The notes below the pieces were generated by a model. That model saw nothing but the letters and a program-made list of their open reading frames with translations. It ran no database searches and was not told the origin of the DNA. Position numbers and translations under genes: made by a program. From Gekko japonicus (Eukaryota), in contig NW_015159716.1 in assembly GCF_001447785.1 (NCBI RefSeq), forward strand, positions 1,192,303 through 1,256,302: a DNA stretch of 64,000 nucleotides. The letters are read 5' to 3'. Shown piece by piece: positions 1 through 64,000 of this stretch (position 1 is its first letter; every line of letters starts with the position of its first letter).

Positions 1-207
1 CCTTCCAACCTGAGGGGCTCATCTTCCGGCGTCATATCTTTTAGCCTTTTGGTACTTTCCATGGGGTTTTCTTGGCAAAAGTACTGGAGTGGGTTGCCAT
101 TTCCTTCTCCAGGGGGATCACTCTTGGTCTGAGTTCTCTGCTGTGGCCTGTCCGTCTTGGGTGGCCCTTCACGGCATAGCCCACAGCTTCATTGAACTGC
201 TCAAGCC
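1..207 (-). mobile_element. BovB (RTE-clade) LINE fragment
   Basis: Contains ggcaaaagtactggagtgggttgccatttccttctccagggg and gtcttgggtggcccttcacggcatagcccacagcttcattga, which I recognise as BovB/Bov-A-type sequence; runs into the N gap at 208. Confidence 0.75.
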
Positions 208-659
208 NNNNNNNNNNNNNNNNNNNNNNNNNNNNNNNNNNNNNNNNNNNNNNNNNNNNNNNNNNNNNNNNNNNNNNNNNNNNNNNNNNNNNNNNNNNNN
301 NNNNNNNNNNNNNNNNNNNNNNNNNNNNNNNNNNNNNNNNNNNNNNNNNNNNNNNNAGTGCATAATCCTTCCCCAGTCTTTTCAGGCCACAACCCCCTTT
401 CCTTGGGTTGCCAATCTCCAGGTGGCACCTGGAGAGCTGCTATTACAGTTGATCTCCAGATGACCAAGATCCATTCTTCTGGAGAAGACGGCGGCTCTGG
501 AGTCTGTGGCTCTGCTGACGNNNNNNNNNNNNNNNNNNNNNNNNNNNNNNNNNNNNNNNNNNNNNNNNNNNNNNNNNNNNNNNNNNNNNNNNNNNNNNNN
601 NNNNNNNNNNNNNNNNNCAGAGCTGGCAACCCTGCCCTTCCGTCTGTTTTTTTTATTGA

Positions 660-905
660 AACAGGTTTAGATAGATTTATAGAGAATAGATCAATTAACG
701 ACCATTAGCTATGAAGTCTAAATGGAGCCTTCATGTACAGAGGGAGTGTACCTGTAAATGCCAGTTACTGAGGGCAACAACCAAGAAAGGCTTTGGCCTA
801 TGTGCCCCTTGTTGGCCAGCTAGATGAGCCCTGTGGGGAAACTGGATGTTTGACTAAATAGACCAGTGGCCTGATCCAGCAAAGGCCAGGCTCATGTACT
901 CATGC
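660..905 (+). mobile_element. CR1 LINE 3' end fragment
   Basis: ttagatagatttatagagaataga...gaccagtggcctgatccagcaaaggc resembles the 3' end of the long CR1 at about 51330-51575. Similar fragments lie at 18775-18930, 41160-41320 and 62665-62930 (all minus). Confidence 0.65.
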
Positions 906-1131
906 TTCCTCCTTGGTTTCCTATGGGCTTCTGAGACTAGAAAAAAAAATTCTGATTCAGGAGGTGAGATAAGCAAGTTTGGGACAGGTGGAGAAACAGG
1001 ATAGCTTAGCACATGTTGAGCTCCTACATTTAACTTAGGCTTGGGATGCAATGCCCCGGGAAGCCTGCATTTCACAATCCAAGTCGGCACCTCCCAAACT
1101 CATTCCCATTCCAATCCTCTCTTACGCTTAC

Positions 1132-1204
1132 CTGGAATAAATCTTTGGATCTTCTTGTTGAAGAAAGGTCGGTATGAGGACATCACCACAGGAATGACTG
1201 GGAC
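1132..1204 (-). CDS. AGPAT1: AGPAT1-like coding exon 5 (VPVIPVVMSSYRPFFNKKIQRFIPG; motif IV)
   Basis: Acceptor gcacggcag|GTC and donor CCAG|gtaagc; 73 nt, the size I recall for the equivalent AGPAT1/2 exon; aligns with AGPAT1 VPIVPIVMSSY. Confidence 0.92.
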
Positions 1205-3255
1205 CTGCCGTGCAAAGCCACACAATTAAAACTTTTTATAAAATTTGTATCGATCATCGAGTAGTCTTACTCTGATTGCTGGTGTTATAGGGGGAATTTT
1301 TTGCCCGTTGTCTTATTCTCCCTCATTTTGTGCGGTTTTAGGTGGTTTCTTTGTTTACTGAGATTCTAAGCCACGCTTTCAGAACAGTGTAGAACAAATA
1401 TAAAACAATGAAATACCAATAAGATACTGAAATATCAATCAAAATCAATATAACATTAGATTAAAACGGTAGCAGGAGTCAGGGAGATCTCAGTTTTAGA
1501 AGGCAAACATAAAACAGGAAGGTTTCCTCTCCTGTCCAGAATGCCTGCAGGGAGGGACCCAAATGGGTTTCATGCGGAAGGACATTTCAGAGGTCTAGAG
1601 AAACCACAGAAAAGACCCTCTTATATATGGAGTCCAATCTGGTCTACCTGAAAGACAGAACTAGTGAGAAGTTCTCTCCAATCAATCTTAAATTACAGGG
1701 ATATTCATGTTAGAGTCTCTTTGAGATAAAAGGTACCCAGATTGTCTAGTGTTTGACAGGCTAAGGCCAGAATCCTGAATTTGCTCCAGAAATACATAGG
1801 AAGCCTGTGCAGTTGCTTTAATAGTCATAGAATAGCTCACTGACTAACAGTTGACATAAATCTGGCTATGGCATTTTGCGCTAGCTGAACTTCAAGGGTA
1901 GCCCCACACAGAGGGCATTGCAGTAGTCTAATCTAGGACGCTGCCTTCGTTGAGAAGATCCAAAGTAGAATGTTACCTGCACAGAGATATGGAGCTGGAG
2001 TCCATAAATTCAGATAACTTCTTCCAGCTGTTTCATGCAGATATTAAAACCATGATTTTGGCCCCTAAGGAACCATATTCTCTTGTTCCCAGAAAGTAGA
2101 ACAGCAGTCTCACCAAACCAACATTTGTCCAAAAAGGCAGTGGGACTCTGCAAAACCAATCCATCTCCAAAACCTATGAGATATTCCAAAAGGACACCCA
2201 GCTGATGGTAATGAAAGTTGCTGAGAAATCTAGAAAAATCAGCAGTTCTGCTGGCCTTCTCCCGATGTAAGGCATTTATCATATTGTCCAGCTCACCAAC
2301 TATCATCTGCTTCACAGGGCCTGCTGTCTATGCTCCTACCTTCAAAGTAAGGTGAGCTGGAAACCAGAGACAGGGCCTTTTCTGTAGTGGCACCTTGCTT
2401 GAGGAATGCCCTTCCCTTTAAGGCTCACCTGGTGTCTATGTTACTTTCTTCTAGGTGCCAGACCAAAATGTTTTTGTTCACCCAGGCTTCTGAATAAGGG
2501 ATTGGTTTTTTAATATTGTTTTAGTCTGGAAACTACTATTTTAAGGTGACAAGGCTCTGTTTTTATAGTCTGTGTTTTCATGCTGGGCTGAGTTTTTAAT
2601 GCTAAATTTTAATGCATATCTTTTAATGTTTTGAATTTATCATTTTTTAAAAAAAAAAATTGTAAGCTGCCTCAGACAGGATCCTGGAGAGACAGCATGA
2701 ACGTTTTCTAAATAAATAAATTATGCCAGAGCAGCCAGGACAATGTCCATATCAAACTAAAGCCTAAAGCCTCAAAGGAATAGATTTAGTGGGCCGTTTC
2801 CTGCTTTAGGCTGGAAGCCTTCTTCCAACAGAACATCCACTTTAATAAAAGGAAGGCTCTTTAAACTGGCGAAAGGCATCAAATGTTACAAGTGGAGTGG
2901 TAGATGATATAGGCTTATAAGTATTGAGACTAGCTGGGTATAGATTTTTTTCCACTAAAAGAGGAGTCCAATGACTATCTCCTTTAGATAGGTTAAATAA
3001 ATAAGAAAACTCCTGATGCAGTGAAAACTCCTGATGGAGTGCCCTAAAAAAGAGAATAAACCAACCCAACTGGCCAGTGTATCATTTCTACATGTCACTA
3101 CCAACAATGGGTATAGACTGGCAATATGTGGTGGCATGCCCAGTCTGGAGCCTTTGTTACAATTAAACTGATGAAAGCAACACTGACTAGTGGCAACCCT
3201 AAAGAGCTCAGGTACATAGTTATCAATATGAATAAATAGCTGGTATGGAAGACTG

Positions 3256-3470
3256 AGCCCTGACCAGGATGTCCCAGGCTAACCTGATCTTGTCAGAACT
3301 CAGAAGCTAAGTAGGGTAGGCCCTGGTTTGTACTTGGATGGGAGACCACCAAGGAAGTAGGGGGTTACTATGCAGAGGCAGCAACTGCAATCCACCTCTG
3401 AAGTCTCTTGCCTTGACAACCCCATGAGGGGTCACCATAAGTCTGCTGTGACTTAACAGCACTTTACCCA
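3256..3470 (+). mobile_element. 5S rRNA-derived SINE (5S-Sauria-like)
   Basis: 5S-like head (gatcttgtcagaactcagaagctaag...ggatgggagaccaccaagga) joined to a Sauria-type body (ggcaactgcaatccacctctg...ggggtcaccataagtc). Other copies at about 4316-4448(-), 21425-21623(-), 24801-25015, 35017-35245, 40898-41120, 55071-55258 and 63641-63850. Confidence 0.75.
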
Positions 3471-3757
3471 CACACCTAGCGTTGCAAGGTCCCCCCCTCC
3501 TCCTCAGCCACTGGCAGGGGATGGGGGGGGGGGGGAGAGCGGCCAGATCCAGGTTGGGAAACCCCAAGAGATTTGGAGAGACCTCAGTGGAGTACAATGC
3601 CACAGAGTCCACCCTCCAAAGCATGTGTTTTCTCCATGAGAAGTGATCTCTGTAGTCTGGAGTTGAGCTGTAATTTCAAGGGATCCCCAGGTCCCACCTG
3701 GAGGCTGGCATCCCTAACACACACCAACAGGGAAGACTGAGAGGCAGATGATCTCAC

Positions 3758-3853
3758 CTGGGCTTTCACAGCCAGATGGAAGGCTCCATGTTGAAATGGC
3801 AGCATGGTGGTGTAGTAGTTTTTGGTGCCTTCGGGAAACACCCAGATCCGCAG
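3758..3853 (-). CDS. AGPAT1: AGPAT1-like coding exon 4 (LRIWVFPEGTKNYYTTMLPFQHGAFHLAVKAQ; motif III)
   Basis: Acceptor cccctctcctccag|CTG and donor CAG|gtgaga; 96 nt; contains the FPEGT acyltransferase motif III. Confidence 0.95.
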
Positions 3854-3937
3854 CTGGAGGAGAGGGGAAAGAGAAAACAGAAATGACAAGTAGGGATCGG
3901 TCATACAGTGTTGCACAGTGTTTTGAATCATGGGGGG

Positions 3938-4295
3938 CAATGTTCCCTCTAAGCTGTGGAGTCTTGTGAGCAAAAAAAAAGAGCAGTTTGTGTCAGAGTT
4001 CTCTCAGCCCCACCTACCTCACAGGGTGTCTGTTGTGGGGAGGGGAAGGGAAAGGAGTTTGTAAGCCGCTCTGAGACTCCAAGTGAAGGGCGGGGTATAA
4101 ATTCAATCTCCTCCTCCTCCTCCAAAAATTCCACTTTGTGAGCTACTGGCATTAAAGCTGTGAGCGAGCAATTTGGCTACTGCATACATTAGTTTCCTCT
4201 GGAGCCCTCCTTCCTGAGCTGAGACAAAAATGTGTGAGCCGGAGGCTAAAAAACTGTGAGCTAGCTTACACTAACTCAGCTTAGAGGGAACACTG
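3938..4295. mobile_element. hAT-type MITE (TIR CA(A/G)TGTTCCCTCTAAGC) interrupted by a 5'-truncated SINE at about 3977-4121
   Basis: Terminal inverted repeats caatgttccctctaagctg / cagcttagagggaacactg. Uninterrupted copies at 29709-29912 (8-bp TSD cttgtgac) and 52561-52766 (TSD gtagtgtc/gtagtgcc). Confidence 0.85.
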
Positions 4296-5243
4296 ATTGG
4301 GGTGTGTGGCTTGCTTGCCTGCCTTTGTGTCCTGGGCCTGGCCCTGGTATTCCTTGGAGGTCTCCCATCCGAGTACTTGCCAGGGTCAGCCCTGCTTAGC
4401 TTCCAAGATCTGACAAGATCAGGCTTGCCTGCGCTATGCTTCTGGTCCCTGTAGCACTATGTTCACCAGAGACTGACAACCAGGGAAGCTGCTCTCCATG
4501 GTGATATTCAGCTTGGCAGAATTTTACAGAAATGAAGTGCAGTTGTTGGGGGACCGGTAAGAAGGTCCCCCCCCCTCTCTCACACACCCCAACACTATCT
4601 AGGGTTACCAACTCTGGACTGGGAAATTTCTGGAGAATTGGGAGTGGGCCCTGGGGAAATGAGAGGCCCCAGTGGGGTACAAAGCCATAGAGTCTACCCT
4701 TGAAAGCAGCCATTTTCTCCAGGGGAACTGATTCCGGCCGTCTGGAGATCAATTGTAATAGTGGGAGATCTCCAGGTGCCGCCTGGACATTGGCAACCTT
4801 AAGTATACAGTAGCCTTGTATGGGCAGTCACGTTAGTATGCCCACTGGGTTTTTGACAAAGGGCCTGGATAAGGATGTATGTAAGATAATAGCAAACTAC
4901 TGGCTCAGCCACTTACTGGTTTCTCTGAGGAGACTCTTGTCCTGCCCTTAGCATTGCAGGGATAAATAAGGGCTCCAAGAACATCACAATCTTACTCCTT
5001 CAAGAATCCATGGATAATAAAGATTTAATAATAATAATAAAAAAAGAATCCATGGCTATGAGTTTTAAATAATCTGTGGATGGGGTTGATACTCAGTTTC
5101 AAGGGTGCCAACATGAATACTGGTGATCCTGTTTTTGGCCTGTATAGTACCAGGCCAAGGCTACCTCTGAGCGCAGGGAGGCAGAGACCCTGATTTGGCA
5201 GGTGGTGGTTGAACTGTAGGGCACATCATGGTTCTTTACTCAC

Positions 5244-5419
5244 ATTGTCCTGGACCATGGTCTCTGCTACCACTGCCATGATGCTGGTGCTGTCTGCTGC
5301 CTTCTTGTTGTCAGTGATAATGAAGCCACTCAGCCAGCAGACCACTGCCACGGTCAGCATGTAGAAGATCTCTTTCGTGACAATGAGGGTAGATCGCTGT
5401 GGCAAAACCTGAATCATCC
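5244..5419 (-). CDS. AGPAT1: AGPAT1-like coding exon 3 (GMIQVLPQRSTLIVTKEIF...CWLSGFIITDNKK...MVQDN; motif II region)
   Basis: Acceptor ttctaacccag|GG ATG and donor AAT|gtgagt; 176 nt; phases compatible with exons 2 and 4. Confidence 0.92.
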
Positions 5420-6052
5420 CTGGGTTAGAAATATGGAAGAAATTCAGAAAGGGTGGTCAGTTGTAACCTTTCCCCCCACCTTCCTTAGGACAGCACCAAA
5501 CCAGATGAAATACTGCCTGGAGCTCCTGGTGTTGTTGTTGTTGTTTAATGCAGTGGTCAGGCATGGAAGGGCTCAATTCTGATTATGACTGTCGGGTGGG
5601 GTGTGGTGGGCCTCCCATGCCATTTTTCCGACCTGAAAGTGTTGGGGAGCTATGAGATTTGCCCCATTGACTACTCATACCTGTACCCTAAGGTGCAGAG
5701 AGACCTGTGTTCAAATCCCCACTTAGAGATGATGCCAACTGGATGATCTTGGGCGACTCACTGTATCTCCACATAAGCCTCACAGGGTTATCATGTAGNN
5801 NNNNNNNNNNNNNNNNNNNNNNNNNNNNNAATGGAAATACATATGCCACCCAAGTTTCATGGTTAGATACGAATGTAATAAACACTGGAACTGGAGGAAC
5901 AAGAGCTCCTGTAAGGCTCCTGTAAGGCTGTTGCTTTTGTTTGGGAAATAGATTCAGGATAGACAAAATAAAGTATTTTACGGTATACAGTCTTCATAAT
6001 TAACTTGTGGAACTCCCTGTTATAAAGGGTGATGATGGTTGTTCGCTTAGAT

Positions 6053-6488
6053 CAGGGATGTCAAACATGCGGCCAGGGGGCCGGATCAGGCCCCCAGAGG
6101 GCTTCTATCAGGCCCACAGTGGAACTGGCTGTCTTCTGCTTCTTCTTCCAGTTCTGCCGCTGCTGCGTCATCGTAGGTTTGCAGCTTACAGATACACACC
6201 TGAACAGCATACTCAAGATTGCAACAGCACAGACATTTTGATACAATAATTCAGAGCAAGAGGTGTCAGTTATCAGACACTGTTAAATAAACAAAACATT
6301 GTAAGAGTGCTAATGTTTTAAGCGTGTTTTTATTTTAAGTTAAAAAAAATCCCTTTGTGTTTGTGTCCTTTTATAAAGTTTATATCTCTGCTACCTGGCA
6401 TTACATTTTATGACACACATGGCCCGGCCCAACAAGGTCTCATTTATGTCAGATCCGGCCCTCATAGCAAATGAGTTCGACACCCGTG
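6053..6488. mobile_element. hAT (Charlie-like) non-autonomous DNA transposon
   Basis: Ends cagggatgtcaaac / gttcgacacccgtg; perfect 8-bp TSD gcttagat; sits inside a CR1 remnant. Confidence 0.85.
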
Positions 6489-6546
6489 GCTTAGATCGCC
6501 TTTAAAGGGGATTAGAGAAATTCACGGATGATGTATGGATGATATG

Positions 6547-6758
6547 GGAGGGGGTGTGGCTCAGTGGCAGAGCCTCTGATTTGCATGCAGGATGTCTCAG
6601 GTCAATCCGAAGCATATCCAGGTAAAAGGACCCGGTAGCAGGAGATGTGAAAGACCTCCACCTGAGCCCCTGGAGAGCTGCTGACAATCTGAATAGAAAA
6701 TACTGATCTTCATGGGCTGATGGTCTTATTCAGAGTAGGGCAGCTTCATCATCTGTGT
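6547..6758 (+). mobile_element. tRNA-derived SINE
   Basis: A-box-like gtggctcagtggcagag and B-box-like ggtcaatcc. Related copies at about 12050-12170, 23955-24157(-), 40290-40480(-), 51700-51885(-), 56010-56130(-) and 57500-57690(-). Confidence 0.7.
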
Positions 6759-6883
6759 TAATTTGACAGGTCTATCAATGGCTATTAGCTGTGATGGCTA
6801 CAAGGAACTTCCATGTTCTTTGTCTAGAAACATATAAATCTCATGTTTTATGATGGTACACCTGAACTACCATTAAACATGAT

Positions 6884-7196
6884 CAGGGCTCTAGTCGGGG
6901 GGGAGCTCTCAGGTACGGAGCTCCGGAAGAGAACCTCTAGGGGGCGGGGCGGTCACGTGGTGAAGCCCCGCCCCCTTCTTTACCCCGCCCTCTGCTTCGA
7001 TCCTCATTCCGTTTGGGAATGAGGATGAAGCAGGAGGGTAAGTAGCCGGGCCTTCTGACACACTTCCAGTGATGTCAGGGAGTGTGGCCTTCTGTCACTT
7101 CCGGTGATGTCAGGGGGCGTGGCATATGCAAATAAGTTATGCTAATGAGTTATGCTAATGAGCTCCGGCAGCTCTTTTTCTACAACAAGACCCCTG
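6884..7196. mobile_element. hAT-type MITE carrying ATGC(A/T)AAT repeats
   Basis: Ends cagggct / acccctg; perfect 8-bp TSD aacatgat. Family members at 38377-38717, 42040-42341, 56962-57356, about 60973-61400 and 62125-62519. Confidence 0.85.
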
Positions 7197-7269
7197 AACA
7201 TGATACTGGTGCTCCGTATTTGATTTTACTCACCCACTTTCACCAGTGTCGGTCTCAGGTTAGTTTCAG

Positions 7270-7870
7270 ATGCTTAGCCATGTTGGTCTGGAGTGGAAGA
7301 GCTAGATTTGAGTCCAGAAGCACTCTAGAGCAAGGTTTTTGGGGTATAAGCTTTTGAGAGTTGTAATGTATCCGGTTCAGACAAGTCCAGACAAGTCCAG
7401 AGACAAACGTGGAGCTTCGCTCCAAGAGACAATGGACTATGCGGATCCTAGCCCACTCCAATCAGGGGGCTAGGTTCCCGGCCGAGAGCCTATGGGGCTC
7501 TTGGCCACTGTAAATAACCTATAGGGAAGTAGGGGTGTGTTTTGGGTGGCGGTTTCTCGGAGGATATAAGCCGGCCTGCGAGCCGGCCAAAGTTGTCTTG
7601 TTCCTGATTGAATAAAGTACGTTTTGCTGAAATCACTCTCCGTCTGCGTACTTTTCAAGAGTTAAAGCTCCCTTTGTCATATATCTGACTCAAATCAGTC
7701 TCAGATTGTTTATAAGTCTGACGAAGGGAGCTTTAACTCTCAAAAGTTGATACCCCCCCAAATCTTGTTGGTCTCTGAGGTGTTACTGGTGTCAAATCAG
7801 TCTCAGGTTATTTTCTCTGTAGGTCAATTGATGCAAATGCAACACCTTTTTGCTTGTAGCAGACTGTGGT
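7270..7870. mobile_element. Penelope-like-element-derived palindromic repeat (interrupted by a solo LTR)
   Basis: Inverted arms gatttgagtccagaagcactctagag...aaagctccctttgtca and ctgacgaagggagctttaactctcaaaag...ttggtctctgaggtgttactgg. Relatives at about 11030-11260, 33840-33945, 43620-43820, 60620-60800 and 61160-61210. Confidence 0.65.
7362..7657 (+). mobile_element. Solo LTR (Gypsy/ERV type), 296 bp
   Basis: Starts TGTAA and ends TTTCA; 5-bp TSD agagt; TATA-like gatataag at about 7563 and AATAAA at about 7611; CpGs largely intact. Confidence 0.88.
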
Positions 7871-8555
7871 CTGGACTGTACAGAACTGGTAGAGGTGGGT
7901 CAACTGGTCCTGCCTCATGGCAAGGGAGTTTCTGGGCCTTTCCAACAAGTTAAATGGGGGTGGGAATCACAACATGCTTAGCACGGGTTGACTCTCAAAG
8001 ATGGTTTGGAACATTCAGCCAGTGCAAATCGCAGAAGTCAATGAGAATCTGCCACAATGAATGAACCTGTGACACTGTTTTTTGTGTCAATTGCACCCGC
8101 TTCNNNNNNNNNNNNNNNNNNNNNNNNNNNNNNNNNNNNNNNNNNNNNNNNNNNNNNNNNNNNNNNNNNNTGCTGAACCCAATTCAAGATGCTGTTTTTA
8201 ACGTTTAAAGCTGTAAACGGCTAGTTCCTAATTTCCCGAAGGATAGCTTTCTACCCCTTCAGCCTGCCCAGGCTATAAGGTCATCAGGTGAGGCCTTCCA
8301 GTGGGTACTGTGCAACCGGAAGCATGCCCGGGAGATCCACGGGAGGCCTTTTTGGCTTCTGCCAATCTAAAGAACTCCCCCCACATCCTCTGTGGTCTTC
8401 GCAGAAGGATCTTGAAACGTTTTCTTTTTGTACAGAAAACTTTGAATGATTAAATGACTCTTTGATGAGATAACCCTGGCTATTGCAATGATTAAATGAC
8501 TCTTTGATGAGATAACGCTGGCTATTCAATTATTTTATACTGTTTTGACGGCAGG

Positions 8556-8659
8556 CCACGTTACTCTGATGATTGGCAACTATGACATATGCCCCTTCCA
8601 GGTTTAAGTTCGTAGCGCCCTGTATGCTGATCTTAATGCCAAGGGTGTATTTCAAAGGC
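8556..8659 (-). pseudogene. Partial duplicate of AGPAT1-like exon 2 in intron 2
   Basis: 104-nt ungapped match to 8804-8907 with 9 mismatches (hand count); lacks both original splice sites. Confidence 0.9.
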
Positions 8660-8794
8660 TGGGTTGTACTTATACCGAGTACATTTTCTTATTGTTTGTG
8701 TGTGTGCTGCCTTGGATATCTTTGGGTAAGGAAGGTGGTGTAGAAGCCAGCCAGCTCGCTCAAATATCAATGCTAGATTGTGCTGCCAACATAC

Positions 8795-8928
8795 CAAGAT
8801 AGTCCACGTTGCTCTGATGATTGGCGACCATGATGTATGGCCCTTCCAGGTTTAAGTTCGTAGCGCCCTGCACGCTGATCTTAATGCCAAGGATGTATTT
8901 CAAAGGCAACATTACGAAGCGAAGGACT
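8795..8928 (-). CDS. AGPAT1: AGPAT1-like coding exon 2 (VLRFVMLPLKYILGIKISVQG...MVANHQSNVDYL; catalytic HX4D)
   Basis: Acceptor ttgcccccctag|A GTC and donor CTTG|gtatgt; 134 nt; NHQSNVD motif I. Confidence 0.95.
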
Positions 8929-9860
8929 CTAGGGGGGCAAGAACAGAGACGTTGTACATAGGCCATGCAGGTGAGGAACAGGAAGAAGAAGTATATGAGC
9001 AGGGTGGTGATAACAGTACTGTCCATGTTTGTGAAATTGTTCATCGATACAATTTGACAGCAGCCACAGACTCCTGGGAATCTTAGCATTTATTTTGCTT
9101 TTTAAATTCATCTTTCTAGCACATAGGGCTATTACATGAGAACTTCAGTTGCTTTAGAATATGGCAGTTCAATAACTGTCGCTTCACATATATTACTCCC
9201 CCCCCTAAAGTAATTGCTGTGGTTTCCTGTGTATTTCCCGAATTCAATTTGATATGCTGTTGTTGGTTTTTTTAAAATCTTTTGAAACCCTTCACAGCCT
9301 GGGACCTATGTACTTGAAGGACTGTCTCTCCCCCTATGTGACATCTCCAATTTCAGCAGCTCCTCCTCTTGTAAGGGAAGTCAAAGTCAAAGTGAGGGAA
9401 GTAAAATCAACCCCTGCGTGATTCTCGGGCCTCTTCTGTCGTGGCCTTTTATGTGGAACACCTATCCAGAGATTGTTAGAAATGCACCTTTCTTAAAAAA
9501 AGGAAACTGCACCAGCAAACTATGGAGGAGGGTTTTGGGGTGTTGATGATAATACTGTGCTCTGCTGATGTTTTAGATGCTGCCTGGCTTGTTGTCTGGT
9601 TTTATTATCTTGTACTATGATTTTATACTTAGAAATTGGTTGGTTTTCGATATTATCATACCCTGCTTTGGGTCCCATTTTTCCAGAGAAAGTGAAGCTT
9701 AAAGTATTTGATGGAACAAAAGTTTTTCAGCTTAAGGTAGTTTCCCTAAAACTGTACTCCTTCCCCCCCCCACACACCTTCACTTGAGCAAGGCTGCCAC
9801 TTTTGGAAGAAGGACTTCTAGCCTTTTGTAGTTTTCTTAACTCTGCTAGTTAACCATTCT

Positions 9861-10080
9861 TAGGGTTGCCAGGTCTGGGTTGGAAAATACCTGGAGACTT
9901 TGGGGGTGGATCCAGGAGAGGGCGGGGGTTTGGGGAGGGGAGGGGCCTCAGCATGGAACAATGCCATGGAGTCCACTCTTCAAAGCAGCCATTGTCTCCA
10001 GGGGAGCTGATCTCTGTCAGCTGGAGATCTGTTGTGAAAGCAGGAGATCTCCAGGCCCCACCTGGAGGCTGGCAACCCTG
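9861..10080. mobile_element. hAT (Blackjack-like TIR TAGGGTTGCCA) MITE
   Basis: TIRs tagggttgcca / tggcaaccctg; perfect 8-bp TSD accattct. Copies at about 405-632, 3477-3716, 4599-4801, 29290-29507, 45915-46070, 46848-47063 and 54310-54527. Confidence 0.88.
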
Positions 10081-10212
10081 ACCATTCTGGAGTTCCTTGT
10101 GTTTGTGTAGTGTTGCCAGCAGGCCCGGAGAAAAATGTCTTCTCCCTTTAAGAGGGGCTTAATGTGTGGAAGTTGGCAATGGCAGCTGAAGCTGAAGCAA
10201 TAGTCTACTCAC

Positions 10213-10397
10213 CTCATATTTGCCACATTTCTTCCCCGGAGAGCCACCACAGGAAGCACGAGGACGGACATGCCCAACATCCAGCCAATTAAAAAACAAA
10301 CCCGAAAGTAATATCGAAAAGTGTTGCTGTACTGATAGAGGAGCAGGGCCCCGACGAAGAAGAGGATGAAGTTGGTGAGGGCTAGGGACAGGGCCAT
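10213..10397 (-). CDS. AGPAT1: AGPAT1-like coding exon 1 (MALSLALTNFILFFVGALLLYQYS...VVALRGRNVANM), hydrophobic N-terminus
   Basis: Good Kozak context (accATGg) at 10397; donor ATGAG|gtgagt in phase 2, matching exon 2. RGRNVANMR resembles AGPAT1 RGRNVENMK. WVFPEGT, FHLAV and VMSSY favour AGPAT1 over AGPAT2; may be a paralog rather than the ortholog. Confidence 0.9.
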
Positions 10398-13230
10398 GGT
10401 GACTCCGAGCAAAGAGCACCGTGGAGCCGGCCTCCTCACAGCTCGCCTCCGCAAAAGTGTCACTGTGTCAAGACTGCAGAGAGCCAAGCGGCCTAGCTGG
10501 GTGTGGGATACCGCAAAAACAACATGTTCACACAAGTACAAGCAGCCAGGGGAGGGTGCTCATTGTAACTTTCATGCCTACGTTGGTGGGGCGGGGTGCT
10601 GTGGGAGGCGAGGATTTGCATAGAGGCCGAGCATATAACTTTTGGGACACAGAGCAGAATGAAATGAGGAGGGTGCAGTATTCCCTCAGTCCAGCAGAGG
10701 TGCCAGAATGTGACTACTTAAGTTTGACTCAAGAAGACAAGGGGGCTGTATTTTAACTGGATGCTGCTTGGCCTACTGTTCCCATATCTTTCGCAACCAG
10801 CTGCTCTGTAGAAATCTGGTGACACTCTCACAGCAGGCCTGCAATCATGTTTTTATCCTGGGCAGCCGATGTGGTTCTCCCCTCCTCCACCCATTTTTTC
10901 CACACAACAGCCCTATGTGGAAGGCTGGACTGAGTCACTGGCCCAAGGTCATCCTGTGAGTTTTATAGTTGATTTAGGATCTGAACTCCCATCTCCCCAG
11001 TCTTGGTACATTTCCTTCACATGATAATTTCAGAGGAGTAGCTGCGTTAGCCTGTTGAAGCAAAATGACACAGCAGTCCCAGTGGCACCTTAAAGACTAA
11101 CAAAAATGCATTCCAGCACAAGTTTTTGTGAGTCAGAGCTCACTTCATTAGATGCATGAAGTTGCATCCATAGGAGATATTTTTACATATGTACATGCTA
11201 CACATCTGATAAAAGTGAGCTCTGTACTTCAATAAAGTCTTTAAGGTGCCACTAGACTTTAACAGCTCTCAGCGATAATGGCTGTACAAGGCACATGTCT
11301 TTATGCGCAAGTGCTTTCATGTTCAAATGGTTCGAATTTCTTCTTTCACGCCCTTGAAAAGGCTGTCAGTATCTTCTCCTTCCATACCCACTAAAATGTG
11401 AGTTAGTTTGCTGGAGTACTGTAGGTGTTTTGTCTCGGGTGATAACAAGCCCTTTAGCAATCTTTAATGACTGTGAGCCTTCTGCACATCAGACAGTATG
11501 GCAGCTCTGAAAGATACCTAGAAGTATTCAGTTTTTAAAACATAGATTTCAGAATTTGTTTACAGATTAAAGTAGATAAAAATAATAATCTTGGACTGCA
11601 TCCTATGACTCCCTTCTACTAAGCCAGATCCAGTGACTGATTCTCTTCTGGTAAGTCTTCTCTCATGGGGGGAATGACCTTTTCTGATGCAGAAATGATT
11701 CCTCTGATGGGGCAAAGTCTTTGTTGAAGGAAGACTTGGTGGGAGCAACAGACAATGTTAAGCTGAAGGGAGTCATAGGACCTAGCCCCTTGTAGAGCTT
11801 GTATTTTTACTTCTGTGTAAAGAGGTAAGAGACCCACAGGCAGGCATCATCCTTCACCACATTATGGGGCAACATGTGTTCCCAAGCTGTTCACTTTCTC
11901 TAAGATTTCGGAGGGATCGTAGACTCTTCTTGTTGAGCTGACATGGGAAATCCTTGCACTGAAATGAATTTCATTTGAAAGGAAGCCTGCACCTTTATGC
12001 ACACTTGATTGGGAGTAAGCTCTATTGAAACCTGTAGGACTTTTCAGAAGAACAGGTGATATGAAACACCTCTGCCCAAGACCCTGGAGAGTCACAGGCG
12101 GTCTGAGTAAACAGTACTGACTCTGATGAACCAGTGGTCTGATCAGTGTAAGGCAGCTGTGTGTCATGTGTGTGTCGTGTCTTGAGAGAGGGGGAAAAGG
12201 AGGAAAATCATTAACAAACTGAAAAGTTCCCCAGTTTGTCGCTGATGTCAACATTTAATCAATCTTCCCTTTTTTAAAAAAACTTTCCTCTTTTTATTTT
12301 GTTCACAGTTTGGAAATTCCACAAGAAAATCCATCAGCATTAATAATAAAAAAACATGACCAACTTTACACTTGATACAAAAAAATTCCCATCAATGACA
12401 ATAATAATAATAATAATGACAATAATTAAAAAGGCAGTCATGTGCATATGTATGAGAAGCTTGTCAGAGTTTTGGGCCATTGAAATCCACAATAGTGATT
12501 ATAATTTTGAAATTGTCCACATTTTGAACTCAGAGTACTTAGGAGCCTTTTCCCAACGAAGACACACTACAGTACACATATTTTGCCCCAAACTCATACA
12601 GCTTCAGGCCAAAGGCTGTGATCTCTTCAGGACAAGAGTTGTAGTTGGAGCTGTTTAGAGAGAAAAGGCACATGTTCCTTGCCACACACACCCGTGTGGA
12701 GGCTGGGCTTTGGGTTCTGTCCTCAGCATCCCATCCCCCCCCCCTTAGCCTATCTTTTCAGTCTAAGTGTGAAGTCCAGTGGTCCTGCCTCCCCAACCAG
12801 CATCTCTCATCTTCCCTTTCTCTAAATGTTCAATATACAGCACCAAGGATGTTGGTTATTTTGCAGGGATTGGACACAAGGCCTGCCTTGCTCAGCAGCA
12901 TGAAGGCCAAAAGCAAGAAGACACAAAGGAATCAGGGAAACCGATTCTGGAGTTGGCAACACTGATAAGGGCATAGGTACCCTTAAACAACTTTACAGCA
13001 GTTTTATACCAAGTTTCACTGTCACGGCTTCTCCCAAAGAATCCTGGGAACTGTAGTTCAGTGAGGGCGATGAGTGTTCCTTGTTAGACATCCCAAATCC
13101 CCTTGACCTACTCAGCACATGTAGCAATATGGTAAAAGATGGCAGAGTGGGCTACACCATTTCAGATTGGAAGGGGTGGGGGAGAGTGGTGCCGGTTTTG
13201 AATGACCCTCCATGTTAAAGTTTCCCACTG

Positions 13231-13498
13231 TGTTATGTACACGGACCGCCACCAGGGGTCTGCGGCTAAAGCAGGAGCTTGGTCCCCAAACACAAAGGGG
13301 ACCTAGGATCCTAGTCCACCTCGAGTCCACCAATAGCACCCTTGGCGGGAAATTCAAACCCTCCCATGGGGGGACAGAGGTGTGCCGGGTGGGGTGTATA
13401 TAGTTGGCCTTGCAGGGCCGTTTTTCCTTGTCTTGTTGTGAAGTACAATAAACGCGTCTGAACGCATGTCGTAGTCCGAGTTCTCCCAGTACTTTTCA
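13231..13498 (+). mobile_element. LTR-like element
   Basis: Starts TGTTA and ends tacttttCA (same end as the LTR at 7362); has tatata and AATAAA in the expected order; CpG-rich. No convincing TSD found. Confidence 0.6.
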
Positions 13499-15119
13499 CT
13501 CAGGTAACAAAGTAGCCTATTAGGAAGAAAAGGTCTAGCCTCGCCTTCTGCCAGTTCTGCTAGTTTTTTACTTGCAGGGAAGGCAGTCGCAATAAAAGGT
13601 ATTATGTGGCTTTTGTTCATCTGTCTTATATTATGTCGCTTTTGTTTTTGTATTTTACTATGGGGCGAGATAGATACCTTTTCAAAACTCCAGGGAGCTT
13701 CCCCTCCCGGTTGGAGCAGCTTTCAAAACTACTCTACAGGTAAGATTGTCCTCTCCTCCATTTTGTCCTTGCAAGTTTGTGAGGTAGGTTATTCCCACCT
13801 GTGGAATCTGACGTGGTCTAGTCCACTCTGTTCCCTGAGAACTCTTCCGTGCTCCTCCCCACCTCGTTCTCCAGTCCTCCTAAGGGAATGGGACTTGCTG
13901 TTAAACCAGCTGAAGCCTGTTGCACAGAGACGCCCAAACAGAAGAAGGGGCAGGAGCAGACAGGGGTGCTCGTGCGGAACTAGAGCAGGGGAATGAGAAA
14001 AGCGCCTAAGAGCTGCAGCCCTGTGCAAACTTACGTGGAAGAGCAAGACCCACTGAACTCACTGAGAACTGACTCCTGATAAAAATGCCTCAAACTGGAC
14101 AACAAGAGCCAAAGAAAAGGTAGATGAGAGGAGTTGGGAGGCAGCAGAATAAAGGGGGGGGGAGACATTGTGGACTGGGAGGCAAATTATCAGGAGAGAA
14201 ATGCCCAACCCACCTGCTGACTCAAAAGATGATGGCCCTAAAGCTGGGAAGACGCTTCACAGATCACCATCTTTTACTCTGGAGTGACTACCACTCCCGT
14301 TTCGAACTTGGTAAAGACTCAGGCCGGTTAGAATCACCATTCCTGACTCCCATACAGTTCGTTTCCTCTTCATATATTTTGGTCCTGCCCCTCTTGTTCA
14401 CATGAAAGTGGTGCTGAGAAGAGGAATTTCGTGCACTGGTGTAAGCTCTCTCACAATCATATGCTCATCCTCCCCTCTGATCTGGATAAATCCGGAGCAT
14501 ATTCACCAACCAACCCCCCCCCCATTAGGACCACCTCCACATTCTTTATGCCCCGCTGAGGAAAGGAGAATGTGGTCCCTGTCTCATTTTGGAGCATCTT
14601 GGGGTTTAACGGGGAGCTCATCTGTGTGATCTTGTGAACGGGATGGTTTGAGAGGAGCAGGACGGAAGCAAGTGGGTGGCAGAGGCTGCTGGTCACAAGC
14701 GCAGACCAGAACTCATGACCAGAACAGTTAGGAGGTTCAGATTTTGTTAGGCTATACCATTTCAGAACACAGGCAGGAGGACTGAACGCTTGAACATTCT
14801 CACCTTCTGAAGAAAAAACAACCCCTCCGTATTCAGACCAAATAACCCTATCAAGGCAAAGGCTTCTAACAGTGTGACATGCGTCTCCCAGGCCCAAGAG
14901 TACAAGGCTCTTCTATTGTTCACTGCACAACAGGGAAAGCAACCCCCCGACGAGAGGAAGGCTTGCCCGCCCGTGGGGAGAGGCATTCAACACAGGGTTA
15001 TGTAGATGTGTATGGCAACTTGTGGCACTCGTTCATTTGTTAGGGAAGTAGGGTAAGAAGGCCAAGTTGGCGAGAGGCAGTGGGCCAGGAATGGAGCGAG
15101 CCTTTTGGAAGGGAAAGGC

Positions 15120-17014
15120 CTAGTTTATTAGGGATGAAGTCTGAACACTGCCCGGAGCAGGAGAAGGGAAAGACGGGTGGGAAAAGCCCCGGGACGGAAA
15201 GGAGAGAGACCAGGGCAGGTCCAAAGAAGGGATGGGGAGGGACGATGGAGAGGAGGGGAAGGAAGGCAAGGTTGGAAGAGAGCTGGGTGAGGGGTAGGAA
15301 GCAGAGAAGGCTGAGGAGGAAAGTGGAGCGGCAGGCTTGGCAGCAGCAAGCAGCGTGGCAGGGGCCATGCCAGCAGAGGCCTTGTCGTTGCTGTGGGTGC
15401 GCTGGTGGCGGTTGAGGTGGGAGCTGCGGCTGAAGCATTTGCCGCAGATGCTGCACTTGTAGGGCTTCTCCCCGGTGTGGGTGCGCTGGTGGATGGTGAG
15501 CTCCGAGCGCTGGATGAAGGCCTTGCCGCAGTCCCCGCACGCGTAAGGCTTCTCACCCAAGTGGGTGCGCTGGTGAGTCAGCAGGTTGGAGCTGACGCTG
15601 AAGCACTTGCCGCAGGTGTCGCAGCGGTACGGCTTCTCACCGGTGTGCATGCGCCGGTGGATGGTCAAGTCCGACTTCTGAATGAAGGCCTTGCCACAGT
15701 CCATGCAGGAGAACGGCTTCTCCCCTGTGTGGATGCGCTGGTGCTTGACCAAGGCCGAGCGCTGGGCAAAAGCTTTCCCACAGTCCTCGCACTTGAAGGG
15801 CTTCTCAACGGGGGGCACCGGCAACTGCAGTGGGACTTTGCCCAGGCTCTTGCCGCAGTCCAAGCAGTGGCCGCTGCGTGTGAGACGCCCCTTGCTGCTG
15901 TAGAGCTGGTGTTTAAGAAGCTGTTTGCCCCCGGTGCTGAGGAGCAAGCCCTTCACATGCTCGGGGCAGCGATGTGCAGCAGCTGCAGCAGCCTGGGCCT
16001 GGTGGACTCTCTGGTGCCGGTCGAGATGAGAACTCACCGAGAAGCCCCGGCCGCACTGAGCACAGGTGTAGGGGCGCTCACCAGTGTGCACACGCTGGTG
16101 GCGTTCCAGATCAGATCGCTGGATGAACCGCTTGCCGCAGTCGCTGCAGGGGAATGGGCGCTCGCCGGTGTGAATGCGCTGGTGCTGTGCCAAGTTGGAG
16201 CTGCGGCTGAAACGCTTGCCGCAGGCGTTGCACGGGTAAGGGCGCTCACCAGAATGAGTCTTGCGGTGCTTGGAGAGTGCCGAGCGCTGGCCGAAACACT
16301 TCCCACAGTCAGGGCAGCGGTGAGCAGACAGGGCTGGGGCAGCGGCAGGGGGCTCCTCTTGGTGATGGTGCGTGTGTGTGCGCCTGTGCCGGTCAAGGTG
16401 GGAGCTGACAGAGAAGCGCTTGCCACAGTCTTGGCAAGAGTACGGCCGCTCCCCTGTGTGCACGCGCTGATGCCGCTCCAGGTCCGATTTTTGGGTGAAG
16501 GCCTTGCCGCAGGCGGCGCAGGGGAAGGGGCGCTCGCCTGTGTGCACACGCTGGTGTTGTGCCAGGTTGGAGCTGCGGTTGAACCGCTTGCCACAGGCTG
16601 TGCACGGATAGGGTTTCTCGCCTGTGTGTATCTTTTGGTGTTTGGCCAGGATGGAGCGCTGCCGGAAGCAACGTCCACACTCGGCACACTGATGCGGTCT
16701 CTCTGGCGTCGGCATATTGTGGCCTCGCCCACCACCACCCAAGTTCTTCTTCCCACACTCAACACAGACCCCTGGTCTTTCTGCTGCAGCCGAAGCTGCA
16801 GGCAGGTCTTTTAGCTTTCGGGATGTCTTCTCCTCCCTCTGTAGTACAGTTGGCACCTGTGGCAGCTGCTGTTCCTCTGAGTTGAGCTGGCCCTGGCTGT
16901 CAGTGGTGTTACCCTCACCTGGGCTGTCAGATGTCCCCAGTTGGGAACCTGGTGGCTCCACCTTCTCTGAGCTGTCCTCTTCTGCCTGTAGCTCCTCTTC
17001 GTTCCCATCAGCCA
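15120..17014 (-). CDS. ZNF-A final exon: 13 C2H2 zinc fingers plus Pro/Ser-rich tail
   Basis: ORF 15120-17069 with TGEKP/TGERP-linked C2H2 fingers. Phase-1 acceptor ctcaattacag|TG GCT GAT GGG at 17014, so the ORF-track Met is intronic. Confidence 0.96.
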
Positions 17015-17461
17015 CTGTAATTGAGATGGGGAGATGAAAGACAGCGTGACCATCTGAGCACCAAGGCATTTGTTCCTTCTACAGTTGCTACCCACTGCTC
17101 CGTTCCCTCAATCTCTACCTTTAGGTTTTCCAGGTAAGCTTGGTTAGTCTGGGCATGCTTAGGGCACTGTTAAGAGGGTATTTTCTGACCATCGGAGTTG
17201 TATCACTCATTGCTTTGCCATCCTGCTTCCAGAAATCAGGCCAGAAGACATTTTTTGCTCACAAGACTCCACAGCTTAGAGGGATCATTGGTTGTATCAC
17301 TCATTGCTTTGCCATCCTGCTTCCAGAAATCAGGCCAGAAGACACGGAGAAGCAGTCCCAGTGGCTGCTGCCACCTGTGAAGATCTTTCCCCTCTGTGGC
17401 AATCGTCTACACCCAAGCATTTTAGAGCAGCCATGCAAGGCTTTTAATTCTTTCACTCCCC

Positions 17462-17985
17462 TGTCAGGAGGAGGTCGCGACCTACCCCCTCCTGCCTATG
17501 CAGGATTCTACCCCATCAGCTATCGCACCTGGGGGTCAGCAGCTCCTCGACCCTTCCTCGGAGGGCCGGGAGTGTGGACCTCATACCCACGAAGAAATGG
17601 AAACCCAACTAAGGGGGGAGGGCGGGGGTGCAGTAACAGTTGGGCCAGACGACAAGGGCCCAATAGGTGGGAAGCCGGGTGGATGGTGGTGCGGGTACTT
17701 TAAATGGTTGTTGGAAGGAAACAGGGGGGGAGAAATTGAACGAATAAAAAGGAAACCTTCAGGTGGAACCGGGGAGGAGGAGGATGGCAGGAGCATGTGT
17801 GGAGACTGAGGGGAGTGAATTAACTCGGACCGGTCAAACATCTCCTCCATCGTTTAGTGAGGAGTGGAATTTAAACTCTACTAAACAATTCTGAGGTACG
17901 CCTAAGACGGTTCCCAGTTCGGTTCCCTGCATCCTGGCTTCCTTCCAAGAACTCCCCGAATCAAGTCAACAGACGAAGCTTGACA
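17462..17985. mobile_element. Solo LTR, 524 bp
   Basis: TGTCA...TGACA termini; 5-bp TSD tcccc; internal tttaaa and AATAAA on the plus strand. Confidence 0.8.
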
Positions 17986-18064
17986 TCCCCCTTCCCCAGT
18001 CTATGTAGATGTGACAGATTGCACTTTTAAAGGCGTAGAAGTGCTGTGTAAACAGATAAAGAAC

Positions 18065-18965
18065 TGTGAAGGGTTAATTCTTCTCAGAGCCAGAGAGACT
18101 TGAGTGATAGGCTGCTTCAAGAGATATGATTGGTTAGCATCAGATGAGCAGAGAAAGACTTCCGAACTGGATGCTGAGGAGAGTTCAATCTGATTTCAGC
18201 CTTAGCTGAGAGGAGTTTAACTCAGAGGGAGAACTGGGGGAAAGTTGGCAAGGAAGTTTGGGAAGTAGGCAAAGACTCCCATTCGGGCCAAGGAAAGGGG
18301 ATAAATCTTCAGAGAGAGAAGAAAATTCCCTACCCAGTCAAACAGGGAATTAAGCTCTGAAGAGTGGAGAGATCCCTGGTCTGGTGTGGTTAGAAACTGC
18401 CTTTAGAGACCTTAAGAGTCAGTTAAAAACTCAAGACGAGTACTAGTGTACCAGCCTTCTGGAAACCAAAAGAGTAAGAGAATACTCAAATAAAGTGTAC
18501 TGGAGTGTTTGGGGAAAACACTGGAACAAAAGCCTCTCAACATAAAGATTTCAGTCATTGTGAAAAGCTTAAGAAACTCTTATTAGCCTGAAACATAAGA
18601 ACTAAAGTCTGTGCATTTGCTGGTTTTACCTCAGAAATTTCAACCCCTGATTTAACCTGACCTTTCCCCTTTATGTTAAATAAAATATTTTGTTATTTTT
18701 GAATTTCCAACCCCCTTGGGTGCCATTTAAGTGATCCTTCCCTCAGGTTCCTGGGCTGAGCCAACAGCCAAAATATCATAAGAACATAAGAGACGCCAAT
18801 GTTGGATCAGGCCAAAGGCCCATCTAGTCCAACACTCTGTCACACAGTGGCCAAAAATACCAGGTGCCATCAGGAGGTCCTCCAGTGGGGCCAGGACATT
18901 AGAAGCCCTCCCACTGCTGCCCCCCAGCATATGATTGACTTTGTGGGACAGCCAGCGTTCTTCAG
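18065..18965 (+). mobile_element. LTR-like element with an inserted CR1 3' fragment (about 18775-18930)
   Basis: TG start, AG-rich U3-like body, AATAAA at about 18679; boundaries and TSD not resolved. Confidence 0.4.
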
Positions 18966-19511
18966 CAAAGAAGAAAACACATTACTGGGGTGGCTCAGTT
19001 AGAAAAGTGAAAGAAAAATGGAGGGAAAATCTTGCCTCTGAGGGAAGGAAGTGGATGGGGCCATCATAGTAGACTTTTAACAGCTGGAAATAATTTGGAT
19101 GAATTTCCATTGCTTTCACTATGCGAACCTCCCTGAGCCTAAGGGAGAGATGCTATAATCACATTGTTCCACATTTGTCCAGGGTGCAGAAATCAGCATC
19201 CCGAGCATTGCAACTTGCTTCCTTTGCTCAAAAACAATCCCCCCCCCCAGTTTTTTAACTGTATTTTCTGTACCATTTCATCTATTGAAGTCTCAGCAAC
19301 CAGACTTGGCAGGAGCTATAAGGAAAGGGAAGCTTCAAAGCTGTGCACCGTTATTTGCAAAATTGGTTTAATTTGCATATTTATACAAATTGTGCAGATT
19401 TGGTCTTTTTTAATGCAGGAATATGCTTTTTTTTTTTTAAACACAGAGGAGTACAATTTTCTAAAAAACATACATAGCATTCTCAGTCCAAATGAACCTT
19501 TGTAGCATAGC

Positions 19512-19746
19512 TGCGGTGGCTCAAGTGGCAGTTCGAAAGCAAGACATTGCAAGTAGATAAATAGGTACCACTTCGGTGGGAAAGTAACAGCGCTCCGTGC
19601 GCCTTGGTGTTTAGTCATGCCGGCCACATGACCACGGAAACGTCTTCGGACAGCGCTGGCTCTTCGGCTTTGAAACGGAGATGAGCACCGCAACCCTAGA
19701 GTCGGATTCGGCTGGCTTTCGAGCAAGGGAACCTTTACCTTTACTT
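19512..19746 (+). mobile_element. Sauria SINE (5'-truncated)
   Basis: gtagataaataggtacc...tagtcatgccggccacatgacc...gagatgagcaccgcaaccctagagtcgg with an (ACCTTT)n tail; TSD tagcatagc. Confidence 0.85.
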
Positions 19747-21714
19747 TAGCATAGCAATGAAAAGAATAAGTTCTGCTTGGGGAGGTTGTTAGTTAGCTTA
19801 AAACTAACTAGGTAGCACTATGGGGCTAGTAATGCTCGCCTAACTTACAGGGCTATGCTAAGATGACGATCATTTGGTGCAAAACACTTTGAACACCGCA
19901 AGTGCTATATAAATAACACCTATCTCTCTAGCACTTTTCTATCCCGCCTTTCTTCCAAGGAGCTCAGGGTGGCGTACGTGGTTCTCTCGCCCCATTTTAT
20001 CCGCCCAACAGCAACCCTGTGAGATAAGGAGCTGAAAGAGAGTGCTAGAGAGATATCTGTAGAGTCTGCCATTTTATTCTTCTTCCCAAAAAGCAACTTG
20101 GTACCAGATGTGGCAGAACAACAAGGGACCTGGGGCATTTCTGTGTAACAGCCTGGATTAGCTAAGGATTTGCTCCCTCTCCCATAAGATTTTGCAGGTT
20201 TTGCTATTGTCATCTCGCAAGCCTCGCTCTAGCCTGACAATGCACGCTGCTCTAAAAATTTATTTAGAATAGTTTACATTTCTCTAGGTCTGTCATTTCA
20301 CCCTCATACTGTGTCAACGACTCCTAGTGGGAAGGTTTGTAGCTTCTGACCTACAACATACTTGCTGAAGCAGGCATCTGTGCTTCCAATGAGGTCACAA
20401 TAAAGTTTACACATAACATCTTTGACTGTCTAGGGTAACTAGGGTATGAGTTCACCGTGAAAATTGTTCTCTTTATTTTGATATTCTTCTGTTATGTGTG
20501 TTAACCTTACGTCATCCATGTGGGCTGAACCTATGGATACTGAGGGTATAAACTGTTGCTCTGGGCTGGTCATCAATCAGTTCTCTGTGAGCTCTTCTTG
20601 ACTAGACCATGCCGCTCTGGATTTCAAACTAGTGCACTATGTTTATGTTGAAGTATTCTATACTGAATATGGGAAAGTTACGTTTTTATCCTAAACGATT
20701 TGTAAGTGCTAAAGTGCTTTCTGTCCTTAAAAAGCTTATATTGTAATAAACTGGTTTTGTTTAAGAACTGTGGTCTCTCTATTGGTTCAGTCTCTTGCCA
20801 GTCTCCACCCAACCAATAAAAGAACTAAAGGGGAATGGGAGGGTCTCAGGGAAATAGTCCTGGGGTCCCAGAAGCTCACAACACCAGGTCAACCCAGCAC
20901 AGCTTTATCTATTCAGGTCTGTCCAGCATTCTACAGAGGAAGTAAAACACGAGGCCTTACAGGGCCTGAAACATCCCCCCCTCCCATTTTTGTGTGTTAA
21001 CAGCCAACTGATGAAGAATTCTGCATAACTTGGAAGCTTGATCACTTGGTGGTGGTTCTTAAAATGCATCCCATGGCTTTTACAGTTAGATGTTAATTAT
21101 CTCAAGATTACCCAGCATGAAAGTCAAAGCCCGTTTGCAAGCTGACGGCCCACATACAGATGGTTAGCTATGAATATAAATGTGTAATGAGTCTGTTCAG
21201 CAAAACTGATGATGTAAACTTTGGTCAGCCGGTGTCCTCATCACAGGATTAGCCATGAGTGCAATTAGCTTTCTGACCAGCTGATCTCTTTCTGAAAGAA
21301 ATCCCTACATGCTTTCTCAAGTTGAACTGAAAAGGTTAGTTTCAGGAAATAATTCATCTCCAATTTACAGCCACTTATTGCCAGGAGTGTTACATCTGGA
21401 CGACAGGTAATATGTTGTAATCATTGGTGGAAAATGCCATCAAGTTGCAGCCCACATATGGCGACCCAAGGCAAGACACAAACAGAGGTTGCTTGCCATT
21501 GCCCGCCTCTACCACCCTGGCCTTCCCTGGTGGTCTCCCATCCAAGTACTGACCAGGGCCAACCCTGCTTAGCTTCCAAGATTTGATGAGATCCAGCTAG
21601 CCTGGGCCATCCAAGTCAGGGCCAATAAAACTCATATGATTATTTTTTTTTAAATGTAAAACAAGCACTGGAGGCCCCAGTGAGCAAGTTGCTCCAGTGT
21701 CAAGTTACTCTAAC

Positions 21715-22000
21715 AGTTTGGTGTAGTGTAGTGGTTAAGTGCGTGGACTCTAATCTAGGAGAACCGGGTTTGATTCCCCACTCCTCCACTTGCACCTGGC
21801 TGGATGACCCTTGGGCAAGCCGTAGTTCTGATAAGAGCTGTTCTTGAAAAAGAGCATTTTCTGTCAGAGCTCTCTCAGCCCCACCTACCTCACAGGGAGT
21901 CTGTTGTGGGCAGGGGAAGGGAAAGGAGTTTGTAAGCCGCTCTGAGACTCCTTTGGGTAGTGAAGGGCAGGGTATAAATCCAATCTCCTCTTCTTCTTCT
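21715..22000 (+). mobile_element. tRNA-derived SINE (Squam3-like), full length
   Basis: A box tggtgtagtg...gtggttaag, B box ggtttgattcc, (CTT)n tail. Close copies at 49889-50175(-), 3977-4121 and 63931-64000(-). Older relatives at about 25790-25990, 35395-35590, 41355-41592, 46513-46730 and 55620-55825. Confidence 0.8.
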
Positions 22001-22176
22001 ACAACCAGTACATATAATAAGGTCAAATGGCGCTGCTATCTATTAAAAAGACACAGAGGCGGAGGATACGCAAGAGTCATGACCTAGTCCCTCTGCCCTC
22101 CCTGCTGGGCATTACTCTTTATTTCCAATGAATTTCACACCCTGCCCCTTCGGCACGTGTGACGCGACCCGCCCAC

Positions 22177-22407
22177 CTTCATCTCTGGGGCTCCTGAGTG
22201 CCTTCTTCCGAGGTCTGCGCTTCCCATCCTGGCTCTGCTCCTTCACCAGCTCCCGCAGCATCTTCTCCACCTGGCTCCTGCCAGCAGTCTGCAGGATGAG
22301 GCCCAGCTGCCGCCGCAGGTCAGAATTTATTCCACCTTCACTTGGACCCGCCGCAACTGAGTCTTGCACCGGAGCCTGTTCCACTGGGCCTTGTTCAGGC
22401 TCTGTCT
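22177..22407 (-). CDS. ZNF-A internal exon (ETEPEQGP...SDLRRQLGLILQTAGRSQVEKMLRELVKEQSQDGKRRPRKK...SPRDE)
   Basis: Acceptor ttttgtgctgcag|AG and donor GAAG|gtgggc; 231 nt, phase 1-1, open in frame; coding-like composition. Confidence 0.72.
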
Positions 22408-22879
22408 CTGCAGCACAAAAGGTCAAAATGAAAACGGGCAAGGAAAAGGCTTCTCAGCTGAGCTGGTCAACTCACTAGGTCTGGGCAAATGAGGAACAAG
22501 GTGATCATAGCATCTAGCCAGCCCTGTCTGTCCCTTAGGCTCAGGGAGGTTCACATAGTGAAAGCAATGGGAATTCATCCCAATTGTGCTTCAGCGGTTG
22601 AAATGTCCCACAGCCCTCAAGGTTTGCACCCCCCCCCAGGCTCACATTACAAGCTTCAGGAGCTCATAATGCTCACAATCAATGCCAAGGCAAGTCTTAC
22701 AACCACAAGTTCTACTTCAACTAAGACTGCACTTCTGAACTGAAGAATTACTCCCCCTACCCCCTTCTGCCTGGTATCCCGAATTATCTGACCGCTAGGG
22801 CTGGCAGTGGCTGACCTAGCCAATTTATGAATGAAAACAGAAGTAGAAAGTGGATTTCTCTAATGCTGTGCATTCTAGT

Positions 22880-23227
22880 GATTACATTCATCAGGTGCCA
22901 CCACTGAGAAGGCCCTTTCCTAGGGTGCACCTAAGGAAGGCGCCGCAGGCTAATCAGTGCCCACAGTACTGGGGAGGTGAACTATGCCTGGAAATAGACT
23001 GGATGCCGTTGCAGATCTTTTAAGACACATATAACATGAGCACTGTTAGATATACCTGTCAGCACCATGGCTACAGCTTTATGAACCAGAAGTCTGATGG
23101 ACCAAAAAATCTTCAAGGGCAGACCCATGTAGAGTGCATTGCAATAGTCCAGTCTTGAAGCAACCAAGGTATGAATGACTGTGGTTAGAACATTTCTCTC
23201 CAGGAAAGGGTGCAGGTGGTGCACCAA
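22880..23227 (-). mobile_element. L2/CR1-clade LINE ORF2 remnant
   Basis: Translates to TVIHTLVASRLDYCNALYMGLPLK, typical of the L2-type RT C-terminal region. Similar remnants at about 1480-2000, 2320-2720, 8171-8440, 9300-9600 and 23760-23950. Confidence 0.7.
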
Positions 23228-23297
23228 CTGATGCTGCCAGAAGGCACTGTGTGCCTGGGATGGGGGGAATGCAGCTCTCCTTCCTGTGCTAACTTAC

Positions 23298-23372
23298 CAG
23301 ACGTCAGTCCTCTCCTTCTGTGGGACTCAGCAAAAGCAGTTATCCTGGGCCAGCTGATTGCAATCTCCTCCG
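23298..23372 (-). CDS. ZNF-A 75-nt exon (AEEIAISWPRITAFAESHRRRGLTS), at the KRAB-B position
   Basis: Acceptor cccatccacag|CG and donor CTG|gtaagt; phase 1-1; paralogous to 54833-54907 with mostly synonymous differences. Confidence 0.9.
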
Positions 23373-25335
23373 CTGTGGATGGGAGAAGTGGAGGGTGCAA
23401 GTTAGAAAAAAGCTATGAAGACCTGGGCAGTGCATAGTCATTAAAGGGCCACTTTATCTTTTGGGGAAGAAATGTGACATCAAATTAATATGGTTTTACG
23501 CAGAGCTTTGAATGTAAAGCTACTGTTAAGGTAGGCTACCTTTCAGTGACATGGGGATCTCAACTTCTAAGGAGCAAAGGTCACAGAGGACAGTCCTAGA
23601 AGCCAACTGTTTGGTGTTAATGGCTAAGATACATATGAACTCACTACACTTCAGACAACGGAATGGGAGCACTGGCCCCATGGAGAAATGCCATCCGCTC
23701 TGGGATGGCTTTTTTTTGGTCTTGGGGCAGGAACTGACTGCCGTCTTGTGTCAACCAACCTGCCGGCTAAGGTTGTTATCCACGACCTTGTTCCTTATGT
23801 TCCTACCTGCTGAGGTAAAGTTGGGGGAGACCAGAATTGGGGTTTTCTCAGGGATAGTACTTAAGTTGTGGAAAACCCTCCTGCCAGAGATTTAGTTTGA
23901 AGTACAAATCTTAGGTGCCAGCGGAAAACATTTTTCTTTGATCGGGCTTTTCAAACACATGAAGCTGCCTTACATTGAGAGAGAGACCATTGGTCTATCT
24001 AGGTCAGTACTGGCTACTCTGACTGCCAGTGGCTCTCTAGACTCTAAGGTAAAGGTCTTTCACAATAACCTTCTGTCTAATCCTTTTAACTGGAGATGCC
24101 AGGTATTGAACCTGTGACCTTCTGCACCCAAAGCAGATGCCTCTACCGCTGAGCCATGGTAACAATGGTATGCCTATGGACCGGCCTTGCTGAGATGCTG
24201 TTATTGCTGAAGTTATTTAATGACACACTTAACTTCCTGCATGCTGAATTTGCTCTCTGCATTTTTATTCTGTATTTTTACCCTGCTCTTTTATTCATGT
24301 TTTTTTGGTATTGTTTTAGTGTTACTTCGGTGTTCCTTTAATGATTTCATTGTTACCTGGGGATATTTTATAGAGAAGCAGCAAATAACTTAATCCGGAA
24401 GTAAAGCAAACATTAATCGTAAAGCTGGCTTTGTTGGGAATGCAGAGTCAGAGGAGAGATGGAATGTATGTGTGTGATCATTCTGTCTGTTCAAAACATT
24501 ATTGGATAATGTGTTATGTACTGGTGTCTGAACTGTAGTGCCATTCTTGTTTGACTTTTATACAGATACAACATACAAGTGCATATAGAGGGCCCCCTGA
24601 TCTCTCCCGCTTTGTAGGTTCTGCTCCCGAACCTCTTCTATAGATGCAATCACAGGAAACCTTCTTTGTCGCTGGTTCCCATGCCACCAACTCGACAGCC
24701 CCAGATCCTTCTCTTCAGGACAGGCAAAGGGATTTCTTTTGCATCCCTTTTACCCAGTCTCTGCTTCCCCCATCCCGGTTCCAGCTTTTTATCTCTGTCT
24801 TGATCCAGATAGCCCAGGCTACCCCGATCTCATCAGATTTCAGAAGCTAATCAGGGTCAGCCATGGTTAGTATTTGGATAGGAGACCACCAAAGAAGTCC
24901 AGAGGTCATTCCGCAGAGGCAGGCAATGGCAAACCACCTCTGAACGTCTCTTGCTTTGAAGACACTACAGGTTGCCTGAAGTCAGCTGTGAGTTGATGGC
25001 ATTTTCTACCACCAGGTTTTGATCTTGAATAGGACACTGAAGTTTACTTGTTTGTTACGTATCTGTCTCTCTTCTGATATTTCCCTTTTGAACGGGGTTG
25101 TTGTGTCAAACTGGGACTGGTGAAAACCCTAGACTGGACAATCTGCAGTTTTTAAATTGAATTCTACACCTCTAGAGGACACTTCGCGTATGACAGCCTG
25201 ACACGAGGACTGATGATCAATCCCGATTGTTACAAACAAATTCAAGAGAGAAGGATTTATTTGGCATAACCCCCTCTAACCTAAGCCTGTGTTTTTACTA
25301 ATACATTCTGATATCTGGTAAAAAGGCATTCTTAC

Positions 25336-25439
25336 CCAATGAGATCACATTCTCATAGTTCTCTTGCATGATGTCACTCTCTGGGAGATGCAAAAAAGTA
25401 CTTCTGTAGAGTTGCCAACTTGTGAACCACGTGGCAGAA
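25336..25439 (-). CDS. ZNF-A exon with the C-terminal remnant of KRAB-A; probable start ATG at 25369 (MQENYENVISL)
   Basis: Acceptor ctctctccgcag| at 25439 and donor TTGG|gtaaga. MQENYENVISL matches the end of the KRAB-A box. Spliced CDS 34+75+231+1895 nt is in frame (744 aa). Confidence 0.85.
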
Positions 25440-28437
25440 CTGCGGAGAGAGAGGAGTTAAATCTCCTGGAGACCTAGAGGATCCCTTTCTGTGTTGCATG
25501 GGAAGGCAGGAGACTCGGTGGGGTGGCATACCAAAACACCGGGTTCAAAACACAACATTAGAACTTTCCCAAAAACTACTCTGTCAAGTGACTGCCCTGT
25601 CAAGAGAACCTATCCTGTGTAGTACATTTGAGGGTGTGACTTTCATTCTTAGCAATGGGCATATGCTCTCTAGGTACCATAAAAGTGTGGCAAAGCAATC
25701 GGTGCCTTTCCCTCAAAAAGTTTCCATCCCCGATGGACTGCATCTTGTCACAGGCTCAGGATGCTTCCTAACAGAGGTACACCAGGAAAGCCAGCATGAT
25801 GTAGTAGTTTGAGTACAGGTCCAGGTTCGAATCCCCCCTTTCTGCCATGGAGGCTTGCTGGGTGATTTTGGGCCAGTCATACACACTCAGACTGACATAC
25901 CTCACAGGGATGTTGTAAGGATAAAATAGGGAAGGGGAGAATGTTGTAAGCCACTTTGGATCTCTGTTTGGTCCCTAAAAACCTACTCTTCTTCATCTTC
26001 TTCTAATGGGGGGAGGGGGAGAAGTGTAGTGTAGTGGCTACAGGTTAGACTTAGCACACAATCTCTCAGCCTAATCCACCTTGCAGGGCTGTAGTAAGGG
26101 GGGGAGTTGAAACACCTCATATATTCCATTTGAAGAAGGGTAGTATGGGGCAAATGTATTAAATAAATAATGGAAGGAGAAGGACCCATTTGGTAGAACA
26201 GCAGCTTCCTGGTTTTTCTGCAGAATCTAAATGCCATCTGGAAGCTTACACAACGAGAGATTTGGAAATTGAACTTAGAGTGCATTGTTATGGGCCTAGC
26301 CCTTTTCAGAAATTACACCCACTCATGTATTGGGAATAAATGCTCTCCATGATGCTCTCTATACATGCTGTTGCCATTAGGTGGAACAGGGCAATGAACG
26401 TATTTTGCATGCATGTACAGGTTCAGTATGCATGAACCAGAAACCTGGGAAATCCAACCATTGGTTTTTTGTATGCCAAAATATGTACATTGCTCTGTTC
26501 AGATGACTGTGCATAGCGGGAGCATGACAGGTGGTGTGCATCCCCATATGCATGAGGATGTAACATCCAAAGGGGTTGTTTTTTGTTTGTTTGTTTGTTT
26601 TTGTAAAATTCAGTTCTGCCTGCAGGGTGGAAGGGTTTACAATGGGCTTAACTCTCTGACGGGGCATTTAGTCAACATAAAACTGGATAATGTTATCCTA
26701 GAAGTTCCAAGGCACATGGATGCTAAAACAGTTGAACAGCTGCTATTTCTAGAATTCCATTAGGAACATCTAGCATTTGATGTGGTGAAGAGGAGAACTG
26801 CAGACGATAGGGACTGCCCTAGCATCCCCCTCCTGATTTTCAAACAGCATCGACCAAGTTCTCCGTTCCTCTATGTGCCAATACTTCAGACTGATTTCAG
26901 TAAAATGCAGACTTCACTATAACCAAACTATCAGATCAAGGGGGCACAGGCAAGCCCACATAGGTCTACTCCAGAGGAATTGTACTTAGGATGAGAAAGC
27001 CTGAATTCAAGTCCTCCCTCAGTTGTGAAATTTTCTGGGTGACCTTAAGCCAGTAGATCTTTCTCTGCTGAACTCCCTTGGCCAGAGCTCCTTGCACGGA
27101 GGATAAATAAAGGTAAGAATAAAAACCAGTCCTGAACATTCTGTCGCACTCTAGAGTGATAAAGGAACAGAACAGAGAACAGGGCCTTGCAGATGCAAAA
27201 CGGTGGGTCTGTGCAGGAGCTAGTTTGGCTTTTCAGAGGCTTGGGTCACTGCGACCACCAGGGCAGGAAGCAGGAGAATGTAAGCTCAGTTTCTATGGAG
27301 AAAGATAAAAGCATTGCTTGGGGCCACAGTTATGGTAAGAGCCAAAGCACATGACAATCATTCGCAGGGATTCAGTGGTGAAGGGTGAAGTGTGCCTCTC
27401 TGGGATATGCACTGAATACAAACTTTTCTTCCACACATGCCCTGATTCAACAGGGAAAGGAACTGTCCCTTTAATCCAGCACAAACCAAACCTCCTTTCG
27501 CCCTCCAGGTTAAAAAAAAAAGACCCTCACTGATGCTACAAGGACAACAGCACAGCCTTATAAACTGGTCTGTGGTCATCTAAAGTTGTCTCATACACCA
27601 TGGAGGCCGCTACTCACTTTTCTCTGTTGTACCTTGAGCAGAGCCAGCCCCTGCTTGCCTGAGATCCTTTTCTGCCAGAAATGCCAAGGCTACAGGGAAA
27701 GCCTAGGCTCTGTCATTCAACTCACCGCCACTCCCCACATCTCCACCTTCAGGGTTTTGAACTCACATTCCAAAGATCTTGGAAGGGGTTGACAGAAACT
27801 GCATCAGTTTGGCTATCTAAATACTTACAAATGCGCACTCAGCATGTAGCATTTTTGATAATCCATATACAACACTGTCTTTCAGGAATGAGAAACATTT
27901 TTTCCAGCGCCACACAGAAGTATGCACTGAAAAGACGACCCCCAAACCCTCTTTTACCAATCGTTAACACCCCCAAAACTGAATAGCTAAAGGGAGTTAA
28001 TGAGTAATGAATCAGATAAGTGCTGTTGAATATGTGCCCAGAAATTGTATGTGTGCATGCATTTTCCTCAACTCAGTTCCCCGGGGCAGCATATTTCTCA
28101 TGAAAGCAGCAGGTGCCCAGTGGGAAATCTTACCCTAACCAGGTTTGTTATAAAAGCACACAGACACACTCGCCAAGCGCACAAGCAGCAAAGGCAGGTG
28201 CATACATTCCCAATCCCCGACAGCAACTATGAGCACTTTTTCTGTCAGAAAAACAAGAAAAAATGAAGAGTTACGGAGGACAGACAGGAGAAAGCTAGAT
28301 AAAACATTAGAGAAAGAAAAAAGGGGTGGTTACAAAGAAGGGAAGAACAGTATTTATTTTCAGTTTTTAACTTTCTCCCCTCCTCTATTTATTTGTAAGA
28401 AACGACCTAGATCTTTATGTACTCCATGTACAGTTAC

Positions 28438-29200
28438 CTTTATGTACAAAAAATCCCCCCAAATCTGGTTCCCACTGCAGTTTTCTCTCTACTGCACAAA
28501 ACGGGACCAGATCCACGTTGGAATAACCCCTGCCGCTATGGGTACCAAGAAAGTTTTTCGTGCGACGGGTGCTGGAGCGGTGGGAGCAACAAGCAGCCGG
28601 CTCCTATACACGTTTACTTGGAGGTAAGACCCAGTGAATTAATGGGACTCTCAGGTGAGTGTGACCGGGACGGCAGCCTTGGATCCCTCCCTTTCTGCTG
28701 ATTCTTTCGCGGGGTTGGCGGAGTGTTCGCCCTCTCCAGAAATAATGGGTTGTGTTCTTTTATTTACCCTTCTCTTTCAAATCCCTGGAGTTTCCAGCTG
28801 CTCAAGGGTTAATGGCTTGACCCGGGGTTGCCTCCTCCTCCTCCTCACCCCCGGGCGGGGTAGTGCGGGGGGTTCCCAGCCGGATCCAGTCCCCCACCAC
28901 GGCCGGCCGCGGGAAACCCCTGGTGCGGAGCGGCGTCCCCTTGGGGGCATCAGCGGCTGCTCTGTAGGGGGCGGGGGACGCCCGGGTCACTATGGATTCA
29001 GCAGCAGCCTTCTGACCCAGGAAGCTCAACCCCGGATACAGCCGGCAGAAAGAAGCAGGGGAAAGACAGCAAGCCCCCTTTACTGAACAGCCGCAGCCAG
29101 GGCCCTCTGCTGGCTTCCTGGAATTTCCTACTCCATCCATGAAGCATTTCCGGCAGCCGGTAGATAGCCGCGCTGGGCCATCAAAAGTCATCACCCCAAC
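28438..29200. promoter_or_regulatory. CpG-rich island, candidate ZNF-A promoter and first exon
   Basis: Local CpG enrichment and GC boxes (gggggcggggg at about 28966). Minus-strand donor AAAG|gtaact at 28438; plus-strand donor-like sites at about 28623 and 28654. Confidence 0.6.
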
Positions 29201-30033
29201 CAGACAGCGAGCAAGTTTTTGGGTTCTATAGATCTCTTCATCAGGTTGGATTTTGCCCGGGAAGAGGATAAAAAGATGTGTCCAGGCGCTAAGGTTATCA
29301 GTCTCCAGGTGGTGCCTGGAGATCTCCTGGGATTACAACGGATCTCCAGGAGATGGGGATCAGTTTACATGGAGAAAATGGCTGCTTTGGAAGGTGGACG
29401 AGGTGGCATTATAACCCGTTGAAGTCCCTCTCTCCCCAAACCCCGCCCTCCTCAGGCCATAGCCTCAAAATCTCCAGGTATTTCCCAACCCAGAACTGGC
29501 AACCCCGCCAGGCACGTTGGAGAAGTCTTTAGTTTGCAGACTGGCGGTTATATGGGTTTCTCCAGCAAAAATCAATCATGGCATTATATTCAGAGCCAAC
29601 ATGAAGGACGTATAGAGTCTCAGTTACCAGCTATCATTGCTTCTAGGAAACGTGTATTAAGATTGCCAACTGACCAGGAAAACACCAGGTCTGGGCTGCT
29701 CTTGTGACCAATGTTCCCTCTAAGCCGTGGAGTCTTGTGAGCAAAAATTCTACTTTGTGAGCTACTGGCATTAAAGTTGTGAGCGAGCGATTTGGCTGCT
29801 GCATAAATTAGTTTGCTCTGGAGCCCTCCTTCCTGAGCTAAGAAAAAAATGTGTGAGCTGGAGGCTAAAAAACTGAGCTAGCTCACACTAACTCAGCTTA
29901 GAGGGAACACTGCTTGTGACCTAAGTAAGCAATGTTTGCCCATCAAACTGCTTTTAAAAGCACAGCCAAGAGGGCTGGATAAAAAGTTGTAATCAAATAG
30001 GATTGACAAGTTGTTGAAATGCTAAATTTAAGA

Positions 30034-30286
30034 TCATAACAGGATAGGGAAGTATTATTTGCCCTGTTGGGGTAAAGTTAAGGTTACCTCTGCTAAGCAA
30101 ACGGGGGGCCATTTCAGGTCAGAAAAATGGAATGAGGGGGAAGAATCAGCAACCACTTGAGCCACCGCAGCTCATAACAGGATAGGGAACTATTATTTGC
30201 CCTGTTGGGGTAAAGTTAGGGTTACCTCTGCTAAGCAAACAGGGGGCCATTTCAGGTCAGAAAAATTGAATGAGGGGGAAGAATCA
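30034..30286. repeat. Local direct duplication, two units of about 115 bp
   Basis: 30034-30148 and 30172-30286 are nearly identical, with a 23-bp spacer. Confidence 0.92.
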
Positions 30287-30409
30287 ACCCTTACTCAGTG
30301 CCATGGACCCTATCCAAATTGGCCCCTGGCATGCCTCAGATTCAGATTTTTAAAAATCCCTGGGAACTCAAGACGTGCAACTACCAACATGTCCGGCTTG
30401 GCCCTCACA

Positions 30410-30670
30410 GTGTGTGTGTTCTCTGCCATCAAGTTGCTTCTTACCTATGGCGACCCTATGAATTAATGACCTTGAAAACATCCTATCGTTAACAACCTTG
30501 TCCATTTCTTGCAAACTGAGAGGCATGACTTTTCATGATTGAGTCAATCCATCTCATGTTGGGTCTTCCTCCTTTCCTGCTGCCTTCAGCTTTTCCTAGC
30601 ATGATTGTCTTTTCCAGTGAGCCTTGTCTTCTTATGGTGTGACCAAAGGACGATAGCCTCATGTTTTGGT
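30410..30670 (-). mobile_element. RTE-clade LINE 3' end fragment
   Basis: gagtcaatccatctcatgttgggtcttcctcctttcctgctgccttc...tttcctagcatgatt is the reverse complement of a typical RTE ORF end (GSRKGGRPNMRWIDS). Confidence 0.7.
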
Positions 30671-33600
30671 GTACTCCCTGGCTCTGTGTTGTGTATGGGC
30701 TGAAAAAGATTCTGATTTACGTTCTCAGCAACTGGAAGAGATGGCAGAAGATGAAAATGTTCTCTCCGTATTAGCTCTGGCAAAGAGATGCGGATTGGAG
30801 GGATGCTACTTGTACAGAATCAAGAAAGACTTTCCTAGGCAACTATTGATTGATGGAAACCTATGGAAAACAAACCTATCACGAAAAGCCTTCATGGGTC
30901 TACAATGTGGGGAGGGCAGGATATAAGTCAAATGAAATAAATAAAAAATAAAAATTTATTCTGTGTTGCTGATAGAAAAGTACTCTCTGGGATAAGAGAG
31001 GATAGCAGGGGAAGACGTTTTTTGTCCCCCTTGATCTTTTAATTCGTGTAACACAGTCTTATTGCATTGGTCATTGTACATAGTATACTGGGAGGGGGGT
31101 TCTCTTTTATAATTTCACAATCCAGTTTGAGTCTCTACATGAAAGGTGGACAAAAAGTAAATAAACACATTTGGAACTTGTAGGATGGTACCTGGATGGA
31201 GTTACTGCCTTCAGTGTCTAACAGTCTGGGGGCTATACCACTGATGACAAAAAACCACCTGGTCTTTGAGCTCCTTCATAAATGTGCAGTGGGCTACAGT
31301 ACTGGGGTACAAAGTAATACCCAGGCAGGTCTCAGTCCATTTTATTTGACTCACAGAAGATCTAGATCTATGGCACTCTTATTCTTAAACACTACCACCC
31401 ACACCAGAGCCTTTACTCTTAGCCATTACCTTTTTTTGAGAGACAAGTTAAACTTACTTGAGAGACCGAGAGAAAAACAGCCGTAAGCATAAAATGCTTT
31501 TTAATTTTTTTTATTCCCCTAATCTATTTGATTCACAACACACACAAATTCCCGCTCACTTTTGGACACAGCTGGATCAGAAAGATAGCATTCTTTCAGG
31601 ACAGTGACCACCAAATTCCTGATAAACAAACACTGGTGTTATCTTAGGGAGCAACAGACATTACCTCTGACAGGAGTTGGGTCAGGGTTCCTTTAGTTTT
31701 TACAGTGGGGCAAATGCCCTCCCATAGCCATTTCATCTTGAAAAAATGGCATGGAAGGAAACGCCCCTTCTCCTCCTTCACCACCCTCCTGAGCTGAATT
31801 AAGTCCTGGAGCACATGGAAAACAGTCGTTTCCTGACAGTTGGGTTGGAGAAACCTTGACCTGACTCGTGTCTGCGGTAATGTCTAGTTCGGCCTTGAAT
31901 CTCTGGTAACGGCCGCAATTGGAAAGCCATAATTTCTGCATTTTTAAAAATGTTCTTATTCCCAACATCTTTTAGAAGGCTGGACCACTTCCCAGAGATG
32001 GTGGACATCTATCTAGATTTCTAGGCCCATGGGAGAGGCTGTAGAACCAGCTGTTAAGGCGCGGCACTCTGACCCTTGCTACCATCATCCTTCACTCTCA
32101 CTGGCCGTTTTATCCAATGGGGATGGTGGGGAGAGAAGCACTGTGGAAAGATGCTCCCCAGTCAATTGCTGGTTGGCCTGGAAGTGGCTGAGGAGCGTAC
32201 CTTATGGCTGCCAGGTAAGTCTAGAGGGCTACCTCCTTCCTTTGCGCTGACAGTAGCATACTATCAAGACAGACTGGCATGACGTCCAGAAAGAAGGGGC
32301 AGAGGACAGTTTCACCAGATCTCTTCTTGGAAGGAGATAGATGTCCTGGGTTGCTCCTTGGAAAACAGAGGATGTGGTGAAATCACAGCTGGGCCTTTAA
32401 AACTGGGCTTTTACTTCTTTGTTTAGACAATGAAGCACTCAAGTTTGACATGTACAATGCCTGAAACTGGCCTCCAAGTGGATTCTCTACCATGAAAGAA
32501 ACCTCCAGCCACTAGCGCAAACAAGACCTACAAAATTCACCCGGCTCAGGGTACACCAGTAAGAAGGGAAATGTTCAGAAGTGGTCTGGGAAGAATTGGG
32601 CAGGGAGCTGCTGGGGGGAGGGCAAAACATTAATGTCCTGAATGTACAATATGTGAAATCATTGTGTAGATGCCAAAACGTCAAAACATAACAGAAAACA
32701 CCACCTCCTGAATAAAAGGCAGGCCCACGATATCCTGCGAAAGAAGTCTTCATCTTGGGTCATCCCACATAAAGAAGTACCTTCTTGGCTTTGTAGCTGG
32801 ACACTCCCCTTGTTCTGGCTTGGTCCCAGAGAACTGGGGTTCCCAGCTCTGAGGCCCTGAGGGATGGTGGTATTCCTTGCCACAGGCCTTCCAACAGAGC
32901 CAGTTCCTCTTCGTAACAGCCGGGTAGGGAACCTGCTCCAGTAGGTTGGCAGTGTATATGTATATGATTGGCAGTGGGGTCACCAAAAAAGATCCCCAAA
33001 TACCTGTCATAGTTGACTCCCTGTTCCGCATCATATCTGATCCCTTGTTAATACACCGTCCCACTCTACTCTATTTAATCTACCCATCTAATCTACTCAC
33101 CTCACCACAACCCAATCCAAAGCCCATTTCCAAAAGTCCGCTCTCTGACCCAGGGTCCCCCAGAAACATGCCCTCTGGCCCAAAACCATTGCTCAGTCAC
33201 AGCACATGTCCTTTGCTCTTAGAAGGCTCTGGTTCAACCTACAAACTCTCTTGCTGAAGGACACCAGGCAGCAACAGCAGAAATATGTTTGACGCAGTAC
33301 AAGGCATGGATTCAGTTTGCACAAATACATATTCTACATTTGGATTTAATTTGATACTTTTTCTTATAGGCCCACAAGGTGACTAAGCTAATCATACAAT
33401 CAGCATAATCAAGGTTTTCCTGCACTGCTGGGGAGGGGAAGGGAGATTTCACACAGAACAATAACATGCAAGGCAGCAAGAATGAACCTTTCTCTCTGAT
33501 ATGCTTAATTTTTATTTACTGGGAGTATCATCATGGGGGACTATTTAAACACGCAGCCTCCTACTTGTGGCCTGAATTGGTGCAGTCTAGGATGATCTTT

Positions 33601-34587
33601 ACCACTTGATTCTGCTGATTGTATAAACTGGCCCCAAATCTACAGGCTGAAATAATTTTTTATGTTTACAGGCAGTGCTGTCTGCAAAACAAACAAGATC
33701 AATTCTGACATTTATTACCTATGCTATGTCTGCCCCCCCAGTTGGACCCAAACAGATAATAGCCACATATACTAAGCTTATTATTCTTTTAACCTGTTAA
33801 AAACACCTTCATTCTTCTGTATGCTAATTTACTACCCACCCTTTATATGTATCTGAGGAAAGTGTGTGCGCACATGAAAGCTCATACCTTGAATAAAACT
33901 TTGTTGGTCTTAAAGGTGCCACTGGACTCAAACTTTGTTTTGTTGAAATGCAGGTTTCCCTGAAATTACTACAGACTGATGCTGGTGTTTTACATGCAGC
34001 AAAATGAGACTGAAAGGCGGTTGTGTGAGTGGACTGTACCACTCCTCACTATAGATGGTAGATACCATATGTGAATGTTCTCACAAGTTAAAACCCTACT
34101 TGCAAGCAGAGAGCAAGCAGAACAGGGAGAAAGGTTCTAACCCAATTCTGCTTGCTGTGCTGACATTCTACTTGCAGGGATTGTTTTTTCTTTAACTGGA
34201 GGGGCATTATAAAATATGGTCTCACAGTCTGAAGTGGGGGTGTACTCTTCGGCTGTCTACGACTTGTTGCATGAGCAGACAAGGCCTGTGTGTGGTTGCT
34301 TTATGCCGTCTTAATTTGGGGAATGTGTGTTTCACAAATACAGACTGGTTTATCTGGTGTGGCTTCCCCAAGGAACACTGGGAATTCTTGTTCGGCCAAG
34401 GGGCTGGGTACTATAGGGGATTTCTCAGCACCTTCACAACATGGCAGTTATTGGCCAGATAAACGAGTTTGAAGCCAAGTATCCTACTGAAACATAGAAC
34501 AGCCTTCTGGTCCAGCATGGAATACATGTAAATCTTGATACAGGTGGGGCAAATATCAGGTTAGTATGAACACAGTATCAGGTTAGT

Positions 34588-34641
34588 ATGGGGTCGCGAA
34601 GAGTCGGACTCGACTGTGCGACTGAACAACAACAACAACAA
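34588..34641 (+). mobile_element. Very short BovB-type 3' end insertion with (CAA)n tail
   Basis: atggggtcgcgaagagtcggactcgactgtgcgactgaacaacaac; TSD atgaacacag at 34566-34575 and 34642-34651. Confidence 0.85.
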
Positions 34642-34662
34642 ATGAACACAGGCCCAGATTTA

Positions 34663-34802
34663 GGCTGCGGTCACACAAACAAAATAATCAACTTTCAGTC
34701 CACTTTCAAACTGGATTCTGCCAGTTCACACAGTAAAATCCAGTTGGAAAGTGCACTGAAAGTGAATTGGAAGTGGATTATTTCGTGTGTGTGACCACAG
34801 CC
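34663..34802. mobile_element. Palindromic PIF/Harbinger-like MITE
   Basis: TIR ggctgcggtcacaca / tgtgtgaccacagcc; 3-bp TSD TTA. Confidence 0.8.
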
Positions 34803-36807
34803 TTAGAGTCAAAGTATATGTTGAAGAGACCTTTGTAAACTTTGCTTACTTGGCATAAATTATTCTGATTTTGGGTTTTGTAAAATCTGAAACATTGCAG
34901 CAAGGAGGGCAAGTTATCTTACCTTGCATGGCTACCTGGCAGGCGTAGTTTAGCCATTCAACAGGCAAAACTCCTCCCTACATGGAGCTGCAGTAGTGTC
35001 AAAAGCTGTGTCGGTTGCCCTGACCTCGATAGCTCAGGCAAGCCTGATCTTGTCCGGTCTCGGAAGCTAAGCAGGGACGACCCTGGCAAGTAATTGGAAG
35101 GGAGACCTCCCAAGGAATATCAGGACTTGGGACACAGAGGCAGGCTATCAAGCCACCTCTCTGAAATGTTCAAACTCCACCAGGGGTCTCCAGAAGTCAC
35201 CATGACTTCCAGGCATGCAAGCACGCACACACACACTCACAAAAAAAGCTTCATCTGTTGAATTTCTTCATGTCATGCTTCCCTTAAATGTACAAGAGCT
35301 TTGCAAAACCAAAACGGCAGCATGAGGCAGAAAGAAAAACATGGCACAGGGCTACAATAGTGGAATGAGGGAAAGGAGCTATGTAAGACACCATAAGCTG
35401 GTGTAGTATAGTATTTAGGGCTGGACTAGTGCCATAAACAGCCAGGTTCAAATTCCCCTCTCTGCCATGAAGCTCATTGAGTAACTTTGGACAGGCCATT
35501 CTCTCTTGCCATAACGGTGTCTTGTCAGGGTAAAATGGAGGAAGGGAGAAAATTTATGTCATACTGAGCTCCTTCAAGGGAGTAATAAACAGATATACTA
35601 ACCTTTGCACAGCATATTATCAAATTTTCTCTGTAAATGGGGCAATGGAGTGAGGGACATTAAAGTGAAGGGCGGGGGAAATAAAACCTGATGGTTTCTC
35701 CTCAGAGTTGGGCCTCCCACTTCTTCCTTTGGCCAGGTCAGCCCTTTCCTTCCATCCTCATTTCCCTTCCAGTCCTTGTCAACGGCCTGCTCTACACATG
35801 CTGCAGTAATAATGAGGGTGATACTGGGGAGGGCGTAGAACTGACTGCATCGCTTCAGCTGGAGGACTGCAGGCTCCTCTCCCTAAAAGATGGTCTTCAA
35901 GGAGACTCCTAGTACAGCAGGGAACAGGGAAAGCCAGAGCTTTTCTCTATGAAGTGCCAGGTATTAAAGTATTGACGGGCATTTTATTTTGTGGGGGAGC
36001 ATTCAAAAAGGGAATCCTCTGTCCACCTATGGTCTGAAGTGGTACAGTCTCCCTCTACACTTCTGGATTCTATCACATCATTTCGCTGCATGAGTAGACC
36101 AGGTCTAAAACACTTTGAATTCTTCAAAAAACCCAAATATCGTAGTCGGGAGTCATTTATGCAAATTAAGCATGTTTAAGATGTGCGTATGGACTTCCAC
36201 CATGTATTATGTATATAGAACCTAATTTTTGTTTCGTTGACGGAGGATTGTTTCCCATTCTTTTTTTCGCTACGTGACTGTTTTCTGGGCCTAGTGTATG
36301 GATACGTTCATAACACTGTCCCAAACCCTTCCTACAAGGCCAGTTTGCTACTCAGAATCCAAGTCTTGGAGACAGACAGGGCCCCTCAGAGGATGCGGCC
36401 TACCTTCAGAAACTGAGAAGATTCGATTGCCATCTTGGTCCCAAAAGGCAGGTGTTACTAAGGGGGACAAATGAGATAAACAAAGGAATGAGAAAGTTTC
36501 TATCTTTCGTGGGACCTGACATCAGGGGAAATGGACCTACTAAAAAGTTCAGCGACACCTGAAGCCTTGCCAACCTAAGTTGTTCCTACAGGATGTCATT
36601 TTCCTTCCTTTATAGCTCAGAGGCTTAAATGAAACATTGGGCCAGAGAACATATTTGGACAGGAGCAGCCCCCAATGGGCTTTGGACTGGGCTCATATCC
36701 CTGGGGAACTCTTCTTGACAGGAGCTCTGAATGTCTGCCAGCTAGGGACAGGGTTCCCCACATGGGGCCTAATGCTCTTTAGGATTGCATAGGGCCTTTC
36801 TAGCCCC

Positions 36808-38339
36808 TTAGCACGGTACAATATCCTCACACTTTGTAGAAGCTGGTATGAGCATAGTCTCTTCCATCGGGTGGGCGTGGTTACGGAGGTGCCTGTAGAG
36901 ATATGCGGTGCCACGGAAGCGGCGACCACACTGGGGGCAGGGATACGGCCTGTCGTCTGCATGCATGCACTGGTGCCTAAGCAGGGCCGATGCATCAGCA
37001 CAGGGCTTCCCACAGTCACCACAAGTGCGGGCAGAGAGTTGAGCACCGTCTGAGTCGAGGTGGTGGGCGTGCTGGTGGCGCTGGAAGTGCAAGGTGCTGT
37101 TGAAGCTCTTGCCACAGTCCGGACAGACGTGAGGCTGGCCGCCAGCATGGGTGCGCTGGTGCCGATAGAGGTGAGAGGTGCGCCCAAAGCGCTTGCCGCA
37201 GTCCCCACAAGAATATGGCCTTTCCCCAGTATGAATGCGCCGATGCCGTTCCCAATGTGAGCTCCAGGTGAAGCTCAGACCGCACTCTCCACAGTGATAC
37301 GGCTTGTCGGCCGAGATGTGCAGGCGTCGGTGCTGGGCCAACTGGGTTCGAGCACCAAAGCTCTGCCCGCACTCACCACACCCATAGGGCTTGTCGGCGG
37401 TACCATGGAGCCGACGGTGGCGAGCCAGCTGTGACCGTCCTCCAAAGCTTTGTCCACACTCTGAACACTGGTGGTGTTGGTCACCACCCATTAAGTGCAA
37501 ACGCTGGTGTTTCACCAAGGCTAAACCATCAGCAAAGGCCTTGCCACACAGGGTGCATTTGTAGGGTTTGCGGCCACGGTGGGTCCGCTGGTGCTGGTCG
37601 AAGTGCAGTGTGGTGCTGAAACTGCGCCCGCAGTAAGTGCAGATGTAGGCGCGGGTGACGTTAGCGGCAGCATTGGTGCCGTGGGTGCGCTGGTGCCGGT
37701 AAAGATGGGAGCTGCGGCTGAAGCGCTTGCCGCACTCGTTGCACGGGTAGGGCTTCTCCCCAGTGTGGATCCGCAGGTGCCGGGCGAAGTGTGAACTCCA
37801 CGAGAAGCTCTTGCCGCAGTCGCTGCACTGGAAAGGCAGGCGACCGGTGTGAAGCCGCTGGTGAGTTACCAGCTCCGTGTTGCGGCGGAAGCACTGGCCA
37901 CAGTCGGCACACTGGTAAGGCAAGCCACGGGAGGGCATCAGGGAGGCCGGGGGAGTGACCGCCGCCGCGTTAGCATTGGCATGGGCCCTCTGGTGCCTGT
38001 ACAGGTTGGAGCTGACATTGAAGCTCTTGCCACACTCTCCACAACAGAAGGGGCGCTCCCCCGTGTGCGTGCGCCGGTGCTTGCTGTAGTGCGAGCTGCA
38101 ACTGAACACCTTCCCGCAGTCTTCGCACTCGTATCCCTTCTGCAGAACCATGATGGGTGGCCCCTCTCTCGTTAAAACCTTGCCGCCGCCACCAACCTGT
38201 TGCACCACCCTCCAGCGGAGGCTCTTACATTCCCCAGAAACCATGCTGGCATCCAGCTGTACCACCTTAGGACCGTCCCGCTGTTGAACATCTTCCTCCT
38301 CACTCTCCTCCTCCTCCTCACTGCCCAGTCCCTCACCTG
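36808..38339 (-). CDS. ZNF-B final exon: acidic linker plus 14 C2H2 zinc fingers
   Basis: ORF 36808-38361; tandem acceptor tgtcttccag|cag|GT GAG (38339 or 38336), phase 1. Confidence 0.96.
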
Positions 38340-38376
38340 CTGGAAGACACAGACATGACAACTTGTTACATAGGAT

Positions 38377-38717
38377 CAGGGGTCATTTTGTAGAAAAAGA
38401 GCTAGGGGAACTCATTAGCATAACTCATTAGCATATGCCACACCCCCTGACATCAGGGGCCCGGCGGTGGACCTGCAAGGCCGGCGGGAGTGCAAGGAAG
38501 CCCTGCCAAGGCCCTCCCTGGCCCCAGGCAGGCAGGGGTGGGGAGAGGCGGGGAGGAAGCAACTTACCCTCCCTCTTCTCCTGCCTCCTCCTGGCTGAAT
38601 GAGGGCTGGAAGCGGGGCGGCCAGAAGCAGGGGGCGGGGCTTCATCGTGTGCCCCGCCCCCTGCACCTCACCCGGGGGAACTGTGTTCCCCCGCGTTCCC
38701 CCCCAAAATGACCTCTG
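38377..38717. mobile_element. hAT-type MITE (octamer-repeat family)
   Basis: TIR caggggtcatttt / aaaatgacctctg; TSD cataggat/catatgat; lies 38 bp from the ZNF-B acceptor. Confidence 0.85.
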
Positions 38718-39824
38718 CATATGATCACCTCTGTATTGAAAGAGACAGTGACAAACAGATGCTAGGACATTTATTTCCTGAGGCATTTCATTATGGTATA
38801 AAAGTTCCAGTTAATTTCTTCCTAACCTGGGACTTCTGCTTTTAGACCTCATGGTTCCACCCAGAACTATATAAGTCAAAATTGTCAGGATACCCATTTC
38901 TATGCCAGATGCCACATTCTGTAATTCCCTAGGGGAATATACATATGCTCGTGGTAGACACAGATCTGATAAATGTGGGAAGAGGGCACATATTTCAAGC
39001 TCAGGTGAGGTTTATTGACTGCATAATGAAAATGATCCAGAGGTTCTGCTGTGGACATCCATCACATTTTTACCCCGCTCTTCATCTGAGGAGTTCAGGA
39101 CAATATACATGGTTCACTCCTCCTCCATTTTCTCCTCACAAGAACCTGAAACGGAGGGGACCCACACTGCCTCCCTGATGAATCTGGGGAACCTGCTTGG
39201 TGTTGAGATATAAACCTTTCCCTCAGTTACAAGATGTTCTTAGCATAGTATGGGTGAAGGCTTTGGGTTGCTGCTGTGAGACAAGTTTTGTATTGATCCT
39301 GAAGAATACAGAGGTCACAGAAGCAGGAAGTTTAATAAACCAACAAAGAAGATTTATTTATATACCGGTCATGTGGTAAATTCTTTTTAAAGCTTGTAGT
39401 TATCAGGTCTGCTTATCAGCAGAGACAGGCTTCATGACTCTGTCCTCACCCAGAGATAAAGTTAAACCAGTCTGCCACACTACCAGGCAGAGCTACGCAC
39501 GAAATTGTCTGCTCCCTTGCTGAGACAATTCCCCTTCCTCTGTCTAAATGATCCCTCAACTTCCAGCTCCTGTGCTCTAACCTCCCATTCCCCCTCTGAA
39601 AGAAGACTGGATGCTAGAGCAGCACCCTCATTGGCTCAGGTGTGAAACAGCTGAGTGGCTGTTTTACCTCTCAGGGGCCGGACAGCCTCCTGCCCATCAC
39701 AGTCACTCAATGATTTGCATGGCTAAGTGGGGATCTGAACGTAGGTCTTCCTAGTCTGATGCTCTAGCTAGCCTCTATACCTCCCTAGCCCTCTTGGCCT
39801 AAAAAGCGATCCACTCCTCCTCAC

Positions 39825-39929
39825 CTAAATTGGCTCTTCTTGGGTTCTCCCTTCTTCCAGGCTCTGGGATGCAAGGCTCTTCTTCATCTTCCACAAGGAA
39901 AATCTCATTGGATTCAGAACTTGAAGATC
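39825..39929 (-). CDS. ZNF-B KRAB-B-like exon (SSSSESNEIFLVEDEEEPCIPEPGRRENPRRANL)
   Basis: Acceptor ttttttccctccaagcag|GA and donor TTAG|gtgagg; 105 nt, phase 1-1. LVEDEEEPCIP resembles the KRAB-B LExGEEPW motif. Confidence 0.8.
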   Translation of the reverse strand, partial: DLQVLNPMRFSLWKMKKSLASQSLEEGRTQEEPI

Positions 39930-42039
39930 CTGCTTGGAGGGAAAAAACAAACAAACAGAAAATCTCAAAGGCTCAAGACTTTTTGGGTCCCATTCTAGCC
40001 ATGCTTCCTTGACCCACCTTTTGCGGCTGCTTCCGCCCCCAGTCTTACAACCAATATGAAATACTTGCTCAAACATGTGCAGATATACAGTCCATCTTGT
40101 GGAGAGGCAGACTGTTTTAATTTGTCTGGACTGCATGCTACTTTTGTTTTTCTTTGGCCTGCCTGGGCCAACTGGATCCAGTGATAATATGCCAAGTTGA
40201 ATGTGAGCTTTGGTTCCGAGTTGCCAGTTCCTAAGAATGAAAACTCCAAAGAGTTATGGGCTAGTTCACACGTCAATGTTGAACAAATAAACTCAAAAAG
40301 TTGCCTTCTACTGAGTCAGGCCCTTGGCCCGTCAAGGTCAGTACTGTCTACTCTTGACCTGAATCAGCTTTCTCATAGTCTCGTTACCTGCAAGCTGATC
40401 CTTTCAGCTGGAGCTGCCCAGGCTTGAACCCAGAACCTCCTGCATGCAAAGCAGACGCTCTATTGCTGAGCCACAGTCCTACCCTCATAGCTTAATGAAG
40501 ACAATGTCAAGTGAGGATTTACATGTATGAATGGGCCATCTCATACCTAAGCCCAGGGATATAACTTTCATGACACCCGTCCTCCAAAGCAATGATTTTC
40601 AATGAAGCCTGTTCATCTATTGAGCTGCCAACTGTCATCAGTACAGTAATCAATGGAAGGAAATCAAGTGTGCCTTTATACGTTAACTAAGCTCAAGCAA
40701 GTGACTGTCCCTGCATACTAATCTAAGGTTTACATATAGCACCGGCTCCCTCAAAGTGTCTATGCAAGCATCTTCCAGTCCATAGAGGAAAGTAGAATAA
40801 AAATATTGGTCCTGGAAGTAGCACTGCTGAGCCCAGCCATTAGGATACCAATTTCAGTTCCCTTTCACTTCTGCCTTTCGATTAAAAATGCCCCATGGCC
40901 CCCCACCTGGATAGCCCAGGCAAGCACAATCTCGTCAGATCTCAGAAGCTAAGCAGGGCCGACCCCGGCAAGTAATTGGAAGGGAGACCTCCAAGGAATA
41001 CCAGGGCTCAGAGCGCAGAGACAGGCAATATCAAGACACCTTTTTAAAATGTCCAAACCCCACTAGGGGTCGCCAAAGGTTGCTATGACTTCCAGGCATG
41101 CAAGCACACACACACACACAGAGACAAAAAACCCACAATAAAATAAACTTGTTTTTAAAATAAGAACATAAAAGAACATAAGAGATGCCAATGTTGGATC
41201 AGGCCAAAGGCCCATCCAGTCCAACACTCTGTAACACACAGTGGCCAGAAATACCAGGTGCCATCAGGAGGTCCAGCAGTGGGGCCAGGACATTAGAAGC
41301 CCTCCCACTGTTGTGCCCCACGGAAGCCCAATTTCAAAAGAATCCAGCAGAGCAGGTTTTTTATATCGTATGTTTTATCCCCCTGTTCCTCCAAGAAGCT
41401 CAGGTTGGCGTACATTGCTTGCCTCTCCCCCTGTTTTATCCTCACAACGATTCTGTGAGGTAGGCTGGGCCGGGAGAGAGCAACCGACTGGCCTTGGGTC
41501 ACTTAGAGAGCTTCCACAGCAGAATGGGGATATGAACCTAGATCTCCCAGATTCTAGTGTGACACCATAAACGCTACTCCACACTAGCTCTCAGGTAGAT
41601 TCTCTCTGACCCCTCTAGCAACAGCCATGGCCAAACTTGAACTAGCTTCCTGTGGGTTGCAGAACAGGTGGAAACTTCTCATGCGCCCACAAGGAGAGTC
41701 ACTATGTATGATGGCATCTCTGGTGAAAACCCTCTCTTTTAAGCATTTGAAAGTTCTGAGAGGAAATCAGTTTTAAACTGGAGAAGGCCTGGAGGAAAAG
41801 ATTGAGAGGGCTGAAACATAAGCCTAGTCTATTTTTACAAAGGCTGGCAGCAGACAGCCGGTCAATCTAGGGTGGTGCAGGGCCTCGGATAGCTCTGAAG
41901 GACTGCAGGAAGTCGTGCCAACAAATTCACAGTTTGAATCCTGACATCCCCAAGCAGGACCGGATCACTGTGAGAGCTCCTGTTTTCCATTTGAAAACTT
42001 TTGGAGGGCAAACAACCTTAATTAGTTGGTAGATACATG

Positions 42040-42341
42040 CAGAGGTCATTTCGGGGGGATCGCGGGGGATCGCAGTTTCCCCGGGTGAGGTATAGGGGGC
42101 GGGGCACATGACGAAGCCCCACCCCCTGCTTCCGGCCGCCCTGCTTCCGGCCCTCATTCAGCCAGGAGGAGGCAGGAGAAGAGGGAGGGTAAGTTGCTTC
42201 CTCCCTGCCTCTCCGCCGGGACCGTTGGGGGTGGGGGGTGTGGCCTTATGACACACTTCCGGTGATGTCAGGGGGTGTGGCATATGCTAATGAGTTATGC
42301 TAATGAGTCCCCCTAGCTCTTTTTCTACGAAACGACCCCTG
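42040..42341. mobile_element. hAT-type MITE (octamer-repeat family), inverted relative to the 38377 copy
   Basis: Perfect TSD gatacatg; TIR cagaggtcatttc / gaaacgacccctg. Confidence 0.88.
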
Positions 42342-42915
42342 GATACATGCCCAAAAAGCTCAGTACTACTACTCTTAGGCGGGGGCCTTAGAGAGACCTC
42401 TGGGGAGTTAGGCTCACTATCTGGTGGAATTCAAGAGTAGTGATTCCCCTTGAATAGAGTAGTCATTATTGAATAAAAAACTGTCAGTGAGGACTGAGGC
42501 CAGGGCACAACGTTTGCCGCCTTGCCTGATTCTCCATGAAAGCAGACCTTAGTCTGCCTATGTTATTTTCAGTCTCAGCAGTGCAAACTGACAGGCGGTG
42601 CGATGTGCCCAGAACTGAAAGAAGCTTACCTAGCACACTAAGAACAAAATCTTTTTAGTGTACAGATTCTTGCTAGAGGTGGTGGAAGTGTTAATATTTT
42701 CCCCCTTTGTTTCTATGCATTTAAGGTCAGTGAATAAACACCTCTATGTGTTCAGAAGCCTCCAGATGCCTATTGTAGCTATTGGGTCTGACAGTTACTA
42801 CAGGCGCAACTTGAAAAAGAGCCCAGCCAAAGCAAGGCAAGTGTTGTCTGAAAGCCGCTATATAATGCCCTTCTCTTAGGTCTGAGCGCTTATGTTATAT
42901 GACAGAGATCCTTAC

Positions 42916-43044
42916 TGAGTGCCACCAGACTTTCACAAGGCTCTTGGCGTGTTTCCCTGTAGATAGGCTTCTGGTTAGGATCTACAACGAGCCACTCATC
43001 CTCCATGATCTGGCACCAGCCCAGTTCCTTACAGATGACAGGAC
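42916..43044 (-). CDS. ZNF-B divergent KRAB-A exon (GPVICKELGWCQIMEDEWLVVDPNQKPIYRETRQEPCESLVAL)
   Basis: Acceptor ttcttcttgtttcag|GT and donor CTCA|gtaagg; 129 nt; aligns with the KRAB-A pattern PVTFEEV..EEW..LDP.Q..LYR.VMQENY..L.SL. Confidence 0.85.
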
Positions 43045-44732
43045 CTGAAACAAGAAGAACATCTACCAACACCATACTTAGCACCTGCTGCTCAAGGTTT
43101 GTAACAGAAACATTCCTCGCTTAAAGCGTTGATCTAGTTTTCATTTCAGTACGTCTCAGTTTTACACAGAATACTGAATATTTCCCAATCACTTGACCTT
43201 TGGGTGGTGATGGAAAGTGCTGTCAAGCTGCATGATCAGAAATGGCTGTTAGCCCCAAACTTTTCCTGAGAAGACTGGACCTGGAAGCAGATCGATTGTG
43301 ATTGGCCCAAGAAGAGCGTGGCCTGGAGGAAAAGATTCTGATGCGATTAAAAATAATCACAAAGAGTCATTTGTGTCAATACACTGAGTTAAATCAGGTC
43401 TGCACAATGTGGCCCACCGAGCCAAAAGACGCCCACGAGCCATGATTGTGGTCTTCCAGGCATTTGACATCCTCCTGTGTTTACAACTCCCACACAGGCA
43501 GCAAAAGCAGGGGGTTTATCCCTCAGTAGGTAGCTGGTGGACCACACTGTGTCCAGACTGAGCCTTCTGTACTCTGTCAGTCACTGGATTTAGTCCCAAA
43601 CAGTCAGGAACTATGGGAAAAGCTAGTTTGCATCTAGTAGCGCCTTAAAGACCAACACGATTTCCTGGATGTAAGCTATTGAGAGCTCCTGCATCAGATC
43701 TGATGAAGGGAGATCTGATTCTCAAAACTTCATACTCAGAGAACCTTGTTTGCCTCTAAGGTGCTGCTGGACCCGAATCTAGTTCTTCTCCTGCAGATCA
43801 ACACAATGACCCACCTGAATGTACCTGGAAAGAGGTACATAATTGTGCTGGGTTTTCCGTGACAATCATCGATCCATCCCCCATGGATGATGCCATGTAG
43901 GGCTACCCTAATCTGGTGTTTGGATAAATTGGGGGATCAGTTAAAGAGTTCCTGTCCCGTCACACACACTCAAAATGCTCCACCACAAAGCATCTGTCCA
44001 GTTCTAGATGGCTAAGAGATTTCCTTGCACTCAACACAAACTGAGAGATAGATGCTTACAGTTCCCACTCCGCAGACTGCGAGAAACTGAAGCCACTTGT
44101 TCAAAGCCACCCAAGAAGAAGGCTGTGAACATGGTTATTCAGCCAGTGGGGCTGTACTGTTCCCTTCCTTTTTAAAAATCTGTATATTAAAGTCTGGAAT
44201 TGTTTGACTTATAGGACCCAATGTCAGATGCAGATCCGCAGGAAAACTAGAAATTGTAAAGTCTCTAGGGGGGGAAATGCAGACTACATTTTCTGGAGAA
44301 TTTTCAAATCATGGTCTGAGAAGTGTATATGGATTCAAGCAGGCTGGAAACTACCGCACAAAGGCGCTCCGGCAAGGCAAAGAATTGGCCCGGAGGGCAA
44401 TTGCTAGCACTCCTCTCCCCCTCTTTTTGCAAACCTCAAAGGCATCTGGAGAAAGTTTGAAAGACCAAAGGAACCCCAGGGCTAGCCGGGTCATTACACT
44501 CTTTGACAACAAGGTAACCGAACCTGTCCCTTGTAGGAATTTAACAAGGTCATGTGTCAACAAAAGCAGCAGTTTTGGGAGCTCATTCCTCCCCCCCCCC
44601 CCCATCGCTTCCAGCAGGGATCTAACCCGTTACCCAGCAGAGATCATTGTCGGGTGTGGAAGGGTCGTCTCTTTTGATTTTCCCGAGACGGTCACTTTCC
44701 AGCTCATCCACAGATCTCTTCAATGCATTTAC

Positions 44733-44951
44733 CTGGTGTCTTCGGCTCAGGAGCAAGCAGATCTGCAGATTCCCGGGGGGTTGTGGGGGAAGCTGCTCCT
44801 ATCCAAACAATGAGAAAGTCCTTGCCTGGCTCGAGGTCTTTATTAAAGGCCGTCTGCCCGCTTTGCATAGGATCTCTCCAGTCTTCCGTTGCCGGGAGGG
44901 GTACCCCCCCAGTTGCAATCTGCAATGGAGGCAGCTTGATTCTCTTCGCAG
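44733..44951 (-). CDS. ZNF-B upstream exon (candidate start ATG at 44868, MQSGQTAFNKDLEP...EPKTP)
   Basis: Acceptor ccctgcctttcag| and donor CCAG|gtaaat in phase 1, joining in frame to the KRAB-A exon. The start codon is uncertain because the frame stays open upstream. Confidence 0.6.
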
Positions 44952-44989
44952 CTGAAAGGCAGGGAGACACCCCCTTCCCACCACCACGA

Positions 44990-45660
44990 TTTCTGATCTC
45001 CTCTCTATTCTTTATGATCCTCCGCCCCCCTAACCCTCCTCCCCGCCTTCCTGCCTCCCCCTCCTCGCCTCTCAGCATCAGATCCCAACCACCAGCGGCT
45101 TCCTCCAGCCCCTTCCTGTGTCCTTGCAATACCAAACCGGTCTGCAACCTATTGCTTGCTTGCTTTTCTTCTTTTTTTTTTGGAGTGGTCGCTAATAATA
45201 TAAAAAATTAATAAATCACGAGGGGAGTCTCCGGATTTCGCAGGCATAATCCATTCACTCTTGAACCGGAAGCACCAGGTAATCGAGGAGCTACCGAGAG
45301 CGGGAGAAAGAGGGAAAATGTTGGGAAGGGGAGGAAGGAAAGCGGGCGACTCCGGATCGGGCTCGGCTTTCTAGCCCCCTTCTCCCCACGCTGACACGCC
45401 CGGGATCGAGAGGAGATGCCGCTGCCGGAGAAGCAAACACGCCCCACTATGGAACAGTAATCTAAGAACCGAGGCTTCCTTGCAGGCAGGAAAAGAGGGT
45501 AAGGCGAAACGACGCTTGCAAGTCTTACGCGAGGCTGTCCTTAATCCTGACTTCATCCCCCTTCTGGGGAGGTTCGGCCCCGTGCCTCTCGAGTGCGTCT
45601 TATTTCTCACATCTGCATGCCTCTCCTTTCCGCCGGGGATTTCGGGGTAGTTTACGGTCT
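44990..45660. promoter_or_regulatory. CpG-rich bidirectional promoter for ZNF-B (minus) and ZNF-C (plus)
   Basis: High CpG density between divergent genes; ETS-type accggaag at about 45265; plus-strand donor GAGG|gtaagg at 45498. Confidence 0.75.
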
Positions 45661-47450
45661 GATGCTCACAACAGCCTTGCGAGGTAGTTTAGGCGGAGAG
45701 ATTGCAACCTGCCAGGAAAAGCTGGTGAGCTCTGAGTAGGAACCTGAATTTTTGTGTGTGTGTGGGGGGGGTCCCTCAGACGCGAATCTAGTGCTCTAAC
45801 CACTACACCAAACTGCCTCTCAGAGTCTCAGTCTGAGGGTGGCCTTGCTGCTAGAGGTTCTTCAAGTGGAGATGCCAGCACTGAATTTAGGGTCTCAAGC
45901 GTGTGCTGTGAATTTGGGTTGCCACTTTGGCGTGGGAAATTCCTGGAGATCTGGGGGTGGAGTCTGGAGAGGTCGCTCAGCAGGGAGGCAGTGCCATAGA
46001 GTCTGGCCTCCAACGCTGTCCTTACCTCCAGGAAACTCTTCTATGTGGTCTGAAGGTCAGTTGTAGTTCTAGGACAACCGTAACTGTGATCCTCCATCAC
46101 GTGCATCATCACATCTGTGTATTCCAGTCTGGGTTCATCATGAATCTAAAATCATGACCATCACCTTGGTTCTAGTGCCCCTTCGTTTTTACTAGGCTGT
46201 GTTCCCCCACAACGGTGAGATCCTTAGTAGTTATAAACACAAAGCCAGAGTATGAGTGTTCTTTCTGAATGTGCAGTCGGAAATAAAACCACAATGTGTA
46301 TACATGGGGGGGGTGGGGGGTTGCATGGCTTTGGGTCCGCCAAGAAGTCTTGAGACTTGTCCCAGATGGATGGATCCCTGCATGCCCTTTGTGAGCACTG
46401 CACAGACATCCTCTTAATCACTTGATGCAAGTTGGGCACCCCTCAAAAACAGTTTTTATTCACACACACCCCTTTTTAGTCTCCTTTATGGGGTAGAAGG
46501 CTTATGGATGGATAGCTGGTGTGTTATGGTGGTTAGAGTGCCAGACTCCAACCTGGGAGCCCCAAGTTCAAATCCCCACCCTGCTATGAAGCTTTCTGGG
46601 TGGACATAGGGCAGTCGCTCTCTCTCAGCCTCAGCTACCTCACAGGGTTGTTGTGAGGATACAAACGGGGAGAGTAAAGAACTATCTACCCTTCCCTGGA
46701 CTCCTTGGTGGAAGGGTGGGGAAAGAATGCACTATACAAGTAAGTGACGAAAGTCTGGGCTTTTGTTTTGACTGTTTCAAAGGAATTCAGGGCTCATTCT
46801 GAAGACCCTTGGCCAGAATTAGCCAAAGCAGAATGATATGTCAGTACAGTTGCCAACTCCAGGTTTGGAAATTCCTGGAAATTTGGAGATGGAACCTATG
46901 GGAGGGCAGGGTTTGGGGAAGGGAGGAACCTCAACTGAATATAATGCCATAGAGTCCACCATCCAAAGCAGCCATTTTCTCCAGGGGAACCGATCTCTGT
47001 AGGCTGGAGATTGCTTGTAATTCTGGGAGATCTCCAGCCCCCAACTGTAGGATGGCAACCTTATAAGCCAGTAGGTGCATCTTTGCCTGATTTATTAAGT
47101 TTGCAAACATCCTACTTATTCTGCTGCAATGTTAGATTGTTGTTGTTGTTGTTTAAATTGCAGAATGTATACAGGCCTTCCAGTAGAAGCTCTTGGCTCC
47201 CCCAGTTCTTATAGAGAAAGGCCTTGGCTCTTGGCTCCCCCAGTATACAGCTCTTGGCTCCCCCAGTTCTTATAGAGATTGTTGTTGAACAAAGAGCATG
47301 GAAACAATTTGGCAAGACTGGCAATTTCCCTAGACATTGGGTGTGATTATTACCAATGTGATTATGGCAGAAGGGTAATAGGGTGAAGCTTGTTACTGCA
47401 AGAATGAATGCGACCCGCAAGGAAGTGGGTGATTGTGTCTTTTCCTCCAG

Positions 47451-47524
47451 GGATAGCAGTGTGTGGACTCTTCTGGATCCCAGCGACGACATGCAGGAAA
47501 ATTATGAGAATGTGATCTCTTTGG
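47451..47524 (+). CDS. ZNF-C exon with KRAB-A remnant; probable start ATG at 47491 (MQENYENVISL)
   Basis: Acceptor tgtcttttcctccag| and donor TTGG|gtaagg; upstream WTLLDPS is a residual KRAB-A trace. Spliced CDS 34+75+2222 nt is in frame (776 aa). Confidence 0.85.
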
Positions 47525-47571
47525 GTAAGGGCGGTTGTTATTATTATTTATAAAGCACCTACAGTGTCTTA

Positions 47572-48084
47572 GGTTGCGGTTCCACGTGCCAAAAAAAATG
47601 GGGGGGGGGAGCGAGGCTATTTCCTTCGGAGGAATTTGACCCGCAGCTGCACGATCACACGTCCCTTTGAAGCTGCGGCCACAGTCTGTCAGTGCGTGAT
47701 CAGACGCAACTGCGGGTGGGCCTTTCCCCCCCCATGCGCTTAACCGAAGGGTTGATGAATCGCACCTCCCCACCGAGGGCTCCCTATGGAGTTTGCGATT
47801 ATGTGCATAACAACGGCATGGAGTTGGGATGGCCTGATCAGACCATCCCGATGCCATGGGAGCGTGCTGGAGCAATCAGACAGGGGAAAGTCCATCCATG
47901 GCCCATCGCAACCCATTAACTACCGGATTTTCCCTGGTGTCTTTTAACCCCACTTCTGTGGCGGAGCAGAATGGGTTGGCGATGGCTGCAGGGCGCTTCC
48001 CAGATGTTGTTGTCTGATCGCACCCTTTAAATCCTCCCAGCATTCGCACCTATGTCGGATCTAATTATGTGTATGATTGCAACC
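47572..48084. mobile_element. PIF/Harbinger-like non-autonomous element
   Basis: Ends ggttgc / gcaacc; TTA TSD on both sides; CpG-rich interior. Confidence 0.7.
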
Positions 48085-48664
48085 TTAGGTTCCTTCTCTC
48101 TGCTGTTGTTGGAACATCTGATGCTAGGGAATCACAGAGTTTGACCTTATGAACAAAGTAGCCCAGGGCGAGGTCATAACAAGGTATTCAGGAATTAGCT
48201 TGTGGAATTCACTGCTACGGGATGTGCAGATTGCTTTTTAAAGGATAGAGAAAAGGAATTAGTTCTTCACTCACGGAGTAATTACATTCCGTTGGCCATT
48301 AGCCCCCTCCCTCTCTGAATTGTGGCTATGGGTTAAGGTAAGAAAAACAGTTGGCCCATGCTAACTACTGAATTAAGTAACTAAACTGCTACTTCTCACT
48401 AAGTCAAGAACATATACTTTATTTATAGCTCACCTTTCTCACTGAGACTCCAGGTGGATTACATGACATAAAAATGTAAACAAATACCATGAGATATCTA
48501 ATAAACAGTGTAATAGGACATGCCATCCATCTCTCCTAAAGAGGCAACATTTTATTTTCCCATTAAAATAACTGTCATTTTTGTTGCTTGCTCTTCAACC
48601 CTTGCACATGTCACACAACTGAATTGCCATCTATAGGACCGTACCTTTGGTCCACTTAGCCAAT

Positions 48665-51575
48665 GGTGGTGTGTGCAATCGCCCACTTGATCAAACCCTT
48701 GAGGCTGATCTTGAGAAGGAAATAAGGGAGGTCACTGAAGCAGACAATTTTATTATACTGGGCGACTTCAACTACCCGCACATTGACTGGGTAAACATGG
48801 GCTCAAGTCATGCTGTAGAAATGAGATTCCTAGACATCTTAAATGACTGTGCACTGGAAGAGTTGATCACAAAGCCAATCAGAGAGGAAGTGATCTTGGA
48901 CTTGGTTCTGAGCGGGTTTCAAGACCTGGTGAGAGATGTAGAGGTTCTTACACCAGTTGGAAACAGTGACCACAATGCTATTAAGTTCAGCATTCACATC
49001 AATGGAAAGTTACTCCTAAAGTCCAAAACTGTAATACTTGATTTCAAAATGGCAAACTTTACAAAAATTAGGGGAATAGTAAAAAGGAAGCTTTTTAGGG
49101 GACAAAAGAGAGTCAAATCTCTAGAGGATCCTTGGAAGCTATTTAAAACCACACTAATTGAAGTCAAAATAGAATGCATTCCACAGGTTAGGAAAGGCAC
49201 TGCCAAGTTTAAAAGAAGGCCTGTGTGGTTAACAACGCAAGTCAAGGAAGCTATAAAGAGGTTTCTTTTAAAAAGTGGAAGGTCTGGCCCAGTGAATTGA
49301 ACAGTAGCGACCACAGCCTATGGCAAAATAAATGTAAGTCAATAATTAGGCATGCAAAAAGAGATTTTGAGAAGCAGCTTGCTAAAAGTATCAAGACAAA
49401 CAAGAAACATTTTAAAAATTATTTCTGAAGCAGAAAACCAGCCAGAGAAGCAGTGGGGCCTTTGGATGACAAAGGACTAAAGGCATTGCTCAAGGAAGAT
49501 GAAGAAATGGCAGAGAAGCTCAATGACTTTTTTGCTTCTGTGTTCACTGTGGAAAGTGTGGGCTCATACCCATGTCACAGCCTCTATTTTCAGGAAGGGC
49601 GTCTGAAGAATTGAACCAAATTGAGATGACCAGAGATGAAATTCTAGACCAATTGGGGAAATTAAAAACTGAAAAGTCTCCAGGTCCTGATGGCATACAC
49701 CCAAGAGTTCTTAAGGAACTCAATTGTGAGATAGTTGATCTACTAACCCATACACGTAACTATCTCTAAATTCAACTGCTGTACCAGAGGATTGGAGAAT
49801 AGCAAATAGTACACCAATTTTTAAAAAAGGGATCCAGAGAGGAACCAGGAGATTACAGACCAGTTGGCCTAAAGTGTCCCAGGCAAATAAAGAAGAAGAA
49901 GAAGAGATTGGATTTATAACCCGCCCTTCACTACCCAAAGGAGTCTCAGAGCGGCTTACAAACTCCTTTCCCTTCCCCTCCCCGCAACAGACACCCTGTG
50001 AGGTGGGTGGGGCTGAGAGAGCTCTTGACAGAAACTGCTCTTTTTCAAGGACAGCTGTGCCAGAGCTTGTGACTGACCCAAGGTCACATCAGCAGGTGCA
50101 AGTGGAGGAGTGGGGAATCAAACCCGGATCTCCCAGATTAGAGTCCGCACACTTAACCACTACACCAAACTGGCACCAAATAGAAACTGTAATCAAAGAC
50201 TTGTTAGGCACATAGAAGGGTAAAGCCTGTTGAGGGAAAATCAGTATGGTGTCCACAAAGAGAAGTCCTGCCTCACCAACTTTTTGGAATTCTTTGAGAA
50301 AATGAACAAGTACGTAGACAATGGTGACCTGGTAGACATTATATACTTGGGCTTTCAAAAGGCTTTTGACAAGGTACCTCACCAAAGACTCCTGAGTAAA
50401 CTTGGCAGTCATGGGATAAGTCTTATGGATTAAAAACTGGTTGAATGACAGGAAGCAAAGGGTAGGAATAAATGGATAGTTCTCACAGTCCCACAAGGAT
50501 CGGTGCTGAGGCCGGTACCATTTAATTTATCCTTAAATGATCTGGAGCTAGGGGTGAGTAGTTCAGTGGCCAAGTTTGCAGATGACACAAAATTATACAG
50601 GATGGTGAAAACCAAGTCTGTCTGTGAAGAGCTCCAAGAAGATCTCAACAAACTGGGTGAGTGGGCGGCAGACAGACAAATGAGGTTCAGTGTTGATGAG
50701 TGTGAGGTGATGCACATTGGCACGAAAAGTCCCAAATTCAGGTTTAGGCTAATGGGGTCTGAACTTGCTGAGACTGAGAGGGGAAAAGATCTTGGGGTCC
50801 TGGTGGATAGCTCAATGAAAGTGTCAACCCAGTGTGCTGCAGCGGTAAAAAAAGGCAACTCTATTTTAGGGATGATTAGGAAAGGGACTGAGAGTAAAAA
50901 GGTTGGTATTATAATGCCCCTGCATAGATCTGTGGTGCAACCTCATTTGGAATACTGTGTACAGTTCTGGTCACCGTATCTCAAAAGGACATTGCAGAGC
51001 TGGAAAGAGTTCAGAGGAGGGCAACCAGGATGATTCGGGGGTTGGGACACCTTCCCTATGAAGAAAGGCTGAAGAGAATGGGGCTTTTCAGTTTAGAAAA
51101 GAGATGACTAAGGGGGGAAGTTTATAAAATTATGTATGGGGTGGAGAAAGTTGACAAAGATAAATTTCACCCCCCCCCCAAAATACTAGAACTTGAGGGC
51201 CTCCAATTAAACTGATGGGCAGTAGGTTCAGGACAGACAAAAACGCCACTTTATACAGAGAGTGGTTAAAAGGTTGAAATTCACTGCCAGAGGATGTAGT
51301 GATGGCCACAGGAATAAACAGCTTTAAAGGGAGATTAGATAGATTCATGGAGGACAAGTTTATCAATGGCTACTAGCCACGATGACTGAAGGAAACCTCC
51401 ACATTTAGAGGCACTAATCCTCTGAACCCCAGAGCCAGGAGGCAACATCAGGGAAAAGTCTCAGCCTCCATGCCCTGTTGTTGGCCATCCAGAGGAACTG
51501 GTTGTCCACTGTGTGAGAGAGGATGCTGGACTAGAAGGACCATTAGTCTGATCCAGCAAGGCTTTTTTTACGTTC
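48665..51575 (+). mobile_element. CR1 LINE, 5'-truncated, decayed ORF2 (APE endonuclease and reverse transcriptase), with a SINE inserted at about 49889-50175
   Basis: Fragments ILGDFNYPHIDW, SDHNAIKF, KSPGPDGIHPRVLKEL, KAFDKVPH, KFADDTKL and [12 protein letters not shown]; several stops and frameshifts; CR1-type 3' UTR. Confidence 0.95.
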
Positions 51576-52011
51576 AAAGTCTCCCATTGGGGTCTTTCCC
51601 CAGCTATGCTCCTGAAATCCTTTTAACTTAGGAGGTCCCAGGGACAGAGGAGCCTAGGACCTTCTTCATTCCCAATTCACGGCCTGTTCCCCAAAGTGTA
51701 GAATGCTGTACAAAGTCAGACCATTGGCCTATCCAGCTCACTGTTGTCTGCTTCGACTGACAGTGACTCTCTGATGGGAGGGGGGAAAGGAGATTCTTTC
51801 CCAACTCTTATTATTCTTTAACCAAAGATGCTGAGGATTGAACCTGAGACCTACTGCTTGCAAAGCACTGAGTGACAGCCCCTTCCCTGAATCTGTCAGG
51901 CAAAGGAACGGCATTGGAGAGTAGGCTACCTTTCAGAAAAGCTTGTCCTCTCTTATTGATGTTCTCTGTGAGGAACCAGAATAAGCTTTCTTATAAGGCT
52001 TATGCTTGGAC

Positions 52012-52301
52012 CAGGCCCGTAGCCAGGATTTTTAAAGTCAGGGGGCATTTAAATTTCTTAAGGGGCACTGGCTAATCAAATTGAAAGTAATATAATTGAG
52101 TTTCTGAGGGAAATAGGTGCTGTTTGGCTCCAGGTGGCCACCGTAGCTGGTCCTTCATGCCAGACGGCTGTGCAGGAATACCTGGCTCCTTCCCCACACC
52201 TACCACTGCTCAGGGGCCCTTGGCTGGATGGGAAGTCGGGAGGCCTTGCCAGTAAGTCAGGGGGCCTAGCCCCAAGATGCCCCACTGTAGCTACGGGCCT
52301 G
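52012..52301. mobile_element. hAT-type MITE
   Basis: TIR caggcccgtagc / gctacgggcctg; perfect 8-bp TSD gcttggac. Confidence 0.88.
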
Positions 52302-54832
52302 GCTTGGACCCTTTAAACATCATCCCAGCATGTTCAGTGGGGCATCACTGCAGTGAGTAACTGCCTCACTGCTAATTTGTTGTCAGCCTCAGTGCTAATT
52401 AATGGCAGTCCTTTTGCATGTAGTTCAGTGACTTTGCATATGAAACTTAGTAGGGGAAAAAAACCCTTGGCCAGCAAAGAGCTCTCTCGGGCACAAGATG
52501 CAGCATCCTGACTATATCCGGTTTCACTTGGATTTGAACAAATCAGAAATGGGTAGTGTCCAGTGTTCCCTCTAAGCTGAGTTAGTGTGAGCTAGCTCAC
52601 AGTTTTTTAGCCTCCGGCTCACACATTTTTGTCCTAGCTCAAGAAGGATGGCTCCAGTACAAACTAATTTATGCAGTAACCAAATTGGTTGCTCACAACC
52701 TTAATGCCAGTAGCTCACAAAGTAGAATTTTTGCTCACAAGACTCTACAGTTTAGAGGGAACATTGGTAGTGCCTGGCTCTCTCTTCGTCACTGGATCCT
52801 CACAACAACCTTGTGAGGTAGGTGAGAGAGCAACTGGCCAAATATAGGTTTAAAGTATAGTGGGGTTTTAGACCTAAATCTCCCCGATCTTTGCCTGGTA
52901 CTCTAAATGCAGGTGTCCCCAATCTTATTGAACCTATGGACAATTTGGAATTTTGAGAACAGTTAGGGAGCACTACAATGAAATGGCTGTCATGGGAACC
53001 AATCACAAAATATTGGGAATTTCTACAAAATGTTAGGTGGTTCCAAGCCAAGCATCCCCCTATCATTTTTCCAAATGGGTGCTCCCTGGAGACCCAAAAG
53101 TGATGCCTCCTGGGCTCTTCTGAAGCACNNNNNNNNNNNNNNNNNNNNNNNNNNNNNNNNNNNNNNNNNNNNNNNNNNNNNNNNNNNNNNNNNNNNNNNN
53201 NNNNNNNNNNNNNNNNNNNNNNNNTGGATGCTGTGGTGTCCACAGGCACCGGGTTAGAGGCCACTGCTCTGACAACTATACCATTCTGGCTTTCTCGTCA
53301 TTATCATAAGCAGTAACAAAGCACTTCCAGGTTGTGGAGGCACTTCACATACAATACTTCACACCTGGTCTAAACAATATATTTGCCATGTTCTTGTCTG
53401 GTGACATGATATTTGGCAAGAGTACTTGTCACAGGTATTGACTGTTACAAATATTAATCTTCATGGTGTGATGTACAGGATTTTTTTTAAAAAATACCAC
53501 TTTCCTCAAAGCTGTAGTCATTTCTTATCCTGTAAGTCATTGCAAGTTTTTTAAAGGAAGTTGTAGAAGCCAGTAATTTGAAAGGAGAACCATAGACAAG
53601 GATGGCTAGAGAGTCCCCATTCTTTCAGAGAGTTTGGAATCAAAACTCATGGTGAAGCTGTTGAAGTGAATTCCTGAGGTGCCAAGCAACTAATTCAATA
53701 TGACAGATGCATGTGGAAAGTCTTATAGATAAACAAATACGTCATATGAAAACAGAAATGTCCTCTCGATGCCTGCATTGTCTAGATCAGGTCACAGTAA
53801 TTCTTAAAACTGCCCTGTAAGACAGGTTAGCTATTATTTCCATAAGAGATCAGTAACTCATATTGTCATCTCCACAACTGGAGGTTTGGGGAGGGGGAGA
53901 CTGAAGTTGAGAGAATAATTCCTTACCTAAAGCCATCCAGTGAATTGCCACCTATGGAAAAACTAACTTCCTAGCTCACAGGTCACACTTTTATCTAGGA
54001 CCCAAGTTCTGCAAATAACTGAATGGTATCTTAAGATCTTGAAAGATGAGAGTAGGCATTGAATGGAGTTTCCGATGTCTAGCAGATGGGACATCAAGTG
54101 TGCCCTGTACAGTTGTCCTGCTCCTATGGAATCTCGCCTTTGTTTCCTTTATTGTCCTTCTGCTTCCTGGAGTATGCTGACTGCAGTCCCCAGCAAAAAA
54201 GCAAACACAACAAAACAAAACCCTGTTTGAAAAGCTAGGCCCTGTAGAAACAGAGTAAAAATGTGCCAAACAGATATGAAAAAGTGAAAGTCATGTATAT
54301 GATCTGTTCTAGGGTTGCCAGGTCTGGGTTGGAAAATACCTGGAGACTTTGGGGGTGGATCCGGGAGAGGGTGGGGGGTTGGGGGAGGGGAGGGGACCCA
54401 GCAGGGTACAAGGCCACAGAGTCCCCCCTTCAAAGCAGCCATTTTCTCTAGGGGAGCTGATCTCTGTCAGCTGGAGATCAGTTGTAAAAGCAGATCTCCA
54501 GGCCCCACCTGGAGCCTGGCAACCCCAAACTGTTCTTAGGCATGCTTACTTGGAATGGAATTATATTGATTTCAGCAGGGCTTACTCTCAAGTAAATATG
54601 TTTTGGAAGGATCAGAGCCTGAGAGTTTTTTCTAGGGAAGGGCATAAAACATACAAAGCCCTTATCTCTGGGGGATGGGTTGTTTTTTTTACCAAATTCC
54701 TAGGTCACAAGGTGGGGCCTAAATGAGGGCAGGATGATTTGGGGATGGTACTTCTGCATTACCAAAGTGCTGCATCTAATTTTGTTTTAAATTGCATCCT
54801 CCCCTCCCCCTGTTGTCCCCCGCCATCCACAG

Positions 54833-54907
54833 CGGAGGAAATTGCAATCAGCTGGCCCCGGATAACTGCGTTTGCCGAATCTCACCGGAGAAGAGGACTG
54901 GCACCTG
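54833..54907 (+). CDS. ZNF-C 75-nt exon (AEEIAISWPRITAFAESHRRRGLAP)
   Basis: Acceptor cgccatccacag|CG and donor CTG|gtaagt; phase 1-1; paralog of 23298-23372. Confidence 0.9.
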
Positions 54908-55226
54908 GTAAGTCTGCTGCAGAAGCCAGACTTCGTGTTCCTCTTGCAACACCAGAGGATGCTGCAGAGTTTCTGGGCAAACATTGGGAGGGTGGCTTCG
55001 CACCTTAACGAGAAGCAGAAAACAGCAGACATGCCAGTGACTCAGTCTTGCCGGGGAGGAGAGACAGCGTGGCATAGCCCGATCTTGTCCGATCTTGGAA
55101 ACTAAGCAGAGTCGGTACTCGGAAGGGTACCAACCAAGGAAGACTCTGCAGAGAAAACTAATGGCAAACCACCTCTGCTTCTCACTTCCCTTGAAAATCC
55201 CTTGCTGGGGTCACCGTGAGTCAGCT

Positions 55227-55327
55227 ATGACTTGACGGCCCTTTACACACACACACAAAGACTTGCAGTTTATGTGTGATAAGAAATTGGTATGTTATGA
55301 CTTGACGGCCCTTTACACACACACGCG

Positions 55328-55371
<44 letters not shown>

Positions 55372-55410
55372 GACTTACAGTTTATGTGTGATAAGAAATT
55401 GGTATGTTAC
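55227..55410. repeat. Tandem duplication containing a (CA)n microsatellite
   Basis: tatgacttgacggccctttac(ac)n aaagactt.cagtttatgtgtgataagaaattggtatgtta occurs twice; the CA run is expanded in the second unit. Confidence 0.9.
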
Positions 55411-55909
55411 TCCCAAGGTGAAATGCACATGTTCTCCTGGGCACGTGGAAGTAGCCCATCTCACCATAGCAGAAACGCAGGCCTGGTCTCCACATAGGGC
55501 AGAATGGGGCAGGGGTGAGTGTGGAAGTGGTAGAACGGGTCATCCCACTTCAGCCTGCAGGGGAGGGAGCATCTTTCTGTAAGTTCCTCTACTCTAATCA
55601 TTCCTTGTAAGTGGGGAAATTAGCACAGTGAGTGAGTGCTGGTGTGTTGTGGGGGGTATGGGCTAGGATCTGGATATCCCAAGTTTGAATTCCTACTCTG
55701 CCACAAACCTTGCTGGTTGACACTGAGCTGCTTACCTACCTCACAGGGTTGTTGTAAGGATAAAGTGACACAGGGAAAACTATACTGCTGTGAGGTCCTT
55801 AGAGAAAGGGTGGGATAAAGCATGTACTAGATAGAAGCTATCTGTTTCCCTCTCCGATGTGCTATTTGTCCCAGGGGGCTTTTACAGGGGGTAGCATTAA
55901 GAATGCAGC

Positions 55910-55997
55910 GACCTACGGCCATACAGCCCTGAACACGCCTGGTCTCGTCTGACCTTGGAAGCTAAGCAGGGTCGGGCCTGGTTAGTCCTTGGATGGG
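55910..55997 (+). pseudogene. 3'-truncated 5S rRNA retropseudogene
   Basis: cctacggccatacagccctgaacacgcctggtctcgtctgaccttggaagctaagcagggtcgggcctggttagtccttggatggga matches about nt 1-88 of 5S rRNA; flanked by the 11-bp direct repeat aagaatgcagc. Confidence 0.88.
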
Positions 55998-56921
55998 AAG
56001 AATGCAGCCTCTGGCACCGGCTTTCCAGGATCTCAGGCAGATCTTTTTTAACTGGAGATGCCGGGGACTGAACCCGTGACCTCCTGCATGTAGAGCAGAC
56101 ACTCTGCCACTGAGCCGCATCTCCTCCCACCACTCGTTCTCAGCCCAACCTGCTTCAAAAGGTTGTCCTGAGGAAAAACCGGAGAACCATGTTCATTGGC
56201 CGGAGCTCATCGGATGAAGGGTAAAATAAAAATGGGCAGAGAGAAGAACACTGGTCAAGCGAGGGGTGGGATTCTAGGCAGAATCCTCATCCTCTCGTAG
56301 GCCGCTTGTCAGCCAGGGAAAATCAGATCTCCCCTGAAGAAGCCGGGCTGAGCAGCAAACTATGCTTGAGGTTCCCGATCAGTACCAGGCAACCAAAAAT
56401 GTAAATTGCAGAGGGGGAAGCAGGGGAGGAGTGGGGGGGGGAAGGAAATTGGATACAGATTTGATGGTTGCTAGGCAATTACCCTTTCTTTGCAGTTCCT
56501 CTTTAATTGCTTGCAGATGAGGAGTCAGAACCCGCCAGGTTGCTCTGGAAACGCACAGGGCACAATCTACGAGGCGCCTCTGCTGTGTAGCCTCCATGGA
56601 TTTCAGTGGCACACTGACAGACAGAAGCCCGGGTGGGACAGGGATTGGGCTTGTGCTGCTAGTAGCTGGTGGGGTTGCTGTGCTGGATCCGAATGGACTC
56701 CAGGGATAACCAACCACATCATGGGAGAAACGGGAAAGCATTTGATGATGTGGTGGCTCAAGCCATTTTATGGGTGGGGAACTGAGGAAGCAGCTATTGG
56801 CCCGAAAACCCGATAGAAGGAGTTGTGCTTCGTACCTGGGTTCAAACTCTTTGGATTCCCCCCCCCCAAAAGGGGCAGAAAGTGGGAAACACATAAAACA
56901 CATGAATCTGTCTTATACTAA

Positions 56922-57505
56922 GGCCACTTCCGCATTGTCATTTTTGTCACTCATTTGTCCCCAGGGCTAATTTTGGGCAGGAACGCACAGGAATGGAGTT
57001 CCGGCTGGCTCCCAAGTTGGCCACGCCCAGCAGGAACTCATCAGCATAATAGGCCTCACCCAACAGCAGAAACTCATTAGGATTGGCTACATTAGGGGTG
57101 TGTGGCCTAACATGCAAAGGAGTTCCTGCTACAAAAAGGCCCTGGGTTTTGACAACAAACAAGGTAAACAGAATAACAAGCAAAAGGTGGGTGTGGCTGG
57201 ATAACCACACTTCTGGTAACATGGGGGTGTGGCCTAATGTGGTAATGAGCTGTGCTGTCAGGGGTGTGGCCCAATAGGCTAATGAGTTCCTGCTGTTGCG
57301 TGTGGCCTATTATGCTAATGAGTTCCTGCTGGGCTTTTTCTACAAAAAGAGCCCTGTTAATTGTCCCTATTGCTTCAGGGTTCCCCCCTCCCATGTGTTT
57401 TGCTCTCTCTATAGTCCCAGAGGAAGCAAAACACATGGTGAAGGGGGGGGGACCCAAAGCAATAGGGAAAAACGAGTGACAAAAGTGACAGTGCGGAAAT
57501 TGTGT
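56922..57505. mobile_element. Palindromic MITE with a nested octamer-family hAT MITE (56962-57356)
   Basis: Outer arms ttccgcattgtcatttttgtcactcattt / aaacgagtgacaaaagtgacagtgcggaa; the inner element is nearly identical to 62125-62519. Confidence 0.75.
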
Positions 57506-57866
57506 CAGACCACTGGTTTATCGAGATCGGTATTGTCCCCTTAGACTGGCAGTCACTTTCCAGGGCATCAGACAAAGGTCTTTCGCATCAGCTGTGCTGG
57601 ATCCGCTTCACTGGAGAGGCTAGGGATTGAACCTGAGCATGGCTCCTCCCTCACTGAGCACAGAAGGTCCAGAGTACCTTTGAAGGCAGGTTGTGGGCAG
57701 CGGTGTGGGAGGACGTGGGCTTGAGGAGAGTCAGCAGGATGTGGGTGGGGAGGAATGACAAGTTGTGATGCCGGGTCTCTGAACGCATGACAGCCTTTTT
57801 CAATTCCCTTCTTCCAAGTTTCCTTTCCCAGACCCCAGGAGTCACTGGATTCTCTCATTGTTCCAG

Positions 57867-60091
57867 CAGATGATGGGATGATGAGTGACAATGGGAATGA
57901 GGACGAGGAGGAGGAAGAGGAGGAGGAGGAGGTGACGGCACAGCAGGATGGAGGAGGAAGAGGGAGAGAAGAAGACGGTGGCGGAGAGAATGTCGCGGTG
58001 GAGAAAGTGGACACCCAACCGGACCCTCTGCTGGAGAAGTCAAAGGAGAAGGCCGGCAGTGAAAGCCCGGGCCAGGCGGCCTTGGAGGAGCAGCCCAAGA
58101 AGCCCTCGGGGAAGAAACAGGGCAGCAGCAAGCCAGTCACTCACCGTGGCTTCAAGAAGTTCTCCCCCCGGGGCCACCATGGGCTGCTCGGCCATGCCGG
58201 GCGGTGCCTCGATTGCGGGAAGGGCTTTGGCTTTGGCAAGCGCTCACGGCTGCACAGTGGTGCTGGCCTGGAGAAGCCCTACAAGTGCAATGAGTGCGGC
58301 AAGTGCTTCCGCCTCAACTCCACCCTGGTGACCCACCAGCGGCGCCACACCAGCACCAAGCCCTACCGCTGCGCCGAGTGCGGCAAGAGCTTCAGCGTCG
58401 GCTCGGCCTTCATCCAGCACCAGCGCAGCCACGCGGGCAAGAAGACGGGCGTGAGCCCAGCTCGGCCCTGTGAGTGCAACGTTTGCGGCAAGAGCTTCGG
58501 TCTCCCGGCCCACCTCATCAAGCACCAAAAGCAGCACCTGGAGGAGAAGCCCTACAAGTGCACTGAGTGCGGCAAGGGCTTCAACTGGAACTCGCACTTG
58601 GAGCGCCATCGGCGCATCCACACTGGCGAGAAGCCCTACGTCTGCGAGGACTGTGGCCGTGCTTTCGCCTGGAGCTCCCACCTCGACCGCCACCGGCGCA
58701 TCCACTTTAGCAGCATCCAGGCTTCCCCTTGCAAGTGCTGCCTGGCATCCGCAACTGCGCCGGCTAGCAAAGCCAGCACCAAACCCTACCAGTGTGGTGA
58801 CTGCGGGAAGGGGTTTAACAAGAACGCGGCATTGTCCAAGCACCGGCGTGCGCACCATGCTACGGAGAAACCCTACGTTTGTGAGGATTGTGGCAAGAGC
58901 TTTGGACTGAACGGTGCCCTGCTTCAGCACCGGCGCACCCGCCACCCCGATGACTCTGCCAAGCCCTACACCTGCAGTGACTGCGGGAAGAGCTTTGCCT
59001 GGAGCTCCCACCTGGACCGGCATCGGCGCATCCATGCTGGCGACAAGCCCTACCACTGCGATGACTGCGGCAAGGGCTTCTCGCAGAGCTCCCACTTGGA
59101 GCGGCACCAGCGCGTGCACAGGAGTGCTGAGCACCCGCCCTGTCGTTGCACGGACTGCGGTTTCTTGGGAGCCCGGCGGAAGCGCCAGCGTGGGACCTTG
59201 CTGCCCTGCAAGTGCAGTGACTGCGGCAAGAGTTTCCTCTGGCGGCGCCCAGCTTGCAGCGAGTGCGGGAGGGGTGGGGGGGAGGGCGTGCGGCACCAAG
59301 GCACTCAGACTGGCGAGAAGCCCTACTCCTGTATAGACTGTGGCAAGTGCTTTGCCCAGAACTCGGCCCTGGCCAAGCACCGGCGCATGCACACCGGCGA
59401 GAAGCCCTACAAGTGCAACGAGTGCGGCAAAAGCTTCAGCGTGCGCTCCAACCTGCTGAAGCACCAGCGAACCCACCTGGGCGAGAAGCCCTACAAGTGC
59501 GGCGACTGCGGCAAGGGCTTCATCCAGAAGTCCGACCTCACTAAGCACCGGCGCATGCACACCGGCGAGAAGCCGTACCGCTGCGACGCCTGCGGCAAGT
59601 GCTTCAGCGTCAGCTCCAACCTCATCAAACACCAGCGCATCCACCTGGGCGAGAAGCCCTATGCATGTGGGGACTGTGGCAAGGCCTTCATCCAGCGCTC
59701 GGAGCTCACCATCCACCAGCGCACCCACACCGGGGAGAAGCCCTACAAGTGCAGCATCTGCGGCAAATGCTTCAGCCGCAGCTCCCACCTCAACCGCCAC
59801 CAGCGCACCCACAGCAACGACAAGGCCTCTGCTGGCATGGCCCCTGCCTCGCTGCTTGCTGGTGGCCCCGCCAAGCCTGCTGCTCCTCTCCCCGCCTCGG
59901 CCTTCTCTGCCTCCTTCGCTTCACCCGGCCCCCTCCCCACCCTGTCTTCTTTCACTTCTCCTCCCTCCCCCCTCTCCCTCCCTTCTCTCGATCTACCCTG
60001 GGCCCTGCCTTTCCCAGCCCGAGGCTTCCAACATCCGTCCTTCTCTTCGCCTGCCCCTTCCGGAGCCCAGGCCTCTTCCTTGATAAACTAG
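57867..60091 (+). CDS. ZNF-C final exon: poly-Glu linker, 15 C2H2 zinc fingers and Pro/Ser-rich tail
   Basis: ORF 57878-60091; tandem acceptor cattgttccag|cag|AT GAT GGG (57867 or 57870), phase 1. Confidence 0.96.
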
Positions 60092-62124
60092 CCCCTTCCT
60101 CTTCTCTTCTCATCCTGTTCTGCTGCTCTTAGACATTTCTTCTGCAAAAAGGGTCGCCAACAGGCCTGGGGGAAAAGGCCCTGTCCCTTTAACAGAGGCT
60201 CCATGTGTGGAAATGGGGATTTTTTTCTGGGCCCAGAGGTAAACAAACATAACCTGCTAAATAACAATCCCATTGTCAGTATTAAAGGCTCCTGAGGTTT
60301 TTTACTCCCTCCAGGCCGTTGGGAACCCTTTCTGCAAAGTCCCCATTCTGCAGTGCCCAGACTTGCAACCTGGTTGGTTGGCCCATCTGCTCTCCACAAC
60401 CCTGTGATTTGGTCCTGCAGTTTCCTTCCTTACCGTTATGGCTCCAGGCTTTGAGGCGTAAGTCTCAGTGGTCAACCCTCTTCTGCTTCCTTTCCAAGAG
60501 AGAAAGCTGGGCAGAAATCCTTGGATCCTAGCTGGGGGAGGGGGACCCCTTCTGCAGACAACCTCGTTTCTGATTTTTCTGCTCTTCCTTAAGCAGCCTG
60601 TCTTACCATTCTTCCATTTAGATTTGAGTCCCGTAGCACCTTAGAGACCAACAGCATTGTTTGGATATAAGTTTTTGAGAGTCAAAGCTTTGTCAGGTAC
60701 TTTGACTCATCAGAGAGCTTGGACTCTCAAAAGCTGAATCTCTTCTTGGTCTCTGAGGTGCTCCTGGACTTGGCTCCAGCTGCTCTGCTGCAGACCAACA
60801 TGAAACTGTTCTTCCTCTTGTCATCAAGAACATTCCTCGCGGCTCCCGGCTGTCATGATCACCTTGGCCAGTTCCGCCCGGCGACGTCTTCTCCTCCATA
60901 TTTTCCTTCTCCAGCTTCTGACAGTCCACTGACCATTCTTCATCTTACCATCCACGTCCTATCTCCTTCCATCAGGGGTCATTTCGTAGAAAAAGAGGTG
61001 CAGGAGCTCATTAGCATACCTCATTAGCATAACTTATTTGCATATGCCACACACCCCTGACATCACCAGAAGTGTGTCAGAAGGCTCCACTGGACTCTTT
61101 TCCATTGCTAGCTATTGGGGGGGGGGGAACACGCAGATCTGTCCTGGCAGAGGAGGGAGAGCTTGTACCTGAATAAAACTTGGTCTTAAAGGTGCCACTA
61201 GATTGTTTTGGACCGGGGGGCCAGGGGGAGCTCTGCAACTTACCTGGCTGTTTCTTGCTGTGATTGAGGGCTGCTGGGAGCAGGGGGTGGGGCTTGTTGC
61301 ATGTGCCCGCCCCCTGGGCTCTTTACTGCCGGAGCTCTGCTCCTGTGCGCTCCTGCAGGAAATGACCCCTGCCTTCCATGACTCCACTGTCTGCTGCTGC
61401 TGCTGCAGTTCAAGACACCTGCATTTTGCCCGTGTGCTCCCGCTTCCTATGTTCTTCCCATTTATGCTTACCAGCATAAATTGTTATCTCCTTACCCCCA
61501 TAGTCCCTCATCCCTTTTCTACTGCAGTAGCCAAACTCACTGGCTCGATCCACTAAGGGATTTGAATGGCTAAGATACCAAACCGAGTATCCAGCAAACT
61601 GTGTAAGACACAGTCTGCCTTTGGCTTGATATTAGAATCTCCACGGAGCAGGGGGGGGGGCAACCTTTTTGAGCCTGTGGGCACCTTGGGAACTCTGACA
61701 CGGGGCTGTGGGCACAGTCACAAAACGGCTGCTGCAGGAGGGGGAGCCAACCACAAAACGTCAGGGAGCAAGGTTTTTATGCATCACTCTTAATAGTACT
61801 TCTTCAACGTTTCAGGCAGAAGCTCTGTTTAATAGGATGCGTTTTAATCTGTGCAGCCAGTCCCCACCTAGCCCCGCCCACTTTCTGAAAAGCACTTGGC
61901 GGGCTCCAGGAATGATGTCAGCGGGCCCCATGGTGCCCGTGGGCACCACATTGGGGGGGCCTGTCATAGAGGTACTCTTTCTTAAGGAAGAGTACCTCCG
62001 TGACGGGTCCCTGTCATATGCAAAAGGGGGTGGCGGCGGATCGCATGTTGTAGCGCATTCCTATGTTAAAATTGATTTGAATGTTCAGAATTAGGTTGTC
62101 AGGAAGAAACTTTATACCCAAACC

Positions 62125-62519
62125 CAGGGCTATTTTTGGGCAGGAACGCACAGGAACTCCGTTCCGGCTGGCTTCCAAGTTGGCCACGCCCAGCAGGAAC
62201 ACATTAGCATAATAGGCCACACCCAACAGCAGAAACTCATTAGGATTGGCTACATTAGGGGTGTGTGGCCTAACATGCAAAGGAGTTCCTGCTACAAAAA
62301 AGCCCTGGGTTTGGACAACAAACAAGGTAAACAGAATAAGAAGCAAAAGATGGGTGTGGCTGGATGAGCACACTTCTGGTAACATGGGGGTGTGGCCTAA
62401 TATGCCAATGAGCTGTGCTGTCAGGGGTGTGGCCTAATATGCTAATGAGTTTCTGCTGTTGGATGTGGCCTATTATGCTAATGAGTTCCTGCTGGGCTTT
62501 TTCTACAAAAAAAGCCCTG
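62125..62519. mobile_element. hAT-type MITE (octamer-repeat family)
   Basis: TIR cagggctattttt / aaaaaaagccctg; perfect TSD cccaaacc. Confidence 0.88.
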
Positions 62520-64000
62520 CCCAAACCATATCCCCGGTATGTTAGTTTTTAGTGTACAGGGACATTTTGCCATGAGGTACTTTCCCCTGTGCACATGTTT
62601 GAGAGAGGTTCAGTTCTACAAGGACTGTACCATGCTCTGTTGCTAAACATTTGAATCAACTTTCCCTAAGAACACAAGAATCCTGCTGGGTCAGGCCAAA
62701 GGTCCATCGAATCCAGCATTGTGTTTCCCAGAATGGCCAGTCACATCCCACTAGAAGTCCTGCAGTTCTGGCATGGAGTACCCCTGTTGTTGCCCATCAG
62801 CACTTGGTATTCAGAGGCATGCTGCCTCTGAACATGGAGGTTGCATTCAGCTAGTAGCCATTGATGGCTTTGTCTTCCCTGGATTTGTCTGTTCCCTTTA
62901 AAAATCATCTAAGCCTGTAGATATCTTGTGGCGTTCTCAGTCTGCATTGCTGATATCGTCTGAAGTTTTACCTGTTCTTCTCCCTATTTCTAGTCTTGTA
63001 CAGCCTGTTCTTCAGCTGCTGGACCTGGAGTCTCATTAGATACTTCTACTGAACTGACTTAACTCTGCTTCCTCACAGAGGGTTTTTCTCCACTTTGGCT
63101 TCCAAATCAGAGTGCTTTTTTTCTTTCAAACTTCCACACAACATTGTACTATAAATGCTCTTGTTTCCACATTTTCCCTGGTCCTCAAAATGCTTGTTCT
63201 CAAACCAGCTTTACTACAAACTCTTTTTTTTTTTGAAAGAATGCAGCCCAAAGCATTAATTTTGAAGAAACGATGCGTGTTTCCCCTCCCTACAAGGGTT
63301 CCTCCCACATCTGTACCATTTTCCTGTGTTCAGCCTTTCACAGTGCTATTTTCCCACATTTCCCCCCCACCTCAACACTGGATGTTTTTTGAGACCTTTA
63401 AAAAATCAATACTTGCTATAGTGGTATTATGATTTACTGCCACTTAGCTATTTCTGTGTCATATTTTAATATACACATTATAGTGCGATAGTGGAGGTGA
63501 ATAAGATAACACAAAAAAAGGGCATTGAGTTACCACAGCAACTGTGATGACGGTGTCCGCAAGAGCCAATGCAAAGTCCCTGTGGGGCATGTGTAGAAGG
63601 GAAGAGTTGGAGAGGGGGAGAAAGTGAGCAGAAAGTAAGCTGGCCTGGATGGCCCAGGCTAGCCTGACCTTGTCAGAAGCTAAGCAGGGTTGGCCCTGGT
63701 TAAATTTTTGGAGGAGAGACCACTGAGGAATCCCAGGGCCATGACGCAGAGGCAAGCAATGGCAGACCACCTCTGAACATCTCTTGCCTTGAAAGCCCTA
63801 CAGGGTTGCCTTAAGTTGGCTGCGAGTTGATGGCACTTTCCACCACCACCAAGCAGAAAACTCCCATGTGTGGAAGCTCTGTTGTCAGTGCATAGGCCTC
63901 TTGCTCCTTTGCAGCCACCGTTAATGGAGTGCAGAAGAAGAAGAGATTGGATTTATACCCCGCCCTTCACTTGGAGTCTCAGAGCGGCTTACAACCTCCT

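What the first reader, a model, noticed from the sequence alone, without database searches (positions are those of the whole stretch)
23298..54907. Invariant 34-aa N-terminal module built from a beheaded KRAB in two inverted ZNF paralogs
Seen: ZNF-A (25369-25336 plus 23372-23298) and ZNF-C (47491-47524 plus 54833-54907) both encode MQENYENVISL-AEEIAISWPRITAFAESHRRRGL. All 34 residues are identical, although 12 codons differ synonymously (hand count). Clear similarity begins essentially at the Met, and I see no similarity in the surrounding introns beyond the splice sites. Known: MQENY..V.SL is the last helix of KRAB-A, and the missing front part (FEDV..W..L..LY) is needed for TRIM28/KAP1 recruitment. 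Inference: both proteins start at the internal KRAB Met and use the stump plus a remodelled KRAB-B-position exon as a new interaction motif under strong purifying selection, i.e. a TRIM28-independent effector domain. I do not recognise this peptide from any described family.
Basis: partly seen in the sequence, partly recalled or inferred. Interest (0 to 1): 0.8.

Follow-up and report, generated by a model that had tools for sequence, protein, structure and literature searches.

The report
Beheaded KRAB stump heads reptile zinc-fingers
Two gecko zinc-finger genes start with the same 34 amino acids, made from the last helix of a KRAB repressor domain plus a reworked KRAB-B exon; this stump is almost unchanged in lizards, snakes, turtles, crocodilians and birds, so it is probably a working docking motif that no longer uses the usual TRIM28 contact surface.

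Summary
ZNF-A (minus strand) and ZNF-C (plus strand) encode the same 34 residues from two small exons. Twelve codons (13 bases) differ and every change is synonymous (pS 0.62, dN 0; P about 2e-9).

RNA contigs from three runs of two studies give the ZNF-A exon joins. The KRAB-tail exon is 104 nt (25439-25336). Its first 70 nt are 5' leader. The preceding exon carries an in-frame stop with no ATG after it, so MQENY is the first in-frame start.

Pfam KRAB matches only profile positions 29-41 of 42. Exon 2 aligns weakly with the start of KRAB-B and keeps the KRAB-B exon phase.

This is not a gecko oddity. The module heads at least three paralog lineages across Sauropsida, and it is 34/34 identical in a turtle, a parrot and another gecko. 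No mammal or amphibian relative turned up, and Pfam, NCBIfam, PDB and the paper library hold no match. The middle gene, ZNF-B, has a half-beheaded KRAB.

TRIM28 independence is inferred, not tested. The ZNF-C start and the continuity across its intronic assembly gap were not shown by reads.

I rate it a new variant of a known kind, of moderate interest. The scan had not noted it before.

The parts
28768..29012 (-). ZNF-A first exon (5' leader). It holds a 58-codon uORF (ATG at 28950, weak Kozak context) that ends inside the exon. In the MQENY frame a stop lies 13 codons before the exon end.
   Evidence: RNA contigs of X1, X3 and X5 end at 29002-29012 and are joined 28768|25439 with GT..AG on the minus strand. 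Frames come and the ATG context.
25336..25439 (-). ZNF-A KRAB-tail exon, 104 nt. It has 70 nt of leader (the decayed front of a KRAB-A exon), then ATG at 25369 and MQENYENVISL, and ends in phase 1.
   Evidence: Joints 25439|28768 and 23372|25336 appear in contigs of three runs. Pfam KRAB matches positions 29-41 of 42 at 18.1 bits.
23298..23372 (-). ZNF-A exon 2, 75 nt, phase 1 to 1, a remodelled KRAB-B exon. It encodes (A)EEIAISWPRITAFAESHRRRGL plus TS.
   Evidence: Searches give the sequence, another the joint, and the hhalign match to the start of KRAB-B.
22177..22407 (-). ZNF-A exon 3, 231 nt, phase 1 to 1. It is a second conserved helical module (..DLRRQLGLILQTAGRSQVEKMLRELVKEQ..) and is absent from ZNF-C.
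   Evidence: tblastn with P0034, P0067 and P0104, sequence, invariant columns, AF2 helices 67-79 and 82-102.
15120..17014 (-). ZNF-A finger exon: acidic linker, about 13 C2H2 fingers and a Ser/Pro-rich tail ending SSLIN.
   Evidence: ORF, Pfam, acceptor ttacag|TG. The Gekko japonicus model P0034 is 99% identical.
47451..47524 (+). ZNF-C KRAB-tail exon. The coding part 47491-47524 gives MQENYENVISL. The 5' edge at 47451 is only predicted, from the acceptor ttttcctccag. The in-frame upstream letters read ..SVWTLLDPSDD, a possible relic of KRAB-A W.LLDP.
   Evidence: Pfam KRAB matches positions 29-41 at 19.2 bits. There is no RNA evidence for this exon.
53129..53224 (.). Assembly gap inside ZNF-C intron 1. 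It was not filled.
   Evidence: It is flanked by repeats and LINE ORFs at 48647-51033.
54833..54907 (+). ZNF-C exon 2, 75 nt, phase 1 to 1. It encodes (A)EEIAISWPRITAFAESHRRRGL plus AP.
57867..60091 (+). ZNF-C finger exon. It is entered directly from exon 2 (G|CA GAT GAT..), with no exon-3 module.
   Evidence: Acceptor ttccag|CA, ORF. The bird model P0152 has the same junction, GLVADDGLLSENEEE.
42916..43044 (-). ZNF-B KRAB-A exon, 129 nt, Met at 43006 (MEDEWLVVDPNQKPIYRETRQEPCESLVAL). This is a half-beheaded KRAB.
   Evidence: tblastn with P0154. Pfam KRAB scores 23.3 bits, above the 20.4 cut-off, over profile positions 13-41.
39825..39929 (-). ZNF-B KRAB-B-like exon, 105 nt, phase 1 to 1.
36808..38336 (-). 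ZNF-B finger exon.

Best explanation
The two small exons are the 3' third of an ancestral KRAB-A exon and a remodelled KRAB-B exon.

Shown for ZNF-A: the front of the KRAB-A exon has decayed into 5' leader, and translation starts at the conserved KRAB-A methionine (the M of ..DVMLENY..).

Shown: the resulting 34-residue N-terminus, MQENYENVISL-AEEIAISWPRITAFAESHRRRGL, is under extreme protein-level purifying selection. It heads a family of C2H2 zinc-finger genes found throughout Sauropsida.

Predicted: it folds as a two-helix hairpin. This corresponds to the C-terminal half of KRAB-A helix alpha3 plus the first KRAB-B helix, which in canonical KRABs packs on the side of alpha3 that faces away from KAP1.

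Inferred: the zinc fingers bring the protein to DNA, and the hairpin is a docking surface for a conserved partner. Most published KAP1/TRIM28 contact residues are missing (D8, V9, I11, F13, E17), so recruitment is unlikely to go through the canonical KRAB-TRIM28 interface.

In ZNF-A-type and in the roughly 620-aa paralogs, a second conserved helical module (exon 3) probably acts together with it. ZNF-C-type proteins carry the hairpin alone.
For: Sequence identity and synonymous-only divergence: 13 of 13 changes are synonymous, pS 0.62 and dN 0 over 78 non-synonymous sites, against dN 0.13-0.55 in the rest of the two proteins.

Spliced RNA contigs from X1 and X3 (study P1) and X5 (study P2) show the joins 28768|25439 and 25336|23372 with GT-AG. 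The contigs run on for 789 and 1,637 nt beyond exon 2, and the runs were picked because they hold the finger exon.

There is an in-frame stop in the first exon, 13 codons before the join, with no ATG before MQENY. The only upstream ATG opens a 58-codon uORF in a weak Kozak context, whereas both main ATGs have a purine at -3.

Pfam KRAB matches only positions 29-41. hhalign places module residues 1-27 on KRAB-AB positions 30-54 (P about 1e-3). The exon phases are those of KRAB-A and KRAB-B.

ZNF-B next door keeps KRAB positions 13-41.

The module is 34/34 identical in Sphaerodactylus, Melopsittacus and the turtle Platysternon. It is 24-33/34 identical in other squamates, alligator, ostrich and seriema (20/34 in a penguin model). 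Of the 32 gene models that contain exon 1, 25 start exactly at this Met, and the few upstream extensions are unrelated to one another.

AF2 predicts helices 3-17 and 19-30 with pLDDT 73-91.

Stoll et al. 2022 (PMC9753469) list the KAP1 contacts D8, V9, I11, F13, E17, E35 and N36. They also note that the first KRAB-B helix is predicted to pack on alpha3 opposite the KAP1 surface.
Against: No binding, repression or activation data exist, so the function is inferred.

The module keeps the equivalents of E35 and N36, so a residual TRIM28 contact is not excluded.

The similarity of exon 2 to KRAB-B is weak (hhalign probability 16-21%; my own HMM gave E about 0.07 against 29 sequences).

The ZNF-C transcript structure and start are not supported by reads. 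Its upstream frame stays open for 43 codons and contains an ATG that lies beyond the predicted acceptor.

Some gene models (P0034, P0123, P0124, P0157, P0158) skip the KRAB-tail exon. One (P0067) reads an upstream ORF into it.

The runs are labelled RNA only by guess. That they are cDNA follows from the spliced contigs and the mostly uncovered introns.
Confidence: 0.62

Rival explanations
1. A minimal KRAB that still recruits TRIM28/KAP1. The retained alpha3 end (M-Q-E-N-Y, with the E35 and N36 equivalents), perhaps helped by the exon-3 helices, would be enough to dock on the sauropsid TRIM28 coiled-coil, so these would be ordinary repressors with a shortened domain.
For: E35 and N36 are essential KAP1 contacts and both are kept in ZNF-A and ZNF-C. 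The strict invariance fits a conserved partner, and TRIM28 is one candidate.
Against: The hydrophobic core contacts V9, I11 and F13 and the salt-bridge residues D8 and E17 are absent. In the roughly 620-aa paralogs N36 is replaced by S in most species. In human, 17 of 18 tested variant KRABs did not enrich KAP1 (fold-change above three in only one), even though their KRAB-A is full length (PMC6745500).
Confidence: 0.12
2. Not an effector but a self-contained regulatory or structural N-terminus, for example an oligomerisation hairpin, a stability or degron signal, or (through HRRRGL) a localisation signal.
For: It is a short amphipathic helical hairpin with a basic HRRRGL tail. KRAB-family accessory domains such as DUF3669 and SCAN do oligomerise (PMC6923878 title and abstract).
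Against: Invariance at nearly every one of 34 positions is more than a simple localisation or degron signal usually needs. No coiled-coil or known oligomerisation fold was found.
Confidence: 0.15
3. The Met is internal. At least ZNF-C, or other isoforms, would carry upstream coding exons, possibly with more KRAB-A, so the protein would not really be beheaded.
For: The ZNF-C frame is open for 43 codons upstream and reads ..VWTLLDPSDD.., which resembles KRAB-A W.LLDP. The Sphaerodactylus model P0067 extends upstream.
Against: In ZNF-A the RNA contigs put an in-frame stop upstream. Of the 32 models that contain exon 1, 25 start at the Met, and the extensions in the others share no similarity. Pfam finds nothing upstream of profile position 29 in either gene. 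The Cariama C-type model starts at the Met.
Confidence: 0.08
4. The identity is kept by gene conversion or by a nucleotide-level function such as a splicing enhancer or RNA structure, not by selection on the peptide.
For: The 3' block of the two finger exons has a lower dS (0.54) than the module, which hints at conversion elsewhere in these genes.
Against: 62% of synonymous sites differ while none of 78 non-synonymous sites do. Similarity stops at the exon edges. The same peptide is kept in turtle, bird and other lizards.
Confidence: 0.02

Closest known systems
Canonical KRAB domain (KRAB-A plus KRAB-B; Pfam PF01352) of tetrapod KRAB zinc-finger proteins
   Same: The M-x-E-N-Y-x-N-(L/V)-(V/I)-S-L motif is the same. 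So is the exon layout: a KRAB-A exon ending in phase 1, a small phase 1-1 exon, then one large finger exon. The position at the N-terminus of a C2H2 array also matches. The predicted helix pair matches alpha3 plus the first KRAB-B helix.
   Different: The module lacks profile positions 1-28, which hold alpha1, alpha2, the first part of alpha3 and most KAP1 contacts. The Pfam score is below the gathering cut-off. The glycine at the A/B junction is Ala. The end of KRAB-B (LEQGEEPW) is replaced by AESHRRRGL. The exon is 75 nt instead of about 96.
Variant-KRAB KZFPs (vKZFPs) of Helleboid et al. 2019, PMC6745500 (examples recalled from memory: ZNF282, ZNF777, ZKSCANs)
   Same: They are old, conserved KZFPs whose KRAB has left the consensus and which mostly do not bind KAP1. 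They are thought to have taken on other partners.
   Different: Those keep a full-length, diverged KRAB-A. Here the domain is physically truncated to its last 11 residues and is much more conserved than typical vKRABs. The family is sauropsid, not mammalian.
ZNF-B of this same window and its lizard orthologue (P0154)
   Same: It is a neighbouring gene with the same three-part layout and an N-terminally shortened KRAB that starts at an internal Met.
   Different: ZNF-B keeps KRAB positions 13-41 (MEDEW..), passes the Pfam cut-off, and has an acidic KRAB-B-like exon. It lacks the AEEIAISWPRITAF peptide.
Host-transposase fusions that capture KRAB exons (Cosby et al. 2021, recalled from memory, not read here)
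   Same: Lacertid models P0150 and P0151 splice the two module exons onto a Tigger transposase ORF. The module therefore behaves as a portable N-terminal effector cassette.
   Different: That is a side branch seen in gene models only. The genes in this window are ordinary zinc-finger genes.

Membership tests
KRAB domain (Pfam PF01352, KRAB-A box) | A match to the whole 42-position profile at or above the gathering score (20.4 bits) | tested here: not met
   ZNF-C scores 19.2 bits and ZNF-A 17.5-18.1 bits, and only profile positions 29-41 are matched. The turtle N-terminus P0153 scores 11.5 bits.
KRAB domain (Pfam PF01352, KRAB-A box) | N-terminal KAP1-contact residues (D8, V9, I11, F13, E17 in ZNF93 numbering) | tested here: not met
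   The residues are listed in PMC9753469. In ZNF-A the region upstream of the Met is untranslated, with an in-frame stop in the first exon. It shows no profile match.
KRAB domain (Pfam PF01352, KRAB-A box) | The end of the C-terminal helix, MLENYxNLVSLG, with E35 and N36 | tested here: met
   MQENYENVISL aligns to profile positions 29-41.
KRAB domain (gene architecture) | A KRAB-A exon ending in phase 1, a short phase 1-1 KRAB-B exon, then the fingers in one large exon | tested here: met
   The exon ends and phases come from the sequence and the RNA joints. The KRAB-A exon is 104 nt rather than the canonical length of about 127 nt, a figure I recall from memory.
KRAB-B box | Sequence similarity to the KRAB-B consensus (..SKPDVIxxLEQGEEPW) | tested here: inconclusive
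   hhalign aligns ISWPRITAFAE with sKPdvIxxLE at P 1.1-1.6e-3 but with only 16-21% probability. My own HMM gave E about 0.07. Pfam has no hit for exon 2.
KRAB domain (function) | Binds the TRIM28/KAP1 RBCC and represses on tethering | not testable with these tools
   This needs pull-down or reporter assays.
Unnamed sauropsid MQE[NS]YE..ISLAEEIAISWPRITAF zinc-finger family (defined here) | The 34-residue module at the extreme N-terminus, followed by a C2H2 array | tested here: met
   ZNF-A and ZNF-C carry it. 38 public proteins carry the exon-2 motif and 32 also carry exon 1.
Unnamed sauropsid MQE[NS]YE..ISLAEEIAISWPRITAF zinc-finger family (defined here) | The second helical module, PD[LF]R[RK]QL..ILQT.G..QVEKMLRELV.EQ (exon 3) | tested here: met
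   It is present in ZNF-A at 22177-22407. It is absent from ZNF-C, where tblastn finds no hit and exon 2 joins the finger exon directly. It is therefore a feature of two of the three lineages, not of the whole family.

The most novel reading that the evidence does not exclude
The back side of the KRAB domain, meaning the end of helix alpha3 plus the first KRAB-B helix, is an independent functional unit. In the sauropsid ancestor, at least about 280 million years ago by my estimate from memory of the bird-lizard-turtle split, it was freed from the TRIM28-binding front. It has since been kept almost letter for letter as a TRIM28-independent docking motif for an unknown conserved cofactor, in an MHC-linked cluster of zinc-finger genes.
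Probability: 0.4. Interest if true: 0.7.

Novelty: new variant of a known kind. Interest (0 to 1): 0.55.

Why it matters
Work on KRAB zinc-finger proteins is almost entirely mammalian and centred on TRIM28. This module is a natural dissection of the KRAB domain: the part that touches TRIM28 is gone, and the part whose role is called 'accessory' has been frozen for the whole history of reptiles and birds.

If the 34-mer recruits its own partner, that would give KRAB-B and the end of alpha3 a function of their own. It would also point to an unknown cofactor pathway in sauropsids, and it would offer a very small tethering module to test.

There is a practical gain too. The RNA-supported structure corrects the public model of this gene, P0034, whose N-terminus is not supported. 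It also gives annotators a signature for a family now named at random as ZNF2-like, ZNF345-like, ZNF135-like or ZNF260-like.

Tried and rejected
I could fetch no orthologous DNA, so there are no cross-species codon alignments and no check of upstream stops in other species.
- The third word search, with the ZNF-C finger exon (residues 1-330), was swamped by generic zinc-finger proteins. It returned no ZNF-C orthologue among the 120 listed.
- The protein-atlas search failed once. The second try gave only chance-level hits, with scores of 0.77.
- Foldseek of the AF2 model against PDB gave nothing below E = 4.
- phmmer and a profile search against PDB sequences gave nothing. NCBIfam gave nothing.
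- A full-text search for three motif strings found no paper.
- The raw RNA run X22 gave almost no reads on the exons, so the evidence comes from contigs of other runs.
- I first guessed that the ZNF-A exon began at a 'cccag' 11 nt before the ATG. The RNA joints show the acceptor 70 nt upstream, so I dropped that idea.
- The roughly 620-aa MQESYETVISL paralog is not ZNF-B and is not in this window.
Exons were searched one by one by reference, and public gene-model proteins served for the joined N-terminus.

Full report
**What is there.** The window holds three C2H2 zinc-finger genes downstream of an AGPAT1-like gene. They are ZNF-A (minus strand, finger exon 17014-15120), ZNF-B (minus, 38336-36808) and ZNF-C (plus, 57867-60091). 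The ZNF-A finger exon is 99% identical to a Gekko japonicus RefSeq model, P0034, so the window is that gecko or a very close relative.

Both genes give MQENYENVISL, a split Ala codon, and then EEIAISWPRITAFAESHRRRGL. All 34 residues are identical. Twelve codons (13 bases) differ and every change is synonymous. The last two codons of exon 2 differ (TS against AP).

By Nei-Gojobori the module has pS 0.62 and dN 0 over 78 non-synonymous sites. The chance that 13 random changes are all synonymous is about 2e-9. The rest of the two proteins has dN 0.13 to 0.55. blastn between the two loci aligns only the exons plus 5 to 10 flanking bases. All other hits between the two 5' regions are interspersed repeats.

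**The gap.** The N run 53129-53224 lies in ZNF-C intron 1. It is 5,604 nt after the exon-1 donor and 1,608 nt before the exon-2 acceptor, in a repeat-rich stretch with LINE ORFs. It touches no coding letters, and the reading frame across it is set by splice phase, so its length does not matter for the frame. I could not show by reads that the scaffold is continuous there. The support is indirect: the same exon order and orientation as in ZNF-A, and a bird model (P0152) that joins the same three coding parts.

**Transcript structure and start codon.** The one reads call was laid on 23250-29249. Contigs of three runs from two studies carry the joins 28768|25439 and 25336|23372, both GT..AG on the minus strand. 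The contigs begin at 29002-29012 and run on for 789 and 1,637 nt beyond exon 2. These runs had been picked because they hold the ZNF-A finger exon. Their introns are mostly uncovered, so they are cDNA.

The KRAB-tail exon is therefore 104 nt (25439-25336), with 70 nt ahead of the ATG. In the MQENY frame these 70 nt are open. The frame continues into the first exon, where a stop lies 13 codons before the exon end, and no ATG lies between that stop and MQENY. The only upstream ATG (28950) opens a 58-codon uORF that ends inside the first exon and has a pyrimidine at -3. The main ATGs of ZNF-A and ZNF-C have A and G at -3.

For ZNF-A the protein therefore starts at MQENY. The public model P0034, which skips this exon and starts at 29191, is not supported by these contigs. 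For ZNF-C I have no reads. A strong acceptor at 47450 would give a 74-nt exon in the same phase, and the in-frame letters before the Met read ..SVWTLLDPSDD. That looks like a relic of KRAB-A W.LLDP with a deletion, but this is a visual impression only, because Pfam does not align it.

**Relation to KRAB.** Pfam KRAB (42 positions) matches both genes only at positions 29-41, with 17.5 to 19.2 bits against a cut-off of 20.4. The exon ends in phase 1, and the next exon is a short phase 1-1 exon, as in KRAB-A and KRAB-B.

I built a KRAB-AB alignment from 20 canonical KZFPs returned. hhalign against it places module residues 1-27 on KRAB positions 30-54 (MQENYENVISLAEEIAISWPRITAFAE against MLENYxxLVSL--GxxxSKPDVIxxLE). 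P is about 1e-3 and the probability 16-21%. That is suggestive but not strong.

ZNF-B, which lies between the two genes, has a 129-nt KRAB-A exon whose Met (43006) opens MEDEWLVVDPNQKPIYRETRQEPCESLVAL. Pfam scores this at 23.3 bits over positions 13-41. An acidic KRAB-B-like exon follows. The cluster therefore shows two degrees of beheading.

According to Stoll et al. 2022 (PMC9753469), KAP1 contacts are made only by KRAB-A. They involve D8, V9, I11, F13, E17, E35 and N36. The first KRAB-B helix is predicted to pack on the face of alpha3 opposite KAP1. The module keeps E35 and N36 and that helix pair, and it lacks all the other contacts.

**Distribution.** A word search with residues 1-100 of the Anolis orthologue (P0104) returned 35 proteins, all sauropsid. 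They fall into three groups:
- ZNF-A-type proteins in geckos, Anolis, Varanus, snakes, budgerigar and kea.
- A roughly 620-aa type starting MQESYETVISL in many squamates, alligator and ostrich. It is not in this window.
- A C-type without exon 3 in the seriema, mis-fused to GABBR1.

The exhaustive phmmer search of 1.84 billion representatives, with ZNF-A exon 3 as query, gave only 17 hits. All the named ones are sauropsid and include the turtle Platysternon.

The 34-mer is 34/34 identical in Sphaerodactylus, Melopsittacus and Platysternon. It is 24-33/34 identical in most other members (20/34 in a penguin model). Residues 12-14, 16, 19, 22, 24 and 27 never vary in the 37 full-length 34-residue windows compared. 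Of the 32 models that include exon 1, 25 start exactly at the Met, and the few extensions are unrelated to one another.

Since both A-type and C-type occur in birds and in the gecko, the duplication is older than the bird-lizard split. The near-saturated synonymous divergence (dS about 1.3) agrees with this.

**Structure and known families.** AF2 was run on the turtle N-terminus with a 43-sequence alignment. It predicts helices at 3-17 and 19-30 (pLDDT 73-91) and at 67-79 and 82-102 in the exon-3 module, separated by a disordered linker. Foldseek against PDB, phmmer and profile searches of PDB sequences, NCBIfam, Pfam (apart from the KRAB tail), the ESM Atlas and a full-text search for the motif strings all gave nothing. 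The precomputed Pfam lists of all family members hold only zinc-finger families.

**Interpretation.** The anatomy is well supported. It is a KRAB stump made from the end of KRAB-A plus a remodelled KRAB-B. It is translated from the conserved internal Met and frozen by selection across Sauropsida.

The mechanism is inferred. I take the stump to be a two-helix docking motif that brings a conserved partner to the DNA sites bound by the fingers, without the canonical TRIM28 interface. Human variant KRABs, which are full length but diverged, mostly fail to bind KAP1 (PMC6745500). That makes loss of binding likely here as well.

The rivals are a residual TRIM28-binding mini-KRAB, a structural or regulatory N-terminus, an upstream start in ZNF-C or in other isoforms, and nucleotide-level conservation, which is practically excluded.

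**Limits.**
- I had no reads for ZNF-C.
- The third word search was uninformative.
- The window's exons were never joined into a spliced protein for searching. Searches were run exon by exon by reference, or with public gene-model proteins.

**Verdict.** The finding is real, conserved and not described in any library I could search. It is a new variant of a known kind of domain.

Noticed in passing
window 42916-43044, 39825-39929, 36808-38336 (minus strand): ZNF-B, between the two paralogs, has a half-beheaded KRAB. Its near-canonical 129-nt KRAB-A exon has a Met at 43006 that opens MEDEW.., which Pfam KRAB scores at 23.3 bits over profile positions 13-41. An acidic KRAB-B-like exon follows. 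The Phrynosoma model P0154 starts the same way.
   Followed up: partly
window 22177-22407 (minus strand): ZNF-A exon 3 encodes a second module that is very conserved and predicted helical (PDLRRQLGLILQTAGRSQVEKMLRELVKEQ, with 14 invariant columns in 43 sequences). It matches no Pfam, NCBIfam or PDB entry and has only 17 relatives among 1.84 billion representatives, and all the named ones are sauropsid. ZNF-C lacks it.
   Followed up: partly
window 28774-28950 (minus strand): The ZNF-A first exon holds a 58-codon uORF (MPPRGRRSAPG..) in a weak Kozak context. The Sphaerodactylus RefSeq model P0067 reads a 56% similar ORF in frame into MQENY. In the gecko of this window the uORF stops inside the first exon.
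   Followed up: partly
window 28159-29191 (minus strand); protein P0034: The public Gekko japonicus model of ZNF-A starts at 29191, uses an exon at 28242-28159 and skips the KRAB-tail exon. It also splices out a piece of the finger exon. None of this appears in the spliced RNA contigs laid here.
   Followed up: partly
proteins P0150 (Podarcis raffonei) and P0151 (Zootoca vivipara): In lacertid lizards, an isoform model splices the two module exons (33/34 and 32/34 identical) onto a Tigger1-like transposase ORF (Pfam DDE_1 and HTH_Tnp_Tc5). This may be a host-transposase fusion.
   Followed up: no
protein P0152 (Cariama cristata); window 1132-10397: The bird C-type gene is mis-fused in its model to GABBR1, and this window carries an AGPAT1-like gene upstream of ZNF-A. 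From memory, both neighbours are MHC-linked in human, so the cluster may belong to the sauropsid extended MHC.
   Followed up: no
window 15108-15817 against 59388-60104: The last three or four fingers and the Ser/Pro tail of ZNF-A and ZNF-C are 82% identical in DNA. Their dS is 0.54, much lower than in the N-terminal module (1.3) or the rest of the finger exon (2.2). This may mean gene conversion of the 3' block.
   Followed up: partly
window 45200-45800: A CpG-rich stretch (observed/expected 0.6-0.97) lies between the 5' ends of ZNF-B (minus) and ZNF-C (plus). It is a likely shared bidirectional promoter and the likely site of the unseen ZNF-C first exon.
   Followed up: no
window 48647-51033 (plus strand): LINE-type endonuclease and reverse-transcriptase ORF fragments sit inside ZNF-C intron 1, upstream of the assembly gap. 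Repeats shared with the ZNF-A locus flank the gap (52561-52771).
   Followed up: no
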